In this document: positions 1-64,000 of the stretch, piece by piece
Position numbering within the stretch: the first letter of the stretch is position 1
Layout of the letters: the number at the start of each line of letters is the position of its first letter
Virus record (IMG/VR): IMGVR_UViG_3300029984_000001
Coordinates: 199,572-263,571 of that record
Direction: 5' to 3' (one strand)
Length of the DNA: 64,000 bases
The notes under the pieces: generated by a model
Told to the model about the DNA's origin: nothing
The model's input: the letters and a program-made list of their open reading frames with translations, nothing else
Database searches by the model: none
Program-made: the position numbers and the translations under genes

Positions 1-1
1 A

Positions 2-400
2 ATTAAATCAACTATAGCTACACAAATACCAGTTTTATTAGAAGAATTATTAGCTGATATAGTTGATGAAGATAAGAAGATAGAAATATATCTAATACTT
101 TCAGGTATATTTGAAAGTGATTTGTTTGCTAAAGATAATATCTTAAAATTGATATCAGAAGATGTTCAAAAATCTTCAGATAATCCAGAAGCAGATTTAC
201 AAATACTTAAACAAATAACAGAAGAAAAAGAAGTAGCTCAATCTATTGATGTTTCTAATAGTATTGTAAATCAACAAATAGAATTACCTTTAACATTCCA
301 AACACTCACAGAATCGAGTGTTGATAATGATACTGAGGGTGAGAGTGGTTATGTTGTAGGTGGAAATATTCCTATTATAATACAAGAAGAAACTAAATAA
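2..400 (+). CDS. 3' end of a hypothetical acidic protein (5'-truncated by the window)
   Basis: Frame is open from nt 2 through the 122..400 ORF; followed by a hairpin terminator. Confidence 0.7.
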   Translation: MKSTIATQIPVLLEELLADIVDEDKKIEIYLILSGIFESDLFAKDNILKLISEDVQKSSDNPEADLQILKQITEEKEVAQSIDVSNSIVNQQIELPLTFQTLTESSVDNDTEGESGYVVGGNIPIIIQEETK

Positions 401-404
401 AATA

Positions 405-440
405 AAGGGAACAATTGTTCCCTTTTCTTTTTTATTTTTT
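405..440 (+). terminator. Rho-independent terminator
   Basis: aaagggaaca-at-tgttcccttt followed by a long T tract. Confidence 0.8.
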
Positions 441-451
441 ATATAGAGTTT

Positions 452-463
452 AACCTTTAAGTA
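452..463 (+). promoter_or_regulatory. Late-type promoter variant AACC-N6-TA
   Basis: aacc tttaag ta about 20 nt upstream of the start at 486. Confidence 0.5.
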
Positions 464-485
464 TATAAGAGAGGTGTTAATATAG

Positions 486-1223
486 ATGAATTATATGGAC
501 TATGAAAAAATTTCAGATAGAGTAATGGATTTGGGATATAATACTGTTTTAAAAATGAATGTTACTTTAGCAAAGAAAAATAAGGGTGGATATAGAAATC
601 ATTACTATAAAGAATATTCTTATAAAACTAATAAGTATATAGATAAAAGTACATTATGTAATATAAGTAGAAACTTCGATTATTTTTTATCTATTGAAAG
701 ATATAGCGAAGAAAAAGATTTCTTAATGATAAGAGATGAAAATATGTTGGGATTAAGATTTGCATTAAAATCTTTGATGGATAATTGGTTTATAGAAAAA
801 CAAATATTTGCATCAAAGGATAATAGATTAATCATTATGCAAGGGTGGGAACCAATAGTAGCTATTATTTCAATGAATAAAAATTTAGTATTCACTCCAA
901 TAATAATACATAATGTAGATGATACATACAGTCCAGCTGTTAGAATGTCTTATGGTTCAGATTATAGTTATACAGATATATCTTATACAAGACTTAATGC
1001 CTTTGTATATAATATAAATTCAATGTATTTATTCCAATTAGCACAAAATATGCTGAACTTTTTTCAACGTCCAGAATTAGGAACAAATTTAACATCTTAT
1101 AATTATAATTCAGAGAGAGAAAATATGGAAGATGTTTCAGATGGAGGAGTTTCAGTTAAGGGAGGAAGTGATTTAGTATTGAAAAGAAAAAGAGATATAT
1201 TTGATACTATAGACCAAATGTAA
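486..1223 (+). CDS. Hypothetical protein
   Basis: 245-aa ORF with SD gagagg. Confidence 0.75.
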   Translation: MNYMDYEKISDRVMDLGYNTVLKMNVTLAKKNKGGYRNHYYKEYSYKTNKYIDKSTLCNISRNFDYFLSIERYSEEKDFLMIRDENMLGLRFALKSLMDNWFIEKQIFASKDNRLIIMQGWEPIVAIISMNKNLVFTPIIIHNVDDTYSPAVRMSYGSDYSYTDISYTRLNAFVYNINSMYLFQLAQNMLNFFQRPELGTNLTSYNYNSERENMEDVSDGGVSVKGGSDLVLKRKRDIFDTIDQM

Positions 1224-1254
1224 ACAAATAAATTGTGAGAGAGGGTTATTGTTT

Positions 1255-1575
1255 ATGGAAATAGTAAAATTTACACAAAAAGATTTAAGAGAATTCTTGT
1301 CGAGTTTAAAATTGGAAAAATTAACCACTGATTTTATAATAAAAGGGGTTAAATATTGTATAGATAAAAAGATATTACATATAGATATAGTTACAACACA
1401 TATTTACAATTATTTATTTGATATTACTGGAACTGAACCTAAGATTGTAAAAAGAGATATATACAAGGCAGTAAAAGGTGTAACAGCTGAAGATAAGATC
1501 ATTAAGTTTGGTTATGAAGGTAATCTTACTAATAGAAAACTATTCATAATATTATTAGAAAGATACGGATATTAA
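1255..1575 (+). CDS. Hypothetical protein
   Basis: ORF with SD gagaggg. Confidence 0.65.
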   Translation: MEIVKFTQKDLREFLSSLKLEKLTTDFIIKGVKYCIDKKILHIDIVTTHIYNYLFDITGTEPKIVKRDIYKAVKGVTAEDKIIKFGYEGNLTNRKLFIILLERYGY

Positions 1576-1586
1576 TACATAAAATA

Positions 1587-1616
1587 TACAGAGTGGTACA
1601 AGCCACTCTGTATTTT
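1587..1616. terminator. Bidirectional terminator between convergent genes
   Basis: tacagagtgg-tacaag-ccactctgta flanked by A and T tracts. Confidence 0.75.
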
Positions 1617-1619
1617 ACG

Positions 1620-2414
1620 TCAATTCATTGTATACATAATTGGTTGGTTATAGTTATCAGCTCCAACAAAAGAATCTTTAAATTCTTGAATTAAATCTGG
1701 TCTTCTTTGAGCAACAGTTTGTAAATCATCTATTCTAAGATTTGTATTCACAAATACTGTTTCTAAACCATCAAAATATTTTAAATAGTTGTATAAAAAA
1801 GTAGCTATATCAACTATAGCAAACTCTTCAAAACTTTCCATTTTAGTTGGCTCTATTGTCAATAAATTATCTGAATGTTTTATCATTAAATTAACCTTAA
1901 ATGTTTTTATATTTGTTTTATTCATATATTCTCCAGATACAGTTTGTAATTTAATCTTATTAGGTGGTTTGAAATCGATATATATTCCACTACTAAATAA
2001 AGATTGTCTATCAGCAGAACCTTGAATAGCTGCAATTTGATCAAAAGAATAATTTAAATTATTATTAAAAAATCCATAAGGAGATGATCCTACATCATAC
2101 CATCCTGGATTTTCTACACCAAATGCATAAGGATCATCCCAAGGGATATCTTGTACACCAAGTATTTCTATATTACCTGGAACTATATTCTCATCTATAA
2201 GATAAAAACCTTCTCTATCTTGGCTCATTCTAGAAGTATCAAAAGTATAAGGGATTCTATTACCAAAGAATCTTGAAAATGATCTTAACGTATAATTACT
2301 TATCCATTCCCCCCATTTATTTTTTGCTATTTCTTCTGGTAAATTCAAGGGTTCAGTTCCTAATCTTAACTCTATTAAATTAATAAGATTAGTCATATTA
2401 TTTGACATTGCCAT
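1620..2414 (-). CDS. Putative neck/head-completion protein (T4 gp13-like)
   Basis: C-terminal LKYFDGLETV...DDLQ resembles the gp13 C-terminus; cotranscribed with the prohead protease. Confidence 0.45.
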   Translation of the reverse strand: MAMSNNMTNLINLIELRLGTEPLNLPEEIAKNKWGEWISNYTLRSFSRFFGNRIPYTFDTSRMSQDREGFYLIDENIVPGNIEILGVQDIPWDDPYAFGVENPGWYDVGSSPYGFFNNNLNYSFDQIAAIQGSADRQSLFSSGIYIDFKPPNKIKLQTVSGEYMNKTNIKTFKVNLMIKHSDNLLTIEPTKMESFEEFAIVDIATFLYNYLKYFDGLETVFVNTNLRIDDLQTVAQRRPDLIQEFKDSFVGADNYNQPIMYTMN

Positions 2415-2428
2415 AAGTATCACCTCTT

Positions 2429-3298
2429 CTACCCTAAATATATTTTTTCAGAATAATTCATTAATTGATTTTGAATGTGTTGTTCAATATTTACTATGAA
2501 TGTATCTCCATCTTTACTACAAACTTGTATTTGTCTGCCACCTTCTAACATTGTATAAGAATTATTTAATAAATCAAATGATTCTTTGAAGAAATAAAGA
2601 TTAGCAGATTCTTGTTTTATATATTCTATTATTTGATTATTTGTAACTGGAATTAATATACCAGCATCATTTTCTTGTACTACAAATTTATTTCCAATAT
2701 TCTCTTTACCATGAGCCAATAAAGCATTTTCTGTTACACCAACAATAGAGGTGGTATAGGCTCTCTTATGTGAAGGGTATATAACTCTATCCCAAGTAAT
2801 AATAGTTATATTTTCTACTTCAGCCCCTCTTGAAGTTTGATTGACAGTACCTAATGCTCTTAACGAAAAAGATGGTTTATCTCCATCCATTAAATCTAAA
2901 TTAAATGCTTCACCGTAAGAATTATTCGAACCTTTTATATGAGCTTTGATATCATTACCGTCCACCCAAAACTTAACTATTTTATTACATCTTAAAGATG
3001 GTTCTATAATTTGCTGTCTAGAAATTTCTTTAGACATTGGATGACCTTCTTCTCCATATAAGTTTCCAGTTGCTACTAATTCAGTCAATCTATCAGCTTT
3101 TAAAGCTGGTTTCATTTCCTTATCTGAATAGAATCTTTTGTTTCTATTTTGTATATTCATATCTTGTAATATAACTTCAGCAGTTACTCTTCTACCATCA
3201 TTATCAACTATCTTCATTTCTGTCTCATGCATACATGTAGCAGTTTCTATAATAACATACCCTATTTTCTTATCATAATTATTATAAGTCATACCCAT
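2429..3298 (-). CDS. Prohead core protease (T4 gp21-like)
   Basis: Motifs LQDMNIQNRNKRFY, YGEEGHP (His), SFSLRALG (Ser), WDRVIYPS. Confidence 0.9.
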   Translation of the reverse strand: MGMTYNNYDKKIGYVIIETATCMHETEMKIVDNDGRRVTAEVILQDMNIQNRNKRFYSDKEMKPALKADRLTELVATGNLYGEEGHPMSKEISRQQIIEPSLRCNKIVKFWVDGNDIKAHIKGSNNSYGEAFNLDLMDGDKPSFSLRALGTVNQTSRGAEVENITIITWDRVIYPSHKRAYTTSIVGVTENALLAHGKENIGNKFVVQENDAGILIPVTNNQIIEYIKQESANLYFFKESFDLLNNSYTMLEGGRQIQVCSKDGDTFIVNIEQHIQNQLMNYSEKIYLG

Positions 3299-3371
3299 AA
3301 ATAATAATCCTCCTTTATATATTCTTATTATTATAGTTCAATATCTAAAATCGTTAGGTATCTATATAGGG

Positions 3372-3383
3372 AACTATATAATA
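3372..3383 (+). promoter_or_regulatory. Late promoter AACT-N6-TA
   Basis: aact atataa ta upstream of SD aaagggg. Confidence 0.65.
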
Positions 3384-3410
3384 ATATAAACTTTGAAAGG
3401 GGATGATTTA

Positions 3411-5429
3411 ATGGCTAAATATGATGATATACAAAGCCGAATATATAACCTAAAAACTAAATCTATTATCAATGAAGAGATGGATATGTCAATGATAAAT
3501 TATAATCTATATAATAATTCTAATCTAGGAAAGACAATATCAAAAATAACAACCGATCAAATCAATTCTAATAATTTATTAGAAAGTATATGTAATATAA
3601 TTATAAAGTCTCAAATTTCAATACAAGAACAAAAAGAGATAGGAGATTCTTTAATAAGGACATTACCTAATATACAAAAAATAAAGAAGTATAAAAATTC
3701 ATTTTACGAGGTTGCAAATAAAATTAATAATCCTTTAATAAAGGATAAAGTTAATCTTCTTATAGAATGCGATCGTATAATAAATAATCAAGAAAAATTA
3801 GTAGAATATTCTAAATTCGACTTTATATTTGAAAACTATTTTTTAAATAATGATTTGGAAACAATAGTTGTTGAATCTTGTGATGTAATCGATTCTTATA
3901 AAATGAAATATGAAACTAAACTAAGTGTTGCATTAGAAAATATAATATATAATATGGATGCTTTAAAAAAAGAATATGATAAAAAAGAATTAGTTGAATT
4001 GGTATATGAATACTTCATTTCTTCTAAAGAATATAAAAAAGAGAATGTAGATAAAGTATTAAGGGAAGCTTCTATTGAATTAGATAATATTTTAATTGAT
4101 TCTATACTAGAAGGAAAAAATATTAATAAAATAAAACAAAAATTTAAAGACATGAGACATGATGGTCCTATTACTAAAGAGGCTTTAGAAAAAACAATAC
4201 ATAAAGCTTATATAGATTCTGGTCAAAATATAATTGAAGACTTACCTAATCTTTTGGGTTGTGTAAGATTGGCTTTAGTATTAATAATAGCTTCATATAG
4301 TCTACCTTTAGGGATTATAGTAGGAATTGCTGATCATATAATAAGTTTAAAATTAAATAGAGTTGATATAGAAAAGAGTATAAAGTATTATAAAAGAGAA
4401 AAAACCAAAATAGAAAGTAAAAAATACTCTGTTAGTAATGCTGCAACTGTTAAAAAGTATGATCAATTAGATAAAGAGTATGATAATAGTATAGAAAAAC
4501 TAGAGATATATAGAGATACATTATATACAGATAAAGAAAATGAATATAGAATGATGAGTGAATCTGCTGAAAATGATCCTATTAGATTACAAGCAGAATT
4601 TATTACATTGTGCGAGACAGTAGAATCTTATTGTAAAAATTCTGATATACAAGATAAACTATATAATTATATTTATAAAATAGATGACTCTAGGGATATA
4701 AATATATTATTTAATTCATTATCTGAATCGGCTGTTGCAAGTTCTAGTCTTTTTGATTTCGATACAATCTTTAGAAATTTACAGAATCCAAATATATCTG
4801 GGTCATTAATAAATAATATATCTAAATATAAAAGAAAGCCTAAACTAGATGTAAATAAAGATGATGTTGATATCCTAGAAGAGATGATCTATTATAACAA
4901 TATTTATGATATATTATCTGAAAATACTATAACAGCAAAGGCTAAATTATTAGCTATAAATGCTAAGAATAAAGTTCAAAGTCTGACTGATAAAGAAAAA
5001 ATGATATCAAATAGAATAGATACCACTTTTGATAAAATGAAATCTGATTTAGAGAATAAGAATACTAATCAAAATAGAGAGGCTGTAATTAAGGGTACAA
5101 TACTACCTTCATTATCATCTCTACTTAAATTAGTATTGGGTTCATATTTAGTTGCAATTGCTGTTACTCCATTATTAGGAATAATAGGATTTGTAGGGGG
5201 TATAGCGTTATCTAAATCTGCTACAGATAAAGAACGTAGAAATATATTGGAAGAAATAGATGTCCAATTGGAATTGGTTGAAAAGAAAATATCATTAGCA
5301 GAAAATTCTAATGATATGAAATCTCTAGAGCAATTATTAAGAATACAAAAAAGATTAAAACAAGAAAGACAAAGAATTGTTTATCATGGTTCTGCAAAAA
5401 ATTATTATGTAGCTAAACACAAAGATTAA
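3411..5429 (+). CDS. Putative virion internal protein with two hydrophobic hairpin plus coiled-coil modules
   Basis: In the head operon; hydrophobic segments LALVLIIASYSLPLGIIVGIA and LVLGSYLVAIAVTPLLGIIGFVGGIAL; several [IL]xE sites. Confidence 0.6.
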   Translation: MAKYDDIQSRIYNLKTKSIINEEMDMSMINYNLYNNSNLGKTISKITTDQINSNNLLESICNIIIKSQISIQEQKEIGDSLIRTLPNIQKIKKYKNSFYEVANKINNPLIKDKVNLLIECDRIINNQEKLVEYSKFDFIFENYFLNNDLETIVVESCDVIDSYKMKYETKLSVALENIIYNMDALKKEYDKKELVELVYEYFISSKEYKKENVDKVLREASIELDNILIDSILEGKNINKIKQKFKDMRHDGPITKEALEKTIHKAYIDSGQNIIEDLPNLLGCVRLALVLIIASYSLPLGIIVGIADHIISLKLNRVDIEKSIKYYKREKTKIESKKYSVSNAATVKKYDQLDKEYDNSIEKLEIYRDTLYTDKENEYRMMSESAENDPIRLQAEFITLCETVESYCKNSDIQDKLYNYIYKIDDSRDINILFNSLSESAVASSSLFDFDTIFRNLQNPNISGSLINNISKYKRKPKLDVNKDDVDILEEMIYYNNIYDILSENTITAKAKLLAINAKNKVQSLTDKEKMISNRIDTTFDKMKSDLENKNTNQNREAVIKGTILPSLSSLLKLVLGSYLVAIAVTPLLGIIGFVGGIALSKSATDKERRNILEEIDVQLELVEKKISLAENSNDMKSLEQLLRIQKRLKQERQRIVYHGSAKNYYVAKHKD

Positions 5430-5448
5430 TGAAAGGAGATTAAAATAA

Positions 5449-6294
5449 ATGGGATATCTTATGAATCTATTAGAAGTAAAGAGAACAACAGGAAATGGTG
5501 AAGATGAAGATTTAAATGATGGTCAATCAAATAATGATGATGATAGTAATTATAATCTAGATGATGAAACTAATAATGATCCTGAAGGGCAACATGATAT
5601 AGCCGACGGTTCAAATAATTATAACTTAGAAGATGAAACCAATACAAATCCAGAAGATGATAATGGGGGTAATCCTCCTATTGATGATAATAATGTTCCA
5701 GCTTCAGATAATGATCCCGAACACGATACAGTAGATGGTACTAACAACTATAATTTAGAAGATGAAACTAATAAAGATCCAACTCCAGAAGATGATAACG
5801 AAATAGATGATACAAATGCTCCTGATAATAATGATACTAATAACTATAACTTAGAAGATGAAACAAATGGTGAAGACAATACATCATCTGATACAGGTAA
5901 TTTAGATGGAACAGATGGGCAACCTGTAGATCCAGATGCTAAAATAAAAGAAATTGAACAATCTATAGGAACTCTCAATCCAGAGCAATTAAAAGTACAA
6001 AATGTGAATTTGAAGAAGCAATATATAGAACTATATAATAATTGTAGTAATATAATAATGAGATTGAATGATGTTAATAAAAAGAGTGAAACTGAAGAAG
6101 GTTTAGCTTTCGCAATACAAAGTGTTCAAGATCTTAAAAGTATTATATATGATTATCTTATTCATACATATGATACAAAAACATTTGTACAAAATTCTGT
6201 TAATTACACCGAGTATTTAGTTACTCTTAATTCGGTAAATAAATTATTAAATAATCTTAATACTAACAAAAATGTAAATAATGTTAAAAAGTAA
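5449..6294 (+). CDS. Putative prohead scaffold/core protein (acidic, repetitive)
   Basis: D/N-rich N-terminal half, helical C-terminus, immediately upstream of the capsid gene. Confidence 0.5.
   Translation: MGYLMNLLEVKRTTGNGEDEDLNDGQSNNDDDSNYNLDDETNNDPEGQHDIADGSNNYNLEDETNTNPEDDNGGNPPIDDNNVPASDNDPEHDTVDGTNNYNLEDETNKDPTPEDDNEIDDTNAPDNNDTNNYNLEDETNGEDNTSSDTGNLDGTDGQPVDPDAKIKEIEQSIGTLNPEQLKVQNVNLKKQYIELYNNCSNIIMRLNDVNKKSETEEGLAFAIQSVQDLKSIIYDYLIHTYDTKTFVQNSVNYTEYLVTLNSVNKLLNNLNTNKNVNNVKK
5548..5868 (+). repeat. Four copies of NYNL[DE]DETN (aaYtataaYYtagaWgatgaaac)
   Basis: Copies start near 5548, 5617, 5746 and 5842. Confidence 0.85.
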
Positions 6295-6326
6295 GTATTT
6301 TTTAATTTTTAATTATCGAGTTATTG

Positions 6327-6338
6327 AACAATATAGTA
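6327..6338 (+). promoter_or_regulatory. Late promoter AACA-N6-TA for the capsid gene
   Basis: aaca atatag ta followed by SD taaggagg. Confidence 0.75.
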
Positions 6339-6368
6339 AATTATTAAAGAATATAAGGAGGAATTACA

Positions 6369-8129
6369 ATGGCTACAGGAGGAACAAGAAAAAAGAAAAT
6401 AGTATCTGATGGTTATAGCAATAGTCCGTTTGCAGGAATTTCAGGACAATTTAGTAAAGTTGCTAAGGAAATTCAAATACAAGAAGGTGTCGATTTATTT
6501 GGGCAACCTGCATTAGCATTAAATAATCCTAAAGTAGTAAATACTTTAGAAAGTTTCTTTATAGAAGGTACTTATGATCAAAAATTATATGATGGTACTA
6601 CTAGAGGATATAATGCAAGAGCTTTACAAGAATATAAAAATGATATGAAAGAGTTATTTAAAAATGACGTTGAAGCTATTACTGAGTATACAGCAATGAA
6701 TTCAGTGAACCCTATTGTTACAACAGGATTAGCAATGCATAAATTAATTGCATTAAGAAATATATTTAGACAAGGTGTAATTCAAACTAACGTTGCAGTT
6801 GAACCTAGATTTACAATCAAGATGCAACATAGATATTTAATAACTCCAGATGGTAAAGAATTAGATTTAGTATTAGACCAAAATAAATTATCTGATGCTT
6901 TCAATTCAATTAACCCTAAGAGAGTTGTAACTTTAGAATTTACTGGAAATACTTGTAATACTGCTACTTTTGTTCCTGGTAAAAGATTAGTGGAATTATG
7001 TGGTGGTGTATTAGGTAGAGACAATCTAAATACAGATACCGAAATTCATGCTATTTACATAGAAGTACCAGATGAAGCTGCTATTAAAGCAGGTACTCTT
7101 GGAGCTACTAAAATAGAAAAGATTAAAAAGAGAATTCAATTTACTCCTCAATATGGTCCTAATAATATTACAGGGTTTAATCAACCTTTAGATTTAACTA
7201 AATTCGTTGAAGGTGCAACCGATTTATTTTCAGGTACATTAACTAATAATGAAATGATGTTAATAAGTGGATTAGGAATTATAAAGAAAGTAGATATTAG
7301 AATTCAATTAGATCCTTCTAATGGTTTACTATCAACATGTAGAGCAGGTTGGAGACATGATGAAACATTGGTCACTATTCCAAATGCTAACCCAATGAAT
7401 ATTCCAATATCTCCTGAAGAAATTAAGGATATCCAAGCTATGTATGGAATAGATCAACTATCTATGTATATGTCTATAATTAATGATGTATTAGGAAATG
7501 TTAAGGATGATAGTATCAGAAAAGATTTATATGCTTCTTTTGATAATATGAATGCGTCTGAAAGAAAAGTTAGTTGGTTTGATTTCGAACCAAGAGAAGG
7601 ATATAATAGAGATCATGTAAGTTGGAGATATTCTTCATTCATGGATATATTTGATACATTTGTAACAGATTTATTATATATCTTGAATGATGAAGACGTT
7701 ACAGTATCTATATTTGGTAGACCAGATGTAATTAGAAAGATTACTCCTACTGATTACAGCTACCAAGCACCATCTAGTATAGGACCAGTAAGTCTTGAAT
7801 ATACTAGAACTATTGCTACATCTGACAACAGAGTATACAACTTTGTATCTTCTCAAAAGTTAGGAGCTAGTAATGACTTAACAGTTATTCTAAATCCAAA
7901 TAATACAGATAGAATTATATATAGAGTTTACGATTATCAATTCTACGTTTCAAATGAAATCAAGAATGCTGATAATCATGTATTACCAGGTGTTCATGCA
8001 TTTGAAAGATTCAAATTCTTAGAATATCAACCAGTACAAGGTAAGTTCAGAGTATTTAATCCATCTGGTAGAAATGATGATAATACAAAATATCAAGATC
8101 AACTTAAAGATTTAAGAGATATAGCATAA
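6369..8129 (+). CDS. Major capsid protein (T4 gp23-like precursor)
   Basis: AITE|YTAMNSVNPIVTTGLAMHKLIALRNIF...VIQT resembles the gp23 post-cleavage segment; own promoter, strong SD and terminator; position after protease and scaffold. Confidence 0.75.
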   Translation: MATGGTRKKKIVSDGYSNSPFAGISGQFSKVAKEIQIQEGVDLFGQPALALNNPKVVNTLESFFIEGTYDQKLYDGTTRGYNARALQEYKNDMKELFKNDVEAITEYTAMNSVNPIVTTGLAMHKLIALRNIFRQGVIQTNVAVEPRFTIKMQHRYLITPDGKELDLVLDQNKLSDAFNSINPKRVVTLEFTGNTCNTATFVPGKRLVELCGGVLGRDNLNTDTEIHAIYIEVPDEAAIKAGTLGATKIEKIKKRIQFTPQYGPNNITGFNQPLDLTKFVEGATDLFSGTLTNNEMMLISGLGIIKKVDIRIQLDPSNGLLSTCRAGWRHDETLVTIPNANPMNIPISPEEIKDIQAMYGIDQLSMYMSIINDVLGNVKDDSIRKDLYASFDNMNASERKVSWFDFEPREGYNRDHVSWRYSSFMDIFDTFVTDLLYILNDEDVTVSIFGRPDVIRKITPTDYSYQAPSSIGPVSLEYTRTIATSDNRVYNFVSSQKLGASNDLTVILNPNNTDRIIYRVYDYQFYVSNEIKNADNHVLPGVHAFERFKFLEYQPVQGKFRVFNPSGRNDDNTKYQDQLKDLRDIA

Positions 8130-8136
8130 TATATAA

Positions 8137-8168
8137 TACACAGCAACTTAATTGTTGCTGTGTTTTTT
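8137..8168 (+). terminator. Rho-independent terminator
   Basis: aacacagcaac-ttaatt-gttgctgtgtt followed by T tract. Confidence 0.8.
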
Positions 8169-8182
8169 AAGGAGGAATTATA

Positions 8183-9340
8183 ATGAATACTAAACCTAAA
8201 TATTTTACTTACGACTTTAGTAACTTTGATTCTTTAATGTTAAAATTAAAAGATGATCATTCTAATGATACTTTGAATGGAATCAGGGATGAACTAAATA
8301 GATTCTTTAACGATGCAAAATGTGTAAATATACTATACAATATTAATACAGATAAAGTGTTTTTTGGTATGTGTGTTATGCCGTCATTATTAGATAGTGA
8401 TATAGATAATATGATTAAAGGAACAGATGTAAAAGTAAGAGTACAAAAGTATTATGTTGAAATAGATTCTAAGTTACTACAATTAAATATGTCTGCCAGA
8501 GAACTTACTGCATGTTTATTGCATGAAGTAGGGCATGTTATCAATGATACTTCTGGTACAGAGAAAATAAAAGATGCTGTAGCAGCCTACGTATCTAATA
8601 AAAATGAAGTCCTAGATCAATCTAATATGAATAATGATAGAGAAATATATAGACTTGGGGTTGCTTTGGGTTTATCTAAATTAAACAGTTTATTCAATAG
8701 AGATGATGATGAATTAATAGCAGATTCATTTGTAGTTGCTTGTGGTTATGGTGATGAATTAAGTAGTGCTTATAAAAAGATAATAAACTCTACTGGTAAA
8801 CTAAATAAAGGTGTTAAGAATAAATTAATTACACTACAATGGACTCTATCTTTAATGCTTAATATGAAAGCGAGTAGAATACCTGCATTACATTCTTTAA
8901 AGGTATCTAAAAAAGTAGAACCATCTGAATTAATAAAAAACAACATTTCTCATACTATAGACGCATTATATAAATATGATATTAAATCTATTCATGAAAA
9001 TTTGGTGGATAAGATCTCCGATTACTTTGATAATGTCTCGTACTCTGATATACGAGATATTGAGGACGAATTGTATGAATATAACATAAGAGTCAAGAAT
9101 TGTGAAATAGAAGATGATGCATTAATTATTACAAGAGAACTAAATACAAGATTATCCATATTAGATGATTTAATGATGAGTAAAAAATTAAACGATTCTA
9201 ATTTTAAAAAATGTTCTGATTTAAAAAATAGATACTTATTCATAAGAAAACAACTTACCGATAAGAAATTATATGCGGGTCGAACTCTCAGCTTGTTTGT
9301 AGATACACCTTATATTAAAGGACGTCCAGATTTAATGTAA
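8183..9340 (+). CDS. Zincin metallopeptidase (M48-like), probably virion-associated
   Basis: ELTACLLHEVGH (HEXXH) and downstream ELIADSF...GYG. Confidence 0.75.
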   Translation: MNTKPKYFTYDFSNFDSLMLKLKDDHSNDTLNGIRDELNRFFNDAKCVNILYNINTDKVFFGMCVMPSLLDSDIDNMIKGTDVKVRVQKYYVEIDSKLLQLNMSARELTACLLHEVGHVINDTSGTEKIKDAVAAYVSNKNEVLDQSNMNNDREIYRLGVALGLSKLNSLFNRDDDELIADSFVVACGYGDELSSAYKKIINSTGKLNKGVKNKLITLQWTLSLMLNMKASRIPALHSLKVSKKVEPSELIKNNISHTIDALYKYDIKSIHENLVDKISDYFDNVSYSDIRDIEDELYEYNIRVKNCEIEDDALIITRELNTRLSILDDLMMSKKLNDSNFKKCSDLKNRYLFIRKQLTDKKLYAGRTLSLFVDTPYIKGRPDLM

Positions 9341-9355
9341 TATAACAATATTTAT

Positions 9356-9367
9356 AACTTTAAAGTA
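9356..9367 (+). promoter_or_regulatory. Late promoter AACT-N6-TA
   Basis: aact ttaaag ta. Confidence 0.6.
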
Positions 9368-9438
9368 TATACTTGTGATAGATAACAGGTAAATTCTGTT
9401 ATCTATATTTTATAAGATAAAAAAGGAGGTGAAATTTA

Positions 9439-10111
9439 ATGCAATCATTTATGTCAAGAGATCCAATTCCTATAAAAAATCACGATAAAATAGGATAAGT
9501 AAGTTACAATAATAATCAAACTTACATGGAAATAATTGATTATAAATCATATGGAAATATTGATATCATGTTGATTAACATATTATCTGATGGGACTATA
9601 TATTACACAAAAAGAGAAAATAAAAGTACTTGGGCTTTTCATAATGGAGGTATTAGTTGTATATTTGACAAAACAATATATAATGTAGGTTATATCGGAG
9701 GATATAAGTACTCATTAAACTCTAACTGTGCAACTAAATGGAGGGATATGTTGAGAAGGTCATATGATATATGGACCTAATACATGTTGTTTTTTACCAA
9801 ATGATCTAAATATATTATTTAAAAAAGAAACAAAAGAAACAGACCTACCAATAGGTGTATTTTTCATAAAAAGAGGAAAAGAAAAACCATATGGTGCAAG
9901 TATTAGTATTAATAATAAAACAAAGACTATTGGGGTGTTTTCAACTTCAACTCCAGAAGAAGCTTTCTATGCTTATAAAGAAGCTAAAGAAGATTATATA
10001 AAAGAAATAGCAAATCATTATATGTATGAAAAAGGTGGACAATATATACCACAATATAGAGATGTCGTATATCCAGCTTTATTAAATTACAAAATAGAAA
10101 TAGACGATTAA
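9439..10111 (+). pseudogene. Degenerate HNH/AP2 homing endonuclease
   Basis: SD aaggaggt plus ATG at 9439; in-frame TAA at 9496; WRDMLRRSY joined out of frame to YGPNTCCFLP with the intervening nuclease core missing; AP2-like LPIGV...TPEEAFYAYKEAKE. Confidence 0.8.
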
Positions 10112-10132
10112 GTTAAAAAATACCAATATTAT

Positions 10133-10144
10133 AACTATAAAGTA
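10133..10144 (+). promoter_or_regulatory. Late promoter AACT-N6-TA
   Basis: aact ataaag ta. Confidence 0.6.
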
Positions 10145-10181
10145 TATATAAAAATAATAAAATTTTAGGAGGATACATAAA

Positions 10182-10964
10182 ATGAGCTTTGGAGACGTAG
10201 GGAATTATAATAACAACAATAAAAAAGAGGATTACAGAGTTACGACTTATTCAATGAATACATTTAGTAATTTAAATAGTGAGGTTGAAAAGTCTAAATT
10301 ATCATTTACTTTTTGGAAAGGAATGTTAAAGATATCTATAGCACCACTTTTACCATCTAATGATGATAGTGTTAAATTTAACTATGACGATGAATCATCG
10401 ATTTATTTATCACCATCTTTAGCGTATCAATTAGATAAACAAATAGAAGTATTTATGAAAGATCCGACACAATTTGAAAGTAAAGGTATTAAGACTAGAA
10501 GTTTAGGTGTAATTAAAATAATTAGAGGAACTAAGTTTGGGATTGAAGCTCCTTTATTATTAATTGAAAAATTAGATGAAAACAGAAATGTGGTAGGCGG
10601 TCATCTATATGAATTTAATACTAAAGAATATTATGGAATTGATAACTTTGACGAAGATGAATTTACATTTGAAAAGACTTACTTCGAACAATTAGAAATT
10701 GATTTCTTAAAGATAACTCTTAAAGGATTCTATGAAAGTTCAACTGGAGCACAAGCATATTTTAATATGGATTATTCAAGATTCGATCAAAATAGAGTTA
10801 TGGGTAAATTAAACGGTATATCATCTGCTCTTGGTATTGAGAATAAGAAAGGATATAACAAGAATTATGGTGGAGGTGTAAAGAATGATCCATTTAATTC
10901 TAATTCATCTAAGTCGAATGATAATGAATTTAACTATGATGATATAGAAAATCAATTTGAATAA
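10182..10964 (+). CDS. Putative ssDNA-binding protein (PC4/Whirly-like)
   Basis: Beta-rich core KLSFTFWKGMLKISIAP...SIYLSP, G/N-rich linker, acidic-aromatic tail EFNYDDIENQFE. Confidence 0.4.
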   Translation: MSFGDVGNYNNNNKKEDYRVTTYSMNTFSNLNSEVEKSKLSFTFWKGMLKISIAPLLPSNDDSVKFNYDDESSIYLSPSLAYQLDKQIEVFMKDPTQFESKGIKTRSLGVIKIIRGTKFGIEAPLLLIEKLDENRNVVGGHLYEFNTKEYYGIDNFDEDEFTFEKTYFEQLEIDFLKITLKGFYESSTGAQAYFNMDYSRFDQNRVMGKLNGISSALGIENKKGYNKNYGGGVKNDPFNSNSSKSNDNEFNYDDIENQFE

Positions 10965-11016
10965 AAATATTTTAAATGGGACTAATAATCCCATTTATTT
11001 TTATCGAGGTGAAATA

Positions 11017-11595
11017 ATGCAAGATTTATTATTTTCTTTTAATTCAATATTTGATATTGAATTTGGTTTATATAAATTAATAATGAAAGAATATGATGAA
11101 GATTACTTTAAATTTATATTACAAGATGATGAATATTTAAAGACTATAATTGTATTTAGAGATAATCCTAACCCATTATCGAAAATTGTAACTTCTAATA
11201 CTAAAGATAAGATGAATGAATTGTTTGAAGAATTTATGAAAACTCAATATGATAAAATATTGGATAATGTCTGTACAACAGATTTGTTTATACTTTTGAA
11301 TTCGTTAAAGAATACCAATAGATTTAATCCTATAATACTATGTAAAAATAAAAAAGAAGAACAATTATGTATAGAGAAAAACCTAAATCCTGTATTATAT
11401 GAAAATACAATAAATTGGACTGAACTATCAGAAAGATATGATACGATGTATTTTAGATATTTTGAGGAATTAGATTTATTACAAATACAAGGAAAAAATA
11501 TATACTTCTCTAATACAATATTTAATATAATTAACAAGGACAAGCTATTATCTATAAATAACACGATAAGGTTTATAGATTTGTATAGGTTATAA
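11017..11595 (+). CDS. Hypothetical protein (possibly a degenerate HAD fold)
   Basis: SD gaggtg; N-terminal LLFSFNSIFD strand lacks canonical DxD. Confidence 0.55.
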   Translation: MQDLLFSFNSIFDIEFGLYKLIMKEYDEDYFKFILQDDEYLKTIIVFRDNPNPLSKIVTSNTKDKMNELFEEFMKTQYDKILDNVCTTDLFILLNSLKNTNRFNPIILCKNKKEEQLCIEKNLNPVLYENTINWTELSERYDTMYFRYFEELDLLQIQGKNIYFSNTIFNIINKDKLLSINNTIRFIDLYRL

Positions 11596-11616
11596 AATTT
11601 TAGGAGGAATAATAAT

Positions 11617-13536
11617 ATGAAAATCGTAAAGAATAATGTAATTAATAAGGAAGCAACGAGATTATTTCAATCAGAGACATTAAAAGGATTAGCAGAATCA
11701 ATAATAACTTCAGCAGGACCACAAGGATCAGGTACTAAAATAATATTACATTTAGCAAACGATCCAGAGAGTCCTAATAGAAATGTACCTATAGTTAAAT
11801 ATAGTAAAGATGGTCATAGTATCTTAAGTTATATATCTCATTGTGATAATGGAATGCTTTGCAACTCTGTATGTAACGATGTTTATGAAATGACTACTTA
11901 TGTAAAGAAGAAAATTGGAGATAATTCAACCGCTACTGTATGTATGGCTTCACGAATATTTGATAATCTTGTTAAAGTAGAAACCGATACAAAACTTCCT
12001 CCAAGAGAAATAATCAAACAATTTAAAAAAGCTGTTGAAATGATTACAGTTAGAGTAAAAGAAAAAACACAAGAATTTACTCCTGAAGAAGCTTATAATA
12101 TTGCATACATATCTTCTAATGGTGATGAAGAAGTTGCAAATAACATAAAACAAATTTACGAAGAATTTGGTAAAGAAGTATATATAGATATTGGAATTTC
12201 GAATGATGAACAACATAAAATGAAAATAATGGATGGTATGAGTATTAGTACTGGATACAATAGTCCTGCTTATCGAAATGATTTGCAAAAGAATATTGCA
12301 TCTATTCCAAAACCAAGAATATACTATTTCCAAAATATGATTGATACTCCTGCTCAAATTGCATTATTAGCAGCAATTGTTGTAAAAAATATAACAGATC
12401 CTTACAGAACTAATAAATTAGAAAATGTAATTCCTACAGTAATATTAGCACCACAATTAGCTAATGATGCTATCGTTGAATTAAATGAAGTTATTAGACT
12501 TATGCAAATGTATGATAAACCTGAACATATTAAGAACAAACCACCGTTATTAATTGTTACTGGGATATTTGAAGATGAGGCCACAGATGATATTGCTAGA
12601 TTGTGTGGATGTCCTCCTATTAGAAAATATCAAAGTTTAGAACAACTAGAAAAAGATAAAGAATCAGGTAAAGCTCCTACTACTGAAACTATTGTAGATA
12701 ATTGGTATGGAAGTGCTGATGTAGTTGTAGCTGATGCTGTTAGTACTAAATTTATTAATCCATTATTAAAATATACAACTAAAGGTGAAGAGAGAAAAAG
12801 AGTATGTGAACAAAATAAAGAGAAATTTGTTCCTGCTGAAGATGATAATGAAGAAATCTTCAGTGCTCATTATAATTCATTAGTTACTGCATTAGAAGCT
12901 CAATTGGAATTAGAAATAAATAATAATGCTACTATGGATATTACAGGTTCATTAACTAGAAGAATCAATTCATTAAAAGCTAAAGTCGTAGAATATCAAG
13001 TTGGTGGTATTGCAATAGCTGATAGAGATTCTTTAAAAGATTCAGTTTGGGATGCTATAAGAAATTGTAGATCAGCGGCTAAATCTGGTGTTGGATTAGC
13101 ATGTAATATGGAAGGTTATTTTGCTTGTCTAGAAATATTGAACAATACAAAAGCAGATGATGATTCTACAGTTATCAAATTTGTAGAAATGATTCATGAT
13201 TCTTATGTAGAATATATATCTTCATTATATGAATTTACATTTGGTATTGATAAAGATGAATGTTTAAGATTATTAGAAACTAATTCTAGAACAAATGGAA
13301 TAGTAGATTTATCTCAAGGATATGATAAAGAAACTGTAGATAAGGTGATATACAATACAAAAATTAAATCATCTATAAATGCAGATATAGTTACATTAGA
13401 AGCTTTATCTAAAATATTATCTTTAATGATGACATGTGCTCAAACTCTTATACCAGAACCATTATTAGATTCATATACAGCATTTGTAGATAATAGAAAA
13501 ATTCAAGATAAATTAGTTAAAACATGTAGACTATAA
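11617..13536 (+). CDS. groEL: Phage chaperonin (GroEL-like, divergent)
   Basis: SAGPQG, SKDGHSIL, IGDNSTAT (GDGTTT equivalent), AYISSNGD, DAIRNCRSAAKSGV. Confidence 0.9.
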   Translation: MKIVKNNVINKEATRLFQSETLKGLAESIITSAGPQGSGTKIILHLANDPESPNRNVPIVKYSKDGHSILSYISHCDNGMLCNSVCNDVYEMTTYVKKKIGDNSTATVCMASRIFDNLVKVETDTKLPPREIIKQFKKAVEMITVRVKEKTQEFTPEEAYNIAYISSNGDEEVANNIKQIYEEFGKEVYIDIGISNDEQHKMKIMDGMSISTGYNSPAYRNDLQKNIASIPKPRIYYFQNMIDTPAQIALLAAIVVKNITDPYRTNKLENVIPTVILAPQLANDAIVELNEVIRLMQMYDKPEHIKNKPPLLIVTGIFEDEATDDIARLCGCPPIRKYQSLEQLEKDKESGKAPTTETIVDNWYGSADVVVADAVSTKFINPLLKYTTKGEERKRVCEQNKEKFVPAEDDNEEIFSAHYNSLVTALEAQLELEINNNATMDITGSLTRRINSLKAKVVEYQVGGIAIADRDSLKDSVWDAIRNCRSAAKSGVGLACNMEGYFACLEILNNTKADDDSTVIKFVEMIHDSYVEYISSLYEFTFGIDKDECLRLLETNSRTNGIVDLSQGYDKETVDKVIYNTKIKSSINADIVTLEALSKILSLMMTCAQTLIPEPLLDSYTAFVDNRKIQDKLVKTCRL

Positions 13537-13548
13537 TAATTAAAGTAT

Positions 13549-13580
13549 TACCGATGGATTAGTTTCCATCGGTTATTTTT
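13549..13580 (+). terminator. Rho-independent terminator
   Basis: accgatgga-ttagtt-tccatcggt followed by tattttt. Confidence 0.75.
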
Positions 13581-13591
13581 ACGGAGGTGTT

Positions 13592-14389
13592 GTGTTAATG
13601 GAAATGTCGTTCCCCGATTATATTGATAATCCTTCAGGAAGTAAAAATGGTGTATGGACTCATAGAACAATGTATAAAGATATGTATAATCAAAAACTTA
13701 CTAAGATATTAGTAAGAGAAACTGGTAAGATTAAATATCAACAATATGTATATAAAGACAATTACATTGTTCATTTTAAAATACCATCAGAAGTGATACC
13801 TGATTTCTATTATGATACTGTAATAGAGTTTTCTCCTGTAGATCAAATGATGATCAATAGTAACAATCTTAAAAGATATAATGTTAAATTTTATTCTAAC
13901 GATCCTGCTTTTGTATTCACATTCGCTTATTCGTTTTTACAGAATGATATGTTTATAAGAGACCTAGTTCCAAGAATGAGTAAAGAGGCTGTTAAAAAAG
14001 CTGCTGTACAAACTAACCCTAAGAATGAAGTTGGTTATGTAAAGTCTATTTATTTTACTTATATACTAATGGATAAATATAATCTATGGAATGCACAGGA
14101 TTATAAACAATATGGTAAAATATATTCAAAATCATCATTCTTAAAAGAAATTACTCATGCAGATGAAAAAGTAAAAGATAGAACTGATCAACAAGAAAAA
14201 ATTAATAAAGAGAAAAAAATAGACAAAGAGAAATTAAAGAATAGATCTAAATCAAATCCTAAAAATGTAACGAGTAGTAATAATGTTACAACTTCAAATA
14301 ATATAAAGAATAATTCTAAATCTAAAAATGTTAGTACAATTAAAAACATAGGAAAAAGTAAAGGTAATGTCAATTTTAATAAGTTTTAG
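13592..14389 (+). CDS. Conserved-looking hypothetical protein with basic low-complexity tail
   Basis: 265-aa ORF with SD ggaggt. Confidence 0.7.
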   Translation: MLMEMSFPDYIDNPSGSKNGVWTHRTMYKDMYNQKLTKILVRETGKIKYQQYVYKDNYIVHFKIPSEVIPDFYYDTVIEFSPVDQMMINSNNLKRYNVKFYSNDPAFVFTFAYSFLQNDMFIRDLVPRMSKEAVKKAAVQTNPKNEVGYVKSIYFTYILMDKYNLWNAQDYKQYGKIYSKSSFLKEITHADEKVKDRTDQQEKINKEKKIDKEKLKNRSKSNPKNVTSSNNVTTSNNIKNNSKSKNVSTIKNIGKSKGNVNFNKF

Positions 14390-14391
14390 AA

Positions 14392-14410
14392 TTATATATT
14401 ATACTATTGA
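14392..14410 (+). promoter_or_regulatory. Early-type promoter TTATATATTATA-N4-TGA
   Basis: ttatatattata ctat tga; motif recurs 10 times in the window. Confidence 0.65.
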
Positions 14411-14424
14411 GGAGGGATTATATT

Positions 14425-15939
14425 ATGAAAAAATTTATGACTAGAGAACCTATTAAAAAATTCATTAATGTTTCAGATTGGGAACCTGAACCAGAAGACA
14501 TAATAATAAATCAGATAAACGATTATGTATTAATTCCTGTATCTAAATACTTTAATGCAGATCAAACAATGGATTATTTTTCAGTAAGATCAAAGAAAGT
14601 TTATAATAAAATTAAAGTAAGAGCTTTAATAGTACATAAACTTAATTATTTCGAAAAGTTCTATGATACTGATAGAGAGTTATTAACTGTTTATGCTAAT
14701 ATTAAATACCTTATTGATTGTGAACCGAATTATAGTAAAGATGCATTGTTCTATGATCTCAAAAGATACATAATAAATGGACCATCCATATCATTAAAAA
14801 TGGATTATATGAATAAGGATAATTATAGACCAGCTAAAATTAAATTTAGTGGTACAGATAGGTTATTATATTATGATAATACTCATATAGCTATAATGAT
14901 GAGGATATCATTAACAATGACATTAATTATTCCTTTATTAACACACTTCGCTAATAAAAGGAAAGTTCAAATAATAGATGAATTTCTATTAGAAATATAC
15001 AGTTACATAATAAAGGAGTATGAAGATTTTGTAGATTTATTTGAAAAATTTACAGCAACTTGTTCTACTAATATAGCTAAGAATAAAAGAAACAATGCTA
15101 TATGGAATAACCAAGACATAAGAGCTATTAATCAATCAACACATGCAATATATTCTGTCAATAATATTATACTTAATCTTATGCCTAAGTATATATATAA
15201 TGATAGTCCAGTTACGCTTAATTATGCTAGTATAGGACAGGTAATAAAATATAAGGTAACCGACGCAGGATATGATTTTGCATATACTTCTTTATCATCT
15301 TCAGATAGGGATTTAGATGAAAATTCGTCTCTAGACAAATATGAGGCAATTCTTGTAAAAAGTGACGAATCACTATTCATTCAGAATAAGGTTAATGGTG
15401 CTACTACAATGTCTAGAATAAGAATGTATTTTGGTCCTTTCGATCAAAATGAAATTGAGTTCTATAGAAAAAGACTTTTATTAGATGATAAGAGTGTTAT
15501 ACATGCTTTACAAAAAGAATTAATTTTTAATATGTTCTATAAATACTTTGGTGATACTTCCTCTAGTAATACTATAACAGAAGATGATTATATAGTATTA
15601 TTATTAACAGCTAAGAAGATTTGTTTACAATCAGACTTACTTGTTTTACCTTGTGTGTTTAGTAGTAAGATAATCAAATATACAAAGAAAACAAAGTTAA
15701 ATAAAAAAGAAAAAGATAGGATGATTGCTTCTCCTATTTATAAAATGATTATGGAGAAATATAATAATAATAAAAAGGTAGAAGCTCAAATAGAAGAATG
15801 GGCAGCCACTATATTATCATGTGAATTTGAAATTATAGATAGTAATAGAGAATCAAATAGTACTGATTATGTTGTACTACCTAAGTTTCCTGATTATGTA
15901 GTAAATGAGGTATTGAAATTTGCTTCTTGGGTATCATAA
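14425..15939 (+). CDS. Candidate promoter-specificity (sigma-like) subunit of the non-virion RNAP, AR9 gp226-like
   Basis: About 500-aa helical protein under an early-type promoter, two genes downstream of the chaperonin as with AR9 gp228/gp226; called from synteny, not alignment. Confidence 0.5.
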   Translation: MKKFMTREPIKKFINVSDWEPEPEDIIINQINDYVLIPVSKYFNADQTMDYFSVRSKKVYNKIKVRALIVHKLNYFEKFYDTDRELLTVYANIKYLIDCEPNYSKDALFYDLKRYIINGPSISLKMDYMNKDNYRPAKIKFSGTDRLLYYDNTHIAIMMRISLTMTLIIPLLTHFANKRKVQIIDEFLLEIYSYIIKEYEDFVDLFEKFTATCSTNIAKNKRNNAIWNNQDIRAINQSTHAIYSVNNIILNLMPKYIYNDSPVTLNYASIGQVIKYKVTDAGYDFAYTSLSSSDRDLDENSSLDKYEAILVKSDESLFIQNKVNGATTMSRIRMYFGPFDQNEIEFYRKRLLLDDKSVIHALQKELIFNMFYKYFGDTSSSNTITEDDYIVLLLTAKKICLQSDLLVLPCVFSSKIIKYTKKTKLNKKEKDRMIASPIYKMIMEKYNNNKKVEAQIEEWAATILSCEFEIIDSNRESNSTDYVVLPKFPDYVVNEVLKFASWVS

Positions 15940-16986
15940 ATGGATAACAATACAATTGATAGGATAAATGAACAATTATTACGTTTACCGTCTGCTGAAT
16001 ACGCTCAGGGGAATTCGTGGATAATTGCAAGATGTAAAAATTGTCAAGATTCATTAAATCCTAATCATAAACATTTCGGTATTCATATACCCCAACACGA
16101 GAATGATGTTTATTACTACAATTGTTTTAAATGTCATGATGCTGGACAACTTTCAACTGACAATCTTATAGCATGGGGAATTTATGATTTAGATGTTATA
16201 GAAGGATTATCTAAATGGAATAAAAGGGTATTATCAAGACCAGAGAATAGAATGTATAAAGATCAAACTTATATAGTTAAAAATAATCATATAACTCAAA
16301 GTAGATTGACTGATGCTAAGTTGAATTATATTAATAATAGGCTCGGTATCAATATGACATATCAAGATATATTAGATAAGAAGATTATACTTAATCTTCA
16401 TGATTTCTTAATAGAAAATCATATAACAAGATTCTCTAGAAATCCTAATGTTGTAGATCAATTAGACAAAGCATTCTTGGGATTCTTATCCCAAGATAAT
16501 GCTTTTATTAATATGAGAAGATTAATAAATGAAGATAAGCTTATGAAACCATTACATAAAAGATATGTCAATTATAATATATTTGGCAAGTTTGATAATT
16601 CTCAAAGATACTATACAATACCAACTATAATAAGATTAGATAATCCAAAGAGAATTAAATTAAAAATTGCAGAAGGACCTTTTGATTTATTATCTATATT
16701 TTATAATATGTGTGACCAAGAAATAGATAATTGTATTTACTCTGCAATTACAGGTAGTAGTTATTTAAAAGTATTAGAATACTTTATAATAAAGAAAAAG
16801 TTAATAAATATAGAAGCAGATATATATACTGATAAAGATATATCTGATGCAAAGATGTATGACATTAAACAAATACTAAACGTATTTGGTATACCTTTAA
16901 CTGTGCATCGTAATATAGCTCCAAATCAAAAAGACTTTGGTGTTAAGTCATCACAGATACAAGATAAGATAATATATTTAGGATAG
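15940..16986 (+). CDS. dnaG: DNA primase (DnaG/TOPRIM type)
   Basis: Zn-binding CKNC...H...CFKC; TOPRIM IAEGPFD, YTDKD, KDFG. Confidence 0.85.
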   Translation: MDNNTIDRINEQLLRLPSAEYAQGNSWIIARCKNCQDSLNPNHKHFGIHIPQHENDVYYYNCFKCHDAGQLSTDNLIAWGIYDLDVIEGLSKWNKRVLSRPENRMYKDQTYIVKNNHITQSRLTDAKLNYINNRLGINMTYQDILDKKIILNLHDFLIENHITRFSRNPNVVDQLDKAFLGFLSQDNAFINMRRLINEDKLMKPLHKRYVNYNIFGKFDNSQRYYTIPTIIRLDNPKRIKLKIAEGPFDLLSIFYNMCDQEIDNCIYSAITGSSYLKVLEYFIIKKKLINIEADIYTDKDISDAKMYDIKQILNVFGIPLTVHRNIAPNQKDFGVKSSQIQDKIIYLG

Positions 16987-17022
16987 GGTTCGTCTCTATC
17001 CTTATTTTAAGGAGGAAAAATA

Positions 17023-17344
17023 ATGGTATACATAATTAATGATAATAATGTGAAAGAATTATTAGAAAGCAATGATATTAAATTTAAATCTTTTGAAACG
17101 GTAATTAGATGCATTTTGTGATGAAGAAGCTACATATAGAATTGATCAATTTGAAGATGATTTTAAAGAAAAATTTACAGAAGAAGCCAAAGATAAATTA
17201 CAGTGTAATTTATCTAATATATATAATGATAATAATGAAAGTTTTATAAATTCAGATGAATTATATAATCTATCATGTAATGAGATAGATGATTTTATAG
17301 AAAGTCATAGAGGCAAAATGCAAATATTTATGACTAGAGAATAA
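17023..17344 (+). pseudogene. Frameshifted acidic hypothetical gene
   Basis: SD aaggagg plus ATG at 17023; frame stops at 17121 but the +1 frame continues DAFCDEEATYRI...MQIFMTRE* to 17344. Confidence 0.6.
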
Positions 17345-17369
17345 GTATTTATTATAGGGGGATTATAAA

Positions 17370-17849
17370 ATGATAGAGAATGCAAATATGAAATGTTTTG
17401 GAAAATGGTCTTTTGAAGATATGGGATGTATGCAATGTACTCACGAATCTGATTGTTCTGCTAATAAAAGAGAAAATGAATTAGCTTATAAAAGAACTAT
17501 AAAAGATTTTAGATGTTGGAATTGTTCTGATATAATAAAATGTAACCAAACAATTAAAAATTGTTTTGGTTTTATTAATAGAACATGTGATAATAGATGT
17601 AAATGTTGGTATGAATGTCAACGTAACCAATATTTAATATCAATAAAGGTTGAATGTATAAAACCAATCATAATGAAGACTGAGCATTATGAACCTTATA
17701 ATTTTATTGAAGGGAATACTTATATATTTAGTATTACAAAAGATGGTATGTTATTATCAGGTGGAACTTATTATGATATAATATTAGGTAGAAAGAAACC
17801 TTATAATAAATTAAACATCTTTGATAAATATTTTAAAATAATTGAATAA
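17370..17849 (+). CDS. Cys-rich hypothetical protein
   Basis: Repeated CFG-x-C-x2-C-x5-C type clusters. Confidence 0.7.
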   Translation: MIENANMKCFGKWSFEDMGCMQCTHESDCSANKRENELAYKRTIKDFRCWNCSDIIKCNQTIKNCFGFINRTCDNRCKCWYECQRNQYLISIKVECIKPIIMKTEHYEPYNFIEGNTYIFSITKDGMLLSGGTYYDIILGRKKPYNKLNIFDKYFKIIE

Positions 17850-17851
17850 TT

Positions 17852-17882
17852 AATAAGAGGGATTTATCCCTCTTATATTTTA
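17852..17882 (+). terminator. Rho-independent terminator
   Basis: ataagaggga-ttta-tccctcttat followed by T tract. Confidence 0.75.
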
Positions 17883-17916
17883 TGTCAAAATAATTTGTAA
17901 GAGTTCGATCCTATAG

Positions 17917-17935
17917 TTGTATATTATACTAATGA
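17917..17935 (+). promoter_or_regulatory. Early-type promoter
   Basis: ttgtatattata ctaa tga. Confidence 0.65.
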
Positions 17936-17998
17936 ATAATAAAAGAAATTATCAAAAATTAATATAGAATTATATAATCGAAAGGAAAGAATGTAAAA

Positions 17999-18250
17999 AT
18001 GCACAAATATTATAGTGTAGAACAATTTTTAGAAATGCAAGATAAATGTAAAGAAAAGGTAAAGAAAATAGTAGAGGAAATACTAATAGAGAAAAAAGGT
18101 TTAGTTAATATAGACTTTGAAAAAGATGTATACAGAAGAATTGGTGTGATTTATAGATCGTCAACTGAAGATGAAAAAATACTTATTGATGATGTAATTA
18201 AAGAAGTAAGATGTATGATAGTTAAATTAAGAGAAGGTAGGGTGTTTTAA
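17999..18250 (+). CDS. Hypothetical protein
   Basis: First ORF after the early-type promoter. Confidence 0.65.
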   Translation: MHKYYSVEQFLEMQDKCKEKVKKIVEEILIEKKGLVNIDFEKDVYRRIGVIYRSSTEDEKILIDDVIKEVRCMIVKLREGRVF

Positions 18251-18251
18251 T

Positions 18252-18620
18252 ATGAATAAAGAAATAGTAATAATTAAATTGGTAGAAAAATATAGTAAGG
18301 ATGATTGCTTATTAAGTACTATAGCAGATACATTAAAATCTTGTAGTAGGTATGTTGATTTAATAACACAACAAGAAGTATTAGTTACAGTAGAAAAATA
18401 CAATATGTCTAAAGATGATTTATTAGAAAAAATTACATCTTTAGATAAACAAAGAAGAACTACACATAATGTTATTATAAGTGGGATTAAATTGATTAAT
18501 AGATTATGTGTACTAAATAAGTTGGATAAATTCTATCAAGGAGACGAAAGTGATAGATATGAAATAGCAGATTTTGCAATGGAATTGGTAACGTCTAATT
18601 TTACAAATAGAAAAAAATAA
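18252..18620 (+). CDS. DUF3232-like protein
   Basis: LDKQRRTTHNVII...INRL...GDESDRYEIADFA pattern. Confidence 0.6.
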   Translation: MNKEIVIIKLVEKYSKDDCLLSTIADTLKSCSRYVDLITQQEVLVTVEKYNMSKDDLLEKITSLDKQRRTTHNVIISGIKLINRLCVLNKLDKFYQGDESDRYEIADFAMELVTSNFTNRKK

Positions 18621-18641
18621 TAAGAAGGAGTACAAAATAAT

Positions 18642-18920
18642 ATGAAAAAAGAAATAGTAATAATGATAGAGAATATAGAAGAGGAATATAAAATAAGAAT
18701 GGTAGATCTTTTTCTAGAGATTGAAGATATGGGATTTGAATGTAAAAAGATTATTTTATCACGTATTGATATTAATATATGGATAGGTAAAAAAGATTCT
18801 ATATCTATATTATGTAATTATTTAAAAGATCATGGATGTAATATTATTCAGATCAAAAATATATTAAACGAATGGGGATTAGACGTATTAGAAAAAATAC
18901 TAAAATCTAAGGAGAATTAA
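18642..18920 (+). CDS. Small helical paralog 1
   Basis: LCNYLKDHGCNIIQIKNILNEW motif. Confidence 0.7.
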   Translation: MKKEIVIMIENIEEEYKIRMVDLFLEIEDMGFECKKIILSRIDINIWIGKKDSISILCNYLKDHGCNIIQIKNILNEWGLDVLEKILKSKEN

Positions 18921-18921
18921 C

Positions 18922-19185
18922 ATGGGAGGAAAACGAATAGATGAAAAAAAGAATGATATCGAATTAGAGTTTTCTGATAGATTAGATTCTTTATATTTAA
19001 ATTTAGGACAGGTAGCTAGAATGTGTAGGTTAGCTGCATTAAATAATAACAAAGAAAATATATTTATAGGAGAAGGTAATTTTACTAACTTCTGTAAACA
19101 ATTAAGAGAAGCAGGATATAATTATATAGAGATTAATAAATATTTAGTTAAATGGAAAAATCAACTTTTTACAAAAATAAAATAA
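18922..19185 (+). CDS. Small helical paralog 2
   Basis: FCKQLREAGYNYIEINKYLVKWKN motif. Confidence 0.7.
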   Translation: MGGKRIDEKKNDIELEFSDRLDSLYLNLGQVARMCRLAALNNNKENIFIGEGNFTNFCKQLREAGYNYIEINKYLVKWKNQLFTKIK

Positions 19186-19198
19186 AGGAAAGGATAAT

Positions 19199-19534
19199 AT
19201 GAAATATAATAAGTATGAGGATAAGGATATTGATGCTAAGATATTAACGAAAAAGACTATGATATTGTTTGAGTATTTGTCAAATGGAAATGATTTAAAG
19301 GAGGTATTACCAGTCGTTAATAATTTTATATCTTTATGTAATGTAGTCTCTACATCTCAACGTTTTGATGAATTTTGTAGAAATGTAGATGAATCTGTGA
19401 TATCAGATGATTCTATATTAAATCTTTGTTTATACTTGAGAAGAAATTGTTATACTCATGATACAATAAAAATAATATTAGAACAATGGAAAAATGAAAT
19501 TAATGAAATAAAATATAGGAGTGAATTATTATGA
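19199..19534 (+). CDS. Small helical paralog 3
   Basis: LCLYLRRNCYTHDTIKIILEQWKN motif. Confidence 0.7.
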   Translation: MKYNKYEDKDIDAKILTKKTMILFEYLSNGNDLKEVLPVVNNFISLCNVVSTSQRFDEFCRNVDESVISDDSILNLCLYLRRNCYTHDTIKIILEQWKNEINEIKYRSELL

Positions 19535-20460
19535 AAAAAGAATTAACAATCGAGGATAAAAAAATATTAAAGAAAGAAGTTGAAATAGAGGTTAAATATA
19601 AATATGTTTTTGATTCTTTTAAAAATATTATATATAATCTTATAAACTCGCCATATTTAAACGATAAAGATTTTTCAATAAATACTTTTACAAATGATAT
19701 AAGAAATAGAAATCATAGAGACAAAGAATTAATAGAATTTATTAAATTTTTAAGCAGTATAAATAAAAAACAAAAAGAAATAAAAGAAATTTTAATAGAT
19801 TGGAAAGATAGAGTAGATAGTTATGAAAATGAATATACATGTGATCATCTTCCTTCTGATAGTTTAATCGAAATAAAAGATAATATATTTTTCTGTGAAA
19901 GATGTGGTAAAGTATTTGATATAATTCCACAATTACCTAATGAAGATATTAATAATTTCGTTGACAAGTTTAGTTCATTAATAAATGATATGAAGGGACA
20001 AGGTTATTATGATCCAGAAATAGGATTAATTTCAAATAGATATGGTGGTAAAGGAGTTATTTCTAGTATAACAGAAGATTCTATATTATCTCCTCATACA
20101 AATGATGGTACTCCAGTTGAAATAAACATGTCACTAAAACAAATTATGAACAGAATGACAGATGAAGAGTTTATAAAATTTACTGAAAATCTTTTCTTAA
20201 AAAATATAGAGGTTCGTAAATCTAGAATATTAAAAGAAAATTTACCAAGTTTTGAAATTGGTGAGAATAAAAATACAGAATATATACATGATCCTAATTC
20301 TCTAATAGCAAAATGTCTTCATGTTGAATTTCATAAAGATGGAAATAAAATGAATATGACCAAAATAAATGAAGATACATATAAATGTAATATATGTACA
20401 GAAGAGATATCTAGAGATATGTATAAATTATTAAAACTACGTTTTGAAACTAAAAGATAA
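19531..20460 (+). CDS. Mosaic protein: paralog domain, two CxH...CxxC Zn ribbons, and an embedded RNAP beta fragment
   Basis: FIKFLSS...IKEILIDWKD; CDH..CERC and CLH..CNIC; SNRYGGKGVIS...PHTNDGTPVEI...NRM. Confidence 0.75.
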   Translation: MKKELTIEDKKILKKEVEIEVKYKYVFDSFKNIIYNLINSPYLNDKDFSINTFTNDIRNRNHRDKELIEFIKFLSSINKKQKEIKEILIDWKDRVDSYENEYTCDHLPSDSLIEIKDNIFFCERCGKVFDIIPQLPNEDINNFVDKFSSLINDMKGQGYYDPEIGLISNRYGGKGVISSITEDSILSPHTNDGTPVEINMSLKQIMNRMTDEEFIKFTENLFLKNIEVRKSRILKENLPSFEIGENKNTEYIHDPNSLIAKCLHVEFHKDGNKMNMTKINEDTYKCNICTEEISRDMYKLLKLRFETKR

Positions 20461-20511
20461 ATGATTGGGTGTATAAACACCCTTTTATTTTTTTATCTTT
20501 TTCTTCAGTTG

Positions 20512-20523
20512 AACATTTAGATA
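20512..20523 (+). promoter_or_regulatory. Late promoter AACA-N6-TA
   Basis: aaca tttaga ta followed by SD aaggagg. Confidence 0.7.
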
Positions 20524-20546
20524 ATTATGGGAAAGGAGGTTTTATA

Positions 20547-21746
20547 ATGGGTAGTAAATTTATTAATAAAAAATATAATGATACAGTTACTAATTTAGTA
20601 GAAGGTATAAATAATAGATTAAAAAATCCCTATTATATATTTAATGATAGACAACCTACTATTACAGATTATTATAATCAATCAGAATTAGAAACATCAT
20701 TAGATGAACATCTACAACAAGAGTTTGAAGATTTAGGGGATGAATCTCCTATAAGATTCAATAAAATAGAAGACTTAGTATTATATGGAATGCCAAAGTT
20801 AGAAGCTAATTATAATATAACAGAGAATGGTTTTGAATCAGATCAACTTCAAGGAGAAGCTATATTCCTACCTAATACTATAATACCAAAAAAAGGAGAT
20901 TTCTTTAGAATAAAATATTTAAACCAACCTTTATTATTTAAAGTAATCAGTTCTACAATAGATACAATAGATAATCTTAGTAATATATATAAAATTCAAT
21001 GGGTATATGAAAGACCAGATTGTGACGAAATAGAAAAACAAGTTGTTGACAACTTTACTTCTATAACAGAAAACTCGGGTACAGAATATAAATCTGTTAT
21101 AAAGAATTCAGAATATAAATTTATAGAAAAGATAGATGAAGTATTAACAACTTTAAAAGAGTACTATAAAGTATTATTTTATTCTGATAGAGTACAGGCT
21201 TTTATTTTTTCATTTAAACATGATTTTTTCTATGATCCTTATGCAGTAGAATTCATAATTAAACATGATTTAATTAGTACATTAGACGATTATTTATACA
21301 TTACACAACAATGTAGTTTGCATGAAACTTTTGTATTTGAATATGTAAAATCTATATTTACAGCTTTAGAAAAGAAAGATAAGAACCTTGGTAAATATAA
21401 AACGTTTTCTCAGGCTGAATTTATCCAAGATGTATTCGGAGTATTCTCTTTTAGATCAGAACCTTATTATAAAATTCTATATAGAGATTATATGTTTCCA
21501 AATAAGGAGATAATAAATTTCTTAGATGAAGATTTGATCGGTAGAATATCATCAAATACTTTATATAGCGAAGATGAATTAAATTATAGAAATATTATAA
21601 TAAAACATTTTAATAATACTGATATAAAGTTAAATGATGTAGAATGTATCTCAAGTATGCAATATAATACAAGTGTTAATCTATTTTATGAGATAATATT
21701 TGTGATATATATATTAGAAAAGAATGTCAAAATATTATTAAAATAA
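20547..21746 (+). CDS. Virion structural protein (possible neck/head-closure, gp14-like N-terminus)
   Basis: Late promoter; PKKGDFFRI...LFKV motif. Confidence 0.5.
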   Translation: MGSKFINKKYNDTVTNLVEGINNRLKNPYYIFNDRQPTITDYYNQSELETSLDEHLQQEFEDLGDESPIRFNKIEDLVLYGMPKLEANYNITENGFESDQLQGEAIFLPNTIIPKKGDFFRIKYLNQPLLFKVISSTIDTIDNLSNIYKIQWVYERPDCDEIEKQVVDNFTSITENSGTEYKSVIKNSEYKFIEKIDEVLTTLKEYYKVLFYSDRVQAFIFSFKHDFFYDPYAVEFIIKHDLISTLDDYLYITQQCSLHETFVFEYVKSIFTALEKKDKNLGKYKTFSQAEFIQDVFGVFSFRSEPYYKILYRDYMFPNKEIINFLDEDLIGRISSNTLYSEDELNYRNIIIKHFNNTDIKLNDVECISSMQYNTSVNLFYEIIFVIYILEKNVKILLK

Positions 21747-21756
21747 CATTGAAATA
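21745..21756 (+). promoter_or_regulatory. Late promoter AACA-N6-TA
   Basis: aaca ttgaaa ta. Confidence 0.65.
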
Positions 21757-21785
21757 ATACTATAAAATATAAGGAGGAATATTGT

Positions 21786-21923
21786 ATGGATTTAGAAAGT
21801 ATACTATGTTTAGAAGTAGCTGCTGATATATGTACAGAATCTATTGAGATGGATTTTAGTGTCTACGATTTTCAAATGCAAGAAAGAATGGATGATTTAG
21901 AAAGAAAAGGAGTGACATATTAA
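21786..21923 (+). CDS. 45-aa acidic protein (below the ORF-track cutoff)
   Basis: SD aaggagg; MDLESILCLE...KGVTY*; stop overlaps the next ATG. Confidence 0.65.
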   Translation: MDLESILCLEVAADICTESIEMDFSVYDFQMQERMDDLERKGVTY

Positions 21924-22429
21924 TGAGTAATTCAGTAACAATAAAAAATGTAAATATATATCCGATAAAAGGACAAAAGGTTTATGAAATTAGCCCACCG
22001 TTAATTGGTATTTGTACAGACGTAGATTTAAATACTTTAATTATAAGAAGAATAATTAAATCTGGTCATAAGGTTGAGGAAAATTTACCAGATGGTAGAA
22101 AAATTGTTCTAAATCTTGAAAACTTTGAATGTGATAATACCGTAGAAAGACCAATTATGACTACTATCGTGTCATCTAATACAAATTCAGAATTAGTTGA
22201 TAAATTGGTTAAATCTGAATCAACAATAAAAGAACTTAATGAAAAGATTGATAATCAAGAAGGTAATTATAGAGAGGCTGTAGCTTCTTATACATCATTA
22301 CTAAATGCAGCTAAAAGTGAAAGTTTAGAAAAAGATAAAAAAATAAAAGAGTTAACAGAAGAGAATGTAAAATTAAAAGAAGAAGTTAACACTTATGAAG
22401 AATTATCAAAAGAAGAACCAATTAAATAA
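21923..22429 (+). CDS. Hypothetical protein with C-terminal coiled coil
   Basis: Translationally coupled ORF. Confidence 0.7.
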   Translation: MSNSVTIKNVNIYPIKGQKVYEISPPLIGICTDVDLNTLIIRRIIKSGHKVEENLPDGRKIVLNLENFECDNTVERPIMTTIVSSNTNSELVDKLVKSESTIKELNEKIDNQEGNYREAVASYTSLLNAAKSESLEKDKKIKELTEENVKLKEEVNTYEELSKEEPIK

Positions 22430-22433
22430 AAAA

Positions 22434-22463
22434 TATAGAGCACATTAGTGCTCTATTATTTTA
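22434..22463. terminator. Bidirectional terminator
   Basis: atagagcac-atta-gtgctctat. Confidence 0.7.
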
Positions 22464-22611
22464 TCTTATAAATGTGTATTGTCATCGTACATTAATAGTT
22501 ATCCCCCTTTCGTTTATTTGGATAACATTAATGTTTAGTGTTTACCATATACTTCAACTCCTTTATAATATAATCATTTAGTGTTAAATTAAGATGATTA
22601 TTATTGTTTAT

Positions 22612-22630
22612 TCATAATTATAATATATAA
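22612..22630 (-). promoter_or_regulatory. Early-type promoter
   Basis: Minus strand ttatatattata atta tga. Confidence 0.55.
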
Positions 22631-22656
22631 TTATAAATCGGGAGTTTTACAAAATC

Positions 22657-22863
22657 TTAATAAAATTCTATAGGAGTTAATTTCTTTTGTGTTTGTGGGA
22701 GTATTAAAGTAAAATTATATAATGCTTGTACTGTTTCATTACTAGATACATGAACATTCTTTCCACCTAAATCTATATAGTATCTTTTAGAATTTATATA
22801 TTCATCTAATTCTTTATTAGATTCAATTGTATAAGCTACTTTAGCGGTTAACTGATCACCATC
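22657..22863 (-). CDS. rpoC: RNA polymerase beta' N-terminal subunit, exon 2
   Basis: Begins DGDQ, completing GDY|DGD. Confidence 0.9.
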   Translation of the reverse strand, partial: DGDQLTAKVAYTIESNKELDEYINSKRYYIDLGGKNVHVSSNETVQALYNFTLILPQTQKKLTPIEFY

Positions 22864-22977
22864 CACACATTAACCTATTGTGAACGCAACTTCACCAGAA
22901 GATTTTCATCTTCCCAGACTATATCATCCCTTATGGGCTACCTCTTTCGAATCTATCATAAGCTTATAGATCCTACT

Positions 22978-23850
22978 CTACTCAATATTAAAGTTATATT
23001 TATTTGATATTTCGGTATGAGATTCTTTTCTTTTTATCCTACCAATTATACTTCTTTGTTGTTGAAATTCCCCTGGTAGTTTCAATTCATCTATAATTGC
23101 TCTAGTTGAATATCCTTTAGATAATAATTTACAAATGTTTTCTACATATGGAAAGAAATCTATTTGAGGTTTCTTCTCTTTAAATTTATATAATGTGGAT
23201 ATATGTTTCCATCTTTTACCTTTAATAATATGACTTACATTAAATCTATTATTTTCAGTATTTTCCATATTAGATTTTATTAAAGCATTTCCATATGAAT
23301 CTCCATCTTGAACATATTTGCAAATACTATGTACTTGTTCTTCTGTCCATTTACTCATACCATTATTTTCTCCATAAGTATTTTCTCCAGTACCCCAACC
23401 TCCATCTTCCTTGACAAATCTTGATTCAACATGTTTAGAAAATTCTCTATCTGTATCTTTATTTTGAAACTCATGTTCAAGATTTTCTAGTTGAGTACAC
23501 CATTCTAAATTACCATAGAATGCATCTGATCTACATAAATTTTTATGGTTTACTTGAGTTTTATTTATTGGGTCTGGATTAAATACATACATGGTAGCAA
23601 CCAAAATATGTACAAAGAAAGATTTTCTAGTAGAATCATTTAATTGTAAAGATACTGATAAATATCCATTAGATAGTGCTACCGATAATAAATTACCTTC
23701 TATATTTAAAAATCTACCATAATTACTTATCTTATAACCTGTTCTGATATTATAACATTGTAAATCTACCCATTGTTCTATAGGATTAGGATATTCTATT
23801 AATGGGTTTATACCTTGTGAGAAATCGTCTCTTATCATAAAACTTTTCAT
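22978..23850 (-). CDS. Intron-encoded HNH homing endonuclease (NUMOD4-like N-terminus)
   Basis: YKISNYGR, VHILVA, QVNHKN...NLEWCTQLENLEH; located between intron elements R and S. Confidence 0.92.
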   Translation of the reverse strand: MKSFMIRDDFSQGINPLIEYPNPIEQWVDLQCYNIRTGYKISNYGRFLNIEGNLLSVALSNGYLSVSLQLNDSTRKSFFVHILVATMYVFNPDPINKTQVNHKNLCRSDAFYGNLEWCTQLENLEHEFQNKDTDREFSKHVESRFVKEDGGWGTGENTYGENNGMSKWTEEQVHSICKYVQDGDSYGNALIKSNMENTENNRFNVSHIIKGKRWKHISTLYKFKEKKPQIDFFPYVENICKLLSKGYSTRAIIDELKLPGEFQQQRSIIGRIKRKESHTEISNKYNFNIE

Positions 23851-23866
23851 TTATTCTCATCTCCTT

Positions 23867-23885
23867 TCGTGTATATAATATATAA
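23867..23885 (-). promoter_or_regulatory. Early-type promoter inside the intron, driving the HNH gene
   Basis: Minus strand ttatatattata taca cga followed by SD aaggag. Confidence 0.65.
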
Positions 23886-24094
23886 CTTTAATATCTTTTG
23901 ATAGTCGTTGAACGTTCCCTATACATCATCATATAAGGCTTCGATGCTGATTACCCAATTATTAATCATTCTCAAGCATTCACGCTTATAGTTTCCCATT
24001 ACGTTGTAGCTGATTAACTTACAAGGGCGTTCCAGCAGTTAAGGTAGTTTTTGTTTCGACGCACATCGTCAAGAAGACTACAATGGTGAGGTTT

Positions 24095-25522
24095 ATAGTC
24101 TCCTTCTACTTTTTTGAGATGCAAATTACTGATGTTTAAAGTATCTCTAAATCTAGATGATGTATTAGTACCTATATCTTCCTCTCTTATTTTTGGATAA
24201 TAAGGATAGAATTCATTATTTATATAAATACCTTCTGTTTCTACTGTAGATGAAATTCTAATTTTATTTGGGAATTGACCGAAATAAGTATTCATAGGAT
24301 ATCTTGTTAATAATACATGTTTATCTTTAGACATTTCTACAGCAGCCATATAAAAAATATCACACCAACATAATCTTCTATGATAAATAGATGATACATC
24401 TTCTTTATCCATTTCATCTTTAGTATCTGTATGAGGAGCATTGTTACCTTTAAAGTACATATATCTCATTTCACCTGTAGTTAATTCTACTTCTATAGGA
24501 ATGAATCTATTTGAATATCCATGTATAAATCTTTTCATTTGTTTTTTAATTACATCATCTGAAAATTGCACATAAGGATTCTTTACTTGTACTACTTTAG
24601 GATTACCCTTATCATCATATAATACTTTTTCATTAGTACCACCGAATTCATTTTCAAAGAATCTTCTACACCAGAATAATATATACGGATATAGATTTGC
24701 TAAGGCTGATGCTAACGGTAAAGCACAATGTCTTAAATCAACCATTAAATCATCTACTGATTCTACATTTAATTCAGGAGCCGATATAACTAATCTAGAA
24801 GAATAATCTGAAGTCTTTGCCATAACTGTTCTTTTTATGATTCCATATTTCTTTCCTAGATTTGGTTCTTGAGTAAACCAATCATATACTCTAACTAATA
24901 ATTCCTGTATTCTTCCTATAGTAGCAGATGTCATTGAAAATCCAAAATCATCGGATTCTCTTAATGCAGCTGAGGCTATAATTAAAGAATTATATATCTT
25001 ATTAATTTCTCCTACTCCTAAAGTTTTATTTCCAGTATTTACATCTCTATAGTATGCAGGTATTACTATATACTTATCTAAAAATAATGTATTATTCTTT
25101 TTATTTCTATTTATAAAATCTATATTTATATCTCTTTTGAGAGAGTCTGTAGATTTTATTTTTATCTTATCTATATTATTTTTTAAGAAGTCTACCCCAT
25201 TTTCTCCATTCTCATCTTCTTCTAATTGTCCTTGAGAATTAATCTTAAAATTCTTAGTCCCATGAACACATTCTTTTATTTTTCTATCCATTCTACACCA
25301 TATTTTATATGATAATGGATCTATGAAATTTTTGTGTAGGTCAATATAGGCAAATATATTGGCTCTTTGATCTTTAGATAAACCAAAAACTTCATTAGAT
25401 AATAAACCGTCTGATGTAGGTACTCCATTACTAAAAAAATATATAGGATTGGTAATCTGTTTTAAATTATTCTCTTTAATTAATCGACTAGGACTTAATG
25501 TCTCTAACTCTAAATGTTTCAT
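24095..25522 (-). CDS. rpoC: RNA polymerase beta' N-terminal subunit, exon 1 (probably virion RNAP); spliced product 544 aa
   Basis: DGLLSNEVFG, VIPAYYRD, KTSDYSSRLVIS, VLLTRYP, GDY; in a late structural operon. Confidence 0.9.
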
Positions 25523-25564
25523 ATTAAAACTCCTTTCTCATTTTGATATAAAAAAGGGATCAGG

Positions 25565-25858
25565 TTATACACCTGATACCTCTTTCATTGTTATTCCTAT
25601 AGTATCATTATTAATGTTAAATTCTACCTGATATTTTTTATCATATACAGATGATGCATTGATTACAGGTATTGATTTGGTCTTCTTTTTTAATTCAAAA
25701 TATATAGAATCATCAACTATATTTATGTTTTTCATATTAAAGTCATTAAATAAAGAACAGACTCCATATGATGTCATAATAGCTTCATAATTATTAGCGA
25801 AATATTCACAATCGTTAATATTATTAGATTCTATGAATTTCATTCTATCCATTACCAT
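25565..25858 (-). CDS. Hypothetical protein
   Basis: SD aaggag; in operon. Confidence 0.65.
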   Translation of the reverse strand: MVMDRMKFIESNNINDCEYFANNYEAIMTSYGVCSLFNDFNMKNINIVDDSIYFELKKKTKSIPVINASSVYDKKYQVEFNINNDTIGITMKEVSGV

Positions 25859-25866
25859 GTCTCAGA

Positions 25867-26097
25867 TCATCTCCTTTTATTTTTAGATTGCTTTCCCTTA
25901 GGGGTAGAGGTATTACCAGCAGCAGATCCCATAGCTGCTAATAATGATGCTGTACATCCCATAGCTTCAGCTTCTAATTGTTTTTGTCCTTCACCAGTTA
26001 GCATCTTTTCATAAATATCCATATAGATTTTATGAAATAACTTATTTCTCATGTTTTCTAGTTCTGTAAAAGAAATCTTCTTATAATGATTGATCAT
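25867..26097 (-). CDS. Hypothetical protein
   Basis: In operon after the baseplate genes. Confidence 0.65.
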   Translation of the reverse strand: MINHYKKISFTELENMRNKLFHKIYMDIYEKMLTGEGQKQLEAEAMGCTASLLAAMGSAAGNTSTPKGKQSKNKRR

Positions 26098-26108
26098 TAT
26101 AATCTTAT

Positions 26109-27824
26109 CTATATACTTCCTAGTTGAGCCACCTGATGTTGCGTAAAAAGGAGATCTTCTGCCGACATTTGATGTTCTGGTTCTATATAATTACATTTAG
26201 GACATTTACTTTCAGGTATTTTATATGTAATACCTTGTTCTTCTTCACTTGCTTCTTTATATATGTAAGATAATAAAGTTTGAAATTGTGCAGTATTTAA
26301 TTCTTTAGTTATAATCAAACCGTATTTTCTTATCTTGTTTTTAAGAACTTTTCTTGCTTTTTCCCTATCATCTTTTTCAACGTCAATTGTCAAATCTATA
26401 GGTCTGAATTGTTCATTTTGTCTATCTATAAGATATATAGTATCTACATAAGTTAATATATTTATTATACTACTATATTTCTTTCTAAATTCAGGTTCTA
26501 GTAAATAAGGCTCAATATTATTTTTCCAAATAGAAGGTTTCTTTAATTTAAATAAATAATCATCTGATATTTGATAACCTTTACCCTCTATTTTGTATGG
26601 AGAATCATCTGGATTATTTAATATATCATAATATTTAGCTTCTGCTTCTGGAGAATCAAATTTCATCATATTCTTAATAGGAATATATTTATTTAAATAA
26701 GGTGCTTTACAATGATCACATTGAGCTGCTAATATATTACTATCTTTAAATGAACTTATAAATCCACCCATATAAATATGATTCAAATCCACAGATAAAG
26801 TATTCTTTAACCATGTAAATACATCAACAGGTTTAGTTCCTCTTAAATGATCATATAATATTTTAAATTTCTTAATCAATTGTCCATACTCTCCACCAGT
26901 CTCTAATTCAGCTACTAGCTCATTTACTTCGAAACCTTCTAATTCTTCCATAGCAAATATTCTTTTTGAGTTCCATAAAACATGTTCCTCAATATCTTTA
27001 TGTCTTGTAGAAGAAGCATTGTTAATATTAACAGGTTTTCCAAATCCAAATTTACTTATATCTATCGGATTCTTAATAGGTTTCAATGATGCTTTTATAT
27101 CAGCTCTCATTGCTTCAAACATTTTATCTAATTCTTCTGTAGTAAATTTTAGATCTTTTTCTATTTGAGCTTCTTCATCTTCATCATCTATTTTAATATA
27201 ATCAATATCTTTTGGAATTTCTTTTTCATCGAAATCGTTTTTATCAAACATTTCAGAATTTATTTTAGAAGCATCTTCTAACGATAAATTGGCACCACTT
27301 TTCATAACTGTATTACTATTAGATTCAATCATTTTTATAGGACTTACAAACTCTTTTTCATTAGGGTCTGGTATAACACCATGTTCATTATATATAACTA
27401 ATTTTTCTTCTACTACATCATCTATAACTATAGATGATTTTATTTCAACTGATTCTTTTTCTTGATGTATTATTAGTTTTTCTTCCATATCATCATCTCC
27501 ATATTCCATTGATAATTCGGGTATATCTAAATCGTTATCATTATAAGTATTTTTTAATACACCACTTTCTTCCATTTGTCTTCTTTCTATTTCTTCTTGT
27601 TTCAATTTATTGAATACAATCTTTTCTTCTTTAAGTGCATTTATTCTATTATCTATCAAACTCATAATATTATTTTCAGATTCTATATTTTTCTCTTTTG
27701 CTTCTTTGGATTGCTCTTCCCTTTTGCTCCCCTCTACTATTTTTTTGATTTTTGTCATATCCACTTCTTCATATTTAGTATCTTTTTTTCTCATTTGATT
27801 AAGTGTACTTGGTTTTTCATTCAT
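26109..27824 (-). CDS. Baseplate hub assembly protein (T4 gp26-like C-terminus) with long acidic N-terminal extension
   Basis: CDHC and terminal CPKC...EDLLF; follows the gp25-like gene. Confidence 0.5.
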   Translation of the reverse strand: MNEKPSTLNQMRKKDTKYEEVDMTKIKKIVEGSKREEQSKEAKEKNIESENNIMSLIDNRINALKEEKIVFNKLKQEEIERRQMEESGVLKNTYNDNDLDIPELSMEYGDDDMEEKLIIHQEKESVEIKSSIVIDDVVEEKLVIYNEHGVIPDPNEKEFVSPIKMIESNSNTVMKSGANLSLEDASKINSEMFDKNDFDEKEIPKDIDYIKIDDEDEEAQIEKDLKFTTEELDKMFEAMRADIKASLKPIKNPIDISKFGFGKPVNINNASSTRHKDIEEHVLWNSKRIFAMEELEGFEVNELVAELETGGEYGQLIKKFKILYDHLRGTKPVDVFTWLKNTLSVDLNHIYMGGFISSFKDSNILAAQCDHCKAPYLNKYIPIKNMMKFDSPEAEAKYYDILNNPDDSPYKIEGKGYQISDDYLFKLKKPSIWKNNIEPYLLEPEFRKKYSSIINILTYVDTIYLIDRQNEQFRPIDLTIDVEKDDREKARKVLKNKIRKYGLIITKELNTAQFQTLLSYIYKEASEEEQGITYKIPESKCPKCNYIEPEHQMSAEDLLFTQHQVAQLGSI

Positions 27825-27836
27825 TTATATTACCTC

Positions 27837-28217
27837 CTATTTAATCATTTCATCTAATGATAATGTTTTGCTTGTATTATCTGATATTAAAGAATAGATA
27901 GTATTTTCTACTTGTATATCTATAAGTATTATTTTTGATTTCTTTTCTTTCTGGGTTATATTTATACTTACATTTTGTAACATAGGTAAATATTGTGCTA
28001 TTTGTTTTTCAGCATTTAATTGTAACGCAGGTATATCATCCATCCACATATTTCTGTAGTTTTTGTATAATCCTATACCCATATTAGGGTGAGTTTCTAT
28101 ATCTCCAGGGTTCATTAAAAATAATCTAATTAATAATATAGCAATAGCATTTTCACCTTCAAATACTTTAGGGTTTTTGTAATCATCTAATGATAAGACA
28201 TATTCTCTTATAGCCAC
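27837..28217 (-). CDS. Baseplate wedge/sheath initiator (gp25-like)
   Basis: LFLMNPGDIETHPNMGIGL...IAQYLP pattern. Confidence 0.7.
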   Translation of the reverse strand: MAIREYVLSLDDYKNPKVFEGENAIAILLIRLFLMNPGDIETHPNMGIGLYKNYRNMWMDDIPALQLNAEKQIAQYLPMLQNVSINITQKEKKSKIILIDIQVENTIYSLISDNTSKTLSLDEMIK

Positions 28218-28244
28218 ATATAATCACCTCTGATATATTAAATT

Positions 28245-28256
28245 TAATTATAAGTT
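28245..28256 (-). promoter_or_regulatory. Late promoter AACT-N6-TA
   Basis: Minus strand aact tataat ta. Confidence 0.65.
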
Positions 28257-28299
28257 TAACTTATAAAAAGATACATAATGTAAATATAAAGATTTATAA

Positions 28300-28318
28300 T
28301 TATATATTATACTTATGA
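28300..28318 (+). promoter_or_regulatory. Early-type promoter
   Basis: ttatatattata ctta tga. Confidence 0.65.
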
Positions 28319-28362
28319 ATACATAATAAAATATTTTAATTAAGAGGAGAGATTTAAAATGA

Positions 28363-28803
28363 TTGCATGATGAAATTCAAAAAGTGATAGCTAATTCATA
28401 TTCAAATTATTTAGGAGGAAATTTATATTTATTTGGTTTATTTACAAAAATAGATAATCTATATGTAGAAATGTTTGAATTATTCTATGATACTAACATA
28501 ACAAACCATATTGATAATTGTTTGGATAATAATTTATCTCAAAAACAATCAATAGAATCTATGGTAGATGGTGTCATTAATAATGAATTATTTGAGAATA
28601 AACTGAAAGGCTTTAAATTAGATCATATTAAAATAAATAATATAATAAATGTGTATAATGATGTGCTTATTAATTTACCAGAAGAAAAGTGTTTAATAGA
28701 AAGGAAAGATATTAAATTATTAAACGACTATTATTATGTCAAAACAGTCTATTCAAAATTGATAGAATCTTTGAATAAAATAAAAGGAGGAGAAAAACAA
28801 TGA
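28363..28803 (+). CDS. Hypothetical protein (start uncertain; the SD-aligned ATG at 28359 is out of frame)
   Basis: 146-aa ORF. Confidence 0.6.
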   Translation: MHDEIQKVIANSYSNYLGGNLYLFGLFTKIDNLYVEMFELFYDTNITNHIDNCLDNNLSQKQSIESMVDGVINNELFENKLKGFKLDHIKINNIINVYNDVLINLPEEKCLIERKDIKLLNDYYYVKTVYSKLIESLNKIKGGEKQ

Positions 28804-29144
28804 GTCAAACAATAGTCATTGTTAAAGGTGGAGAAAAAGTCAATGATCTTTATTGTGAAAATAGAAGAGAATTTGTAGATGAAATTTATTTTACTACATC
28901 TGTTACAGATATTATTTGGTATCAAATAAAAGGGGTCGTAATAAATATTGATACATATGATAATGATGAAGATTTAACTGATTCTTGTTTACAAATAATA
29001 GATCTAGATAAGAAAGATGAATTATTACAATTGATAAAAGATTATGATAAATCTAAATTAACAGAAGCAGATTTATTTTGGTTATTGGAATTAGAAACAG
29101 TATTAAAATCTAATGACTATGATTATTTACAAATAAGTATTTAG
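28800..29144 (+). CDS. Hypothetical protein
   Basis: ATGA-coupled ORF, SD aaggagg. Confidence 0.7.
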   Translation: MSQTIVIVKGGEKVNDLYCENRREFVDEIYFTTSVTDIIWYQIKGVVINIDTYDNDEDLTDSCLQIIDLDKKDELLQLIKDYDKSKLTEADLFWLLELETVLKSNDYDYLQISI

Positions 29145-29156
29145 GAGAGGATTAAA

Positions 29157-30890
29157 ATGAAATTAAAAGATATGAAATTTGGTATTAAGGTAGATAATGA
29201 TTGGATTGAATGTGTAATTGGAAATAGTATTTATTATTCAAATAAATTAAGTATAAAATTTGATATTGAGGAAATTCTTGATATTCTTAATATTATAAGT
29301 AATTATTATAAATATACTAAAATAAGTTTTCATGTAGATGAAAACTGCCTTGGATATAAAATAACACATGATACTATTAGTTTATTGGCTGTAGAAATAA
29401 AGCCAGATGAAGAAATGATAAGTTGGATAATTAAAAATAAATCTAATGAATCTTATAATATAGAGATTCTATATAGAGAGCCAACTGTAATGGGGTTTCC
29501 CAATTTTATAAAAGAAAAGAAGAATACAGATAAGATTAAAGAGGAGACGATTAAAATGAAATTAAAAGAAATAATGTTTGGTATTAGATTTAGATCTATA
29601 AAGAGTGAATGTAACTGGCTTAAACGTTTTGATAAAGATGAAGTACTTCCATTGATGTTTGATATTCATATGACATTATACTCTTATAATGAAATAAAAG
29701 TATTTTTATCATTATATAATGAAGATGATATTGATATATGTTATGATGAAGATTGTGTTGGATACAAAATGACCCATAAAGATAGTAATTCAATAACACA
29801 ATTAAGTACTAGAGAATTAAAAGATCTATTTGATTTAGAATATGAAAATAATATACTTGAACCCATATACAATAATGAAGAGATGAAAAGTGATAATAAA
29901 ATGAAATTAAAAGACATGAAATTCTGTATTAAAAATATAAAAATAGATAAATGGGTTGGGAAGATAAAATATCACGAAACCATAGATCATGTAATAGAAT
30001 CAATAACATATGTCGATGATTATGAACATGAATATAATATTGATGAAATATTTGAAATATTTGATACTCAATCAGATATATCAGATTTTGAATTATATTG
30101 TGGTGAAAAATGTATTGGATATAGAATTACCTACGATAATAGTACACATAAATTTACACCTAGCAATTTAGTAGAGTTAGTCAGAATAAGTAAAGAACAA
30201 ATATTAAATTCAACCTATAAAGTTGAAATTGAAGTATTATATAAATGTGATATTATTTATGAAAATAAAGAAATAGAAGGAGATAATATTATAGACGAAA
30301 TTAAATATATTATTATGATAAAAACATGTTGCGATGATTGGGAATTTATTGGATATGAAGGGCAATATTCTTATTATCCAAGGAAAAAAGATATTATTAA
30401 TGCTAGAAAATTTAATAAAGATGATATTGATGTTCATCTAGGGAGAATATTATCATATTGTATGAATTTAGAACCTATAGAAATAAAAATACTAAAATAT
30501 GAAAATAATGGTAATTTAATAGCAAAACAATATAAAGAATTTAAAATTGATGAAGAAGAATTTGTATATAAGAATGATCCTATTATAAAACATATTGTAG
30601 ATTATTATCAAATAGTGCATAAAATAAAAGATTATTCGAAAATAGGTATGTTCCTAGATAGTATATATAATATAGCAATTGATGATAAAAACTATTTTTC
30701 AACATTTATAATAGCTTTATTTGAAGGTTTTCATCCTAAAATAACTCAATATCAAACAGATAAAGATTGTGTTTATAGAAAAATAAAAAATATGGATTTT
30801 GATATAGATGATATAAATAAATTATTTGAACAATCTCCATTAGAATTAAAATTACTAACAGAAATGTACAATTATCAAAATCAAGAATAA
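29157..30890 (+). CDS. Protein with three tandem MKLK[DE]xxF domains
   Basis: Repeat starts at 29157, 29556 and 29901, each with C[LVI]GY[KR]xT. Confidence 0.75.
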   Translation: MKLKDMKFGIKVDNDWIECVIGNSIYYSNKLSIKFDIEEILDILNIISNYYKYTKISFHVDENCLGYKITHDTISLLAVEIKPDEEMISWIIKNKSNESYNIEILYREPTVMGFPNFIKEKKNTDKIKEETIKMKLKEIMFGIRFRSIKSECNWLKRFDKDEVLPLMFDIHMTLYSYNEIKVFLSLYNEDDIDICYDEDCVGYKMTHKDSNSITQLSTRELKDLFDLEYENNILEPIYNNEEMKSDNKMKLKDMKFCIKNIKIDKWVGKIKYHETIDHVIESITYVDDYEHEYNIDEIFEIFDTQSDISDFELYCGEKCIGYRITYDNSTHKFTPSNLVELVRISKEQILNSTYKVEIEVLYKCDIIYENKEIEGDNIIDEIKYIIMIKTCCDDWEFIGYEGQYSYYPRKKDIINARKFNKDDIDVHLGRILSYCMNLEPIEIKILKYENNGNLIAKQYKEFKIDEEEFVYKNDPIIKHIVDYYQIVHKIKDYSKIGMFLDSIYNIAIDDKNYFSTFIIALFEGFHPKITQYQTDKDCVYRKIKNMDFDIDDINKLFEQSPLELKLLTEMYNYQNQE

Positions 30891-30930
30891 TAAAATTAAA
30901 GAGGGTGTTTTGCATCCTCTTTCTTTTTTG

Positions 30931-30942
30931 AACTTTAGAATA
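30931..30942 (+). promoter_or_regulatory. Late promoter AACT-N6-TA
   Basis: aact ttagaa ta. Confidence 0.65.
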
Positions 30943-30955
30943 AGAGGTGATTAAT

Positions 30956-33574
30956 ATGCCAAGATATAACGCTAATGAAATTGTAAATGAATCAAGTAAA
31001 TCAAATGAAAAACATTTATATTTTCTATCTAAAGATAATATGGATAATAAAACATTATATCCTAGAGTACCTGAGAATTATTTCACTAAGAATGGTCATG
31101 AAGATAATGAAACTAAAAGAGTTTGTTTTGCTACTTCTATACATAAAGCATTGATGGCTATTTCTATGAGAATGAAAGATATGATATTATATGTACATGT
31201 CCCTAAAACTATGAATATAGAGACATATAAACCTACAACAAAACAAGTTCCTGATTGTAAGATAACTGGAGAAACATGGGTTACTCATCCTATAGGACTA
31301 AAATGTATAGGGAAAATAAAAGTAATAGATGATTCTGGAAAAGATGGTCATAAATTTAAATACGGGGATAAAGAAGCTGAATTGTATGATTGGGACTGGG
31401 AATGGATTGAGAAGGATAAAGATATTATAAAGGAAAGATCTATAGTGAAAGAAAATCTATTAATTTCCGATAAAGATTTTTCAAATAATTTAGAGAAATG
31501 GGAGGATAGTAATTATCCAGTTTTATTAATCACAGGTCTATCGGGCGGTGGAAAGTCTACATTAGCTAATCAATTAGCTAAAGAATATAAAGCTGATGTA
31601 GTAGAATTAGATCAATTAGAATATAATCATAATAATTCAAAAAATAACTTTCTTAAAAAATTTATGGAAAGCGACTCAAAATATAATCAATATAATCATA
31701 TAAGTGAATATTGGAAAGACAAGAATGATAATACAGATAAAGATAAATTAATAAAAACAGTAAAAGAATATATTCATTTCTGTGTATCTTATGCTTTAAA
31801 GAACAATATTAAAACTATAATAGAAGGTATACAAATATATCAATTAATGTATACTAAAGAGGATTTGATTTATATGACTGATAAACCTATAATAATTATG
31901 GGGTCATCTCCTCTAATATCAAAATTAAGACAATTTAAAAGAATAATAAGTGGAGGTAACGGTGGACAAACATTAAAAACACTTATTCAAGATAATAATT
32001 ATTTAAGTGATTTTAGAAATGACATAAAATCTACAATAAAAGAAACAAAGGAGGATGATGAAATGGGTATTAGATTTAATTTAAATGAAAATAAAGAAAT
32101 TATAGTAAGACCACAATATGAATTATGTTTATTAGAATCAGGAGTATCTTATCAAAAGAAATATAAATGTCCTTATTGTGAAACTAGATTAGATAGACAA
32201 AAACTTATAACTCATATTTTAGATGAGCATGAAGATTTCATACCAGAAAATTATACTGCTACTAGAATTGTATTTAATATAATAAATAAAAAAGAAAAAG
32301 GTAGTTGTGTTATATGTGGTAAAGAAACTTTATGGGATGAGAATAAAGCTAAGTATGATAGATTCTGTTGTGAGAAATGTGTACAAGATTATAGAAAACA
32401 AAGAGATGAAGCTATGATACGAACAAAAGGTAAATTATATGTAACAGATGATCCAGAATTTCAAAAGAAGATGTTAGCTAATAGAGGAATATCTGGAGAA
32501 TATATATGGTCAGATGGAATAAAGAGAACTTATACTGGTAGTTATGAAAAGAAATTATTAGAGTTCTTGGATGAAGTAATGGGATTTAAATCATTGGATG
32601 TTATTACACCAGGTGATACAGTTTTATACGAAGATAATGAAGGTAAAGAACGTGCTTGGATATTGGATGTAACGATTATTCCTTATAATTTACAAATAGA
32701 TGCTAAAGATGGAGGGGATAATCCTAATAATAGAGAGATGCCTGAATATAGGGCTAAACAAACATCAAAAGAGAAAGCCATATTTGAACAAGGTAAATAT
32801 AATTATCTAAGACTTACTAATAATAACTTTGGGCAATTAATAAATACTCTGGCTCAAATTAAATTAAATCTATTAGATAATAAACAAGATAAAATATGGC
32901 ACGTAAATGAATATATGGCTATGAGTGGAGTTAATCCTGTGGTTACTAAAACAGCAGATTCTAAACCAGTATCTTACATAGTTCCTTGTATGATTCAAAA
33001 TTCATTTGTAGAGCCATTATATTCTAGAGATCAATATTTAGAAAAATTATATAGAATTGTAGATGGTAAATTAATATTAACTAATAGATCTGAAGTTAAG
33101 AAACAATTCGATGTATCTACTAAACTATTAAAATCTAGTGTAGCTGATAAAGTAAAAATCGGTATAGATGAATTAATTACTAAAGAACAATATGTAGATC
33201 ATAACATGATGTTTGAAATGTTAACAGGTCATCAATTATTAGATAAGAATCAATATTTCTTTGACGAGAATTTAGAGGTGGAATTGGAGGGTTTTTATAA
33301 ATCTAAAATAAGAAGGGATATTATAGAAGCTACTTTTTCAAATCTTCTAAATCAATATAAAGTATCTATTTGTGAGAATGCTCATAATATTAAATATAAA
33401 AATTTGACAATATTAAGAGATAATAAAGGATTCTATGCTTATAATGAAGAAACGAATAAAAGAACTGGAAGTTATGAATTAATAAACGAGATACCAGATG
33501 AAGTATTGGATTTATTGAATGATGATGATTTCTTAGATACAGATGATGATTTTAACTTTGAAGAAATCAGTTAG
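30956..33574 (+). CDS. Multidomain protein: ART-like domain, P-loop kinase, Zn fingers, PD-(D/E)xK-like nuclease
   Basis: LYPRVP...RVCFATS...DCKITGETW; ITGLSGGGKST; CPYC..H..H and CVIC..FCCEKC; YE...ILD...QIDAKD. Confidence 0.7.
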   Translation: MPRYNANEIVNESSKSNEKHLYFLSKDNMDNKTLYPRVPENYFTKNGHEDNETKRVCFATSIHKALMAISMRMKDMILYVHVPKTMNIETYKPTTKQVPDCKITGETWVTHPIGLKCIGKIKVIDDSGKDGHKFKYGDKEAELYDWDWEWIEKDKDIIKERSIVKENLLISDKDFSNNLEKWEDSNYPVLLITGLSGGGKSTLANQLAKEYKADVVELDQLEYNHNNSKNNFLKKFMESDSKYNQYNHISEYWKDKNDNTDKDKLIKTVKEYIHFCVSYALKNNIKTIIEGIQIYQLMYTKEDLIYMTDKPIIIMGSSPLISKLRQFKRIISGGNGGQTLKTLIQDNNYLSDFRNDIKSTIKETKEDDEMGIRFNLNENKEIIVRPQYELCLLESGVSYQKKYKCPYCETRLDRQKLITHILDEHEDFIPENYTATRIVFNIINKKEKGSCVICGKETLWDENKAKYDRFCCEKCVQDYRKQRDEAMIRTKGKLYVTDDPEFQKKMLANRGISGEYIWSDGIKRTYTGSYEKKLLEFLDEVMGFKSLDVITPGDTVLYEDNEGKERAWILDVTIIPYNLQIDAKDGGDNPNNREMPEYRAKQTSKEKAIFEQGKYNYLRLTNNNFGQLINTLAQIKLNLLDNKQDKIWHVNEYMAMSGVNPVVTKTADSKPVSYIVPCMIQNSFVEPLYSRDQYLEKLYRIVDGKLILTNRSEVKKQFDVSTKLLKSSVADKVKIGIDELITKEQYVDHNMMFEMLTGHQLLDKNQYFFDENLEVELEGFYKSKIRRDIIEATFSNLLNQYKVSICENAHNIKYKNLTILRDNKGFYAYNEETNKRTGSYELINEIPDEVLDLLNDDDFLDTDDDFNFEEIS

Positions 33575-33603
33575 AATATATTTGTAAATAATTGGATTTA
33601 TAA

Positions 33604-33622
33604 CCATATATTATATACTTGA
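33604..33622 (+). promoter_or_regulatory. Early-type promoter variant
   Basis: ccatatattata tact tga. Confidence 0.55.
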
Positions 33623-33640
33623 GAGAGAAGGGGATATAAT

Positions 33641-33808
33641 ATGGATATTTATATTGGTCAAAGGGTTATAAATCCAGTATACAAACCATCAGATATTATA
33701 CATAATAGAAAACGAATTTTAACAAAACATAAAAAGAAAGAGGAAGAGATACAAACAAATTTTCAAAGTATTTTAGATGAATATAAAAAACGGGGGAGTG
33801 TAAAATGA
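33641..33808 (+). CDS. 55-aa basic protein (below the ORF-track cutoff)
   Basis: SD aagggg; MDIYIGQRV...RGSVK*; ATGA overlap with the next gene. Confidence 0.6.
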   Translation: MDIYIGQRVINPVYKPSDIIHNRKRILTKHKKKEEEIQTNFQSILDEYKKRGSVK

Positions 33809-35031
33809 AAGAAAAGAAAGATAAGTATTTCGATTTAAAGATTCATTTAAACAATTTTAAAGGAAATAGTGGAATAGATATCGTAAATAAGATTCAACAA
33901 ATTTTAAAAGATAATGGTATAAATCCAAATTCTATATTAATACAAGATACAGAAAATTATAAACATCAAAAGTTAACATTATCAAATATGTGTAAATTCT
34001 TTGGTTTATCTAAATCGGAAATTTTAGAATCTAGAAAAATAAATTGGTTTAAGATATCTGAACATGCTCAATTATCTGAAGGATTTATTAGATTTGCAGA
34101 TGATAAATTAGATTGGGATTGGATTTGTTATAGGGTTAATAAAGATGAATTAAAAGTAGGGAAAGAATTTAAAGACATATATCAATATAATTTTGAAGAA
34201 TATGAATATTCTTATGACGACGAAATTCCAGATAGTGGTGAGACTAGATTAAGTGGTGATATAAATAAAATGAATAAGAAAAAAGATGATTGTAAACCTG
34301 ATATATCTAATCATCACAATAGAGGAATGAGATCACCTTATGATAGTGGTCTTCCTTTTATACCACCCGATAAACCATATTTTAAAGATGTACCAGAATT
34401 TAAATTGCCACCATTAACATTCTTTGAAAATAAACCAGAATTTCAAGGTTCTTATATAGGAGATCCAATGGGAATACCATCCTTTATTCATCCTATGGAT
34501 GGTAATGTACCTTTGGATATAGAAAATATGTCGGAAGATGAATTAAATGATCTTAAAGAAGATCTAGCAAAACAATATGGAATTCCTCCAGAAGCAGTTG
34601 TAATAAATTATATTGATCCTAATACAGGAATAAATCATGAGAATATAACTAATAATCCCTATTACAATAATCCAGAACTAGCTAAAGAAGAAAATAAAAA
34701 ACAATTAATGAAAACTTATATAACCATGGATAATTATAAAAAAGAATTATTAGATATGAATCATTATGATTCTAATATGTGGTCAATGATATCTAGAAAA
34801 CTTTGGTTATCTCCAGAATTTGTAGATCATTTTAAAGATAAAATATACTTTGCAGGATTAGTAAATGAAAATCCTCATTTTGTAGAGCTAATGAAGTGTG
34901 ACTGGTTCTTCGATAAATATATAGATACTTTTAAAGAATTAAAAGTTGTACAAAATGTTATGACAAGACATTTAAAACCTGAATTTACTGTAATAGAAGG
35001 TGGATTAAAGTTACCAAAAAGTGAAATGTAA
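33805..35031 (+). CDS. Trp-repeat protein with central Pro-rich insert
   Basis: INWFKISEHAQLSEGFIRFADDKLDW and WSMISRKLWLSPEFVDHFKDKI. Confidence 0.7.
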   Translation: MKEKKDKYFDLKIHLNNFKGNSGIDIVNKIQQILKDNGINPNSILIQDTENYKHQKLTLSNMCKFFGLSKSEILESRKINWFKISEHAQLSEGFIRFADDKLDWDWICYRVNKDELKVGKEFKDIYQYNFEEYEYSYDDEIPDSGETRLSGDINKMNKKKDDCKPDISNHHNRGMRSPYDSGLPFIPPDKPYFKDVPEFKLPPLTFFENKPEFQGSYIGDPMGIPSFIHPMDGNVPLDIENMSEDELNDLKEDLAKQYGIPPEAVVINYIDPNTGINHENITNNPYYNNPELAKEENKKQLMKTYITMDNYKKELLDMNHYDSNMWSMISRKLWLSPEFVDHFKDKIYFAGLVNENPHFVELMKCDWFFDKYIDTFKELKVVQNVMTRHLKPEFTVIEGGLKLPKSEM

Positions 35032-35045
35032 AGGGGGTGTCGTAA

Positions 35046-35282
35046 ATGAAGAAGATTGTAAAAAGTAAAGATGATGTTATAGAAGGATTGGGTTATATAA
35101 TTAAAAGATACAATCAATTAAAAATCAAAATTAATAAAAGTTCTGCTTACACAAAAGAAGAGACAGAAGAAAGACTTAAATTGTTACATGAAAGAGATAT
35201 CTTAAGTAATATATTATATGAACATTTTGATTTACAAGATCATGAATTAGATGATGAAGATAATGAAATAATTATAGAATGA
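35046..35282 (+). CDS. Hypothetical protein
   Basis: SD aaggggg; followed by a terminator at about 35291-35322. Confidence 0.65.
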   Translation: MKKIVKSKDDVIEGLGYIIKRYNQLKIKINKSSAYTKEETEERLKLLHERDILSNILYEHFDLQDHELDDEDNEIIIE

Positions 35283-35329
35283 TTATTATAAATAAAAGGG
35301 ATTTAGTTCCCTTTTATTTTTTATCGAAA

Positions 35330-35341
35330 AACATTAGACTA
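35330..35341 (+). promoter_or_regulatory. Late promoter AACA-N6-TA
   Basis: aaca ttagac ta. Confidence 0.7.
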
Positions 35342-35359
35342 ATAAAAGGAGGGGTTTAG

Positions 35360-36925
35360 ATGATGATACCTGAAATATTAACATTAGAAATTTTAGAAGA
35401 AGCTATAAATAATCCATCAGAAGATAATATAAGTGATAATGGAACTATTGATGTATTCTCTACAATAGAAGATCTACCGTATTATGATGCAAGTGCTCTT
35501 ATAGATATGGGAGTGTACAATATTACAAGTTCTAGTAATTATTTTGATTGTCCACCAGATAATTATATTATAGGAGAAGATATAAGGACAAGCCAATGGT
35601 TCGAACAATATAAAATGTTATGCAATGGAATTATAACTCAAGAGTATTTAGATTTGTCTATAGATAGATTAAGAAAATTACAAGAGTTGTATTTAGATTA
35701 TGACAGTATAATCAAAGAGGGTTCTATATCTCGAATTAATGCTAGAAAACAATCAATATTAGAATTAGGACATAATCCTGAAATATCATTTAATTTGAAG
35801 ATTAGAACTAGAATCAATGAAATGAGAAGAGTAGAGTTATCTTCTAAATTAGAATCATTTGAAGAAGTAATTGCTGAAGATATAAATTGTAGAGATTATT
35901 TAACAGAATCAGTACATAAAATAAAAGATAGTGTTGTATATGTTGTCTTAACATATACTGGAACTACATTTGGTAAGATAATATCTAAAGTTACAAACTG
36001 TAAGTACTCTCACGCTGGTATATCTTTTAACAGTGATTTATCAGAGGTTTATTCATTTAATGGTTCAACTAATGGGTTTAGTCATGAATCTATCAAAAAA
36101 TATATGAGTGAGAGTAAAGAAGCTAGAATAGTTGTTTATGGGATTGTATTACCTAAATTTAAATTAGACACAATGAAGACCACTGTTGAGACTATTAAAA
36201 AAAGTGATTATAGTTATAGTTTCTTAACTGGTTTAACTGCTGTATTAAATAAACCAATGAAACGAAATAATGCTATGATTTGTTCTCAATTTGTAGATTC
36301 AATACTTAAGTCTGGTAAAATAAATATATTAAAAAGAGATAGTTCTGTAGTTTTACCATCACATTTCTATGGTACTAAGAGTAAAAGAATGATTAAATTA
36401 TTTGAAGGTCCAATGATTGATTATAATAGTATAAAGGCTGCTTCTTTAATAGGTAATTATATAGAAAAAAATCCTGTAGAAGAATCTGTAGTATTAGAAG
36501 TAAAAGAGTTTCCTGCTGGATTTGATGAAGATGGTAATCTGTTAATAAAGAATATGAAGAAACTAGATTATAATTTAGAATATTCCAAATCCCATAAACT
36601 ATTAAAGAGTTATGAAAAATCTGAGAACTATTATCCTATGGCATATGAATTAAGCAAGTTGTGGTTTATGAATAGTTTATTAGAGGAGAAGATTTATAAT
36701 GGTAAGATTAAACCAGAAGAAAAGAAAGATTTATTCACTATACGATCTAAAATACTTAATGATTTTAATAGATATTTACCTATATTATGTGAGCATGAGA
36801 AAGGGTTTAATTTTACTCATTATTATAATGATACTCCTTTCTCGGATTCGGTATATAAAATAAATCATAGCACTATAAAATATAGTATAGATTTGTTAAA
36901 GAATATAAAACTATTAATGTTGTAA
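35360..36925 (+). CDS. Virion-type protein with a permuted papain-like NlpC/P60 (YiiX/LRAT-like) domain
   Basis: YSHAGISF (His) preceding MICSQFV (Cys); domain bounded by LTE and VLE. Confidence 0.75.
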   Translation: MMIPEILTLEILEEAINNPSEDNISDNGTIDVFSTIEDLPYYDASALIDMGVYNITSSSNYFDCPPDNYIIGEDIRTSQWFEQYKMLCNGIITQEYLDLSIDRLRKLQELYLDYDSIIKEGSISRINARKQSILELGHNPEISFNLKIRTRINEMRRVELSSKLESFEEVIAEDINCRDYLTESVHKIKDSVVYVVLTYTGTTFGKIISKVTNCKYSHAGISFNSDLSEVYSFNGSTNGFSHESIKKYMSESKEARIVVYGIVLPKFKLDTMKTTVETIKKSDYSYSFLTGLTAVLNKPMKRNNAMICSQFVDSILKSGKINILKRDSSVVLPSHFYGTKSKRMIKLFEGPMIDYNSIKAASLIGNYIEKNPVEESVVLEVKEFPAGFDEDGNLLIKNMKKLDYNLEYSKSHKLLKSYEKSENYYPMAYELSKLWFMNSLLEEKIYNGKIKPEEKKDLFTIRSKILNDFNRYLPILCEHEKGFNFTHYYNDTPFSDSVYKINHSTIKYSIDLLKNIKLLML

Positions 36926-36941
36926 AAGTTCAATTATTTGA

Positions 36942-36960
36942 TTATATATTATAAGTATGA
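36942..36960 (+). promoter_or_regulatory. Early-type promoter
   Basis: ttatatattata agta tga. Confidence 0.65.
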
Positions 36961-37029
36961 ATAACATATTGAAGTTGATTAATTTCAACTTCATATTTTA
37001 TATTAAATTACATAGAGGAGAGAAATAAA

Positions 37030-37185
37030 ATGGATAATAAAATTGAACAAGAGGTAATTTTAATGGAAAATGAAATGGAAAACAATAGAGTCTTAAATGA
37101 AAACCTAATAGAAATAGACAGAGCATTTCAACAACAACAAATAATGGATATGCAAATTAATTTAGGATTTGGAATGGTATTTTAA
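37030..37185 (+). CDS. 51-aa protein (below the ORF-track cutoff)
   Basis: SD gaggag; MDNKIEQEV...LGFGMVF*. Confidence 0.6.
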   Translation: MDNKIEQEVILMENEMENNRVLNENLIEIDRAFQQQQIMDMQINLGFGMVF

Positions 37186-37210
37186 TAATAATAAAGAGGA
37201 GCGAAATAAT

Positions 37211-37690
37211 ATGAAATTAAGTATAGAAGCACAACAAAAAATAATGAATATCATGAGTATAAAATATAGTATATGTAGTTTAGAAGACTATAGAATCGTT
37301 AATATAGAAATATTTACAGAAGATGATAAATCTATGGTAGACTTAAATTTTGATACTTCTTTGATTACAAAAGATAATATTGAATTTATTAAACTTATAT
37401 TAAATAATATAGAAAATAATATGGATACTTGGGAAAAATTATATGATACTAAGAAAATTAAAAACTATTCTATAAATTTTGAAAAAAGATGTTTCGGAGT
37501 TGTATCTAATAATGAAGAAAATTTATCCATCAATGATAATGATAAAATTTTAGAAAGATACATAACTGATAATGAAAATGAAATTATATTAGAAGAGACT
37601 TTATCGTTAAATTATCTTAGAGAAGGTATGAAAGAATATATCAATGGAATACTATTAGAAATAGTTGCGGTTGTAGAATCAGAATTATAA
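37211..37690 (+). CDS. Hypothetical protein, paralog A1
   Basis: FIKLIL...KLYDTKKIKNYSINF is similar to the next gene. Confidence 0.7.
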   Translation: MKLSIEAQQKIMNIMSIKYSICSLEDYRIVNIEIFTEDDKSMVDLNFDTSLITKDNIEFIKLILNNIENNMDTWEKLYDTKKIKNYSINFEKRCFGVVSNNEENLSINDNDKILERYITDNENEIILEETLSLNYLREGMKEYINGILLEIVAVVESEL

Positions 37691-37756
37691 AATGAGTAGA
37701 ACTGGATTTTTCCAGTTCTATATTTTACGATAAATAATATAAAGGTGGTAATACTA

Positions 37757-38221
37757 ATGAATACAAATATTGTAAAAGTAACAAATAATATATTAACAAC
37801 AATGGGGTTAATGAATAAGAGTAAATACTCTTTATTTAAAGAAGAAAATGACATGGTATTAGAATTAGAACCAATTATAGATTGTCATATAGGAATTAAC
37901 TTAGAAAGTATTAATAATGAAGCTAAAGCTTTTATTAAACTTCTTACAGATTCTATATCATTTGATGATGATAATTCATTATTTGAATTATATATAGATA
38001 ATAAAATTAAGAATTTCTTCGTTGATTATAATATAGGATTAATATATATAATTAATAAAGAGAACACAATTCATTGTGCATATGAATACGGTATTGAAGG
38101 TAAAGATTATATTACATTTGTAGATGAATCAAATGATTCAATATTATATTTTGAAATAGCTAGTCATTTAAGTAAAGATATAATAATACAATCAGCAAGA
38201 CAAATAATAAATTTAATTTAA
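37757..38221 (+). CDS. Hypothetical protein, paralog A2
   Basis: FIKLLT...ELYIDNKIKNFFVDY. Confidence 0.7.
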   Translation: MNTNIVKVTNNILTTMGLMNKSKYSLFKEENDMVLELEPIIDCHIGINLESINNEAKAFIKLLTDSISFDDDNSLFELYIDNKIKNFFVDYNIGLIYIINKENTIHCAYEYGIEGKDYITFVDESNDSILYFEIASHLSKDIIIQSARQIINLI

Positions 38222-38235
38222 AGGAGAGAATAATA

Positions 38236-38670
38236 ATGGTAAATATATTTACACTAAACTATGCTAATGATTGGATAATTGAAGAGGAACATGATATGAT
38301 TAAAATTAAACCTAAGGATTTTAATCCTATAAAAGCTGACTTTATAATTTCTAAAGAATATAAATTAATACCAATTCATATGAGAGAGATTGTAGAGATT
38401 CTGTATAATTTTTGTAATATACAAAGATTAAATAAAATGATGACTAAGGATTATCTTAAAAATATAAAATTAGTATCAGACACATTAATATTCTCATCAG
38501 AAAATATTATATTTACAATTATAAATAAAGAAAAAGGAGTTGAGATTCTTGTATTAGATAAAGATGAAAATTTGATACTAAATATATTATGTCATGAGTC
38601 TTATATAACGGAAGAAGATTATGATGTTATATATGAAACTTGTAAAGAGATATTAAAGAAATTATTATAG
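38236..38670 (+). CDS. Hypothetical protein, possible paralog A3
   Basis: SD aaggag; similar size and weak similarity. Confidence 0.65.
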   Translation: MVNIFTLNYANDWIIEEEHDMIKIKPKDFNPIKADFIISKEYKLIPIHMREIVEILYNFCNIQRLNKMMTKDYLKNIKLVSDTLIFSSENIIFTIINKEKGVEILVLDKDENLILNILCHESYITEEDYDVIYETCKEILKKLL

Positions 38671-38719
38671 ATGGGTTGTATAAAACAACCTTTTCTTTTT
38701 TATATAAAAAATATTATAA

Positions 38720-38738
38720 TTATATATTATAGTATTGG
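38720..38738 (+). promoter_or_regulatory. Early-type promoter
   Basis: ttatatattata gtat tgg. Confidence 0.6.
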
Positions 38739-38772
38739 TAAACAGAATAAATATATTAAGGAGATTGATAAA

Positions 38773-39575
38773 ATGAAACAATTTATGAAAAGAGATAAAG
38801 AATTAAATAATGAAGTAATGGATGAAATACATAATAATTTTATAGCATATGATTTTACAAGACCACAAATAATTCAACCACAAAATATTAGTAATGGATA
38901 TGAAATGTGTCTGAATAATAGTTTCATTAATCTAGAAGTTACAGAAGAAGATATATTAGACAATAAAGAGATAAGAAAGAATATGTTAGATAGAACTTCT
39001 GTTCTCGATAAAATTAAAGGTTTAGTTTTAATATCTAAATTAAATTATTGTACACTAAGAATGGTGTCAGAGTATTTTGAGATAGACTATCACACATTAG
39101 ATAAATGTATTCAAAGAAATGAGGATGAATTTGATAATGGTTTGATTAAAAAGACTGGTAGAGAGATTATAGAATTGATAAATAATTCTGTTTCATCGGA
39201 CATTAAGTCCGTTCAAAAATCTAATAATGATATAAATACACATAGAGGTGTTTTACTTACGATAATGAAAATTTTAATAACAAATCCAACACCTTATTAA
39301 ATAAAAGAGTTATATTAAATATTGCTATGTTATTAAGAGATTCTGGAGTAGCTAAATATATAAGAAAAATGTTATTAGATAATACAGAAAATTGTCAATA
39401 TAATAATTTATTACCTCAGGAATATTCTAATGAATTGATAGAAAGTATACAAATAATTAAAGCTGGATTAAGAATGAATAGAACTTTATCTGATATTGAA
39501 ATTGCTTATAAAAATGGTATAATAGATCAAAAAGAATATGTTTTATTAAAACAAGATCAAAATACTATTATTTAA
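38773..39575 (+). pseudogene. Frameshifted antirepressor-like DNA-binding protein
   Basis: VLDKIKGL...TLRMVSEYFEI...IQRNEDEF; the -1 frame after about 39247 continues KRVILNIAMLLRDSGVAKYIR. Confidence 0.7.
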
Positions 39576-39676
39576 ATAAAAATAATAAGAGAGATTAATT
39601 TATCTTTCTTTTAATATATTACTTTTAAATTAACTTAAATATTGTATATAAAATAAAAGAACGGGGGATATTAAAA

Positions 39677-41068
39677 ATGGGAATTTTATGTGATCAAGAA
39701 ATAATAAAAGCTGTGGAAAAAGGATATATATATATTGAAGGGTTCAATCCAAACAGAGAATATGATGGTAAAGGAGGATATAACGGTAGACTTGGACCTA
39801 ATAGCTATGATTTAAGTTTAAATGAAAAAATATTAATATATACAGATATTCCATTAGATATGAAAAAGAAAAATGAAACTAAAGAATTATTTATTCCAAA
39901 GGAAGGTCTAATATTATATCCAGGTAAATTATATTTAGCTATGACAAATGAATATACAAAGACTGATAATTATGTACCTATAATAGAGGGTAGGTCATCT
40001 GGTGCAAGACTAGGTATTCAAGTACATTCAGCTGGATTTGGAGATAATGGCTTCAGTGGCAGATGGACATTAGAGATAACTGTGGCTCACCCAGTAAGAA
40101 TATATGCAGGTGTCAATATATGTCAAATATATTTTCAAACACTTAAAGGAAAATCTAACAATAAGTATAATGGAAAGTATAATGACTCTAAAGATGTATT
40201 GGCTACTAAAATGTATGATGATGAGATATTTCAAACTGTTAAAGATCTAAATAGAGTATCAGTATCAGATAAAAGCATTTCATCTATGTTACGAAAAGAT
40301 GATTGTCCTAAAAAATTTGATACAACAGATAATGATAATTTTTCTATAGACTTTAGTATAAAAGGTGAGGGTGCAATATCCAAATTCATGGAACAATATA
40401 AATCCGAAATGATACAAGGATTTATAGATAATGAAAAACATAATAAATTATTAAAAGACCAAAAGAAAAAAGAACCTATTAAGTCAAATCCTTTAGGTTT
40501 CGAAACATTCTTTTATGGTGTAACACAAAAACCTAAATGGTTTAAAGCTGTTACAAATGTTAAAACTACAAAAGAAATAGAAGATGAATGGGTTGATAAA
40601 AGTGATAAACCTTTTGCAAATATTAGTAAAAGACTTAGTGATATAATTTCAAATCTAGAGACATCGATTAATGAATCTAATGCTCCTGTATCTTATAGAT
40701 TACAAGATCATGATACATCTATAATGGAATTTGTAGAACCAACAGGTGATATATTACCATTCATACTTGAAGCTGCTGGAGTGAATCGATTATTTATACA
40801 AGAGTTAGCCCAACAAGATGATAAAAAACAAATAAAAGAAATCAAAGATATGATACATGAAAATATAGAAAGATATAAAGCTTATGGTACAACTAAATTT
40901 GATGTAAAAGATTTGTTAACAGGGAAAGACATAGTTCTTGATATTTCCAATATTACATATAAAGATATAACTATATTATTGACAAACAATCAAACATTTG
41001 TAATTCAATTTACTGATGATAATATAACTGTAAGTCTAAAAGATTTTCTATTATCAATAGTTGGTTGA
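39677..41068 (+). CDS. dcd: dCTP deaminase with long C-terminal extension
   Basis: GPNSYDL, EGRSSGARLG, GFGDNGFSGRWTLE, ICQIYF, YNGKY. Confidence 0.9.
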   Translation: MGILCDQEIIKAVEKGYIYIEGFNPNREYDGKGGYNGRLGPNSYDLSLNEKILIYTDIPLDMKKKNETKELFIPKEGLILYPGKLYLAMTNEYTKTDNYVPIIEGRSSGARLGIQVHSAGFGDNGFSGRWTLEITVAHPVRIYAGVNICQIYFQTLKGKSNNKYNGKYNDSKDVLATKMYDDEIFQTVKDLNRVSVSDKSISSMLRKDDCPKKFDTTDNDNFSIDFSIKGEGAISKFMEQYKSEMIQGFIDNEKHNKLLKDQKKKEPIKSNPLGFETFFYGVTQKPKWFKAVTNVKTTKEIEDEWVDKSDKPFANISKRLSDIISNLETSINESNAPVSYRLQDHDTSIMEFVEPTGDILPFILEAAGVNRLFIQELAQQDDKKQIKEIKDMIHENIERYKAYGTTKFDVKDLLTGKDIVLDISNITYKDITILLTNNQTFVIQFTDDNITVSLKDFLLSIVG

Positions 41069-41090
41069 ATTAAAAGGGGGATAAACATAA

Positions 41091-42038
41091 ATGCAAATTT
41101 ATAATGGAGATAAATTCTATTACAAGCATTCTAATAAAGATGAATTAAATTTTAGAGTAGTTAGAATTAAAAATGAAAATACTTTTAATTGTCTAAGAAA
41201 TGATGGTAATTTAATAAAGATAAGTAGACAAGATTTAGAAGATAATTATATCAGAATAACACCACATGGTACTTTATTTATATCTATTGTAGATATGGGA
41301 GATAGACTACAAGATGTTATTCTATCTTTATTTAGAATGCAAGACTTTAAAGAAAAAGCAAATACAGAACCTTGGTGTGTGTGTAGACAACATATATCTG
41401 ACATATTCTCTGAGACTATGAATAACAATCCTTATCTTAAATATTCAGGAGTTTCTTTATCTCATAATACAATACCAGAAGGTCAAGAATTTCAAGAAGT
41501 ATTAGCATGTAATGGTATTTTGGATACTAAAAAATATAGTGTATACTTAGATGATACTATGGAAGATATCTTATATCTAGTGGATAAAAAATATAGAGTA
41601 AGATTAGATGATGTATTAGGAAATCTATATTCTAAAATGAATGATGATTTTCATACTGGGTATAATGAAACTTTAGTAGACTTGATTGATAATAATGATT
41701 TTGTGTTTGATTATCTAGAAGCATGGGGAATTCAAAGAGTTTCATTTAAGGTTACTGAATTTCCAACTGAAGAATTATTACCTAATCATAGATTTGAGGT
41801 TGAAGGTATTACTTCTTGTGAAATGTTAAAAACATATGTAGTACCTTTTGATTATAAAATAAATATAAGTCAAATAAAAAGAAGTCACCAATTTATATGT
41901 GATGTAGAAAATAAGATATATATAATTGCATATGATAAAGGAGAACATCTAACAGAGTCCTTTAAATCTGCTATAAAAAGAAACAATGATATTTATAGTG
42001 TATTAAAGAAGGTTAAAGAAAATAATAAAAAACAATAG
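41091..42038 (+). CDS. Hypothetical protein
   Basis: 315-aa ORF, SD aaggggg. Confidence 0.75.
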   Translation: MQIYNGDKFYYKHSNKDELNFRVVRIKNENTFNCLRNDGNLIKISRQDLEDNYIRITPHGTLFISIVDMGDRLQDVILSLFRMQDFKEKANTEPWCVCRQHISDIFSETMNNNPYLKYSGVSLSHNTIPEGQEFQEVLACNGILDTKKYSVYLDDTMEDILYLVDKKYRVRLDDVLGNLYSKMNDDFHTGYNETLVDLIDNNDFVFDYLEAWGIQRVSFKVTEFPTEELLPNHRFEVEGITSCEMLKTYVVPFDYKINISQIKRSHQFICDVENKIYIIAYDKGEHLTESFKSAIKRNNDIYSVLKKVKENNKKQ

Positions 42039-42055
42039 ACCAAACTATAATATAA

Positions 42056-42074
42056 TTGTATATTATATACATGA
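42056..42074 (+). promoter_or_regulatory. Early-type promoter
   Basis: ttgtatattata taca tga. Confidence 0.65.
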
Positions 42075-42143
42075 AACAAAATAAAAATATATGTGATTAT
42101 TTTATATTAGTTGATAATATAAAATAAGGAAGGAGTTATTAAA

Positions 42144-43010
42144 ATGGATGGATTTACAGGTGTACAAGGAATGCAATCAGCAAAGTCAATGATCGAAAAT
42201 TATGAAAACACAAAGTTGGGGTTTGCTCCTAAAGGTGGAACTCAAGCAGGTCAAGGACAACAATCAAGTAGAGATAAATTTAGCTTTACTTTTGAAAAGG
42301 AAGAATTTATCGGTACTCAAGAAACTTCTATTACAACTACAATTGCTTTAGGTCAAAAGATTAGTAACTATTTAGGAAAAGTATTTTCAGATTTAGCAGG
42401 TGCTATAATTGTTCCAGATCAACATGGTTTACCAGAATTAGTATTATACTTTAGAGATGTTCCTGCAAGAGAAGGTAGAAAGAAAGGTATTATACTATTA
42501 AAAGATAAATTAAATGAAGGAGCTAATAACAATTATTCAGCAGGTGCTCAACAATTAATGACAATGAGTACACTTTATAAAACTAATAGAGTTTACGATC
42601 TAACAGAAGATGCTAGAGATGGATTAACTAGATTCATGTTTAAAGATGGAAATAACAACATCAACTGGAATCAAAGAATCACTGAACAATATGCAAATGG
42701 TGTTAATGGTGAAATATTAGTTAAACTAAGAGGTTTAAACTTGGTAGAGTTTGCTAAAGCGATATTCGGATATAAATACCAAACAGAACTTAATGGTGAA
42801 AAAATTATGAATTACTATGATTATGCAATCAATCTTATTTCACCAATATCAACACCTTATACAATGAATGTCTATAATAATGGAAGTAGCTTAACTGATT
42901 ATGCTATATCTATTGCAAGGATAGATAAAACTGAATTAGATAAGGTAGCTAAGATATTTGGACAACCAACAACATATGGTACTACACCAATGTGTGCACC
43001 ACAAGACTAA
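42144..43010 (+). CDS. Hypothetical early protein (monocistronic)
   Basis: Own promoter, strong SD, terminator at about 43041-43072. Confidence 0.75.
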   Translation: MDGFTGVQGMQSAKSMIENYENTKLGFAPKGGTQAGQGQQSSRDKFSFTFEKEEFIGTQETSITTTIALGQKISNYLGKVFSDLAGAIIVPDQHGLPELVLYFRDVPAREGRKKGIILLKDKLNEGANNNYSAGAQQLMTMSTLYKTNRVYDLTEDARDGLTRFMFKDGNNNINWNQRITEQYANGVNGEILVKLRGLNLVEFAKAIFGYKYQTELNGEKIMNYYDYAINLISPISTPYTMNVYNNGSSLTDYAISIARIDKTELDKVAKIFGQPTTYGTTPMCAPQD

Positions 43011-43096
43011 ATATAATAATTTAAAATAATATATAACTACATAAGGGGGATTAGGTTCTCCCTTATTTTTTATATTAAAATTAGGAGGAAATTAAT

Positions 43097-43504
43097 ATGG
43101 CTTTTAAAGGTGATTATAGTTTTAAACTAGGACAATTAAACGAGGTATTGGAAGAAAAGAATAATACATTCAAAGCATTAAGAACAATATCACATAATGG
43201 GAAAGCAGAGGTTCTTGATATTAGAACATGGTATATAAATGGAGAGGGACAAGAAATAATGGGTAAAGGTATTTCATTATCAGATGAAGGTGCTGATAAT
43301 CTTGCAGTATTCATGGTAAGAGAAAAATATGGTGATACTAAAGAAATAATAGAAGGATTAAAAACTAGAGAAGATTTTATTCCATCATTAACTGCTGTAC
43401 TTACTCATCAAGAATTAGAATCAGTAGGAGTAGATATATCTAAAGTAGATCCATCAGAGTTCTATGATCCTATAACTGATTTCGATTTAGAGGAGGCTGT
43501 ATAA
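43097..43504 (+). CDS. PC4/YdbC-family ssDNA-binding protein
   Basis: ISHNGKAEVLDIRTW...MGKGISLSDE. Confidence 0.8.
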   Translation: MAFKGDYSFKLGQLNEVLEEKNNTFKALRTISHNGKAEVLDIRTWYINGEGQEIMGKGISLSDEGADNLAVFMVREKYGDTKEIIEGLKTREDFIPSLTAVLTHQELESVGVDISKVDPSEFYDPITDFDLEEAV

Positions 43505-43506
43505 TA

Positions 43507-43875
43507 TTGATAAAATTTGAATATAATGGATCGTTCGAAGAAGATTCAATAATTGTTAGAGATATAGAATATGATGAAAATAATAATGAAATAAAAAGAA
43601 AAAAACTATATGAGATTAAAGTGGGTAGATTAGATATATATGGAATCTCAGTAACATGGATTCATCCAACTAGAGATAATACTTCTAGTGGATGTAATAT
43701 AAACTCATATAAAGGTTATATAGATTTTGTTAGAGATATAATTATGTCTAAGGGAAATGGTATGGTAAAATTTTTATCTCACGATATTCATATGGAAATT
43801 GTGCCCGATTTATTTAAATATATCCTACAAAACTTAAATATTACAAGTTCTAATATAATAAAAGGGGATTATTAA
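43507..43875 (+). CDS. Hypothetical protein, paralog B1
   Basis: FEY...LYEIKV...YIDF...IHMEIVPDLFKYIL. Confidence 0.7.
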   Translation: MIKFEYNGSFEEDSIIVRDIEYDENNNEIKRKKLYEIKVGRLDIYGISVTWIHPTRDNTSSGCNINSYKGYIDFVRDIIMSKGNGMVKFLSHDIHMEIVPDLFKYILQNLNITSSNIIKGDY

Positions 43876-43876
43876 T

Positions 43877-44335
43877 ATGGAAGAATTAGAATTGGATTTC
43901 GAATTTAAAGGAATAAATATGACACAATTTGAATATGACCTTAACAGAAAAAAGGATATTATAATTGCTAATTATATAGAATATAATAATGGATTATGTA
44001 TAAAATACTATCAGTTATATAAAATTGTTATTGAAAAAATAGATAAACGTATAGATATATCATACTATCATAAAGATAATAAAAAATGGAATATAAGTAC
44101 AGGTGTAGGATGTATGCAAAATTATATTGATTTTTCTAATAATATTTTAAATAATATAAATAAAGATAATAAAACTAAATTCTGTAATAGTTATGATACA
44201 CTTATACATATAGAACTATTACCAGAATTATTGAAATCTATCTTAGGAAAATTAAATGACTTATTATATTTTGATAAGGGTGATAAAAATGAGCAAAGTG
44301 TTAATGAACCAATTGATCAACTCGTATCTAATTAG
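43877..44335 (+). CDS. Hypothetical protein, paralog B2
   Basis: FEY...LYKIVI...YIDF...IHIELLPELLKSIL. Confidence 0.7.
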   Translation: MEELELDFEFKGINMTQFEYDLNRKKDIIIANYIEYNNGLCIKYYQLYKIVIEKIDKRIDISYYHKDNKKWNISTGVGCMQNYIDFSNNILNNINKDNKTKFCNSYDTLIHIELLPELLKSILGKLNDLLYFDKGDKNEQSVNEPIDQLVSN

Positions 44336-45350
44336 ATATGATAAATTAGTTCCGTTAGTAAGAGAAGCATTTAAATTTTGTAATAATGCAACAGAACTAA
44401 ATATATACATAGACATATATTCTATAGTAAAGTCTTTATATAAAATTGATTATGAAATGAAAGAGTACTCAACTTTGTCTTCATGTGTAATAAACATGTG
44501 TGCACATTATAGAGATTTCTTTAGAAATGCTAAAATAAAAACTAATTTCTATCTCGTATACTCTAAGAATTGTCCATACATAAATAATCAGTTCTATAAA
44601 AACTATAACTTTACTTCACAAGCAAATTTTAACGCAGATAAATCTATTGATGATATGATTCAATTCAATATAGATTTAATGGAATTATTCTGCAAATACT
44701 TAGATGATATTTATTTCATCAAAGGTACATTCGAAACAGGTGTTATAATACACGATTTAATATTAAGGAATCAAAAAGATAAAAAGAGAATTCCAAATTT
44801 AATATTAACAAAAGATATTTACAATTATCAACTAGTAACAAATAATGATACAGTAATATTCAGACCCAAGAAAACAAGTAATGGGGATGAATCATATTAC
44901 GTAGATCATTATAATCTTATGAATAGATACTTAGCAGATAGGAATACAAAGCAACAAACATTAACTCTTCTACCAGAGACATTGTCATTATTAATGACTT
45001 TATCATCTGTAAAAGAAAGAGGAATAAAAATGTTATGCAATGTAACTACTGCTATGTCTACCATACAGAGAGCTATTGATAATTATAAAATCCTGAATGG
45101 ATATAATAGTGATACAACAATCATTTGGAATGGAATTGATAATGATAAATTAAAAATATCAGAAATTGAATTCTCCAATAGATTTAAAGCTATAGATATA
45201 CCATATCAGCATCAAATATATTATAATACACCTGAATGTAAAAATATAGAACAATTCTTAGTAAATCTATCAGATCCTAAAACTATGAAAGCTATTAATG
45301 CAGAATACTTTATACATAATCAATTAGACTTTGATAGACTGTCTAATTAA
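44289..45350 (+). CDS. Putative 5'-3' exonuclease/flap endonuclease (PIN/FEN fold)
   Basis: IYIDIYS, FYLVYS, FETGVII, LILTKDIYNYQL. Confidence 0.55.
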   Translation: MSKVLMNQLINSYLIRYDKLVPLVREAFKFCNNATELNIYIDIYSIVKSLYKIDYEMKEYSTLSSCVINMCAHYRDFFRNAKIKTNFYLVYSKNCPYINNQFYKNYNFTSQANFNADKSIDDMIQFNIDLMELFCKYLDDIYFIKGTFETGVIIHDLILRNQKDKKRIPNLILTKDIYNYQLVTNNDTVIFRPKKTSNGDESYYVDHYNLMNRYLADRNTKQQTLTLLPETLSLLMTLSSVKERGIKMLCNVTTAMSTIQRAIDNYKILNGYNSDTTIIWNGIDNDKLKISEIEFSNRFKAIDIPYQHQIYYNTPECKNIEQFLVNLSDPKTMKAINAEYFIHNQLDFDRLSN

Positions 45351-45357
45351 AAATTAT

Positions 45358-45388
45358 AGGTAAGGAGAAATCCTTACCTATTTTATTT
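45358..45388 (+). repeat. 31-bp direct repeat copy 1 (terminator hairpin)
   Basis: aggtaaggagaaatccttacctattttattt. Confidence 0.9.
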
Positions 45389-45407
45389 ACAAATTTAAGG
45401 AGGGAAT

Positions 45408-46054
45408 ATGTCATTATTAGAATTATTAAAAGATAGAGATAAATTCCTAAAGAAAAATATAGTAATATTATGGCAAATTTAATTGATTATACGTTATATG
45501 ATATAATGGAATCTATAGAATATATATTTAGAATTCCTAATAATGAAGACGAATATTTATTATTTATATTTGGAAAATCTATAAATATTCATTGGAAGGT
45601 GAATAAAGAATATATTGAACCTTATGATAAAAATAGTAAGGTGTTTCAATATATAATTTCAGATTTACAAGGGTACACCCTTTTCTATATAACTTTTTAC
45701 GATAAAGCATCTATTAAATATCTTGAAGAATCTGATATAAGATTTGGATTTGATGATATAAGAATACGTAGAGGATTTCTTTTCCATAAAGTTATTCAAG
45801 ATGTGTTATTGTTATATCATGAAAATATAATGTCTACTGGAAGATTAAGTATTAAACCTTTTAATTTCGTTTTCTATTATCCAAGATTTATGATAGACAA
45901 GTTTAATTCTCTAAATCATCGTTTTGATAAAATTTTACCTAGATATGGATTTAAAAAGAAATTCTTAATAAAAGATTTACCTAATAAAAAGATGAAAGTG
46001 AGAAAATTGTCAGACAAACAACATAGAAATTTAATAAGTATATTATTAAGATAA
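45408..46054 (+). pseudogene. Frameshifted hypothetical gene
   Basis: SD aaggaggg plus ATG at 45408; one A missing near 45441 would join MSLLELLKDRDK to IPKEKYSNIMANL. Confidence 0.6.
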
Positions 46055-46068
46055 AGGGGGTTTTTATA

Positions 46069-46295
46069 ATGGCTGTTGGAAAGATAAAGAAAGAGTTATA
46101 ATAACTTTTGAAAAAGTTATAAATGAAATAATCACATTATTTGGAGAACAAGATAATAGAGGTCGTTCTAATTATGTAAACAATCTTGTTAAAAAAGATT
46201 TAAAAAATAAAGGAATTAATTTACATAAATTAAAAACAGATGAAAATTATAAAAATGAAATTATAGAGAAAATTTTAAATTGTGAGATAGAATAA
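46069..46295 (+). pseudogene. Frameshifted ribbon-helix-helix (CopG/Arc-like) regulator
   Basis: MAVG + KDKERVIITFEK...DNRGRSNYVNNLVKK, requiring one extra A near 46081. Confidence 0.65.
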
Positions 46296-46307
46296 AACAT
46301 TAAGGTA
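46296..46307 (+). promoter_or_regulatory. Late promoter AACA-N6-TA
   Basis: aaca ttaagg ta, overlapping repeat copy 2. Confidence 0.65.
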
Positions 46308-46333
46308 AGGAGAAATCCTTACCTATTTTATTT
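46303..46333 (+). repeat. 31-bp direct repeat copy 2 (terminator hairpin)
   Basis: Identical to 45358..45388. Confidence 0.9.
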
Positions 46334-46353
46334 TTTATAAAGGAGGATTTATA

Positions 46354-47532
46354 ATGGGTGTTTCTACAAATAAATATAGACACAAGATTAAATTTATTTA
46401 TAATCAAGATGGACAAATTAAGGAATTTAATAAAGATAGTATTACTAATCTTATCATAAATTATGATTATGATAAATATAATATGCCTATTATGTACATA
46501 AAGATATCATTAGAAAAATCATTGATAGATTATATGATAAAAAATAAGAATGATAAATATATAGGAATATATGTAGATAGTTTTATTTATGGAGATAATC
46601 TACAGATATCTACAGGTCATATTAAAGATCAATTCATCTATTTCATGGATGAGAATTTAAATGATGTTTCTGTATTGGATTATAATAAAGAAAATACAGA
46701 CTCTACAAATCAGAAGCTTGTGACTATCGGATTGATGAAATTAAGTAATATTGATAATAATAAGAAGGTCGTCAGTGGTATACATCACAATACGTCTTTA
46801 CTAGAAATTTTACTTTCTAATCTCACCCATATGAAGCTCTTAATGGAGCCTATGTCAAATGATACCGAGATAAATAGCTTTTTTATACCAGTTTATAATA
46901 GTATAGTTAAATTTTTAGAATATGTAAATAATCAGTACTCTATTTATAATACAGACTATAGATTCTTTATAGATTATGATAAAACTTATCTTTTAAGCAA
47001 TTCAGGAATTCCTGTTCCTTCTATAGATGAGAAATATAATAGAATAATATTTGATGTAAGTGATTTGACTTCTAATAATTCTAAGATAGAAGGAATGAGT
47101 ATAGATGATGATGCTCAATGTTATCTAATTCATATAACCAATAATGATATAAGTATGTTTCAAAATAAGAGTGTAATTAAAGCTACTAATACTATTATAG
47201 GTATTGATACAGAAGGTAATACTAGCACAGTATCATTAGATAATAATAGTACAATTGATACTAAGAATAAGGTTCAAATAATAAGAACTACTAACCTTAA
47301 TAATATTAATAAAATAAAAAATAATATAGAAACATCTTCTACTATAGTAAATATAATAAAATCTGAAATAGATAGTTCTATATTTACTATTAATAAAGAA
47401 TATATAATAAGAAATCATTCTGATACTAGAATAAATGGGAATTATTTACTTATAAGTAGAAAAGAAATTTATACTAGAAAAGATGATGCTTTTGTAATAT
47501 CATGTGTATTTTCTTTACGTAAAATATCCTAG
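46354..47532 (+). CDS. Putative baseplate hub protein (gp27-like)
   Basis: Late promoter; beta-rich; C-terminal NGNYLLISRKEIY pattern. Confidence 0.5.
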   Translation: MGVSTNKYRHKIKFIYNQDGQIKEFNKDSITNLIINYDYDKYNMPIMYIKISLEKSLIDYMIKNKNDKYIGIYVDSFIYGDNLQISTGHIKDQFIYFMDENLNDVSVLDYNKENTDSTNQKLVTIGLMKLSNIDNNKKVVSGIHHNTSLLEILLSNLTHMKLLMEPMSNDTEINSFFIPVYNSIVKFLEYVNNQYSIYNTDYRFFIDYDKTYLLSNSGIPVPSIDEKYNRIIFDVSDLTSNNSKIEGMSIDDDAQCYLIHITNNDISMFQNKSVIKATNTIIGIDTEGNTSTVSLDNNSTIDTKNKVQIIRTTNLNNINKIKNNIETSSTIVNIIKSEIDSSIFTINKEYIIRNHSDTRINGNYLLISRKEIYTRKDDAFVISCVFSLRKIS

Positions 47533-47555
47533 TGCATAATAGCACTAGGACTTTT

Positions 47556-48728
47556 TTATAATCCACTTGTATCTATTTTAGAATTATCAGTCCCTTGAAC
47601 TGTTGCTTTATCTTCAGGTTTAGTTGTAGAAGTATCACTCTTACCAACATGATCTTTTACATGTGATCTTATAATTTGCATATAAGCTTTATACATCTCT
47701 TCACATACTTGACATTTAGCAGTCATTAATTCACCGACAACTTTAATGTATATTTTAATCTTATCGACAGATTTATCACTACCACCTGCATTGTCAATTT
47801 GAGTTTGATCAACCTCTTTATTTGCAGTTCCTTGTTGATTTATAACAGCTTTATTAGGATCTGAAGTATTAGATACACCAGCTTGAGATGGTGTTTGATT
47901 AACAGTTGCTTGTTCTGGTGCTTTTATATCCACTTCATTTATTACAGTATTTTCATATAAATACGATTTATAACTCCCATAGGCAAAGAAATCAAAACTT
48001 TCTTTTGTAGCTCCTGTTGGTACTGGAGCCACTGGTTCTTGAGTTTTTGCTTCTCTGCTCATTTGTTCTATTCTTTTTTGTACATCATCAGCAGCTACTT
48101 TTATATTCTTTTTATCTGTATCAAATTTCTTAGCAATAGCTTCATAATTAACACAGAAGTTATAAGCATCTGTCATATTAAATTTAGAACTTTCTATTGC
48201 TAATTCGGAATCAGATCCTCTAAATAAAATCTTAACAGCTTCTTCAAAATTTATATCACCATTCTTCTTTTGAATAGCTTCTACTTTTTTAAAGTATTTA
48301 GTTACAAAAATTTCTTCCGATTCTAAATCTTTTTCTAAAGAACTAAAGTTAAATGCAGGAGCATATGTACCTAATAAATCGGGCTGACCAACTTGATAGT
48401 TATACATTGTGAAAGTATAATTCTGTAAGAATGTTTTCTTTAATATAATATCTTTATATTTAATAAGATAATTCTTATCTCTCTTAATCAAAGCACTCAT
48501 AGCTTCTATGAACCTTCCCCATATACGAGTTAAGGCTGCTATAATCTTAGCAATAGCTCCTTTTACCTTTTCTGCTACACCTTCTGTTACTACAAACATA
48601 TTATTCAATGTATTCTTCTCTTGTGCAGTTAGAACAGATTCTTGTATAGCAGCAATTAGATTAGTTTTATTAATTGTACTCTCTGATAAATATATAACGT
48701 AATTCCATTCATCACAATAATTATCCAT
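47556..48728 (-). CDS. Internal head protein paralog 5
   Basis: VTE|GVAEKVKGAIAKIIAALTRIWGRF...RDKNYLIKY. Confidence 0.7.
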   Translation of the reverse strand: MDNYCDEWNYVIYLSESTINKTNLIAAIQESVLTAQEKNTLNNMFVVTEGVAEKVKGAIAKIIAALTRIWGRFIEAMSALIKRDKNYLIKYKDIILKKTFLQNYTFTMYNYQVGQPDLLGTYAPAFNFSSLEKDLESEEIFVTKYFKKVEAIQKKNGDINFEEAVKILFRGSDSELAIESSKFNMTDAYNFCVNYEAIAKKFDTDKKNIKVAADDVQKRIEQMSREAKTQEPVAPVPTGATKESFDFFAYGSYKSYLYENTVINEVDIKAPEQATVNQTPSQAGVSNTSDPNKAVINQQGTANKEVDQTQIDNAGGSDKSVDKIKIYIKVVGELMTAKCQVCEEMYKAYMQIIRSHVKDHVGKSDTSTTKPEDKATVQGTDNSKIDTSGL

Positions 48729-48729
48729 A

Positions 48730-49818
48730 TTATATCTCTCCTCTCTTTATTTTTTGTACTTGAGCAATTGCTTTATAGCAAACACTTCTAGAAGATTTAT
48801 AACATTCTTTAAATGCATCTAATTTAGCACTAAAAGATATAGAATGTATAGCACTCATTTCTGATATTTGATCTGTCTTGGCTTTTACAAATAGATTTAA
48901 ATAATTTAGAGTCTCAGAATCAACACTATAAGCTGCGACATTATTAGCACCTGATACTTTATTATCAAAGTTCACACTAACTTTATTACCACCATCTTTT
49001 TTATCAACTTTTAATAAACTAGATACATAATTCTTTATATTAGTATATTGAATCTCAATTTGTTTCTTAGTATCTTCTACACTTTTCAAAGCAGTTTTAT
49101 AATCTTTTACAAATAAATAAGCAGTATTTACATTATCAGATTTAATTGTAATATCTTCTTTAGTGTCTTCATTATTTCTAAATACTTTAAATAAAGAATC
49201 TTTATAATCCTCTTTAGAAATTTTCTCTCCAGTTCTTCCAATTACTGAAGCTCTTAGAGAATCATAATAATCTCCATCTAATTTATTTTTAAATGTTTCA
49301 TAGTTATTCTTAGCAGCATCTGATTTCTCTCTATTAGTTTTATTATCATCCCAAGTACCAGAATCTAATTCTATAAAACCTTCTTGGAAATTTGCTTGAG
49401 CATCTATAATAGGAATATTATCTTTAAAAGTATAAGTATAATCATTTATATCAAACTCACAAGAATCATCAAATTTACCTAATAGATCAGCATGTTTAAT
49501 TAAATACTTATCAGATCTGATTGCACCATTTATAGCTCTAACAAATCTATCCCATAAGTTTTTAATAAATGATAAGAATTTAGATATAATACTAACTACC
49601 TTGGAAGTAAAATCAGAGAACCCTTCATTAATAGCAACAACATCTGATCCTGATTCTAATAGAGATCTATATAATTGTTTATTTACTTCTATCATATTTC
49701 TTTCTGATTCTAATACATAATTTAATGTAGTTGCAAAGAAATTTTCTTCTATACCACTTGTAGTAGATAAATCATTAGAATTGGTTTCATTAAGACTTAA
49801 ACACTTTATATCAAACAT
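48730..49818 (-). CDS. Internal head protein paralog 4
   Basis: INE|GFSDFTSKVVSIISKFLSFIKNLWDRF...SDKYLIKH. Confidence 0.7.
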   Translation of the reverse strand: MFDIKCLSLNETNSNDLSTTSGIEENFFATTLNYVLESERNMIEVNKQLYRSLLESGSDVVAINEGFSDFTSKVVSIISKFLSFIKNLWDRFVRAINGAIRSDKYLIKHADLLGKFDDSCEFDINDYTYTFKDNIPIIDAQANFQEGFIELDSGTWDDNKTNREKSDAAKNNYETFKNKLDGDYYDSLRASVIGRTGEKISKEDYKDSLFKVFRNNEDTKEDITIKSDNVNTAYLFVKDYKTALKSVEDTKKQIEIQYTNIKNYVSSLLKVDKKDGGNKVSVNFDNKVSGANNVAAYSVDSETLNYLNLFVKAKTDQISEMSAIHSISFSAKLDAFKECYKSSRSVCYKAIAQVQKIKRGEI

Positions 49819-49886
49819 TAATTATTCCTCCTTTAAAATTTATAAAAAACGAAAGGGTAAATAATACCCTTTCATTAATTTATATA

Positions 49887-50915
49887 CTAAACAAATGATA
49901 AATCATTAGGCATTTCATAACCTTCTTTAGCAGTCTTAGTTATTAATCTAAGAGCAACACCTTTATTTTGTCTATTTCTAGCTTTAATAGCAGTCAAGTA
50001 CGCTCCATTATAAGTTTGAATAGCAGATAAACAAGTCTTTAGATCTTCTACATCATATGTGCAAGCTCTTTGAGCATCCCCATTTTCAACAGATCCTGTT
50101 TCTTTACCAAGACTTTTCTTTCTACCATCTACTATACTGATTAATTTATTAATGAATGTTTTAACAGATTTATACGCTTTCATTGCATCAGTTTTATCTT
50201 GTTTAGCTGATGTAATTTCTGATACGATATTATCTGCATTTATAGTAACATTAACTTTAGAATCTTCACCCTTTCTAAATAATTTAAATAATTCTTTAGA
50301 ATATTCAGAAGATGATAATTCACTTTGACCTAATGCAGCTCCTCTTATTTTTGCTGATATTTCTTCAGACTTAGTATCTTTATGTGAAGATAAAATTTCT
50401 GAATCACTTCTTGTAAAGTATTTAGATAACTTACTTTCAGCTTTATCTATACCATTTTCAGATATACTGAAATTGAATCCTTTGTATTCAACCCCTACTG
50501 TACTTGCTGACTTAATTTTATCTCCATATTTCTTTACGAAAGCTTTATCATTCATGACGAATCTATTAATCATCATAATAAATTTATCAAATAACACTTT
50601 TATTTTCTTTCCTATAGAAATAAAAAAGTTTTTAACCTTTTCTAAAAATCCACCATCACCGAATGCTTCATTAACAGGCATTTCTACTCTATTGATAGAA
50701 AAATATTCTAATTCTTTTAAACCACAAGATTCACATATATCAAAATATTCTTCTTCAGTGAAAGCATTAATAGCTTCAGTACCTTCCATTGTAGGTTCAT
50801 AATGAAACTCTATACCTTGTACATCTGCAAATTCTCTTTGAATTGCTTCATCTGAAATATCTATAGGACCACTATTAGCATTTTCATTAAATATCATTGA
50901 ACTGTATCTTCCCAT
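49887..50915 (-). CDS. Internal head protein paralog 3
   Basis: VNE|AFGDGGFLEKVKNFFISIGKKIKVLFDKF...NDKAFVKKY. Confidence 0.7.
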   Translation of the reverse strand: MGRYSSMIFNENANSGPIDISDEAIQREFADVQGIEFHYEPTMEGTEAINAFTEEEYFDICESCGLKELEYFSINRVEMPVNEAFGDGGFLEKVKNFFISIGKKIKVLFDKFIMMINRFVMNDKAFVKKYGDKIKSASTVGVEYKGFNFSISENGIDKAESKLSKYFTRSDSEILSSHKDTKSEEISAKIRGAALGQSELSSSEYSKELFKLFRKGEDSKVNVTINADNIVSEITSAKQDKTDAMKAYKSVKTFINKLISIVDGRKKSLGKETGSVENGDAQRACTYDVEDLKTCLSAIQTYNGAYLTAIKARNRQNKGVALRLITKTAKEGYEMPNDLSFV

Positions 50916-50940
50916 ATTAATTTTCCTCCTTAAATTTGAT

Positions 50941-50952
50941 TATTTTAAAGTT
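50941..50952 (-). promoter_or_regulatory. Late promoter AACT-N6-TA
   Basis: Minus strand aact ttaaaa ta, overlapping the 13-bp hairpin at 50947..50985. Confidence 0.65.
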
Positions 50953-50997
50953 AAACTCTCAAAAAATAAATAAGAGTTTAACTTTTTATATTTTTTA

Positions 50998-52140
50998 TTA
51001 AGCTACTACTACTTCTAATGTATCTAGAGTTTCTAAAGTTTCATCATAAGCAGATTCTGCTAATGCATCTAAATAAACTTGTTCATTCATTTTAGATTTG
51101 GCAACTACTTTTGTGAATAGTGCTTTACATTGAGCAATATGCATTTTTACAAGACCAATATAAGCTCCATTTACCATATTATTAGCTGTTTGATTAACAG
51201 AAACTGTTCTACTAAATGTATTTAGTTTCTTAGTGTCACTAGAATTACCTGAAGCTGAACTAGTTCCTTTAAATGATGCAATTTCTATATTACTATTCTT
51301 TTCTGAAGATAATTTCCCTTTAGCTGAATCTATTTCAGATAACAACTTCTTGAAGAACTCTCCATTTTTCTTGTTAGAATCTTCTAATGTTTTGACTATT
51401 TTAGTAGTACCAAGTACTTCATTAACTTGTTTAGTCATTGAATCTGTTACAGATTCAAAACTATCTTTATTATCAAAGTAATCATTTTCTAAATCTTTCT
51501 TAAAGCTAGATCTAGTTGCACCAGACACTATTGAACTTAATAGAGATTCTAAGAAACTTCCATCATTTATTTCTTCATCTCTTTTCTTAAGAGCATCCCC
51601 ATTCATTCCATTTATTGAAGATAATGCACCAGCAGCTTCACCATCAAATTTACCAAATGGTATAGCTGTTAAACTTAATTCTTTCTTAAGAACTTTGAAT
51701 TTAAAGCTACCTTTATAACTCTTAGAATTACTATTAAAAGTATTTACATGTTTCTTATAGAACTTATTATAATCTCTAGTTAGGAAAGAAGAGATTTTAA
51801 CTTTAAGTGCTTCATATAAAGACTTAATCTTTTGCCATGCTTTCATAACCATAGTTTTAAGTTTTGATAAGACATCACCAAAACCTTCTGTTACTACAAC
51901 AATTTCAGCAGCTTCATTAACTAAACCCTCTTTTTCTAATTGTTCTTTTTTGAATGTAGCACCTAATTCATTGAACTCTTTTTGCATTGAGTCGTCGAAT
52001 GAGACTCTTTCATTTGTATATGATTCACCTATTAGTCTTAAGCAAGCACCTGCACTATAATCGAAACCTTCTATTACAGGTACATCTGTGTTGTCATTAA
52101 TACCATTTTCATTAAAAATATTAGAACTATATCTTCCCAT
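50998..52140 (-). CDS. Internal head protein paralog 2
   Basis: VTE|GFGDVLSKLKTMVMKAWQKIKSLYE...RDYNKFYKKH. Confidence 0.7.
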   Translation of the reverse strand: MGRYSSNIFNENGINDNTDVPVIEGFDYSAGACLRLIGESYTNERVSFDDSMQKEFNELGATFKKEQLEKEGLVNEAAEIVVVTEGFGDVLSKLKTMVMKAWQKIKSLYEALKVKISSFLTRDYNKFYKKHVNTFNSNSKSYKGSFKFKVLKKELSLTAIPFGKFDGEAAGALSSINGMNGDALKKRDEEINDGSFLESLLSSIVSGATRSSFKKDLENDYFDNKDSFESVTDSMTKQVNEVLGTTKIVKTLEDSNKKNGEFFKKLLSEIDSAKGKLSSEKNSNIEIASFKGTSSASGNSSDTKKLNTFSRTVSVNQTANNMVNGAYIGLVKMHIAQCKALFTKVVAKSKMNEQVYLDALAESAYDETLETLDTLEVVVA

Positions 52141-52171
52141 ATTAATTGTCCTCCTTTTATATTTTCTAATT

Positions 52172-52183
52172 TAATATAAAGTT
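52172..52183 (-). promoter_or_regulatory. Late promoter AACT-N6-TA
   Basis: Minus strand aact ttatat ta. Confidence 0.65.
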
Positions 52184-52201
52184 AATTGAATAACTATCAG
52201 A

Positions 52202-53347
52202 TTATGCATTTAGGAATTCTAAGGATTCATAAACAGCATTTTCTTCAATAGCATCCAATAAAGTTTGTTCTGTAAATTTAGATCTAGATACAACTTTAGT
52301 AAATACAGATTTACATTGAGCTATATGCATCTTGATTAGAGAAATATACTCTCCATTTATAATATTATTAGCAGTTTGATTAACAGAAACTATATTAGAG
52401 AATAATTCTAATCTCATTGAATCTATAGGATGAGAATCTTTTAAATAAACACTATTAGTATTATTTTTATCTTGACCAAATGTTGAGTTTTTCCATTCAT
52501 GTCTTTCATCTGTTGTATCATTAGATTTATTCAAAGTAGACTTCATTGAATCTATTTCAGATAATAGTTTTTTGTAATAATCATTATTAGATTTTTGAGC
52601 TTTATTTAAATTCACTATTATATCTTTAGTACCCAATACTGTTTGCACTTCCTTTATAATAGCATCTGATAATTGTTCATGGTCATCTTTGTCTTCAAAT
52701 AATTGACTATATACTTCTTTTTTATAATCAGATCTTGAACACCCTAAAAGTGATTCTAAATAAGAACCATCTGATATTTTTTCTTTTTCAGATTTAATTT
52801 CTTCTTCTTTTTTGTTTTCACATTTCTTTAAAGTAGTATGAGCCTTAGATTCAAAACTACCATATTTTAAAGCACTTAAATCTAAAGTAGATTTAGGCAT
52901 TTTAAAACTATATTTACCTTTAGTATTCTTTGCATAATTACTAAAAGTATTTTGATGTTTCTTATAAAACTTATTATAATCTCTAGTTAAGAAGGCTGAT
53001 ATTCTAACTTTTACAGCTTCATATAAAGACTTAATCTTTTGCCATGCTTTCATAACCATTGATTTAAGTTTTGACTTTATATCAGCAAAACCTTCTGTAA
53101 CAATTTCTATCTTAGCAGCTTCTGTAAACATTCCTTTAGCTTCTAAATCTGCTTTTGCAATTTCAGCAGCAATTTCATTCATTTCAGATTTCATAGATTC
53201 ATCAAACACAGATAGTTCTTGTTGACTAGCTTCTGCAATTATTCTTAGATAAGCTCCTGGATCACTACCATATCCTTCTATTACAGGAACTTCTTCCTCA
53301 TTATAACGTCCTATAGAAGTGGTATTACCTCTTAATAAATGTCCCAT
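52202..53347 (-). CDS. Internal head protein paralog 1
   Basis: VTE|GFADIKSKLKSMVMKAWQKIKSLYE...RDYNKFYKKH. Confidence 0.7.
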   Translation of the reverse strand: MGHLLRGNTTSIGRYNEEEVPVIEGYGSDPGAYLRIIAEASQQELSVFDESMKSEMNEIAAEIAKADLEAKGMFTEAAKIEIVTEGFADIKSKLKSMVMKAWQKIKSLYEAVKVRISAFLTRDYNKFYKKHQNTFSNYAKNTKGKYSFKMPKSTLDLSALKYGSFESKAHTTLKKCENKKEEEIKSEKEKISDGSYLESLLGCSRSDYKKEVYSQLFEDKDDHEQLSDAIIKEVQTVLGTKDIIVNLNKAQKSNNDYYKKLLSEIDSMKSTLNKSNDTTDERHEWKNSTFGQDKNNTNSVYLKDSHPIDSMRLELFSNIVSVNQTANNIINGEYISLIKMHIAQCKSVFTKVVSRSKFTEQTLLDAIEENAVYESLEFLNA

Positions 53348-53362
53348 TATATTTTACCTCCT

Positions 53363-54412
53363 TTAAAATAAACTATTACCATCATCTTCATCCGAATCTC
53401 CGTCATCATTTAATTTAGCTGGAGCTTGATCAATAATATCATCAGCTTTAAATTTAATAGATGATTCTTTTTTAGATTCAGCAGATGCTTTATTGTCGGC
53501 AGATTTCATATCTATTGCAACATGATTTGCAATCTTTGCAAATTTCTCTGCAATTGCGTGTTGTTTAGATGCAATTTCTTTTCTTTTTACAGGATCTATT
53601 GATGGGTTTGATTGAACTCTATAAGCATTTGCTTGTAGTAACTCAGCCTGTAATTCAAAGTAATCACTAATCTTGGTTCTTACATGAAAGAAGAAGAATA
53701 TCATCTCCCTCATCATAGGAATAATATTCATTAGGATTGCAATTAAAGCTGCACCACCAAGAACCCCTATAGCAGCACTAGTACCTAATAATCCTTTTTC
53801 TTTAGAATATCCTGAAATAATATAAGATAATGATTTTTGTACATCACCTTTATCGCAAGAGTTATTAAACTTTTCAAGATTCTTTAATAGTAAATGATCT
53901 TTTGTTTTATTCAAAGCAACTTTATCTAATTCTATATCAAAATTATCAGCATTAGGTGACTTTATCATTTCTACCGAGGTAGCTATTAATAATGATGTAG
54001 CAGATACAATTGAAAGTACAATCGAATTATATAATACCATAGGTAGTTCTATATTCAACATATAACCTTTCATAAAGAGATTTTTATTCTCTTCCATATT
54101 TTGAATTGCTTTGTAAATAGTATTAACAGAATCTTGACTTCCTTTGAATTCTTTTATTAATCCTGATATTATATCTAAAGAATCTAGAGTTGAACTATAT
54201 CCACTATATGATGTAATGTCTCCTTTACTCTTCTCTATATCACCAAAATCAATATTTTCAAATTTCTCACTTATAAGTTTATGATACAATCTATCACATA
54301 ATGAACTTATGGCAGAATGTTCTTCAGCTTCATTCATCGATGTAATTACATTTAACGTTTCATCATCGAAAATATCAAAGTGTTCATTTATAGCAACTTC
54401 ATATATACCCAT
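53363..54412 (-). CDS. Putative virion protein with a hydrophobic segment
   Basis: Leader MGIYEVAINE; LLGTSAAIGVLGGAALIAILMNIIPMM. Confidence 0.6.
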   Translation of the reverse strand: MGIYEVAINEHFDIFDDETLNVITSMNEAEEHSAISSLCDRLYHKLISEKFENIDFGDIEKSKGDITSYSGYSSTLDSLDIISGLIKEFKGSQDSVNTIYKAIQNMEENKNLFMKGYMLNIELPMVLYNSIVLSIVSATSLLIATSVEMIKSPNADNFDIELDKVALNKTKDHLLLKNLEKFNNSCDKGDVQKSLSYIISGYSKEKGLLGTSAAIGVLGGAALIAILMNIIPMMREMIFFFFHVRTKISDYFELQAELLQANAYRVQSNPSIDPVKRKEIASKQHAIAEKFAKIANHVAIDMKSADNKASAESKKESSIKFKADDIIDQAPAKLNDDGDSDEDDGNSLF

Positions 54413-54427
54413 ATCGAATCCCCTTTC

Positions 54428-56308
54428 TTATCTTATTTTAGACATAAGATTTATAATCTTTTTATAATCATTACCTTTATCTTCTCTCTCTAATGATCTA
54501 AATGCCATTTCTTCGTAAAGATCATCTCCAGTATCAAAGATAAATTTAGCAACTTCATTATTCTCATCTATAATACAGAAACACATTAAGTTATATGATT
54601 CCATTATAGGTCTAATTATTTTTGGATCTTCTAAATCAATATCTTCCATTTTCTTTAGATATTCTGCTTCTTCTTGAGTTATAGTTAAAGATGTAATTGC
54701 AGTAGCATCATTAATTGATCCGATAGTTCTATTGATTCTACTTTTAATTCCTCTTCTTTCTAATACTTTCCAAAGTTTAGAAGATGATCCTTTTCTTGAT
54801 TGAGAAAGAGCATCCAATTTAGCTCTATCAATAGCAAATAAGAAATCTCTACAGAATGATATTTCTCTAGTAGTAGCTTTTATCAAACCTATTAAGAAAT
54901 GTTTATCTACATGCTTAATGGTGAGCCTTTTTAATATATCATCTGAATTAACAGGATATAATTTAGCCTTAACTCCTATAACAGTTTGAGATTGTATTGG
55001 TCTACCATTATCCCCTTTAGATATGTAATTTACTATCATAGTAGTAGGAACCAATTCATTTGGTTTCTTAACATCATTATCTAAAAGTTGATTCTTTAAG
55101 TAATCAATTCTATTTCTTACTACATCAGCATCAAATCTAGACTTGTCTAAATTCATTTTATCTGCAAATTTTTCATCTTCTCTTCCATCTCTCTTTTCTT
55201 TATAATTTTGATTTAATTTATCTTGATCTTTTTGGTAATTAAATTTAGATAATTGATTATTATAATCTCTTACATCATTTTCAATATCTTTATTAAATTT
55301 ATTCACAGCTAATTGATGAGTTCTATCAGATTGAGATGTTTGATTATTCATTTTCTCTCTATCATTATCCATTCTTTCTTGATCTAATGCATTTCTGGTA
55401 TCAGATTCCATCCTTTTAAATTCGAAATCATTAGCATCTTTATTCACTTGATAATCTGACCCAGCATTTTTATAAGTCATATCAAAACCAGAATTAGTTG
55501 TTTTAATCATTATATCTTTTTCAGCTCTGTCTACAACTAAAGCGTAATCTGGGTTACTACTATAATAACCAACATCATATGATATACCATGTGCAGTTTG
55601 TCTTATATCTCCATTAGGGTCTCCAATTGCTTCAGTGACAGCTTTTTTATTTTTACCAATATTCATATATTTTGGGTCTGTATCTATGATACTGTCTAGA
55701 TAATCTAATTCTTCCATATCTGAATCTGTTAGTTTTTTATGTTTCTTTGATTTAGATTCATTTAATATATATGACTCATTTAAAGAATTTTTAGGTTTAA
55801 TGATTAAGTAGTCGGCTAGAGAAGATTCTTCTCTGATACTATTAGGTAAGTAATTGCTAAGGTTTCTTAAATCATTAGAATATTTTACATATAATTCTTC
55901 ATTATCAACCATAACAGCACCTTCTAATACTAAGTGATCCATCATGTTCATAAATTTATCTATTGTCATAGATCCATCTAATTTTAAATTAGTATGGAAA
56001 TTTTTAAGGTATGTAATTCCATCTTCAGCATTTGATATAGACAAAGCACTAAATAACATTTGAAGCATACTTACAGCTTTACGTTCCATTGCTTTTGAAA
56101 ACATAGAAGCATTGTCTATTGTCATACCTCTAGATACTACACAAGGAAATACTAAAGTTAAATTAGCTGTAGCCGCAGCTATTGATCTAAAACTTTTACC
56201 TTGGGATCTATTACTAATTGCATCTATAGCATCAGCATTTTTCAATTCTTCTAACATATCCATAGCATCTCTAATTACTGTTTCATGTATCATTTTACAA
56301 TAATTCAT
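54428..56308 (-). CDS. Putative virion structural protein with central charged insert
   Basis: Late promoter; leader MNYCKMIHE; LNE and VTE sites before a D/K/N/Q-rich coiled region. Confidence 0.6.
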   Translation of the reverse strand: MNYCKMIHETVIRDAMDMLEELKNADAIDAISNRSQGKSFRSIAAATANLTLVFPCVVSRGMTIDNASMFSKAMERKAVSMLQMLFSALSISNAEDGITYLKNFHTNLKLDGSMTIDKFMNMMDHLVLEGAVMVDNEELYVKYSNDLRNLSNYLPNSIREESSLADYLIIKPKNSLNESYILNESKSKKHKKLTDSDMEELDYLDSIIDTDPKYMNIGKNKKAVTEAIGDPNGDIRQTAHGISYDVGYYSSNPDYALVVDRAEKDIMIKTTNSGFDMTYKNAGSDYQVNKDANDFEFKRMESDTRNALDQERMDNDREKMNNQTSQSDRTHQLAVNKFNKDIENDVRDYNNQLSKFNYQKDQDKLNQNYKEKRDGREDEKFADKMNLDKSRFDADVVRNRIDYLKNQLLDNDVKKPNELVPTTMIVNYISKGDNGRPIQSQTVIGVKAKLYPVNSDDILKRLTIKHVDKHFLIGLIKATTREISFCRDFLFAIDRAKLDALSQSRKGSSSKLWKVLERRGIKSRINRTIGSINDATAITSLTITQEEAEYLKKMEDIDLEDPKIIRPIMESYNLMCFCIIDENNEVAKFIFDTGDDLYEEMAFRSLEREDKGNDYKKIINLMSKIR

Positions 56309-56333
56309 TTTTATTCCTCCTAACTGATTAAAT

Positions 56334-56345
56334 TAGTAATATGTT
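56334..56345 (-). promoter_or_regulatory. Late promoter AACA-N6-TA
   Basis: Minus strand aaca tattac ta. Confidence 0.7.
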
Positions 56346-56433
56346 AAATTCCTTAGATTCTAGAAAAAATAAAAAGGGGTATTTAAACCCCTTTTCTATG
56401 TACAATATGTAATTAATTATGTATTATGTGCGA

Positions 56434-56568
56434 TTAAACGTATACTCTCCACATCCAAATTTTAAATATAGTATGTTTACAAGCAAGTTCTTTAAGTTCT
56501 TCTAGAATACTGATATTCTCGTATTCATATTCTTTTTGTAATATTCCTGCATTTGTAATTTCTGTCAT
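56434..56568 (-). CDS. 44-aa protein (below the ORF-track cutoff)
   Basis: SD aagggga; MTEITNAG...WMWRVYV*; early-type promoter upstream and terminator at about 56371-56396. Confidence 0.55.
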   Translation of the reverse strand: MTEITNAGILQKEYEYENISILEELKELACKHTIFKIWMWRVYV

Positions 56569-56632
56569 TTTGTAATCTCCCCTTTATGTAAGTTGTGATA
56601 TCTCTCTTAAATCTAATAGACTACATCTCCTT

Positions 56633-56651
56633 TCAGTATTATAATATATAA
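56633..56651 (-). promoter_or_regulatory. Early-type promoter
   Basis: Minus strand ttatatattata atac tga. Confidence 0.6.
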
Positions 56652-56673
56652 TTTAAATATTATTTAATCTGGA

Positions 56674-56685
56674 AACATTTCAATA
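56674..56685 (+). promoter_or_regulatory. Late promoter AACA-N6-TA
   Basis: aaca tttcaa ta. Confidence 0.7.
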
Positions 56686-56707
56686 ATAAGAAAGGAGGTT
56701 ATATATT

Positions 56708-57661
56708 ATGGCTTATCATATTTCTTCCAATGATATAAAAAATATAAGATTAGCAAATGGTATATACCAAAGAGCTGATTTAGAATGGTATGATAAATTT
56801 TTTAGATTTGGATGTTTGAATCCTAGTGATCATTTATCGGGAACAAGGGAATATATATTTTGGACAAGACCAGATTTAAATATATTAAAACCAAACGGTG
56901 AATTGAATACTGCAATAGAGAATGATTCTTTCTTTAAAGATTGTAGGAAAAGGTATAGAAAAGTAATAGAACAATTACAAGGTTCTTTAACTAATAAACC
57001 ATTTGTTAATTTATTATCTGGTATGGTAAAATCATCTCTAGAAATTCCTGGATACTCTTGTAATGATATAGATGGTCCAGCAACATCATATGGAGATCAA
57101 ATAAGATATAGAGGTTCTACATTAACTTCTGAATCAGATGGATATGAGGTCTCTTTAGAATTTCAAGATACTAAATACTTAGAATTATATACATTCTTAA
57201 AAATATACGATACATATGAAAATTATAAACAGATGGGTGTCATTGGTCCTGATGAAAAATATACATTAAATAAACAACTTCACGATCAAATGTGTTTATA
57301 TAAAGTAATAGTTTCAGAAGATTTTGAAACTATCATATTTTGGGCAAAAGGTTGGGGTGTTTATCCTAAAAATGTTCCTGTAGATGTATTTTCAAATATG
57401 GATACAATGACTGATACGTTAAGATATTCTATTAATTTTCACGTAGAATGGTTTGATGATATGGACCCTGCTATATTATCAGAATTACATTGCTTAGGTA
57501 ATGATCCTTCTTATACTGGAGATGGAAATACTATACCTTTATATGATGTAGACAATAAAATGGTTAATGGAGTTATGTGCGATATACCGTATATTATATA
57601 CGAAGATAGTAAACTCAATACACCTACAGGTGGTAATTACAAATTAAAATGGAGGGGGTAA
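56708..57661 (+). CDS. Tail tube-fold protein (gp19/gp54-like)
   Basis: SLEIPG...EVSLEFQD...WGVYPKNVP...YSINFHVEW. Confidence 0.6.
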   Translation: MAYHISSNDIKNIRLANGIYQRADLEWYDKFFRFGCLNPSDHLSGTREYIFWTRPDLNILKPNGELNTAIENDSFFKDCRKRYRKVIEQLQGSLTNKPFVNLLSGMVKSSLEIPGYSCNDIDGPATSYGDQIRYRGSTLTSESDGYEVSLEFQDTKYLELYTFLKIYDTYENYKQMGVIGPDEKYTLNKQLHDQMCLYKVIVSEDFETIIFWAKGWGVYPKNVPVDVFSNMDTMTDTLRYSINFHVEWFDDMDPAILSELHCLGNDPSYTGDGNTIPLYDVDNKMVNGVMCDIPYIIYEDSKLNTPTGGNYKLKWRG

Positions 57662-57666
57662 AATAA

Positions 57667-60222
57667 ATGTCAGATATTATTTCTTCAGATATATATGCAA
57701 TATCTGAAATGGTTCTAGATCTAGAAAAAAAGTTTATAACAGATGCTACTGAAGATGTACTTATGGTAAGTACATATGGATACATGGGTTCTAATTTTGC
57801 TAAGATTATGAAGAATAGTGTTAGAATGGCTAGTGAATGGGGTAACGAATGCTTGTTACTCAAAGCCAAATTTGATAGTACTATATTATCAAAAGCGATA
57901 GAACTTGAGATAGGTTCTATAAGTGCTACACCTTCTATAATGAATATAATGATTGGATTTGTAGAAAATGAATTAATATCTGCTATGGTAAATAATCAAT
58001 TAATTATAAGTAGAAATTGTTTATTAAATATTGGAGATTTTGAATTTCATCTAGATCATGATTTATTAATTCAGATGGAAAAACTAATTACAGGAGAATA
58101 TATCTATACCGCTAGATATATAATGAACGAATTCTCTCCGAATTTTACTAAGATAGATAACCCTTATTTATCATCTCCACTTAGATTATTACAAGATAAT
58201 GATAATTTTATTTTTATAAATTGTGATATAATTCAAACTACTCTTAAATTTATAGATGCTCCTATTATATCTAATAATATATTAGAAAATAAAACAGTTG
58301 ATTTTGATTTTGATAAACAATTAGCATCCTTTGAAGTTATGGTTATGTCTAATAATGAAAAAATAAATCTTAAACCGATATATGAAGGTATGCCTATAGA
58401 AAATACATTATATTGTTTTTATAATTATCTAGATAGTGATACTATCAGAATAAAGTTTGATCCAGATTCATATAATCCATCTAATGGTGATACAATAGTG
58501 ATAAGAGTTCAATCTACTACAGGAGATAATGGTAACTTACCTTTTAGTTTAGATGTAACAGTAACTCTAGATGATGAAACTGATATTGTAGATTATAAAG
58601 GGTTATCATGTTTAATAAAAACATCGGATGCTACTAATGGATCTAATGGTAAAACCATGGATGAATTGAAATCTATATTACCAAAGGAATCTTTATCTAG
58701 AGGAATAATTGCGACAGAAGCAGATATAGATACTTTCTTTAATAATTTGAACGAGGATAATAAATTGATATTCAAAAAGAAAAGACATAATCAACAAGAA
58801 AGATTATATTATGCTTACTTCTTAGCAAAAGATTCTAATGATAATGTGATACCAACAAATACAATAGATTTAGAAATACTAGAAGAAGATTTTATTATAT
58901 CAAATAATAAAATTATTATAGATCCAAATTCAAGAATAGTTTATAATAGAAATACAAAATTAGGTACTATAAAAAATAAAGAAGAAGCTACTGATGAATT
59001 TATATATACTACACCATTTTCTACTGTTATAAATAATAAATTATTATATATGTCACATTATTTAAATATAGTAGATAATTCATATAAGTTTAATTACAGT
59101 TATATAAATAATAAATCATTTATTCAGTTTATATCTACTAAGATGACTATACAAAGAAATTTCTTAATAGATAGTAAATATAGAATTACTTTATCATTAA
59201 CCCAAAATACAAATGTAGATGTATCATTGATAGAATTAGATTCTAATAATAATATAATAAGTTGTAAAATAAAACCAGTGTTAGTTTTATCTCCAGATTC
59301 TACACATAATTATTATGTATATGGTGAAGTAATTGGATATGACTCTAATACATTCACATATCAAGTAGAATTTAATATAGATTCTGATAATAAGATGAAT
59401 GAATCTAATCAAATATTATTAAAAAATTTACATTTAGGAAATGGTACTACAACCACTTCTATATTTATGGATATTGAAACTAAAATGTCTATATATATGT
59501 ATGCAGATTTAGGATTAGATTATGGTTCTAATAATATGGTCCCAGATTTATATAATAGTAATTATACTTTATGTAATATTTATACAACTATAGATAATGT
59601 AGAATTGTTTTTTAATTTTTCTAGTATAATAAATACTGGGATTACTGTATATAAAAATAGTTCAGATAAAATAGTATATAAGATCAAAGGATTACCTGTT
59701 GTTAGAAAAAGTTATATACAAGATATAGATAGATGTAATAAACTAATTGATTCTTTATATTATAGAAAAGTATATATAGATACTGCTTTAGATTTTATAG
59801 AAAATGGTTTTGAAATAGATTTTAAGTTCTATAACACATACGGTCCTTCTCAAACATTAAATATTGGGTATGATGGATTGGAGTTATTGAATTCCACAAA
59901 TTTATCATTAAAATTCATAGTAAAATTAAAAAATGGTGTTGATATAAATATAATAAAGAATATGAAACAAGACATTAAACTATATATAGAAGACATAAAT
60001 AAAGAGAAGGTATCTGAAAATATGTCTAATATTAATACATTAATATCAAATAAATATAGTACAGATATAGAATTTTTTGATTTTATTAGTATTAATAATT
60101 ATGATGCTACTTATAAGTATATAGTCAAGAAAAATACAGATTTAATTGAACAAGTACCTGAATTCCTATGTATAAATTTATCCGATGATATTGAACCTGA
60201 TATAACTATTAAGAGTATTTAA
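57667..60222 (+). CDS. Baseplate wedge protein (gp6-like)
   Basis: STTGDNGN, ATNGSNGKTMDELK, RGIIATEADI. Confidence 0.75.
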   Translation: MSDIISSDIYAISEMVLDLEKKFITDATEDVLMVSTYGYMGSNFAKIMKNSVRMASEWGNECLLLKAKFDSTILSKAIELEIGSISATPSIMNIMIGFVENELISAMVNNQLIISRNCLLNIGDFEFHLDHDLLIQMEKLITGEYIYTARYIMNEFSPNFTKIDNPYLSSPLRLLQDNDNFIFINCDIIQTTLKFIDAPIISNNILENKTVDFDFDKQLASFEVMVMSNNEKINLKPIYEGMPIENTLYCFYNYLDSDTIRIKFDPDSYNPSNGDTIVIRVQSTTGDNGNLPFSLDVTVTLDDETDIVDYKGLSCLIKTSDATNGSNGKTMDELKSILPKESLSRGIIATEADIDTFFNNLNEDNKLIFKKKRHNQQERLYYAYFLAKDSNDNVIPTNTIDLEILEEDFIISNNKIIIDPNSRIVYNRNTKLGTIKNKEEATDEFIYTTPFSTVINNKLLYMSHYLNIVDNSYKFNYSYINNKSFIQFISTKMTIQRNFLIDSKYRITLSLTQNTNVDVSLIELDSNNNIISCKIKPVLVLSPDSTHNYYVYGEVIGYDSNTFTYQVEFNIDSDNKMNESNQILLKNLHLGNGTTTTSIFMDIETKMSIYMYADLGLDYGSNNMVPDLYNSNYTLCNIYTTIDNVELFFNFSSIINTGITVYKNSSDKIVYKIKGLPVVRKSYIQDIDRCNKLIDSLYYRKVYIDTALDFIENGFEIDFKFYNTYGPSQTLNIGYDGLELLNSTNLSLKFIVKLKNGVDINIIKNMKQDIKLYIEDINKEKVSENMSNINTLISNKYSTDIEFFDFISINNYDATYKYIVKKNTDLIEQVPEFLCINLSDDIEPDITIKSI

Positions 60223-60233
60223 ACATTACAATA
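60222..60233 (+). promoter_or_regulatory. Late promoter AACA-N6-TA
   Basis: aaca ttacaa ta. Confidence 0.7.
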
Positions 60234-60253
60234 ATTTTAAGGAGGAATGAATT

Positions 60254-61174
60254 ATGAAAAATCCTGTACTTGACATTTTAAAACTTCAAAAAGAAAATAT
60301 TGAAAAAGAACGAATATTAGAAAGTAAAAATAATTATGATCAAAGATTATCCGAGGAACAACAAGATATTGAAAGATATAATCATTATAAAGAATCATAC
60401 GGATTTATGGGTATGCAACCAAAACAATCTATATTTAAATCTAAGGTAGAAAAAGAATTATTATCTGAAGGTTTAAATAGAATATTCTCTAAATGTGTAA
60501 AGAGTTTATTGTATGAAAATGCAGCTTTATTAAAAAAACATTTAGTCAGCTCTTTTGTAAATGAATCAGGTGTTGATAATCTTATGAATAAATTTTCTGA
60601 AGAGTCATATTTATTATCAGAATTAACAAGATTAGTAGTAGAGTATTCTGAGATAATATGTGAGAAAGCTAGAAATAATAAAGATGAAATTATAGATCCT
60701 ACTGATAAAGAAGACTTCTATGAGAAAATAGACAGTATTGCAGATGTAGGAGATGTGCAAGATACAGTAAAATTAAGAGTTGCTGATGCTTTTAATCAAT
60801 TCAATATAAATAATACAGAAAAGAAAAGAGATATTGAAAATATAATGATTCAGTCAAGAGAAAATATTAATGCTAATATGACTGAGGAGATTATGGAATA
60901 TACAAAAATGCAAAATAAACAAAAAGAAAATGAGATTAGGAATTCAAAGAAAACAATTTTTGAATCTATGATGTATAATATAATAGAATCATGTTATAAG
61001 GATAATGATTTAAAAGAAAAGTTTTTTGAAGAATCAGGTCTACCTGATTTTGATAAAATATCAGATCATTGTAAAATAATGTATGGATTTATGGAGATGC
61101 TTAATACAACTGGAGCACAACATTTATCTCCTGAATATATTAAGGAACAAGTTGATAATTTAAGAATTTTATAG
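60254..61174 (+). CDS. Putative virion (head) protein
   Basis: Late promoter; helical; many [ILVF]xE sites. Confidence 0.55.
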   Translation: MKNPVLDILKLQKENIEKERILESKNNYDQRLSEEQQDIERYNHYKESYGFMGMQPKQSIFKSKVEKELLSEGLNRIFSKCVKSLLYENAALLKKHLVSSFVNESGVDNLMNKFSEESYLLSELTRLVVEYSEIICEKARNNKDEIIDPTDKEDFYEKIDSIADVGDVQDTVKLRVADAFNQFNINNTEKKRDIENIMIQSRENINANMTEEIMEYTKMQNKQKENEIRNSKKTIFESMMYNIIESCYKDNDLKEKFFEESGLPDFDKISDHCKIMYGFMEMLNTTGAQHLSPEYIKEQVDNLRIL

Positions 61175-61177
61175 TAA

Positions 61178-61210
61178 AATACCCATAGGAATTATCCTAT
61201 GGGTATATTT
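61178..61210. terminator. Bidirectional terminator
   Basis: atacccatagga-atta-tcctatgggtat. Confidence 0.8.
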
Positions 61211-61611
61211 TATCTATAAGTTACTCTGATGCAATTATTAAATATATTTAGATTAAATAAAAATTTGTTTTTATCAGTATTCATAAGAATATCTGTCAAA
61301 CCTTCTTTAGTCAAATAATTTTTCATTTCTCTATTATTAAAATCAAATTCTTCATAGGCTCTTTTGAATACGATATAATTTCTTTTTGTATAATCTACTA
61401 TAGATAATGCTATTTTATTTTCTAATATAGGTTTATCTATTAATTCTTTTTCATCTACAAATATGTCAAATGAATCTGATTGTCCAGCTGCATTTATAAT
61501 AGTTCCTTTTATATGATCTTCTAGAACACTTTTCATTGATATCATTAGATCAGCTCTATTAAAAGAACTATTAAAAATAAATCTTAAATACATTTGTTGT
61601 TTACAATCCAT
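61210..61611 (-). CDS. Hypothetical protein
   Basis: SD ggagggg; coupled to rusA. Confidence 0.65.
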   Translation of the reverse strand: MDCKQQMYLRFIFNSSFNRADLMISMKSVLEDHIKGTIINAAGQSDSFDIFVDEKELIDKPILENKIALSIVDYTKRNYIVFKRAYEEFDFNNREMKNYLTKEGLTDILMNTDKNKFLFNLNIFNNCIRVTYR

Positions 61612-62317
61612 TATTATCCCCTCCAAAATATTGTATAGTGTCTGATTCCATTCTATTTTTTACATTATTGTATTGATATTTATTATATAACATATTAAGA
61701 TATCTTACCGTAATTTCTACTCTTGGTAATATTGAATAGAATTTGCTTACTTTTCCATCTACAACTAAAGTATCATCTATCCATATATTACCATTAAACA
61801 TATCAGAATATTTTTTTCCTATATTATCCCAATCTGGTTTAGTAAGAGGTCTATGTAATCCTAATTCTGCTAAATATGTATCTTTTTGACTGTAAGCTGA
61901 TGGTGTTTTAAAATAAGCATTAAAATAAACTTCACATGGAGTATATATAAATTGATCTAATTGTATTAAATCATTTCCTAATAATCTTTGTATAAAGACT
62001 TGATCATCTTTAGCGTTTATTGAATAGACATGAACAAATTGACCATTATTCATAGCAGCTTGTCCAATATTTTTTCTATTAATTAATCTAAATCTAGGTC
62101 TTGGAGTTCCTTCTGGTTGTTCATATAATATAATTTTAAAATCTGTATAATATAAACTACCTAACATCATATCTCTTTGATTTAATATTTCATTACCTTT
62201 TTTTTCATTTATATTTAAACTGTCATAAAGATATTCTAATCTTTCTTTATAATCTAAAGGTATATTACCATATTTAGTTTCATATTCTTTAGCTTTAACT
62301 GCTCTATTTTGTTTCAT
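61601..62317 (-). CDS. rusA: RusA-family Holliday junction resolvase
   Basis: PRPRF, KPDWDNIGK, IWIDDTLVV, PRVEITV. Confidence 0.88.
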   Translation of the reverse strand: MKQNRAVKAKEYETKYGNIPLDYKERLEYLYDSLNINEKKGNEILNQRDMMLGSLYYTDFKIILYEQPEGTPRPRFRLINRKNIGQAAMNNGQFVHVYSINAKDDQVFIQRLLGNDLIQLDQFIYTPCEVYFNAYFKTPSAYSQKDTYLAELGLHRPLTKPDWDNIGKKYSDMFNGNIWIDDTLVVDGKVSKFYSILPRVEITVRYLNMLYNKYQYNNVKNRMESDTIQYFGGDNNGL

Positions 62318-62340
62318 AACATATCCCCCTTATCATGTGT

Positions 62341-62352
62341 CAATTATAAGTT
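62341..62352 (-). promoter_or_regulatory. Late promoter AACT-N6-TG
   Basis: Minus strand aact tataat tg. Confidence 0.55.
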
Positions 62353-62377
62353 TAGAGATATATAAAAGTCTAACATA

Positions 62378-64000
62378 TTATTTGCCAAATATGTTAGACA
62401 TTATATTTGAGACATATGCTTGAGTCCCTAAGAAACTATTAAATGTCACTTTGTTTTTAGTACTTTCCTTTAAATTGTAATAGTAGTATTTTATACTTCT
62501 TTGAATATCCACATTATTCACATTTATACCACATAAATTTGCAAGGTAATCCATTTCAGCTGTATTAGTTAACATATTACTTATCTGACTTTCTTGAGAT
62601 AATGAGAATACATTATATAATTCTTTTATAGTAAAAGTAACATCTATTGTTGTTGGTAATCCATTTAATGTCCATGATCCTTTGTCTCCTTTATTTATAG
62701 ACATGTTTGTGATTATACCCATATCTATATCAAACATTCCTTTATAATAAGCTCTGATTAAAAATGGTGAGGTATATCCGTTACCATTTAATTGAACTGG
62801 AGCTACTAATCCCAATAAATGACATAAGGGTACATATAAATCCATATAAATTGAAAAAGGAGTTGGATCTGGAGTTCTTAATTTAACCGTAACTTCATAA
62901 GATTTACTAAATTCAGAATCATTCCATATTTCAGGAAATATTAATTTACCACCAGTAGCAACAGTTAATGCACCTTCTGTTAATCTATCAGCAATTCCAT
63001 TCGGTAATATACTACTAAATTTATCCACAAAAGCATCTAAAGATTTTTTAGAAGTATCATAGTTTTCTTTTTTAAAAGCTTCAAATTGTGCACCAGATGT
63101 TGATCCTAATAAAAATTGAATTTCCCTAGACATATCACTTAAATTATTCATTGAACCTGCTAATGAACTTTGACCTATACTATTTGTAAATGATTCTTGT
63201 ATTTGAGTTTCTGAGTCTATATAAATAGCAATAGATTCTTTAGACGAAATAAAAGATTGAATAGGTACATCTCTAAAATTCGACCAATTATAATTACTAA
63301 GTGATGTTCCATCTATAGTTCTATCACCTAAATTCATAAGTCTTGCGATGTTTTTTAACATAGGATTTACTACGTCAAAATATATATCATATGCAAATTC
63401 TAGAGAATAAAATTTACCATTAGAATTGTTTAATAATTGATTTAAAGTACTCTCATCATTTTGGGCTAAAGACGATAATACGTTTTTCTTATCACTAGAA
63501 TTAAATTTTTTCATAAATTTAGGTTTACCTGGTGTAATTAATAATAGTGGCATATTTTGTACTAATTTTTCTGCATATTTTCTACCAAAAGCAGTTGGTT
63601 TATTATCTATAATTAATTTAGGGTCACAATTATCCATATATTGATACGGCATACCAAATATACCTCTTTTAGAATGTAATATTTGTTGTGTTGCAGTTGA
63701 TGAAGTTGAAAAGAAATCATAATTAGATGATAAATTAAATTGAGCTTTTTCATCACTCACTTGATCTGTTGTTGTCACAGTTGATATATTATTAGTTTCA
63801 ACAATATATTTATTTACAATAGAACTAGAATCGAACCATCCTTTATCTTGTACATAAAACCAATTTCCAGATTTTTTTGTTACTTTAACTTCTTCACCTT
63901 TTGTTAAGCTTCCAATAATACTAGAATTAGTATTGGCATTTTCTAATAATTGTATAACAGAAGTATTTATATATATAAGATAATCTATATATTCTAAATC
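62378..64000 (-). CDS. Baseplate tail-tube initiator (gp48-like) with N-terminal SH3b domain; 5' end outside the window
   Basis: Frame open to nt 64000 with ANTNSSIIGSLTKGEEVKV...GNWFYV..KGW; C-terminal PFLIRAY...GIITNMSI...NGLPTTIDVTFTIKEL. Confidence 0.7.
   Translation of the reverse strand, partial: DLEYIDYLIYINTSVIQLLENANTNSSIIGSLTKGEEVKVTKKSGNWFYVQDKGWFDSSSIVNKYIVETNNISTVTTTDQVSDEKAQFNLSSNYDFFSTSSTATQQILHSKRGIFGMPYQYMDNCDPKLIIDNKPTAFGRKYAEKLVQNMPLLLITPGKPKFMKKFNSSDKKNVLSSLAQNDESTLNQLLNNSNGKFYSLEFAYDIYFDVVNPMLKNIARLMNLGDRTIDGTSLSNYNWSNFRDVPIQSFISSKESIAIYIDSETQIQESFTNSIGQSSLAGSMNNLSDMSREIQFLLGSTSGAQFEAFKKENYDTSKKSLDAFVDKFSSILPNGIADRLTEGALTVATGGKLIFPEIWNDSEFSKSYEVTVKLRTPDPTPFSIYMDLYVPLCHLLGLVAPVQLNGNGYTSPFLIRAYYKGMFDIDMGIITNMSINKGDKGSWTLNGLPTTIDVTFTIKELYNVFSLSQESQISNMLTNTAEMDYLANLCGINVNNVDIQRSIKYYYYNLKESTKNKVTFNSFLGTQAYVSNIMSNIFGK

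What the first reader, a model, noticed from the sequence alone, without database searches (positions are those of the whole stretch)
452..62352. AAC[AT]-N6-T[AG] late promoters match the uracil-reading AR9 consensus: possible dU-DNA phage
Seen: an exactly spaced AAC[A/T]-N6-T[A/G] motif lies shortly upstream of genes, mostly structural. Plus strand: 3372, 6327, 9356, 10133, 20512, 21745, 30931, 35330, 46296, 56674, 60222, and AACC at 452. Minus strand: 28256, 50952, 52183, 56345, 62352. Established: AR9 late promoters are AACA-N6-TA/G, and its non-virion RNAP needs template-strand uracils opposite the AA. Inference: with the dCTP deaminase and gp226 candidate here, this phage may carry U instead of T. 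Its fourth promoter position is relaxed (A or T).
Basis: partly seen in the sequence, partly recalled or inferred. Interest (0 to 1): 0.75.

Follow-up and report, generated by a model that had tools for sequence, protein, structure and literature searches.

The report
AR9-like late promoters, probably thymine DNA
The repeated AAC[A/T]-N6-T[A/G] motif is a real promoter family of a peat jumbo phage that carries its own AR9-type RNA polymerase, but the genome also encodes the enzymes for making thymidine nucleotides, so the idea that its DNA holds uracil instead of thymine is not supported.

Summary
All 17 listed sites exist. The motif is about 2.7-fold over dinucleotide shuffles in sense-oriented upstream regions, in the window (20 vs 7.3±2.4) and in the rest of the 263.6-kb genome (66 vs 26.9±5.1). 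It peaks 25-45 nt before start codons.

The learned consensus is AAC[A/T]T-N3-A-N-TAA. The same pipeline on AR9 recovers AACA only, so the relaxed fourth position is real. Two relatives share it.

The genome has all four split nvRNAP beta/beta' genes and a full-length gp226 homologue (window 14425-15939). A second, AR9-like early promoter family drives those genes. The late-promoter reading is therefore well supported.

The uracil inference is not supported:
- The genome encodes an intact ThyA (NCBIfam equivalog, composition matches the phage), a thymidylate kinase and the dCTP deaminase.
- ThyA, that kinase and that deaminase fold are absent from AR9, BpSp, LPJP1, S6 and phiR1-37.
- It lacks all three known dT-nucleotide-degrading families, the Zn-type dCTP deaminase and PBS-type Ugi.
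- The uracil-discriminating Val206 of gp226 is not conserved.

Most likely this is a thymine-DNA relative with a variant AR9-type late promoter. Only chemistry on the DNA can settle it.

The parts
452..463 (+). Late-type site AACCTTTAAGTA, 34 nt before the gene 486-1223. It is a C-variant at the fourth position.
   Evidence: The AACC class as a whole is not enriched. The site does fit T4, A8, T10 and A11 of the learned matrix.
3372..3383 (+). Late promoter AACTATATAATA, 39 nt before the 672-aa gene 3411-5429.
6327..6338 (+). Late promoter AACAATATAGTA, 42 nt before the major head protein gene 6369-8129.
   Evidence: phrog_20655 major head protein, E 2.6e-17.
9356..9367 (+). Late-type site AACTTTAAAGTA, followed by a hairpin and then a 19-codon ORF with a strong SD (ATG at 9440). 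The next larger gene starts at 9526.
   Evidence: This is the least certain of the 17 sites.
10133..10144 (+). Late promoter AACTATAAAGTA, 49 nt before the gene 10182-10964.
20512..20523 (+). Late promoter AACATTTAGATA, 35 nt before the virion structural protein gene 20547-21746.
   Evidence: 8.4 bits, held out; phrog_3013; homologue of AR9 g165 virion protein.
21745..21756 (+). Late promoter AACATTGAAATA, 41 nt before the small gene 21786-21923.
28245..28256 (-). Late promoter AACTTATAATTA, 39 nt before the gene 27837-28217 (minus strand).
30931..30942 (+). Late promoter AACTTTAGAATA, 25 nt before the 872-aa P-loop NTPase/endonuclease gene 30956-33574.
35330..35341 (+). Late promoter AACATTAGACTA, 30 nt before the gene 35360-36925.
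46296..46307 (+). Late promoter AACATTAAGGTA, 58 nt before the gene 46354-47532 (homologue of AR9 g218).
50941..50952 (-). Late promoter AACTTTAAAATA, 37 nt before the gene 49887-50915 (minus strand, member of a paralogue array).
52172..52183 (-). Late promoter AACTTTATATTA, 43 nt before the gene 50998-52140 (minus strand).
56334..56345 (-). Late promoter AACATATTACTA, 37 nt before the virion structural protein gene 54428-56308 (minus strand).
   Evidence: phrog_23804; AR9 g214.
56674..56685 (+). Late promoter AACATTTCAATA, 34 nt before the virion structural protein gene 56708-57661.
   Evidence: 9.9 bits; phrog_21400; AR9 g213.
60222..60233 (+). Late promoter AACATTACAATA, 32 nt before the gene 60254-61174.
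62341..62352 (-). Late promoter AACTTATAATTG, 35 nt before the RusA-like resolvase gene 61601-62317 (minus strand).
   Evidence: phrog_140.
14425..15939 (+). Homologue of gp226, the promoter-specificity subunit of the AR9 nvRNAP. It is preceded by an early-type promoter whose core starts at 14395.
   Evidence: BLASTP to AR9 gp226: 23% identity, E 2e-7. Profile-profile comparison: 99.8%, E 6e-28 over 443 columns. The clade profile hits only PDB 7s01_A/7um0/7um1, E 3e-23. Gene order GroEL-g227-g226-primase matches AR9 and phiR1-37.
39677..41068 (+). dCTP deaminase (DCD/dUTPase fold, residues 1-185) fused to a C-terminal part of about 280 aa with unknown function.
   Evidence: PF22769 E 3e-31. 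TIGR02274 104.9 bits against a cut-off of 92.8. phrog_1663. The C-terminal part gave no usable match.

Best explanation
The motif is the late (non-virion RNA polymerase) promoter of a jumbo phage from peat that is a distant relative of Bacillus phage AR9.

Proposed cycle. The injected virion RNAP reads a long AT-rich early promoter (TTATAATT[A/G]TATATTATA-N4-TG). This promoter sits in front of the genes for three of the four split nvRNAP beta/beta' subunits and for the gp226-like specificity subunit. The assembled nvRNAP then starts at AAC[A/T]T-N3-A-N-T-A/G, with the last A/G as the start site. That leaves 5' leaders of about 15-45 nt in front of head, tail, portal, terminase and virion-RNAP genes.

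By analogy with AR9, the AAC core is read as 3'-TTG-5' (or UUG) on the template strand by the gp226-like subunit together with the beta-N subunit.

Differences from AR9: position -8 accepts A or T. There is added conservation at -7 (T), -3 (A) and +2 (A).

The DNA most probably contains ordinary thymine. The phage encodes dCTP deaminase, thymidylate synthase and thymidylate kinase, and lacks the known thymidine-nucleotide-destroying enzymes of uracil-DNA phages.

Shown: motif statistics, positions, gene content, homologies. Inferred: which polymerase reads the motif, the start site, template-strand reading, and the base composition of the DNA.

The confidence given is for the whole statement: about 0.85 for the late-promoter reading, times about 0.65-0.7 for thymine DNA.
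For: Motif:
- Sense-specific enrichment and a sharp peak 25-45 nt before start codons.
- Held-out test in the window, p = 6e-8.
- The same pipeline recovers the published AACA-N6-TR in AR9 (67 sites near starts; AACT 8, no more than background). Here it gives AACA 40 and AACT 31.
- Relatives G003 and G007 show the same AACA plus AACT pattern.

Machinery:
- nvRNAP beta-C, beta-N, beta'-C and beta'-N homologues at genome 117376, 124712, 191925 and 63085; virion RNAP pieces are also present.
- gp226 homologue.
- No sigma-70 family gene.

Regulatory logic as in AR9 (PMC5312081):
- Early promoters precede the gp226-like gene and the nvRNAP genes at 62999, 117274 and 191900.
- Late motifs precede the major head protein, portal, terminase, tape measure and virion RNAP beta genes.

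Thymine:
- ThyA equivalog with all catalytic residues, GC3 13%.
- Tmk, E 7e-40.
- ThyA, Tmk and the DCD fold are absent from AR9, phiR1-37, BpSp, LPJP1 and S6.
- No NT5C, Ham1 or YfbR-type dT-nucleotide hydrolase, no Zn-type Dcd, no PBS-type Ugi.
- No Val at the Val206 position. Tyr210 is replaced by Asn. Beta-N Lys375 is replaced by Ile, while Arg363 is kept.
Against: - No transcript data exist for this phage: no RNA run holds it. Start sites and timing are inferred.
- Several late-motif genes are replication genes (DnaB-like helicase, a DNA polymerase part, UvsX). This fits AR9's 'continuously expressed' class but blurs the label 'late'.
- On thymine: there is no dUTPase. The route from dUTP to dUMP therefore needs the host or an unrecognised activity, and a dCTP deaminase without dUTPase would raise dUTP.
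- ThyA is present in only 6 of 40 large relatives, so it is accessory in the clade.
- Ala still has a C-beta, so loss of Val does not prove thymine tolerance.
- Unknown analogues of Ugi, a dTMPase or a dUTPase inhibitor could hide among the roughly 80% of ORFs (254 of 306) without an AR9 homologue.
Confidence: 0.6

Rival explanations
1. These are AR9-type late promoters and the phage DNA carries deoxyuridine in place of thymidine. The nvRNAP needs template-strand uracils opposite the AA.
For: - The promoter core, spacing and machinery match AR9.
- The isolates carrying the nearest detectable gp226 homologues are dU or presumed dU phages (PMC9209446).
- A dCTP deaminase is present and a dUTPase is absent.
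- No UDG gene.
- Most clade relatives lack ThyA.
Against: - Intact ThyA and Tmk, both compositionally at home in the phage.
- None of the three known dT-depleting enzyme families and no Zn-type Dcd.
- No PBS-type Ugi or AR9 g151 homologue.
- The five dU isolates lack ThyA, Tmk and the DCD fold.
- Val206, invariant in the dU isolates, is absent here and highly variable across 80 relatives.
Confidence: 0.2
2. The DNA carries another pyrimidine modification, for example a 5-substituted uracil made through a ThyA-like enzyme, rather than plain T or U.
For: - ThyA-family enzymes include dUMP and dCMP hydroxymethylases.
- The dCTP deaminase has an unexplained C-terminal part of about 280 aa.
- A weak N6-adenine methylase-like ORF lies next to thyA.
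Against: - The protein passes the curated ThyA equivalog cut-off.
- Its best solved relatives are true thymidylate synthases (B. subtilis ThyA, E 3e-60).
- It keeps the Cys, Asn and Arg catalytic set.
- No other modification gene was sought or seen.
Confidence: 0.07
3. The motif is read by host RNA polymerase, as a -10-like element, possibly with a phage factor, as T4 late promoters are. The phage nvRNAP is not involved.
For: The downstream half (A-N-T-A-A-t) is AT-rich and loosely resembles -10 or T4-late-like sequences.
Against: - The most conserved part is AAC, which no sigma-70 or gp55-type element has.
- No -35 element and no conservation upstream of AAC.
- No sigma-70 family gene in the phage.
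- The same architecture is experimentally assigned to nvRNAP in AR9.
- The motif is conserved in relatives that share the gp226-like gene.
Confidence: 0.04
4. The sites are chance matches of a short degenerate pattern in 75% A+T DNA.
For: The pattern is frequent (153 in the window) and is not over-represented overall.
Against: - Strand-specific and position-specific enrichment.
- Extra conserved positions that the pattern did not ask for.
- The held-out test.
- The AR9 positive control.
- The AAC[CG] negative control.
Confidence: 0.01

Closest known systems
AR9/PBS1 late promoters, read by the nvRNAP holoenzyme with gp226 (PMC5312081, PMC5449584, PMC9209446)
   Same: - AAC at -11 to -9, six-base spacer, T at -1, A/G at +1.
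- Located a few tens of nt before late and structural genes.
- Split beta/beta' nvRNAP genes and a full-length gp226 homologue in the same gene order.
- Early promoters in front of the polymerase genes.
   Different: - Position -8 is A or T (53-62% A, 36-42% T) instead of A (84% in AR9 by the same pipeline).
- Stronger T at -7, A at -3 and A at +2. No T preference at -2.
- gp226 is only about 23% identical to AR9's.
- The 2.1bis helix reads NNAIWNNQ here, against DVVIWTY in AR9.
- Beta-N Lys375 is replaced by Ile.
AR9 early (virion RNAP) promoters, AAATATATATTAT-N6-G
   Same: The window's second motif has the same TATATTAT core and the same six-base distance to a conserved G.
   Different: - Longer upstream conservation (TTATAATT).
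- A conserved T before the G and AA after it.
Uracil-DNA phages PBS1/AR9, phiR1-37 and DSS3_VP1 (pathway in PMC12697855)
   Same: Relatedness of the jumbo-phage core genes. A dCTP-deaminating activity is encoded. No dUTPase and no UDG.
   Different: - The deaminase here is of the trimeric DCD fold, not the Zn-deaminase family.
- No Dtm or Dtt family enzyme.
- ThyA and Tmk are present.
- No PBS-type Ugi.
phiKZ nvRNAP with gp68 and its late promoters (TATG)
   Same: The same class of five-subunit phage polymerase, with a sigma-like fifth subunit homologous to gp226 (PMC9209446).
   Different: The phiKZ consensus is different and phiKZ has thymine DNA. The window's promoter follows the AR9 pattern, not the phiKZ one.

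Membership tests
AR9-type nvRNAP late promoter | AAC at positions -11 to -9 (non-template strand) | tested here: met
   This was the anchor of the learned matrix. AAC sites show a sharp peak 30-44 nt before start codons.
AR9-type nvRNAP late promoter | A at position -8 | tested here: not met
   A 53-62% and T 36-42% here, against A 84% and T 10% in AR9 with the identical pipeline. The same relaxation is seen in relatives G003 and G007.
AR9-type nvRNAP late promoter | Six-base spacer, then T and A/G | tested here: met
   T 95%, then A 85% / G 12% in the mixture model. This holds in all 17 window sites.
AR9-type nvRNAP late promoter | Transcription starts at the final A/G, late in infection | not testable with these tools
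   No RNA run holds this sequence. The phage is known only from peat metagenomes.
AR9-type nvRNAP late promoter | Sits before late and structural genes, with the polymerase genes under early promoters | tested here: met
   Late motif before the major head protein, portal, terminase, tape measure and virion RNAP beta genes. Early motif before the gp226-like gene and three nvRNAP genes.
gp226 family (sigma-like nvRNAP specificity subunit) | Full-length sequence homology to AR9 gp226 | tested here: met
   hhalign 99.8%, E 6e-28, 443 columns. The clade profile hits only PDB 7s01_A/7um0/7um1, E 3e-23.
gp226 family (sigma-like nvRNAP specificity subunit) | Conserved gene neighbourhood GroEL - g227 - g226 - primase | tested here: met
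   Window genes 11617-13536, 13592-14389, 14425-15939 and 15940-16986 match AR9 g228, g227, (g226) and g225. The same order is seen in phiR1-37.
Uracil-specific gp226 (as in AR9, BpSp, LPJP1, S6, phiR1-37) | Val206 of the 2.1bis helix, which clashes with the thymine methyl group; invariant in dU phages | tested here: not met
   The window has NNAIW against D-x-V-I-W in the six isolate sequences. Across 80 IMG/VR relatives the position holds V, I, T, K, P, G, A, S, L and others.
Uracil-specific gp226 (as in AR9, BpSp, LPJP1, S6, phiR1-37) | Other pocket residues: Ile207, Trp208, aromatic 210, beta-N Arg363 and Lys375 | tested here: inconclusive
   Ile207 and Trp208 are kept. Residue 210 is Asn. 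Beta-N Arg363 is kept (Arg378). Lys375 aligns with Ile390. At 23-26% identity the alignment is not a structure.
dU-DNA phage (PBS1, phiR1-37, DSS3_VP1 pathway, PMC12697855) | Phage Dcd of the Zn-dependent dCMP-deaminase family supplying dUTP | tested here: not met
   PF00383 is absent and there is no AR9 g221 homologue. A DCD-fold dCTP deaminase is present instead. None of the five dU isolates has that fold.
dU-DNA phage (PBS1, phiR1-37, DSS3_VP1 pathway, PMC12697855) | Enzyme that destroys dTMP or dTTP (NT5C, YfbR-HD or Ham1 family) | tested here: not met
   PF06941, PF12917 and PF01725 are all absent. An unknown analogue cannot be excluded.
dU-DNA phage (PBS1, phiR1-37, DSS3_VP1 pathway, PMC12697855) | No phage thymidylate synthesis | tested here: not met
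   ThyA equivalog (348.8 bits against a cut-off of 327) and Tmk (133.8 bits) are present. Both are absent from all five dU isolates.
dU-DNA phage (PBS1, phiR1-37, DSS3_VP1 pathway, PMC12697855) | Uracil-DNA glycosylase inhibitor | tested here: inconclusive
   No tblastn match to AR9 Ugi at E <= 1. Ugi-like proteins are small and diverse, and other dU phages lack the PBS type.
dU-DNA phage (PBS1, phiR1-37, DSS3_VP1 pathway, PMC12697855) | Deoxyuridine instead of thymidine in virion DNA | not testable with these tools
   Sequence reads show U as T. No isolate exists.

The most novel reading that the evidence does not exclude
This phage, and perhaps much of its large uncultivated clade, is a natural thymine-tolerant version of the AR9 system. 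A gp226-type subunit would read the -10-like element 3'-TTG[T/A]-5' on the template strand of ordinary T-DNA. Nature would then have done what the engineered V206G mutant of AR9 gp226 does. Uracil dependence would be a derived trait of the AR9/S6/phiR1-37 branch, not a property of the family.
Probability: 0.5. Interest if true: 0.6.

Novelty: new variant of a known kind. Interest (0 to 1): 0.45.

Why it matters
Template-strand promoter reading by gp226 has been worked out only in AR9, where it is tied to uracil DNA.

This genome shows the same promoter architecture and the same subunit family in a distant peat phage. That phage encodes its own thymidylate synthase and kinase, and it lacks the uracil-discriminating valine.

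The subunit family is large. At least 209 protein clusters were found, many of them on 200-340 kb contigs.

If the DNA does contain thymine, the clade offers natural sequence variants for testing how U/T discrimination arose. It also gives a ready promoter consensus (AAC[A/T]T-N3-A-N-TAA) for annotating late genes in such metagenomic jumbo phages.

The result is also a caution. An AR9-like promoter together with a dCTP deaminase is not enough to predict uracil DNA.

Tried and rejected
- Megablast of a window gene against phage records found nothing. Relatives are visible only at protein level.
- Unseeded EM on upstream regions converged on intrinsic terminators (a GC stem followed by TTTATTTTTT), not on promoters. 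A first AAC-anchored mixture collapsed because the anchor columns were scored. This was repaired.
- The most frequent 12-mers in the genome turned out to be coding repeats of Kelch-like genes, not regulatory elements.
- An iteratively sharpened matrix narrowed to an AACAT-only subclass and lost the true AACT sites. It served only as a conservative held-out test.
- Transcript evidence: no RNA run holds the sequence. Read laying was not used, because DNA contigs cannot tell U from T.
- Association between Val at the 206 position and absence of ThyA across relatives: 0 of 7 ThyA-positive genomes have Val, against 14 of 39 ThyA-negative ones. My hand calculation gives about p = 0.06 one-sided, and the genomes are not phylogenetically independent. 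This is not evidence.
- Palindrome avoidance as a proxy for unmodified DNA: AR9, a true dU phage, avoids palindromes as strongly as this genome does. The test is uninformative.
- The C-terminal 280 aa of the dCTP deaminase fusion gave no Pfam, PDB-sequence or Atlas match.
- Monofunctional versus dUMP-forming dCTP deaminase could not be decided from the PDB matches.

Full report
**Source.** The window is the last 64 kb of a single 263,571-bp virus record. Its G+C content is about 25%. The phage is known from many peat metagenomes. It has no close DNA relative among sequenced phages. At protein level, 52 of 306 ORFs match Bacillus phage AR9 at 22-44% identity. These include the four fragments of the non-virion RNA polymerase, pieces of the virion polymerase, portal, terminase, tape measure, GroEL, primase and several virion proteins. 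The nearest isolates for one window protein are Listeria LPJP1, the Staphylococcus S6 group, the Bacillus AR9/PBS1 group, Fusobacterium phages and Yersinia phiR1-37.

**Observation.**
- Over the whole window the degenerate pattern is rarer than in shuffles (153 vs 256±15), so only context can give it meaning.
- I used a simple ORF call with SD-based start refinement. With it, the pattern is enriched in sense-oriented upstream regions:
  - genome-wide, 88 vs 34.5±5.4, antisense 32;
  - window alone, 20 vs 7.3±2.4, maximum 16 in 300 shuffles;
  - rest of the genome, 66 vs 26.9±5.1.
- Sites cluster 25-45 nt before start codons.
It assigns about 62 sites among 193 upstream regions.
- The extended pattern gives 11 vs 1.2±1.1 in the window and 36 vs 3.9±1.9 elsewhere. 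AAC[CG] is not enriched.
- A matrix trained only outside the window separates promoter-zone AAC sites from all others inside it (7/54 vs 7/1661, p = 6e-8).

**Positive control and the fourth position.** The identical pipeline on AR9 (sequence) recovers the published AACA-N6-T[A/G]. It finds 67 AACA sites near starts and 8 AACT, with A at 84% at that position. In this genome AACA gives 40 and AACT 31, against 17 and 13 on the antisense strand. The relaxed fourth position is therefore real. Two near-complete relatives show the same pattern: G003 with 15 and 17 sites, and G007 with 52 and 36.

**A second promoter family.** About 39 upstream regions carry TTATAATT[A/G]TATATTATA-N4-TG(AA).
- This has the core and spacing of the AR9 early promoter AAATATATATTAT-N6-G(+1).
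- Ten copies lie in the window. One sits directly before the gp226-like gene. Others precede the nvRNAP genes at 63085, 117376 and 191925.
- A few early promoters with a TATAAC[TC] variant match AAC[TC]-N6-TA by accident, for example window 33602.
- Late motifs precede the major head protein (window 6369-8129, phrog_20655), virion structural proteins (20547, 54428-56308, 56708), portal, terminase, tape measure and virion RNAP beta. They also precede some replication genes. AR9's continuously expressed genes behave the same way.
- No sigma-70 family gene is present.

**The specificity subunit.** Window 14425-15939 lies between homologues of AR9 g227 and the primase, after GroEL. This is the position of g226 in AR9 and g245 in phiR1-37.
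- Pairwise identity to gp226 is 23% (E 2e-7).
- A profile of its relatives aligns to a profile of six isolate sequences from five phage types with 99.8% probability over 443 columns.
- That profile hits only the AR9 gp226 chains in the PDB (E 3e-23).
- The family is large. There are 209 protein clusters at E <= 1e-3, many on 200-340 kb contigs.

**The uracil question, gene content.**
- AR9's requirement for U at -11 and -10 rests on a pocket formed by gp226 Val206/Ile207 and beta-N Arg363/Lys375. V206G admits thymine. The valine is invariant in gp226 homologues of dU phages. I confirmed D-x-V-I-W in AR9, BpSp, LPJP1, S6, SA1 and phiR1-37.
- The window protein reads NNAIW, with no valine. Tyr210 is Asn. 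Across 80 relatives the position is highly variable.
- Beta-N keeps the stacking Arg, but Lys375 aligns with Ile.
- The genome encodes a thymidylate synthase that passes the curated NCBIfam equivalog cut-off (348.8 vs 327 bits). It is most like B. subtilis ThyA (E 3e-60), keeps the catalytic residues, and has GC3 13% like the rest of the phage. By my hand reading of the promoter positions, phage-type promoters lie on both sides of it.
- The genome also encodes a thymidylate kinase and the DCD-fold dCTP deaminase.
- AR9, phiR1-37, BpSp, LPJP1 and S6 have none of these three.

**The uracil question, pathway comparison.**
- The experimentally defined dU pathway uses a Zn-type Dcd plus a dTMP phosphatase or dTTP pyrophosphatase of the NT5C, YfbR-HD or Ham1 family. 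All four families are absent here. So are homologues of AR9 Ugi, g151 and g221.
- Also absent: dUTPase, ThyX, DHFR, UDG and class I/II RNR.
- Among 40 near-complete relatives, ThyA occurs in 6, DCD in 17-22 and Tmk in 18-20. Nucleotide metabolism is mosaic across the clade. The DNA chemistry of the ThyA-less members remains open.

**Conclusion.**
- The promoter part of the finding is right, and it can be sharpened to AAC[A/T]T-N3-A-N-TAA, read by an AR9-type nvRNAP with a divergent gp226.
It cannot be excluded without chemistry, because there is no dUTPase and unknown analogues may exist.
- I put about 0.85 on the late-promoter reading. Given that, I put about 0.65-0.7 on thymine DNA, 0.2 on uracil DNA, and the remainder on another modification.

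Noticed in passing
Window, first base of the TATATTAT core: plus strand 14395, 17920, 28303, 33607, 36945, 38723, 42059; minus strand 22627, 23882, 56648: Ten copies of an early-type promoter, TTATAATT[A/G]TATATTATA-N4-TG. It has the core and spacing of the AR9 virion-RNAP early promoter. About 39 copies occur genome-wide, including in front of the gp226-like gene and three nvRNAP subunit genes.
   Followed up: yes
Window 39677-41068: The dCTP deaminase domain (residues 1-185) is fused to a C-terminal part of about 280 aa that has no detectable relatives. In most relatives the DCD gene is a stand-alone ORF of 170-260 aa.
   Followed up: partly
Genome G000:C1:20058-20894 and 134862-135464 (outside the window): Intact thymidylate synthase and thymidylate kinase genes. 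Both are absent from the five sequenced AR9-clade dU isolates and patchy among 40 metagenomic relatives.
   Followed up: yes
Window 22657-25522, minus strand: The virion RNAP beta' N-terminal gene appears to be split. Window 24014-25522 and 22657-22866 both match AR9 g145. They are separated by an ORF (22978-23850) that matches the AR9 g271 HNH homing-endonuclease region. This suggests an intron or other mobile insertion like those in AR9 polymerase genes.
   Followed up: no
Window 47556-54412, minus strand: An array of six genes of 342-390 aa. Five are detectable paralogues: 50998-52140 and 52202-53347 are 48% identical, the others 23-33%. The sixth (53363-54412) matches a virion structural protein family and AR9 g215.
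   Followed up: partly
Genome about 148.8-156 kb (outside the window): A cluster of genes full of about 46-48-codon repeats that read like Kelch-type motifs (…YNGKIYCIGG…). They account for the most frequent 12-mers in the genome.
   Followed up: no
Many intergenic regions, e.g. window 20465-20500 and 50960-50990: A GC-rich hairpin followed by TTTATTTTTT recurs downstream of genes. It looks like an intrinsic terminator and was the strongest signal in unseeded motif discovery. Two pattern matches (20476, 50978) are parts of such terminators, not promoters.
   Followed up: partly
Window 1879 (-), 21604 (+), 55089 (-), 61222 (-): High-scoring late-type motifs lie inside coding regions in the sense orientation (for example AACATTCAGATAAT and AACATTTTAATAAT). 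They may be internal promoters like the 13 reported in AR9.
   Followed up: no
Loci L023-L102 (IMG/VR) and proteins P0001-P0120: The gp226-like subunit defines a large uncultivated clade of 200-340 kb phages, many with terminal repeats and estimated as complete. The residue aligned with AR9 Val206 is highly variable in this clade, while Trp208 is almost invariant (one Phe among 86 sequences).
   Followed up: partly
Window 30956-33574: An 872-aa protein joins a P-loop (STAND-like) NTPase region to a Zn-finger endonuclease part. The endonuclease part is homologous to AR9 g233, which is only 238 aa.
   Followed up: no

What the first reader, a model, noticed from the sequence alone, without database searches (positions are those of the whole stretch)
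2429..61174. T4-type protease plus short leaders ending in [ILVF]xE: a candidate capsid-targeting and maturation code
Seen: many late proteins start with a 9-18 aa leader ending in hydrophobic-x-E. Examples: MGYLMNLLE (5449), MPRYNANEIVNE (30956), MGIRFNLNE (internal start 32063), MFDIKCLSLNE (49818), MGRYSSMIFNE (50915), MGRYSSNIFNE (52140), MGIYEVAINE (54412), MNYCKMIHE (56308), and ...GYVIIE on the protease itself. The capsid protein has ITE at residues 104-106. Established: T4 gp21 cuts after [IL]xE and T4 internal proteins carry a 10-aa capsid targeting sequence; phiKZ gp175 prefers [SAG]xE. Inference: this phage combines AR9/phiKZ-like transcription with T4-like processing and has its own M[GP]x[YF]...NE loading tag.
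Basis: partly seen in the sequence, partly recalled or inferred. Interest (0 to 1): 0.7.

Follow-up and report, generated by a model that had tools for sequence, protein, structure and literature searches.

The report
Capsid protease cut sites, jumbo phage

Summary
As a bare pattern it means little. A third of all 300 proteins have [ILVFM]xE ending at residues 8-18.

Comparative data rescue a narrower claim.
- The capsid protein's ITE-106 is the only such site kept in 120/120 homologs. P1 is always E, P3 is always I/V/M/L/F, and P2 takes 13 different residues.
- The protease resembles T4 gp21 in fold (TM 0.72) and has invariant His86/Ser145/His177. It keeps IIE-18 and VTE-190 in predicted disordered segments.
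- Eleven of 11 head-module orthogroups keep an N-proximal site, against 5 of 19 others.
- Their first 110 residues hold about five times more conserved sites than elsewhere.
- Conserved Glu there has a conserved hydrophobic residue specifically at P3 (56% vs 18-31% at other offsets).

The most likely picture is T4-like [I/V/L/F/M]-x-E cleavage of multi-site N-terminal propeptides, as in phiKZ-type heads. The short leader is only the first fragment. A capsid-targeting role for M-G-R-[YF] leaders is plausible but untested. I rate it a new member of a known kind.

The parts
2429..3298 (-). Prohead maturation protease, 289 aa. Catalytic core is about residues 28-183. It has a disordered N-terminal extension, a disordered linker and a C-terminal domain.
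   Evidence: Pfam S77 2.9e-10 and S80 5.7e-9. PHROG head maturation protease 1e-23. phmmer to T4 gp21 5JBL, E 1.7e-4. AF2 core pLDDT about 90; Foldseek 5JBL TM 0.72, rmsd 2.0. H86, S145 and H177 are invariant in 86 homologs.
3245..3253 (-). IIE, protease residues 16-18: candidate N-terminal self-cleavage site.
   Evidence: The motif is kept in 120/120 homologs with 9 different P2 residues. It lies in segment 1-27, where pLDDT is below 50. T4 gp21 has LIE-9 (PMC9026906).
2729..2737 (-). VTE, protease residues 188-190: candidate C-terminal self-cleavage site just after the catalytic core.
   Evidence: The motif is kept in 116/120 homologs with 8 different P2 residues. It lies in the disordered segment 184-242.
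1620..2414 (-). Virion protein, homolog of AR9 g112, with LIE-15.
   Evidence: PHROG virion structural protein 3.8e-17. AR9 g112 hit. LIE is kept in 3 phages. The flanks are equally conserved, also in AR9, PALS2 and LPJP1, so cleavage here is doubtful.
3411..5429 (+). 672-aa late head-module protein. N-terminal 22 residues end in INE.
   Evidence: Late promoter motif at 3372-3385. Orthologs carry VQE-22, ITE-22 and LNE-17.
5449..6294 (+). Acidic low-complexity protein just upstream of the capsid gene (scaffold-like). Leader MGYLMNLLE.
   Evidence: Orthologs begin MGFYRSLLHE, (M)GIYRYFLE and MAIYSNGIKRYVHE, each followed by an acidic tract. AR9, PALS2 and LPJP1 counterparts also have ..L/F-x-E before an acidic tract.
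6369..8129 (+). Major capsid protein precursor, 586 aa, HK97 fold. Residues 1-106 form a helical propeptide.
   Evidence: PHROG major head protein 2.6e-17. AF2 pLDDT 77; residues 1-107 are helical. Best structural match is the Staphylococcus jumbo phage S6 capsid 7X30, Z 21.4.
6678..6686 (+). ITE, capsid protein residues 104-106: predicted maturation cleavage site (cut after E106).
   Evidence: It is the only [ILVFM]xE kept in 120/120 homologs. P3 is I65/V21/M17/L15/F2, and P2 takes 13 different residues. It aligns with ILQE|S (AR9), ILME|S (PALS2/S6) and IME|S (LPJP1). 7X30 models only 434 of 534 residues, and the aligned range starts at residue 93.
54428..56308 (-). Block gene A, 626 aa, homolog of AR9 g214 (minor virion structural protein). 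N-terminus MNYCKMIHE.
   Evidence: PHROG virion structural 8.7e-22. Late promoter motif at 56332-56345. [IV]-x-E|T[VI] is kept in 5 phages.
53363..54412 (-). Block gene B, 349 aa, homolog of AR9 g215 (virion protein). Leader MGIYEVAINE.
   Evidence: PHROG virion structural 6.1e-25. [ILVFM]xE at the start of the conserved domain in 120/130 representatives. An aromatic residue lies 6 residues before the Glu in 83/88. In 41 of them the site is more than 100 residues from the N-terminus.
52202..53347 (-). Block gene C, 381 aa. First conserved site is VIE-24. Further conserved sites at 39, 50, 58, 76, 85 and 110.
50998..52140 (-). Block gene D, 380 aa. Leader MGRYSSNIFNE. Conserved sites at 11, 24, 39, 58, 76, 85 and 110. 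Own late promoter motif at 52170-52183.
49887..50915 (-). Block gene E, 342 aa. Leader MGRYSSMIFNE. Conserved sites at 11, 68 and 83. Own late promoter motif at 50939-50952.
48730..49818 (-). Block gene F, 362 aa. Leader MFDIKCLSLNE. Conserved sites at 11, 25, 44, 55 and 65.
47556..48728 (-). Block gene G, 390 aa. Conserved sites at 16, 30, 49, 53 and 75.

Best explanation
The window belongs to a 263.6-kb AR9-like jumbo phage of an uncultivated low-GC clade.

Its prohead protease (2429-3298) is an assemblin-fold serine protease of the T4 gp21 type. It most likely cuts after Glu in [I/V/L/F/M]-x-E.

Predicted substrates:
- the capsid protein, cut after E106, removing a 106-residue helical propeptide;
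- the protease itself, at E18 and E190;
- the two proteins encoded between the protease and the capsid gene;
- seven consecutive late head proteins (47556-56308). Their first 65-110 residues are propeptides carrying 3-7 conserved sites each.

Status of each step:
- Shown: the fold and family of the protease, and the conservation patterns.
- Inferred: cleavage itself.
- More weakly inferred: that the extreme N-terminus (M-G-R-[YF]..., aromatic at residue 3-4) helps load proteins into the prohead like the T4 capsid targeting sequence.
For: 1. Protease identity.
- Pfam S77 and S80 are both above cutoff.
- The AF2 core matches T4 gp21 5JBL at TM 0.72, rmsd 2.0 A.
- H86, S145 and H177 are invariant.

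2. Capsid protein.
- ITE-106 is the only site kept in 120/120 homologs of median 44% identity. P1 and P3 are fixed; P2 is free.
- The same site aligns in AR9, PALS2/S6 and LPJP1.
- The solved S6 capsid lacks about 90 N-terminal residues.

3. Protease termini. IIE-18 (120/120) and VTE-190 (116/120) lie in predicted disordered segments.

4. Orthogroup test. A conserved site by residue 30 occurs in 11/11 head-module and block groups against 5/19 others, Fisher p 8.7e-5. Terminase, helicase, GroEL, the nvRNAP subunit and primase have none.

5. Site density. There are 3.6 conserved sites per 100 aa in the first 110 residues of head-set proteins. The rest of those proteins has 0.77, and controls have 0.73 and 0.44.

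6. Position specificity. Of conserved Glu in those N-terminal regions, 40/72 have a conserved hydrophobic residue at P3. At P5, P4, P2 and P1'-P3' the figure is 18-31%. At P3 elsewhere it is 20-25%. Fisher p 2.6e-6.

7. Leader constraint.
- Paralogs D and E share 10/11 leader residues at about 25% overall identity, with 3 synonymous differences in the own-genome D/E pair.
- Orthologs keep MGR[YF] and [IV]F-x-E while the spacer changes in sequence and length.
- A third, unrelated late protein starts MGRY.

8. Precedent.
- The T4 CTS is MKTYQEFIAE. Residues 4 and 7 serve targeting; residues 8 and 10 serve processing.
- phiKZ gp93 is cut at SLE-13, and SPN3US gp53/gp54 have identical 15-residue N-termini.
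Against: - There is no direct evidence of cleavage: no proteome or N-terminal data for this phage or, in the papers read, for AR9-like phages.
- The generic motif is common and not enriched in late genes.
- In genes A, B and the g112 homolog the residues after the Glu are as conserved as those before it. The motif could be part of the fold.
- In 41 B-family representatives the site is far from the N-terminus, so it is not a 'leader' there.
- Five non-head orthogroups also keep an N-proximal motif, including a PC4-like DNA-binding protein.
- Head-set membership of C-G rests on synteny, paralogy and late promoters. A profile comparison with AR9 g216 was not significant.
- The ortholog tests use only 2-4 relatives, and the head set was partly chosen after seeing the motif.
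Confidence: 0.6

Rival explanations
1. The leaders are chance. In an AT-rich proteome rich in I, L, N, K and E, a hydrophobic-x-Glu tripeptide near the N-terminus is expected in about a third of proteins. The reader picked out examples.
For: - 98/300 proteins have the motif at residues 8-18.
- Late genes 31/109 vs early genes 51/154.
- The two-feature rule hits 58 proteins with 52 expected.
- 30956 is an NTPase/endonuclease fusion with no virion link.
Against: - 120/120 conservation at the capsid-protein and protease sites, with free P2.
- 11/11 vs 5/19 orthogroups.
- P3-specific excess, p 2.6e-6.
- Fivefold higher site density in head-protein N-termini.
Confidence: 0.12
2. The conserved hydrophobic-x-Glu positions are structural. 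They are amphipathic helices of scaffold-like or coiled-coil N-terminal domains and the first helix of the B and A folds. They are not protease sites. Only the capsid protein, and perhaps the protease, is processed.
For: - Flanks on both sides of the Glu are conserved in A, B and the g112 homolog.
- The capsid propeptide and many of these N-termini are predicted helical or acidic.
- The B motif is internal in 41 homologs.
Against: - A heptad pattern would put hydrophobic residues 3-4 positions before a charged residue. The excess is at offset 2 only: 56% vs 31% at P4 and 18% at P5.
- The first sites in D and E are separated from the conserved body by variable linkers of changing length.
- The protease sites are in disordered segments.
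Confidence: 0.18
3. The first 9-13 residues form a portable capsid-targeting sequence, a T4-CTS analogue (M-G-R-[YF]... or aromatic at residue 3-4), that is sufficient to load proteins into the prohead and is then cut off.
For: - D and E leaders are 10/11 identical at about 25% overall identity, with synonymous changes. They co-vary within each genome.
- MGRY also starts an unrelated late 158-aa protein.
- MGIY, MGFY and MAIY start the scaffold-like protein in relatives.
- The B leader matches the T4 CTS at M1, Y4, I8 and E10, the positions T4 genetics found important.
Against: - Position 2 and the P2 'N' are not conserved.
- Gene C has lost the first site.
- An aromatic at residues 2-5 occurs in 39% of all proteins.
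- Targeting in phiKZ-like phages is attributed to much longer propeptides.
Confidence: 0.3

Closest known systems
T4 prohead protease gp21 (MEROPS/Pfam S77) with the capsid targeting sequence of internal proteins IPI-III and Alt
   Same: - Same fold (5JBL is the top hit) and a Pfam S77 hit.
- Inferred cutting after Glu with I/L/V at P3.
- A motif near the protease's own N-terminus: LIE-9 in gp21, IIE-18 here.
- Short N-terminal leaders shared by otherwise diverged head proteins.
- The B leader matches MKTYQEFIAE at positions 1, 4, 8 and 10.
   Different: - About 24% identity to gp21 over the matched core (structural alignment to 5JBL).
- The genome is AR9-like, not T4-like.
- Substrates have long multi-site propeptides rather than a single 10-20 residue CTS.
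- F and M are also accepted at P3.
- Nothing here is experimentally shown.
phiKZ gp175 / SPN3US gp245 / 201phi2-1 head maturation (Pfam S80), which processes inner-body and ejection proteins
   Same: - Jumbo phage with virion and non-virion RNA polymerases.
- Pfam S80 hit.
- A diverged second protease paralog (PMC5694885 abstract).
- Clusters of paralogous head proteins with long N-terminal propeptides that contain extra sites.
- Identical N-termini in paralogs, as with SPN3US gp53/gp54.
   Different: Those proteases prefer S/A/G at P3. Here P3 at the capsid-protein site is never S/A/G in 120 homologs, and the excess at P3 is of hydrophobic residues.
Bacillus phage AR9/PBS1 head module (g112-g118, g214-g217) and Staphylococcus jumbo phage S6/PALS2
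   Same: - Gene order is conserved around the protease and capsid gene, and around block A-B.
- The capsid-protein site aligns.
- AR9, BpSp and LPJP1 orthologs of B have ILIRE|D, VLINE|N and LLVE|S before the conserved body. g216 orthologs have AVIE|D and LFVE|D.
- The late promoter is AAC[AT]-N6-TAA, like AR9's AACA-N6-TA.
   Different: - Only 62/300 proteins hit AR9.
- The capsid protein is 19% identical to AR9's, but 35-84% identical to more than 120 metagenomic proteins.
- Block genes C-G have no detectable AR9 homolog.
HK97 delta domain (capsid-protein propeptide removed by the prohead protease)
   Same: About 100-residue helical N-terminal region directly before the N-arm of an HK97-fold capsid protein.
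   Different: Different protease family and cleavage motif.

Membership tests
Peptidase S77 (T4 gp21-type prohead protease) | Sequence match to the family model above its curated cutoff | tested here: met
   PF03420, 40.4 bits against a cutoff of 27, E 2.9e-10. All 120 listed homologs carry PF03420, except one annotated PF20034 only.
Peptidase S77 (T4 gp21-type prohead protease) | Assemblin-like fold as in the gp21 crystal structure | tested here: met
   AF2 core 28-183 has pLDDT about 90. Foldseek 5JBL prob 1.0, TM 0.71-0.72, rmsd 2.0. Herpesvirus proteases come next.
Peptidase S77 (T4 gp21-type prohead protease) | Catalytic Ser and His residues present | tested here: met
   H86, S145 and H177 are invariant in 86 homologs. 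GHP and FSLRALG align with the corresponding gp21 segments. Activity was not tested.
Peptidase S77 (T4 gp21-type prohead protease) | Cleavage after Glu with L/I at P3 | tested here: inconclusive
   Comparative support only: the capsid-protein site in 120/120 homologs and the P3-specific excess. No cleavage data.
Peptidase S80 (phiKZ gp175-type) | Sequence match above the curated cutoff | tested here: met
   PF20034, 35.9 bits against a cutoff of 23.4. About half of the listed homologs carry it too.
Peptidase S80 (phiKZ gp175-type) | Preference for S/A/G at P3 of x-E sites | tested here: not met
   P3 at the universally conserved capsid-protein site is I/V/M/L/F in 120/120. At the protease sites it is I/V/L. 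This is an inference from conservation, not from cleavage.
T4-type capsid targeting sequence (CTS) | Short N-terminal propeptide shared by otherwise dissimilar head proteins and ending in a protease site | tested here: inconclusive
   D and E share 10/11 leader residues. MGRY starts a third, unrelated late protein. M-[GA]-x-Y occurs on the scaffold-like protein and on B. The features are not specific proteome-wide.
T4-type capsid targeting sequence (CTS) | Leader is sufficient to direct a foreign protein into the prohead | not testable with these tools
   This needs a reporter-fusion packaging assay.
AR9/phiKZ-type jumbo phage transcription | Split multisubunit virion and non-virion RNA polymerase genes, with early and late promoter motifs | tested here: met
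   Homologs of AR9 g078, g145, g189 and g264 (virion RNAP) and g089, g105, g154, g226 and g270 (non-virion RNAP). The late motif lies upstream of 44 genes (3.6 expected) and the early motif upstream of 32.

The most novel reading that the evidence does not exclude
The extreme N-terminus of the head proteins may be a portable capsid-loading tag. Its features are M-G-R-[YF] or an aromatic at residue 3-4, then a hydrophobic-x-Glu cut site within about 10-13 residues. More than 120 capsid homologs, many on 200-340 kb contigs, suggest a large uncultivated clade of jumbo phages of low-GC bacteria would use it. If so, any protein carrying it would be packaged, trimmed and probably injected. That would make the clade's injected-protein repertoire predictable from sequence.
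Probability: 0.3. Interest if true: 0.55.

Novelty: new member of a known kind. Interest (0 to 1): 0.4.

Why it matters
Head maturation has been worked out for T4 and for the phiKZ group, but not, in the papers read, for AR9-like jumbo phages or for the large metagenomic clade this phage belongs to.

If confirmed, the inferred rule [I/V/L/F/M]-x-E gives three things. It gives the mature N-terminus of the capsid protein (Y107), which is useful for fitting cryo-EM maps. It gives a list of likely internal or ejected head proteins. It also gives a testable case in which a phiKZ-style head with many multi-site propeptides uses T4-style specificity.

The work also shows that such motifs cannot be called from a single proteome. 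Only conservation across orthologs separates signal from composition.

Tried and rejected
- Megablast of the head module against 50,697 phage records found nothing.
- The viral-contig scan returned only a 100% identical contig.
- The genome search on the relatives' records failed because they are not held.
- Complex prediction with protease 19-190 plus residues 1-32 of protein D gave no answer: score 0.05 against a mark of 0.32. This is evidence neither way.
- A profile comparison of the C/D/E family with AR9 g216 was not significant: prob 3.7%, E 0.012.
- The 9-mer TTAACTTTA upstream of D and E is not a general element (22 seen, 24.5 expected). The real late motif is AAC[AT]-N6-TAA[AT].
- The rule 'aromatic at residues 2-5 plus the motif' has no specificity.
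- 'MG' at the start as a tag was rejected, because position 2 varies among orthologs.
- Papers on the AR9, BpSp and DC4 virion proteomes and on SPN3US contain no cleavage-site data for AR9-like phages.
- A second capsid-propeptide site near E39 is not conserved.
- PHROGs and Pfam give no family for 3411-5429, 5449-6294 or block genes C-G.

Full report
WHAT THE WINDOW IS. The window is the last 64 kb of a single 263,571-bp contig. GC is about 25% and the genes have strong AGGAGG ribosome-binding sites. I called 300 genes. By blastp, 62 have homologs in Bacillus phage AR9. These include the split virion and non-virion RNA polymerase subunits, portal, tape measure, terminase and GroEL. Gene order matches AR9 around the protease and capsid gene (g112-g118) and around g213-g220. 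The capsid protein is only 19% identical to AR9's. It is 35-84% identical to more than 120 metagenomic proteins, many on 200-340 kb contigs. The phage therefore represents a large uncultivated clade related to AR9/PBS1, the Staphylococcus jumbo phages and Listeria phage LPJP1.

CHECK OF THE OBSERVATION. The pattern itself is weak. [ILVFM]xE ending at residues 8-18 occurs in 98/300 proteins. Shuffling each N-terminus gives 77 on average. The Asp control is raised too.

AAC[AT]-N6-TAA[AT] lies 25-70 nt upstream of 44 genes (3.6 expected). It matches the AR9 late consensus AACA-N6-TA. T[GA]TATATTAT lies upstream of 32 genes and resembles the AR9 early consensus. Propagating these along co-directional genes gives 154 early and 109 late genes. 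Of the 16 AR9-virion homologs that get a class, 15 are late.

Late genes carry [ILVF]xE at residues 8-18 in 31/109 cases and early genes in 51/154 (p 0.5). Adding 'aromatic at residues 2-5' does not help: 58 hits, 52 expected.

WHAT SURVIVES: THE CAPSID PROTEIN. P1 is E in 120/120. P3 is I, V, M, L or F in 120/120. P2 takes 13 different residues. P4 is mostly A or G. This is the signature of a recognition motif, not of general conservation.

The site aligns with ILQE|S in AR9, ILME|S in PALS2/S6 and IME|S in LPJP1. An AF2 model (pLDDT 77) makes residues 1-107 helical, with a helix spanning 83-107 that ends at the site. The HK97-fold body follows. The best structural match is the solved capsid of Staphylococcus jumbo phage S6 (7X30, Z 21.4). 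That entry models 434 of the 534 residues, and the aligned range starts at residue 93. This is consistent with loss of the N-terminal part at LME-78, but I could not see the first modelled residue.

THE PROTEASE. It passes both Pfam S77 (T4 gp21, 40.4 bits) and S80 (phiKZ gp175, 35.9 bits). By sequence it matches only T4 gp21 in the PDB. The AF2 core (residues 28-183, pLDDT about 90) superposes on 5JBL with TM 0.72 and rmsd 2.0 A; herpesvirus proteases come next. H86, S145 and H177 are invariant in 86 homologs.

Two motifs are near-universal. IIE-18 is kept in 120/120 homologs with 9 different P2 residues. VTE-190 is kept in 116/120. Both lie in segments predicted to be disordered (1-27 and 184-242). 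This fits self-processing at both ends. T4 gp21 has LIE-9 and is thought to be trimmed at both termini (PMC9026906).

THE HEAD PROTEINS. I recovered the same regions from closer relatives:
- R1, Logan SRR21285875;
- R2, a 94-kb JGI contig;
- R3, ERR13731097;
- R4, a 222-kb ENA contig;
- two more distant fragments.

The seven consecutive late genes at 47556-56308 all keep an N-proximal site:
- A: IHE-9.
- B: INE/INE/IQE-10.
- C: VIE/VIE/VLE-24.
- D: FNE/FNE/FAE-11, plus VIE-24.
- E: FNE/FTE/FNE-11.
- F: LNE/LNE/LKE-11.
- G: LSE/LSE/LAE-16.

The same holds for the 672-aa protein (INE/VQE/ITE-22) and the acidic scaffold-like protein (LLE, LHE, FLE, VHE).

An automatic test on 30 orthogroups with comparable N-termini found a conserved site by residue 30 in 11/11 head-module and block groups. 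In the rest it found 5/19. Terminase, helicase, GroEL, the nvRNAP subunit and primase had none (Fisher p 8.7e-5).

THE SITES ARE NOT LIMITED TO THE LEADER. In head-set proteins, conserved sites occur at 3.6 per 100 residues in the first 110 residues. The rest of those proteins has 0.77, and controls have 0.73 and 0.44. Protein D, for example, has sites at 11, 24, 39, 58, 76, 85 and 110. V83 and E85 are invariant across the C/D/E paralogs.

Controlling for Glu content and for conservation, 40 of 72 conserved Glu in these N-terminal regions have a conserved hydrophobic residue exactly two positions upstream. At the six neighbouring offsets the figure is 18-31%. At that offset elsewhere it is 20-25% (p 2.6e-6). 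A coiled-coil pattern would favour offsets 3 and 4, which are not raised.

I therefore read these N-terminal regions as multi-site propeptides. This resembles phiKZ and SPN3US inner-head proteins, whose long propeptides contain additional sites (PMC5694885). The difference is a T4-like hydrophobic P3.

THE TARGETING IDEA. D and E are about 25% identical overall but share 10 of the first 11 residues. In this genome the pair shows three synonymous differences across the shared codons, so the peptide rather than the DNA is being kept. Orthologs keep MGR[YF] and [IV]F-x-E while the three to five residues between them change. They change in parallel in the two paralogs of each genome.

A third, unrelated late 158-aa protein outside the window also starts MGRY. 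The scaffold-like protein starts MGYL, MGFY, MGIY or MAIY. The B leader MGIYEVAINE matches the T4 CTS MKTYQEFIAE at positions 1, 4, 8 and 10. T4 genetics assigns positions 4 and 7 to targeting and positions 8 and 10 to processing.

Against this:
- Position 2 and the 'N' at P2 are not conserved.
- C has lost the first site.
- In 41 of 120 B-family representatives the same motif lies 100-530 residues from the N-terminus.
- For A, B and the g112 homolog the residues after the Glu are as conserved as those before it.

I give the targeting role about 0.3.

MPRYNANEIVNE (30956) heads a P-loop NTPase, zinc-finger and endonuclease fusion. Its AR9 homolog is not a virion protein, and it has no promoter class. 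MGIRFNLNE (32063) is an internal ATG. It does have a good Shine-Dalgarno sequence and lies 34 residues before the part homologous to AR9 g233. Nothing links it to the head.

VERDICT. The finding is an extension of a known mechanism, prohead-protease processing at x-E sites, to an unstudied jumbo-phage clade. It comes with a concrete, testable specificity and substrate list. No cleavage has been observed. All support is comparative.

Noticed in passing
window 14425-15939 (+), 22978-23850 (-), 38773-39300 (+), and ten genes elsewhere in the genome: Thirteen proteins start with M-[KN]-x-F-M-x-R(-D/E). Of the 40 'FM.R' strings in the whole proteome, 13 sit at about residues 4-9. The proteins are mostly early-class and of unrelated families: HNH homing-endonuclease-like, an nvRNAP subunit homolog and an Mre11-like phosphatase. 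Relatives have the motif too (MKKFMTRDE, MKNIMTRD). It could be a second N-terminal tag or a conserved 5' mRNA element.
   Followed up: partly
window 3372-3385, 6327-6340, 56674-56687, 60222-60235 (+); 50939-50952, 52170-52183, 56332-56345 (-): A late-promoter-like motif, AAC[AT]-N6-TAA[AT], lies 25-70 nt upstream of 44 genes genome-wide (3.6 expected). It is the same type as the AR9 late consensus. An early-type motif, T[GA]TATATTAT, lies upstream of 32 genes.
   Followed up: yes
genome 184812-185465 (-), about 14 kb upstream of the window: A second, diverged protease paralog of 217 aa in the late class. It keeps KPSFSLRALG and YPSH but lacks the first catalytic His, so it is probably inactive. 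SPN3US-like phages also have a diverged protease paralog.
   Followed up: partly
window 30956-33574 (+), internal ATG at 32063: An 872-aa ORF joins a P-loop NTPase to a zinc-finger endonuclease that is homologous to the 238-aa AR9 g233. An internal ATG with GGAGG 8 nt upstream lies 34 codons before the g233-like part. This may be a gene fusion or a nested second product.
   Followed up: partly
genome about 80722-81006 (-), outside the window: A 94-aa ORF is 41% identical to capsid-protein residues 489-562, so it is a stray copy of the capsid C-terminus.
   Followed up: no
genome 188606-189082 (+), about 11 kb upstream of the window: A lone late gene with its own late motif sits among early genes. 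It encodes a 158-aa acidic protein starting MGRYTADNMY...SLEE. It is a candidate small packaged protein.
   Followed up: partly
window 9526-10111 (+) and 22978-23850 (-); relatives L016 13242-14111 and 19665-20717: The genome holds many HNH homing-endonuclease-like paralogs and fragments. In relative R2 the nvRNAP-subunit gene ends after 323 codons and is followed by such a gene. Insertion sites therefore differ between relatives.
   Followed up: no
window 53363-54412 (-) family: The B family has 861 representatives at E <= 0.001. About a third of the best 150 carry N-terminal extensions of 100-530 residues in front of the conserved [YF]xx[AIV][IVLM]xE[HY]FD start of the domain.
   Followed up: partly
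whole window: An IMG/VR contig (UViG 3300030114_000003, 143.9 kb) encodes a 100% identical B protein (window 53363-54412). Related capsid and protease proteins are labelled Paraclostridium sp. and Bacilli bacterium MAGs, a hint at the host group.
   Followed up: no

What the first reader, a model, noticed from the sequence alone, without database searches (positions are those of the whole stretch)
14425..15939. Orphan ~500-aa gene is probably the sigma-like specificity subunit of the non-virion RNAP
Seen: gene order is chaperonin - unknown - this gene - primase, and it has its own early-type promoter. Established: AR9 gp228 is the chaperonin and gp226 is the promoter-specificity subunit. Inference: this is a gp226 orthologue that reads the AAC[AT]-N6-T[AG] promoters. 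Its base-binding pockets would predict U versus T specificity.
Basis: inference. Interest (0 to 1): 0.65.

Follow-up and report, generated by a model that had tools for sequence, protein, structure and literature searches.

The report
Sigma-like subunit of jumbo-phage RNA polymerase
This unannotated 504-residue gene of an uncultivated peat jumbo phage is a distant but clear orthologue of AR9 gp226, the sigma-like subunit that aims the phage's own RNA polymerase at late promoters. Unlike AR9, this phage probably has ordinary thymine DNA and lacks the residue pattern that makes gp226 uracil-specific.

Summary
The ORF at 14425-15939 (+) encodes 504 aa, has a strong ribosome-binding site, and has no Pfam, PHROG or NCBIfam match. 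It lies in the order chaperonin, gp227-like, this gene, primase, exactly as AR9 g228-g225, and an AR9-type early promoter sits directly in front of it.

The gp226 interpretation is supported:
- A profile of the family hits only AR9 gp226 in the PDB (E 2e-23, full length). Profile-profile probability is 99.8%.
- The AlphaFold model matches gp226 at Z 27.3 and phiKZ gp68 at Z about 12. The next best match has Z 3.6.
- The genome encodes all four split beta/beta' core subunits and has no second gp226-like ORF.
- The AR9 late-promoter motif AAC[AT]-N6-TA is enriched about fourfold upstream of genes, only at that spacing and orientation. It is depleted in the window as a whole.

The twist concerns uracil versus thymine. 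The uracil-discriminating Val206 signature is invariant in seven cultured gp226 phages but is replaced here (Ala225, with a different conserved helix). The genome encodes a bona fide ThyA and lacks the dU-pathway genes, and 38 of 41 relatives carry ThyA or ThyX against 0 of 7 cultured phages. The subunit therefore most likely reads a thymine version of the AR9-type promoter. This part is inferred, not shown.

The parts
14387..14409 (+). Early-type (virion-RNAP type) promoter. The core TATATATTAT is at 14393-14402, followed by 6 nt, with the predicted start at G14409.
   Evidence: It is one mismatch from the AR9 early consensus AAATATATATTAT-N6-G (PMC5312081). The window holds 8 copies against 0.84 expected. 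Most genome-wide copies lie upstream of genes, including the nvRNAP beta'N and betaC genes. AR9 g226 has an annotated early promoter at the same place.
14410..14417 (+). Ribosome-binding site GAGGAGGG, 7 nt before the ATG.
   Evidence: Read directly from the sequence. AGGAGG-type words are the most enriched words upstream of genes in this genome.
14425..15939 (+). CDS of 504 aa (P0001): a gp226-family sigma-like promoter-specificity subunit of the non-virion RNA polymerase.
   Evidence: The family profile hits only PDB 7S01_A (E 2.2e-23, profile 29-497 against chain 10-459). hhalign to cultured gp226 homologues gives probability 99.8%, E 5e-29, over 445 columns. BLASTP to gp226 gives E 2e-7 and to phiR1-37 g245 E 4e-14. 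The AF2 model has pLDDT 84.9, with Z 27.3 to 7s01_A.
15094..15123 (+). Codons 224-233: the counterpart of the gp226 '2.1bis' helix that forms the -10 base pocket. Ala225 aligns with Val206, Ile226 with Ile207, Trp227 with Trp208 and Asn229 with Tyr210.
   Evidence: The HMM, BLAST and hhalign alignments agree on this register. The AF2 model has a short helix at 225-233 between two long helices. In the family, W227, Q230, I232 and R233 are (near-)invariant while position 225 varies.
15268..15339 (+). Codons 282-305: a low-confidence acidic and serine-rich linker, the counterpart of the gp226 sigma-finger (gp226 residues 265-294).
   Evidence: pLDDT is below 50 at 282-301 and 303-305. The segment aligns to the gp226 finger. 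The domain limits of gp226 come from PMC9209446.
15340..15936 (+). Codons 306-504: the C-terminal domain shared with the gp226 CTD and the phiKZ gp68 CTD.
   Evidence: VIA-align gives 7um1_A Z 14.7, rmsd 3.0 A, 167 aligned residues. It gives 8que_B Z 12.1 and 7ogp_B Z 11.6.
11617..13536 (+). GroEL-like chaperonin (AR9 gp228-like), a synteny anchor.
   Evidence: phrog_5725 E 9e-39; Pfam Cpn60_TCP1 scores 34.2 bits, just under its 34.3 cut-off. BLASTP to AR9 gp228 gives E 4e-21.
13592..14389 (+). gp227-like protein of unknown function (possibly starting at ATG 13598), a synteny anchor.
   Evidence: phrog_20045 E 2e-30. BLASTP to AR9 gp227 gives E 5e-24. It lies upstream of the homologue in 78 of 80 related loci.
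15940..16986 (+). DNA primase (AR9 gp225-like). Its ATG directly abuts the stop codon of the gp226-like gene, so the two are probably co-transcribed.
   Evidence: phrog_19847 E 2e-38. BLASTP to AR9 gp225 gives E 1e-19. It lies downstream in 61 of 80 related loci.

Best explanation
The gene encodes the fifth, sigma-like promoter-specificity subunit of this jumbo phage's non-virion multisubunit RNA polymerase. It is an orthologue of AR9 gp226 and a remote relative of phiKZ gp68.

Proposed mechanism. The injected virion RNAP transcribes the gene early, from the AR9-type early promoter at 14393-14409, together with the genes of the split beta/beta' core. The product binds that core through its sigma2-like region, finger and sigma4-like helix. 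The resulting holoenzyme starts transcription at the many AAC[AT]-N6-TA sites that lie about 20-30 nt upstream of late and continuously expressed genes. By analogy with AR9, it would do so by reading the template-strand complement (3'-TTG[TA]-5') in a pocket formed by the 2.1bis helix and the betaN subunit.

Because the phage encodes a thymidylate synthase and the Val206-type uracil discriminator is not conserved, the pocket most likely accepts thymine.

Shown: homology, fold, synteny, presence of the core subunits, and the distribution of the promoter motifs. Inferred: binding to the core, template-strand reading, and T rather than U.
For: Homology and fold:
- The A1 profile hits only 7S01_A in the PDB, E 2.2e-23, nearly end to end.
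- hhalign gives probability 99.8%.
- Foldseek and VIA-align top hits are exclusively gp226 and gp68 (Z 27.3, 23.5 and 14.7 for gp226; about 12 for gp68; next Z 3.6, the E. coli sigma32 sigma2 region).
- The architecture of NTD, disordered finger and CTD matches gp226.

Context:
- The four-gene synteny is identical to AR9 and phiR1-37 and is conserved in most of 80 related loci.
- The genome encodes orthologues of gp089, gp105, gp154 and gp270, plus virion RNAP subunits.
- This is the only gp226-like ORF in the genome.

Promoters:
- The early motif precedes this gene and the beta'N and betaC genes.
- AAC[AT]-N6-TA in upstream regions occurs 71 times in the sense orientation, 21 times antisense, against 17.1 expected. 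Neighbouring spacings of 4, 5 and 7 are not enriched. 51 of 180 upstream regions have a site 15-40 nt before the ATG.
- The same enrichment appears in 72 related loci: 89 sense, 39 antisense, 26.6 expected.
- The motif is depleted in the window overall: 104 against 188.8 +/- 12.6.

T rather than U:
- ThyA is at G000:20118-20891 (PF00303, E 9e-91; NCBIfam equivalog NF002495, 345.8 bits against a cut-off of 327).
- There is no PF00383 deaminase, no PF06941 dTMPase and no match to AR9 Ugi.
- 0 of 7 cultured gp226 phages have ThyA or ThyX, against 38 of 41 relatives.
- The Val206 signature is invariant in the cultured set but is Ala here and variable in the clade.
Against: - No biochemical or expression data exist. 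No RNA run holds this phage, so no transcription start is mapped.
- The complex prediction with the beta'N fragment gave no verdict.
- Identity to gp226 is only about 20-23%. Single-sequence searches against the PDB and tblastn of gp226 against the genome find nothing.
- A thymidylate synthase gene argues for thymine DNA but does not prove it.
- Ala225 keeps a C-beta, and in AR9 it is the C-beta and side chain of Val206 that would clash with a thymine methyl. Bulky residues also occur at this column in relatives, so the pocket geometry cannot be read from the alignment.
- betaN Arg363 is conserved, but Lys375 aligns with Ile.
- The late motif also precedes replication genes, so it does not separate 'late' genes cleanly.
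Confidence: 0.8

Rival explanations
1. It is a gp226 orthologue, but the phage genome contains deoxyuridine as AR9 does. The subunit would be uracil-specific through a differently built pocket, and the ThyA gene would serve another purpose or be a passenger.
For: The late-promoter consensus is essentially the same as AR9's. The phage is AR9-like in gene content and order. betaN Arg363, which stacks on the -10 uracil, is conserved. Ala225 retains a C-beta. Two relatives (G002, G005) lack ThyA and ThyX and carry a deaminase, so dU members may exist within the clade.
Against: ThyA passes an equivalog cut-off. No Dcd, Dtm or Ugi homologue is found. All seven cultured gp226 phages lack ThyA and ThyX, and the two that were checked (AR9, phiR1-37) carry the deaminase. 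The invariant D-x-V-[IM]-W-x-[YF] signature is absent.
Confidence: 0.12
2. It works like phiKZ gp68 rather than like gp226. It would be an obligatory structural subunit needed to assemble an active polymerase, with promoter recognition on double-stranded thymine DNA, not a dissociable sigma-like factor that reads the template strand.
For: The CTD matches gp68 at Z about 12. phiKZ has thymine DNA and its gp68 is required for assembly (PMC9209446). This phage probably also has thymine DNA.
Against: The protein is far closer to gp226 than to gp68 (Z 27.3 over both domains against about 12, mostly the CTD; profile hits go to gp226 only). The late motif is the AR9 type, not the phiKZ TATG type. Synteny and early promoters are AR9-like.
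Confidence: 0.06
3. It is not a transcription factor. It would be a replication accessory or structural protein that merely shares a helical fold and a neighbourhood with the primase.
For: Its stop codon abuts the primase start. The gp227-like neighbour's homologue in phiR1-37 is noted as a structural protein.
Against: Full-length, two-domain, highly specific similarity to gp226 and gp68, with nothing else above Z 3.6. In AR9 the same neighbourhood holds the experimentally proven nvRNAP subunit (PMC5449584).
Confidence: 0.02

Closest known systems
Bacillus phage AR9/PBS1 gp226 (PDB 7S00/7S01/7UM0/7UM1), promoter-specificity subunit of the non-virion RNAP
   Same: Full-length homology (profile E 2e-23; hhalign 99.8%). 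The same two-domain fold with a finger linker (Z 27.3). The same gene neighbourhood (chaperonin, gp227, gp226, primase). The same kind of early promoter in front of the gene. The same late-promoter consensus in the genome (AACA/T-N6-TA). Trp208, Ile207 and Tyr263 counterparts are conserved.
   Different: Only about 20-23% identity, and 40 residues longer. The uracil-discriminating Val206 is Ala, Tyr210 is Asn, and the 2.1bis helix carries a different clade-wide signature (W-x-x-Q-x-I-R). The genome has ThyA and lacks the dCTP deaminase, dTMPase and Ugi of the dU phages.
Yersinia phage phiR1-37 g245 (annotated 'RNA polymerase')
   Same: It is the only hit in the GenBank phage collection (tblastn E 7e-5; pairwise E 4e-14). 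The synteny is the same, with one extra gene before the primase.
   Different: phiR1-37 has dU DNA, keeps the D-x-V-I-W-x-Y signature, and lacks ThyA and ThyX.
Pseudomonas phage phiKZ gp68 (PDB 7OGP/7OGR/8QUE/9RJS)
   Same: The C-terminal domain fold is the same (Z 11.4-12.1, rmsd about 4 A over about 165 residues). It is also the fifth subunit of a split-subunit phage RNAP, in a thymine-DNA genome.
   Different: There is no detectable sequence similarity. The promoter differs (TATG), the protein is required for core assembly, and the genomic context differs.
Bacterial sigma-70 family (group 3/4, e.g. sigmaE, sigma32)
   Same: By analogy with gp226, the region around residues 200-340 should supply sigma2-like, finger and sigma4.1-like elements. 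The best non-phage structural hit is the sigma2 part of E. coli sigma32 (Z 3.6, model 143-286).
   Different: There are no Pfam sigma domains, the Z score is not significant, and the rest of the protein has unrelated folds. gp226 reads the template strand, whereas sigma reads the non-template strand.

Membership tests
gp226/gp68 family (fifth subunit of jumbo-phage non-virion RNAP) | Sequence homology to gp226 over both domains | tested here: met
   hmmsearch of profile A1 against the PDB finds only 7S01_A, E 2.2e-23, profile 29-497 against chain 10-459. hhalign A1 against A2 gives probability 99.8%, 445 columns. BLASTP gives E 2e-7.
gp226/gp68 family (fifth subunit of jumbo-phage non-virion RNAP) | Fold: helical NTD with a sigma2-like part, flexible finger linker, and a CTD shared with gp68 | tested here: met
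   The AF2 model has pLDDT 84.9 with a disordered stretch at 282-305. Z is 27.3 to 7s01_A, 14.7 to the gp226 CTD and 11.4-12.1 to gp68; the next hit is 3.6. Foldseek gives E 2.5e-14 and 2.6e-5.
gp226/gp68 family (fifth subunit of jumbo-phage non-virion RNAP) | Genome encodes the split beta/beta' non-virion core subunits | tested here: met
   tblastn against AR9 finds orthologues of gp089, gp105, gp154 and gp270. The beta'N ORFs hit 7S01_d at E 1.5e-35 and 2.2e-6.
gp226/gp68 family (fifth subunit of jumbo-phage non-virion RNAP) | Single copy, in the conserved chaperonin / gp227 / gp226 / primase neighbourhood | tested here: met
   Searches show the synteny, its conservation across relatives, and that this is the only gp226-like ORF in the 263.6-kb genome.
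gp226/gp68 family (fifth subunit of jumbo-phage non-virion RNAP) | Physically binds the RNAP core and confers promoter-specific initiation | not testable with these tools
   Complex prediction gave no verdict and no RNA data exist. The only indirect support is the enrichment of the AR9-type late motif upstream of genes.
Uracil-specific gp226 subgroup (AR9, PBS1, BpSp, LPJP1, Staphylococcus jumbo phages, phiR1-37) | 2.1bis helix signature D-x-V-[IM]-W-x-[YF], with the invariant Val206 that excludes thymine | tested here: not met
   The cultured set is invariant. The window protein has N-A-I-W-N-N (Ala225, Asn229). This column varies in the clade (P, V, G, T, S, I, A, L, K and others).
Uracil-specific gp226 subgroup (AR9, PBS1, BpSp, LPJP1, Staphylococcus jumbo phages, phiR1-37) | betaN residues completing the -10 uracil pocket (gp105 Arg363, Lys375) | tested here: inconclusive
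   In a single pairwise BLASTP, Arg363 aligns with Arg and Lys375 aligns with Ile.
Uracil-specific gp226 subgroup (AR9, PBS1, BpSp, LPJP1, Staphylococcus jumbo phages, phiR1-37) | Genome built for dU DNA: no thymidylate synthase, with dCTP deaminase, dTMPase or dTTPase, and Ugi present | tested here: not met
   ThyA is present and passes the equivalog cut-off. PF00383, PF06941 and the AR9 Ugi, g151 and g221 homologues are absent. The cultured set has 0 of 7 with ThyA or ThyX; AR9 and phiR1-37, the two checked, carry PF00383.
Uracil-specific gp226 subgroup (AR9, PBS1, BpSp, LPJP1, Staphylococcus jumbo phages, phiR1-37) | Late promoter consensus AACA-N6-T(A/G) | tested here: met
   AACA-N6-TA occurs 40 times against 9.2 expected, and AACT-N6-TA 31 times against 7.9. 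The enrichment is specific to spacing and strand, and the sites cluster 20-29 nt before the ATG.
Bacterial sigma-70 family | Recognisable sigma region 2 / region 4 domains | tested here: not met
   No Pfam or NCBIfam hit. The only structural echo is Z 3.6 to the sigma32 sigma2 region.

The most novel reading that the evidence does not exclude
A large, uncultivated clade of AR9-like jumbo phages has ordinary thymine DNA. It comprises at least 215 protein clusters and 124 IMG/VR loci, and this member recurs in peat metagenomes. The clade nevertheless keeps the AR9 transcription scheme, including a gp226-type factor that reads the template-strand -10 element, now as 3'-TTG(T/A)-5'. This would be a natural counterpart of the engineered V206G enzyme. 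It would imply that uracil specificity in AR9-type phages is a lineage-specific specialisation of a more general template-strand-reading sigma-like factor.
Probability: 0.55. Interest if true: 0.6.

Novelty: new variant of a known kind. Interest (0 to 1): 0.45.

Why it matters
gp226 is the only known RNAP specificity factor that reads the -10 element on the template strand and distinguishes uracil from thymine. So far only about a dozen close homologues, all from dU phages, have been described.

This gene represents a much larger and more divergent branch. It keeps the AR9-type promoter motifs but sits in genomes that make dTMP, and it has a different, clade-conserved base-pocket helix. That gives three things:
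- A firm annotation for an orphan gene family in environmental jumbo phages.
- A natural test bed for how the U/T discrimination arose.
- A question of selectivity: how does such a short promoter stay selective for phage DNA when host and phage share thymine? Part of the answer may be the strong depletion of the motif inside the phage's own genes.

Tried and rejected
- Single-sequence searches were blank. Pfam, PHROGs and NCBIfam, phmmer against the PDB, megablast against phages and the genome search 'own' with gp226 found nothing. They were replaced by profile searches and a six-frame phmmer search.
- Complex prediction (beta'N first ORF plus residues 150-345) scored 0.00, which is no verdict. 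It is not used for or against binding.
- No RNA run holds the phage. Transcription starts could therefore not be mapped, and read laying was not used, because contigs cannot show RNA ends.
- I looked for a within-clade link between a Val at the 206-equivalent column and the absence of thymidylate synthase. It is not clean. G005 has A-V-I-W and lacks ThyA and ThyX, but G002 also lacks them with P-L-W, and other Val-bearing members were not resolved.
- The fate of gp105 Lys375 rests on one pairwise alignment and is left open.
- The careful phylogeny did not finish, so only the quick tree is cited, and no root or direction of change is claimed.
- The beta'N gene is interrupted.
- The large representative protein search was not needed and was not run.
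- No alternative genetic code was used.
Full report
**1. The observation**

The window is AT-rich, with GC about 0.22-0.28. It is the last 64 kb of a 263,571-bp IMG/VR virus record that CheckV rates 100% complete. An ORF runs from ATG 14425 to the stop at 15937-15939 and encodes 504 aa. GAGGAGGG at 14410-14417 is a strong ribosome-binding site 7 nt upstream.

The protein has no Pfam, PHROG or NCBIfam hit and no single-sequence PDB hit, so 'orphan' is fair.
- a GroEL-like chaperonin at 11617-13536;
- a protein of unknown function at 13592-14389;
- this gene;
- a primase at 15940-16986, whose ATG abuts this gene's stop.

**2. Homology to gp226**

The only hit in the GenBank phage collection is Yersinia phage phiR1-37 g245 (tblastn E 7e-5; pairwise E 4e-14). 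g245 in turn hits PDB 7S01 chain A, which is AR9 gp226, at E 6e-18. Direct BLASTP of the window protein to gp226 gives E 2e-7 and 23% identity over about 430 colinear residues.

The word-index search found 215 unnamed metagenomic relatives. A 40-sequence alignment of them (A1) was used as a profile. It hits only gp226 in the whole PDB, at E 2.2e-23, from profile position 29 to 497 and chain residue 10 to 459. Profile-profile comparison with six cultured gp226 homologues gives probability 99.8% and E 5e-29 over 445 columns.

**3. Fold**

The AlphaFold2 model has mean pLDDT 84.9. It has a helical N-terminal part, a disordered stretch at 282-305 and a C-terminal domain. This matches the published gp226 plan: NTD 1-264, finger 265-294, CTD 295-464 (PMC9209446).

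Foldseek against the PDB lists gp226 (E 2.5e-14 and 1.5e-11) and phiKZ gp68 (E 2.6e-5), and nothing else below 0.5 apart from further gp226 and gp68 entries. VIA-align results:

| Target | Z | Detail |
|---|---|---|
| 7s01_A (gp226) | 27.3 | 431 aligned residues |
| 7um0_A (gp226) | 23.5 | |
| gp226 CTD alone (7um1_A) | 14.7 | rmsd 3.0 A |
| four gp68 entries | 11.4-12.1 | |
| E. coli sigma32, sigma2 part | 3.6 | next best hit |

The global rmsd values are large because the two domains are oriented differently in the model. The domain-level matches are tight.

**4. Context**

AR9's own record shows g228 chaperonin, g227, an early promoter, g226 'non-virion RNAP subunit' and g225 primase. All four window proteins match their AR9 counterparts, and phiR1-37 has the same order.

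Among 80 related IMG/VR loci, the gp227-like gene is upstream in 78 and the primase downstream in 61.

tblastn of all genome ORFs against AR9 finds orthologues of the four nvRNAP core subunits (gp089, gp105, gp154, gp270), of virion RNAP subunits, and of many replication and virion genes.

The beta'N gene is interrupted by an HNH endonuclease ORF, as in AR9. I searched its two ORFs separately; they match 7S01_d residues 51-335 and 333-421.

A six-frame phmmer search of the whole genome with gp226 and g245 finds only this ORF (E 0.0025 and 2.7e-11; next best 0.28). There is therefore no better orthologue elsewhere.

**5. Promoters**

The sequence TATATATTAT-ACTATT-G at 14393-14409 differs in one position from the AR9 early consensus AAATATATATTAT-N6-G(+1) (PMC5312081; AR9 and phiR1-37 examples). 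The window has 8 such sites against 0.84 expected from shuffles. The genome has 34 matches to the pattern, most of them just upstream of genes on the coding strand, with an extended consensus TATRRTTATATATTATA-N4-TG. These include sites before the nvRNAP beta'N and betaC genes. The gene is therefore very probably an early gene, co-regulated with the polymerase core, as in AR9.

For the late class I counted every 4-mer-N5-7-T[AG] pattern in 180 upstream regions:
- Apart from ribosome-binding-site and early-promoter words, the top pattern is AACA-N6-TA (40 against 9.2 expected), followed by AACT-N6-TA (31 against 7.9).
- AAC[AT]-Nx-TA is enriched at x = 6 (71 sense, 21 antisense, 17.1 expected). 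It is also enriched at x = 3, which reflects an internal conserved TA in the same sites. It is not enriched at x = 4, 5 or 7.
- Half of the sites (37 of 74) put the predicted start 20-29 nt before the ATG.
- 51 of 180 upstream regions have a site at 15-40 nt.
- They precede homologues of virion proteins, portal, terminase and virion RNAP beta, but also several replication genes.
- The same enrichment is seen in 72 distinct related loci: 89 sense, 39 antisense, 26.6 expected.
- In the window as a whole the motif is strongly depleted: 104 against 188.8 +/- 12.6, and all 100 shuffles have more. This is what one expects of a short functional promoter word that is avoided elsewhere.

This is the AR9 late consensus AACA-N6-T(A/G) (PMC5312081). 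In AR9 the gp226 holoenzyme reads it on the template strand (PMC5449584, PMC9209446).

**6. Uracil or thymine**

In AR9 the -10 uracil sits between gp226 Ile207 and betaN Arg363. Its C5 atom is 3.9 A from the C-beta of Val206. V206G lets the enzyme accept thymine, and the valine is absolutely conserved in the homologues from dU phages (PMC9209446).

I confirmed that conservation in seven cultured phages (AR9, BpSp, Listeria LPJP1, Staphylococcus Machias, S6 and SA1, phiR1-37). All have T-x-Y-x-D-x-V-[IM]-W-x-[YF].

Three independent alignments (BLAST, HMM, hhalign) and the predicted short helix at 225-233 place the window residues as follows:

| AR9 gp226 (paper numbering) | Window protein |
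|---|---|
| Val206 | Ala225 |
| Ile207 | Ile226 |
| Trp208 | Trp227 |
| Tyr210 | Asn229 |

In the clade the Val206 column is variable (P, V, G, T, S, I, A, L, K and others). A different set is (near-)invariant: N224, W227, Q230, I232, R233. Tyr263 is kept as Tyr283. betaN Arg363 is kept, and Lys375 aligns with Ile.

On the metabolic side, the genome encodes a full-length ThyA (PF00303, E 9e-91). It passes the NCBIfam equivalog cut-off for thymidylate synthase (345.8 bits against 327). The genome has no PF00383 deaminase, no PF06941 nucleotidase, and no match to AR9 Ugi, g151 or g221. These are the enzymes now tied to dU-DNA synthesis in PBS1-type phages (PMC12697855).

| Genome set | ThyA or ThyX |
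|---|---|
| Cultured gp226 phages | 0 of 7 |
| Near-complete relatives of the window phage | 38 of 41: 8 ThyA, 30 ThyX, never both |

AR9 and phiR1-37, the two cultured phages checked, carry the deaminase.

In a quick maximum-likelihood tree the 62 metagenomic proteins form one supported group (SH-aLRT 97), apart from the cultured proteins. I draw no root or direction from that tree.

**7. Conclusion**

The gene is a gp226-family sigma-like subunit of the non-virion RNAP; my confidence in this is about 0.9. That it directs initiation at the AAC[AT]-N6-TA sites is a well-founded inference.

That it reads thymine rather than uracil is the more novel part. I put it at about 0.6-0.7. The metabolic contrast is strong, but the pocket geometry cannot be derived from sequence: Ala keeps a C-beta, and bulky residues occur at that column in relatives.

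It is known that homologues of the fifth subunit occur in all jumbo phages with split RNAPs (PMC7598289), so the existence of the gene is expected. What is new is this divergent, large environmental branch, which combines AR9-type promoters with a thymidylate-synthase-bearing genome and a rebuilt base-pocket helix.

The phage recurs in at least 19 peat metagenome runs. No RNA data are available.

**8. Limits**

- The complex prediction gave no verdict.
- No transcription starts are mapped.
- No alternative genetic code, no reads tool and no large representative search were used.
- The interrupted beta'N gene was handled ORF by ORF, without joining.

Noticed in passing
whole window (sites listed): The late-promoter word AACWN6TA is strongly depleted in the window overall (104 sites against 188.8 +/- 12.6 in dinucleotide shuffles). 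At the same time it is about fourfold enriched just upstream of genes. This suggests selection against spurious nvRNAP start sites.
   Followed up: partly
outside the window: G000:63085-65918 (locus L088:286-3119): The nvRNAP beta'N gene is split into two ORFs by an HNH endonuclease ORF. The position is the same as the AR9 g270/g271 intron (matches to 7S01_d residues 51-335 and 333-421). The ORFs were searched separately and not joined.
   Followed up: partly
outside the window: G000:185535-188395 (-) and G000:179257-182945 (-): The DNA polymerase catalytic subunit (AR9 g152-like) lies in two ORFs and the large terminase (AR9 g121-like) in three. This suggests further introns, inteins or homing-endonuclease insertions, as in AR9.
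   Followed up: no
window 22978-23850 (-); also G000:64530-65303 and G000:102902-103522: Three ORFs resemble the AR9 HNH homing endonuclease g271. The one in the window has an early-type promoter just upstream, at 23868-23884 (-).
   Followed up: no
window 24014-25522 (-): A homologue of the virion RNAP beta'N subunit (AR9 g145, 33% identity over 415 aa) lies 8 kb downstream of the gp226-like gene, on the opposite strand.
   Followed up: no
related genomes G002 (locus L015) and G005 (locus L019): These two near-complete relatives lack both ThyA and ThyX but carry a PF00383 deaminase, the profile of dU phages. G005's protein has A-V-I-W at the pocket. In the quick tree the two fall in neighbouring sister pairs of one subclade. 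They may be deoxyuridine-DNA members of the clade.
   Followed up: partly
related genomes, e.g. G021:162920-164011 and G016:191854-192939: The ThyX (PF02511) matches in 30 relatives lie in unusually long open frames (386-580 aa). In most of them there are two separated hit stretches, suggesting an insertion within, or a fusion to, the ThyX domain.
   Followed up: no
window 13592-14389 (+): The gp227-like protein has a low-complexity Lys/Asn/Ser-rich C-terminal tail (about residues 195-265). Its phiR1-37 homologue g244 is noted as a phage structural protein, yet the gene is conserved next to the RNAP subunit gene in 78 of 80 loci.
   Followed up: no
window 13500-17000: Near-identical sequence is held by at least 19 separate peat metagenome runs, and none is an RNA run. 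The phage is a recurrent member of peat communities, and its host is unknown. The low GC and the strong AGGAGG ribosome-binding sites suggest a Firmicutes-like host.
   Followed up: partly
window 56308-56708 (divergent intergenic region): This region carries late-type sites for both flanking virion-protein genes (56334-56345 on the minus strand, 56674-56685 on the plus strand) and an early-type motif at 56634-56650 (-). This resembles AR9's 'continuously expressed' genes, which have both promoter classes.
   Followed up: no
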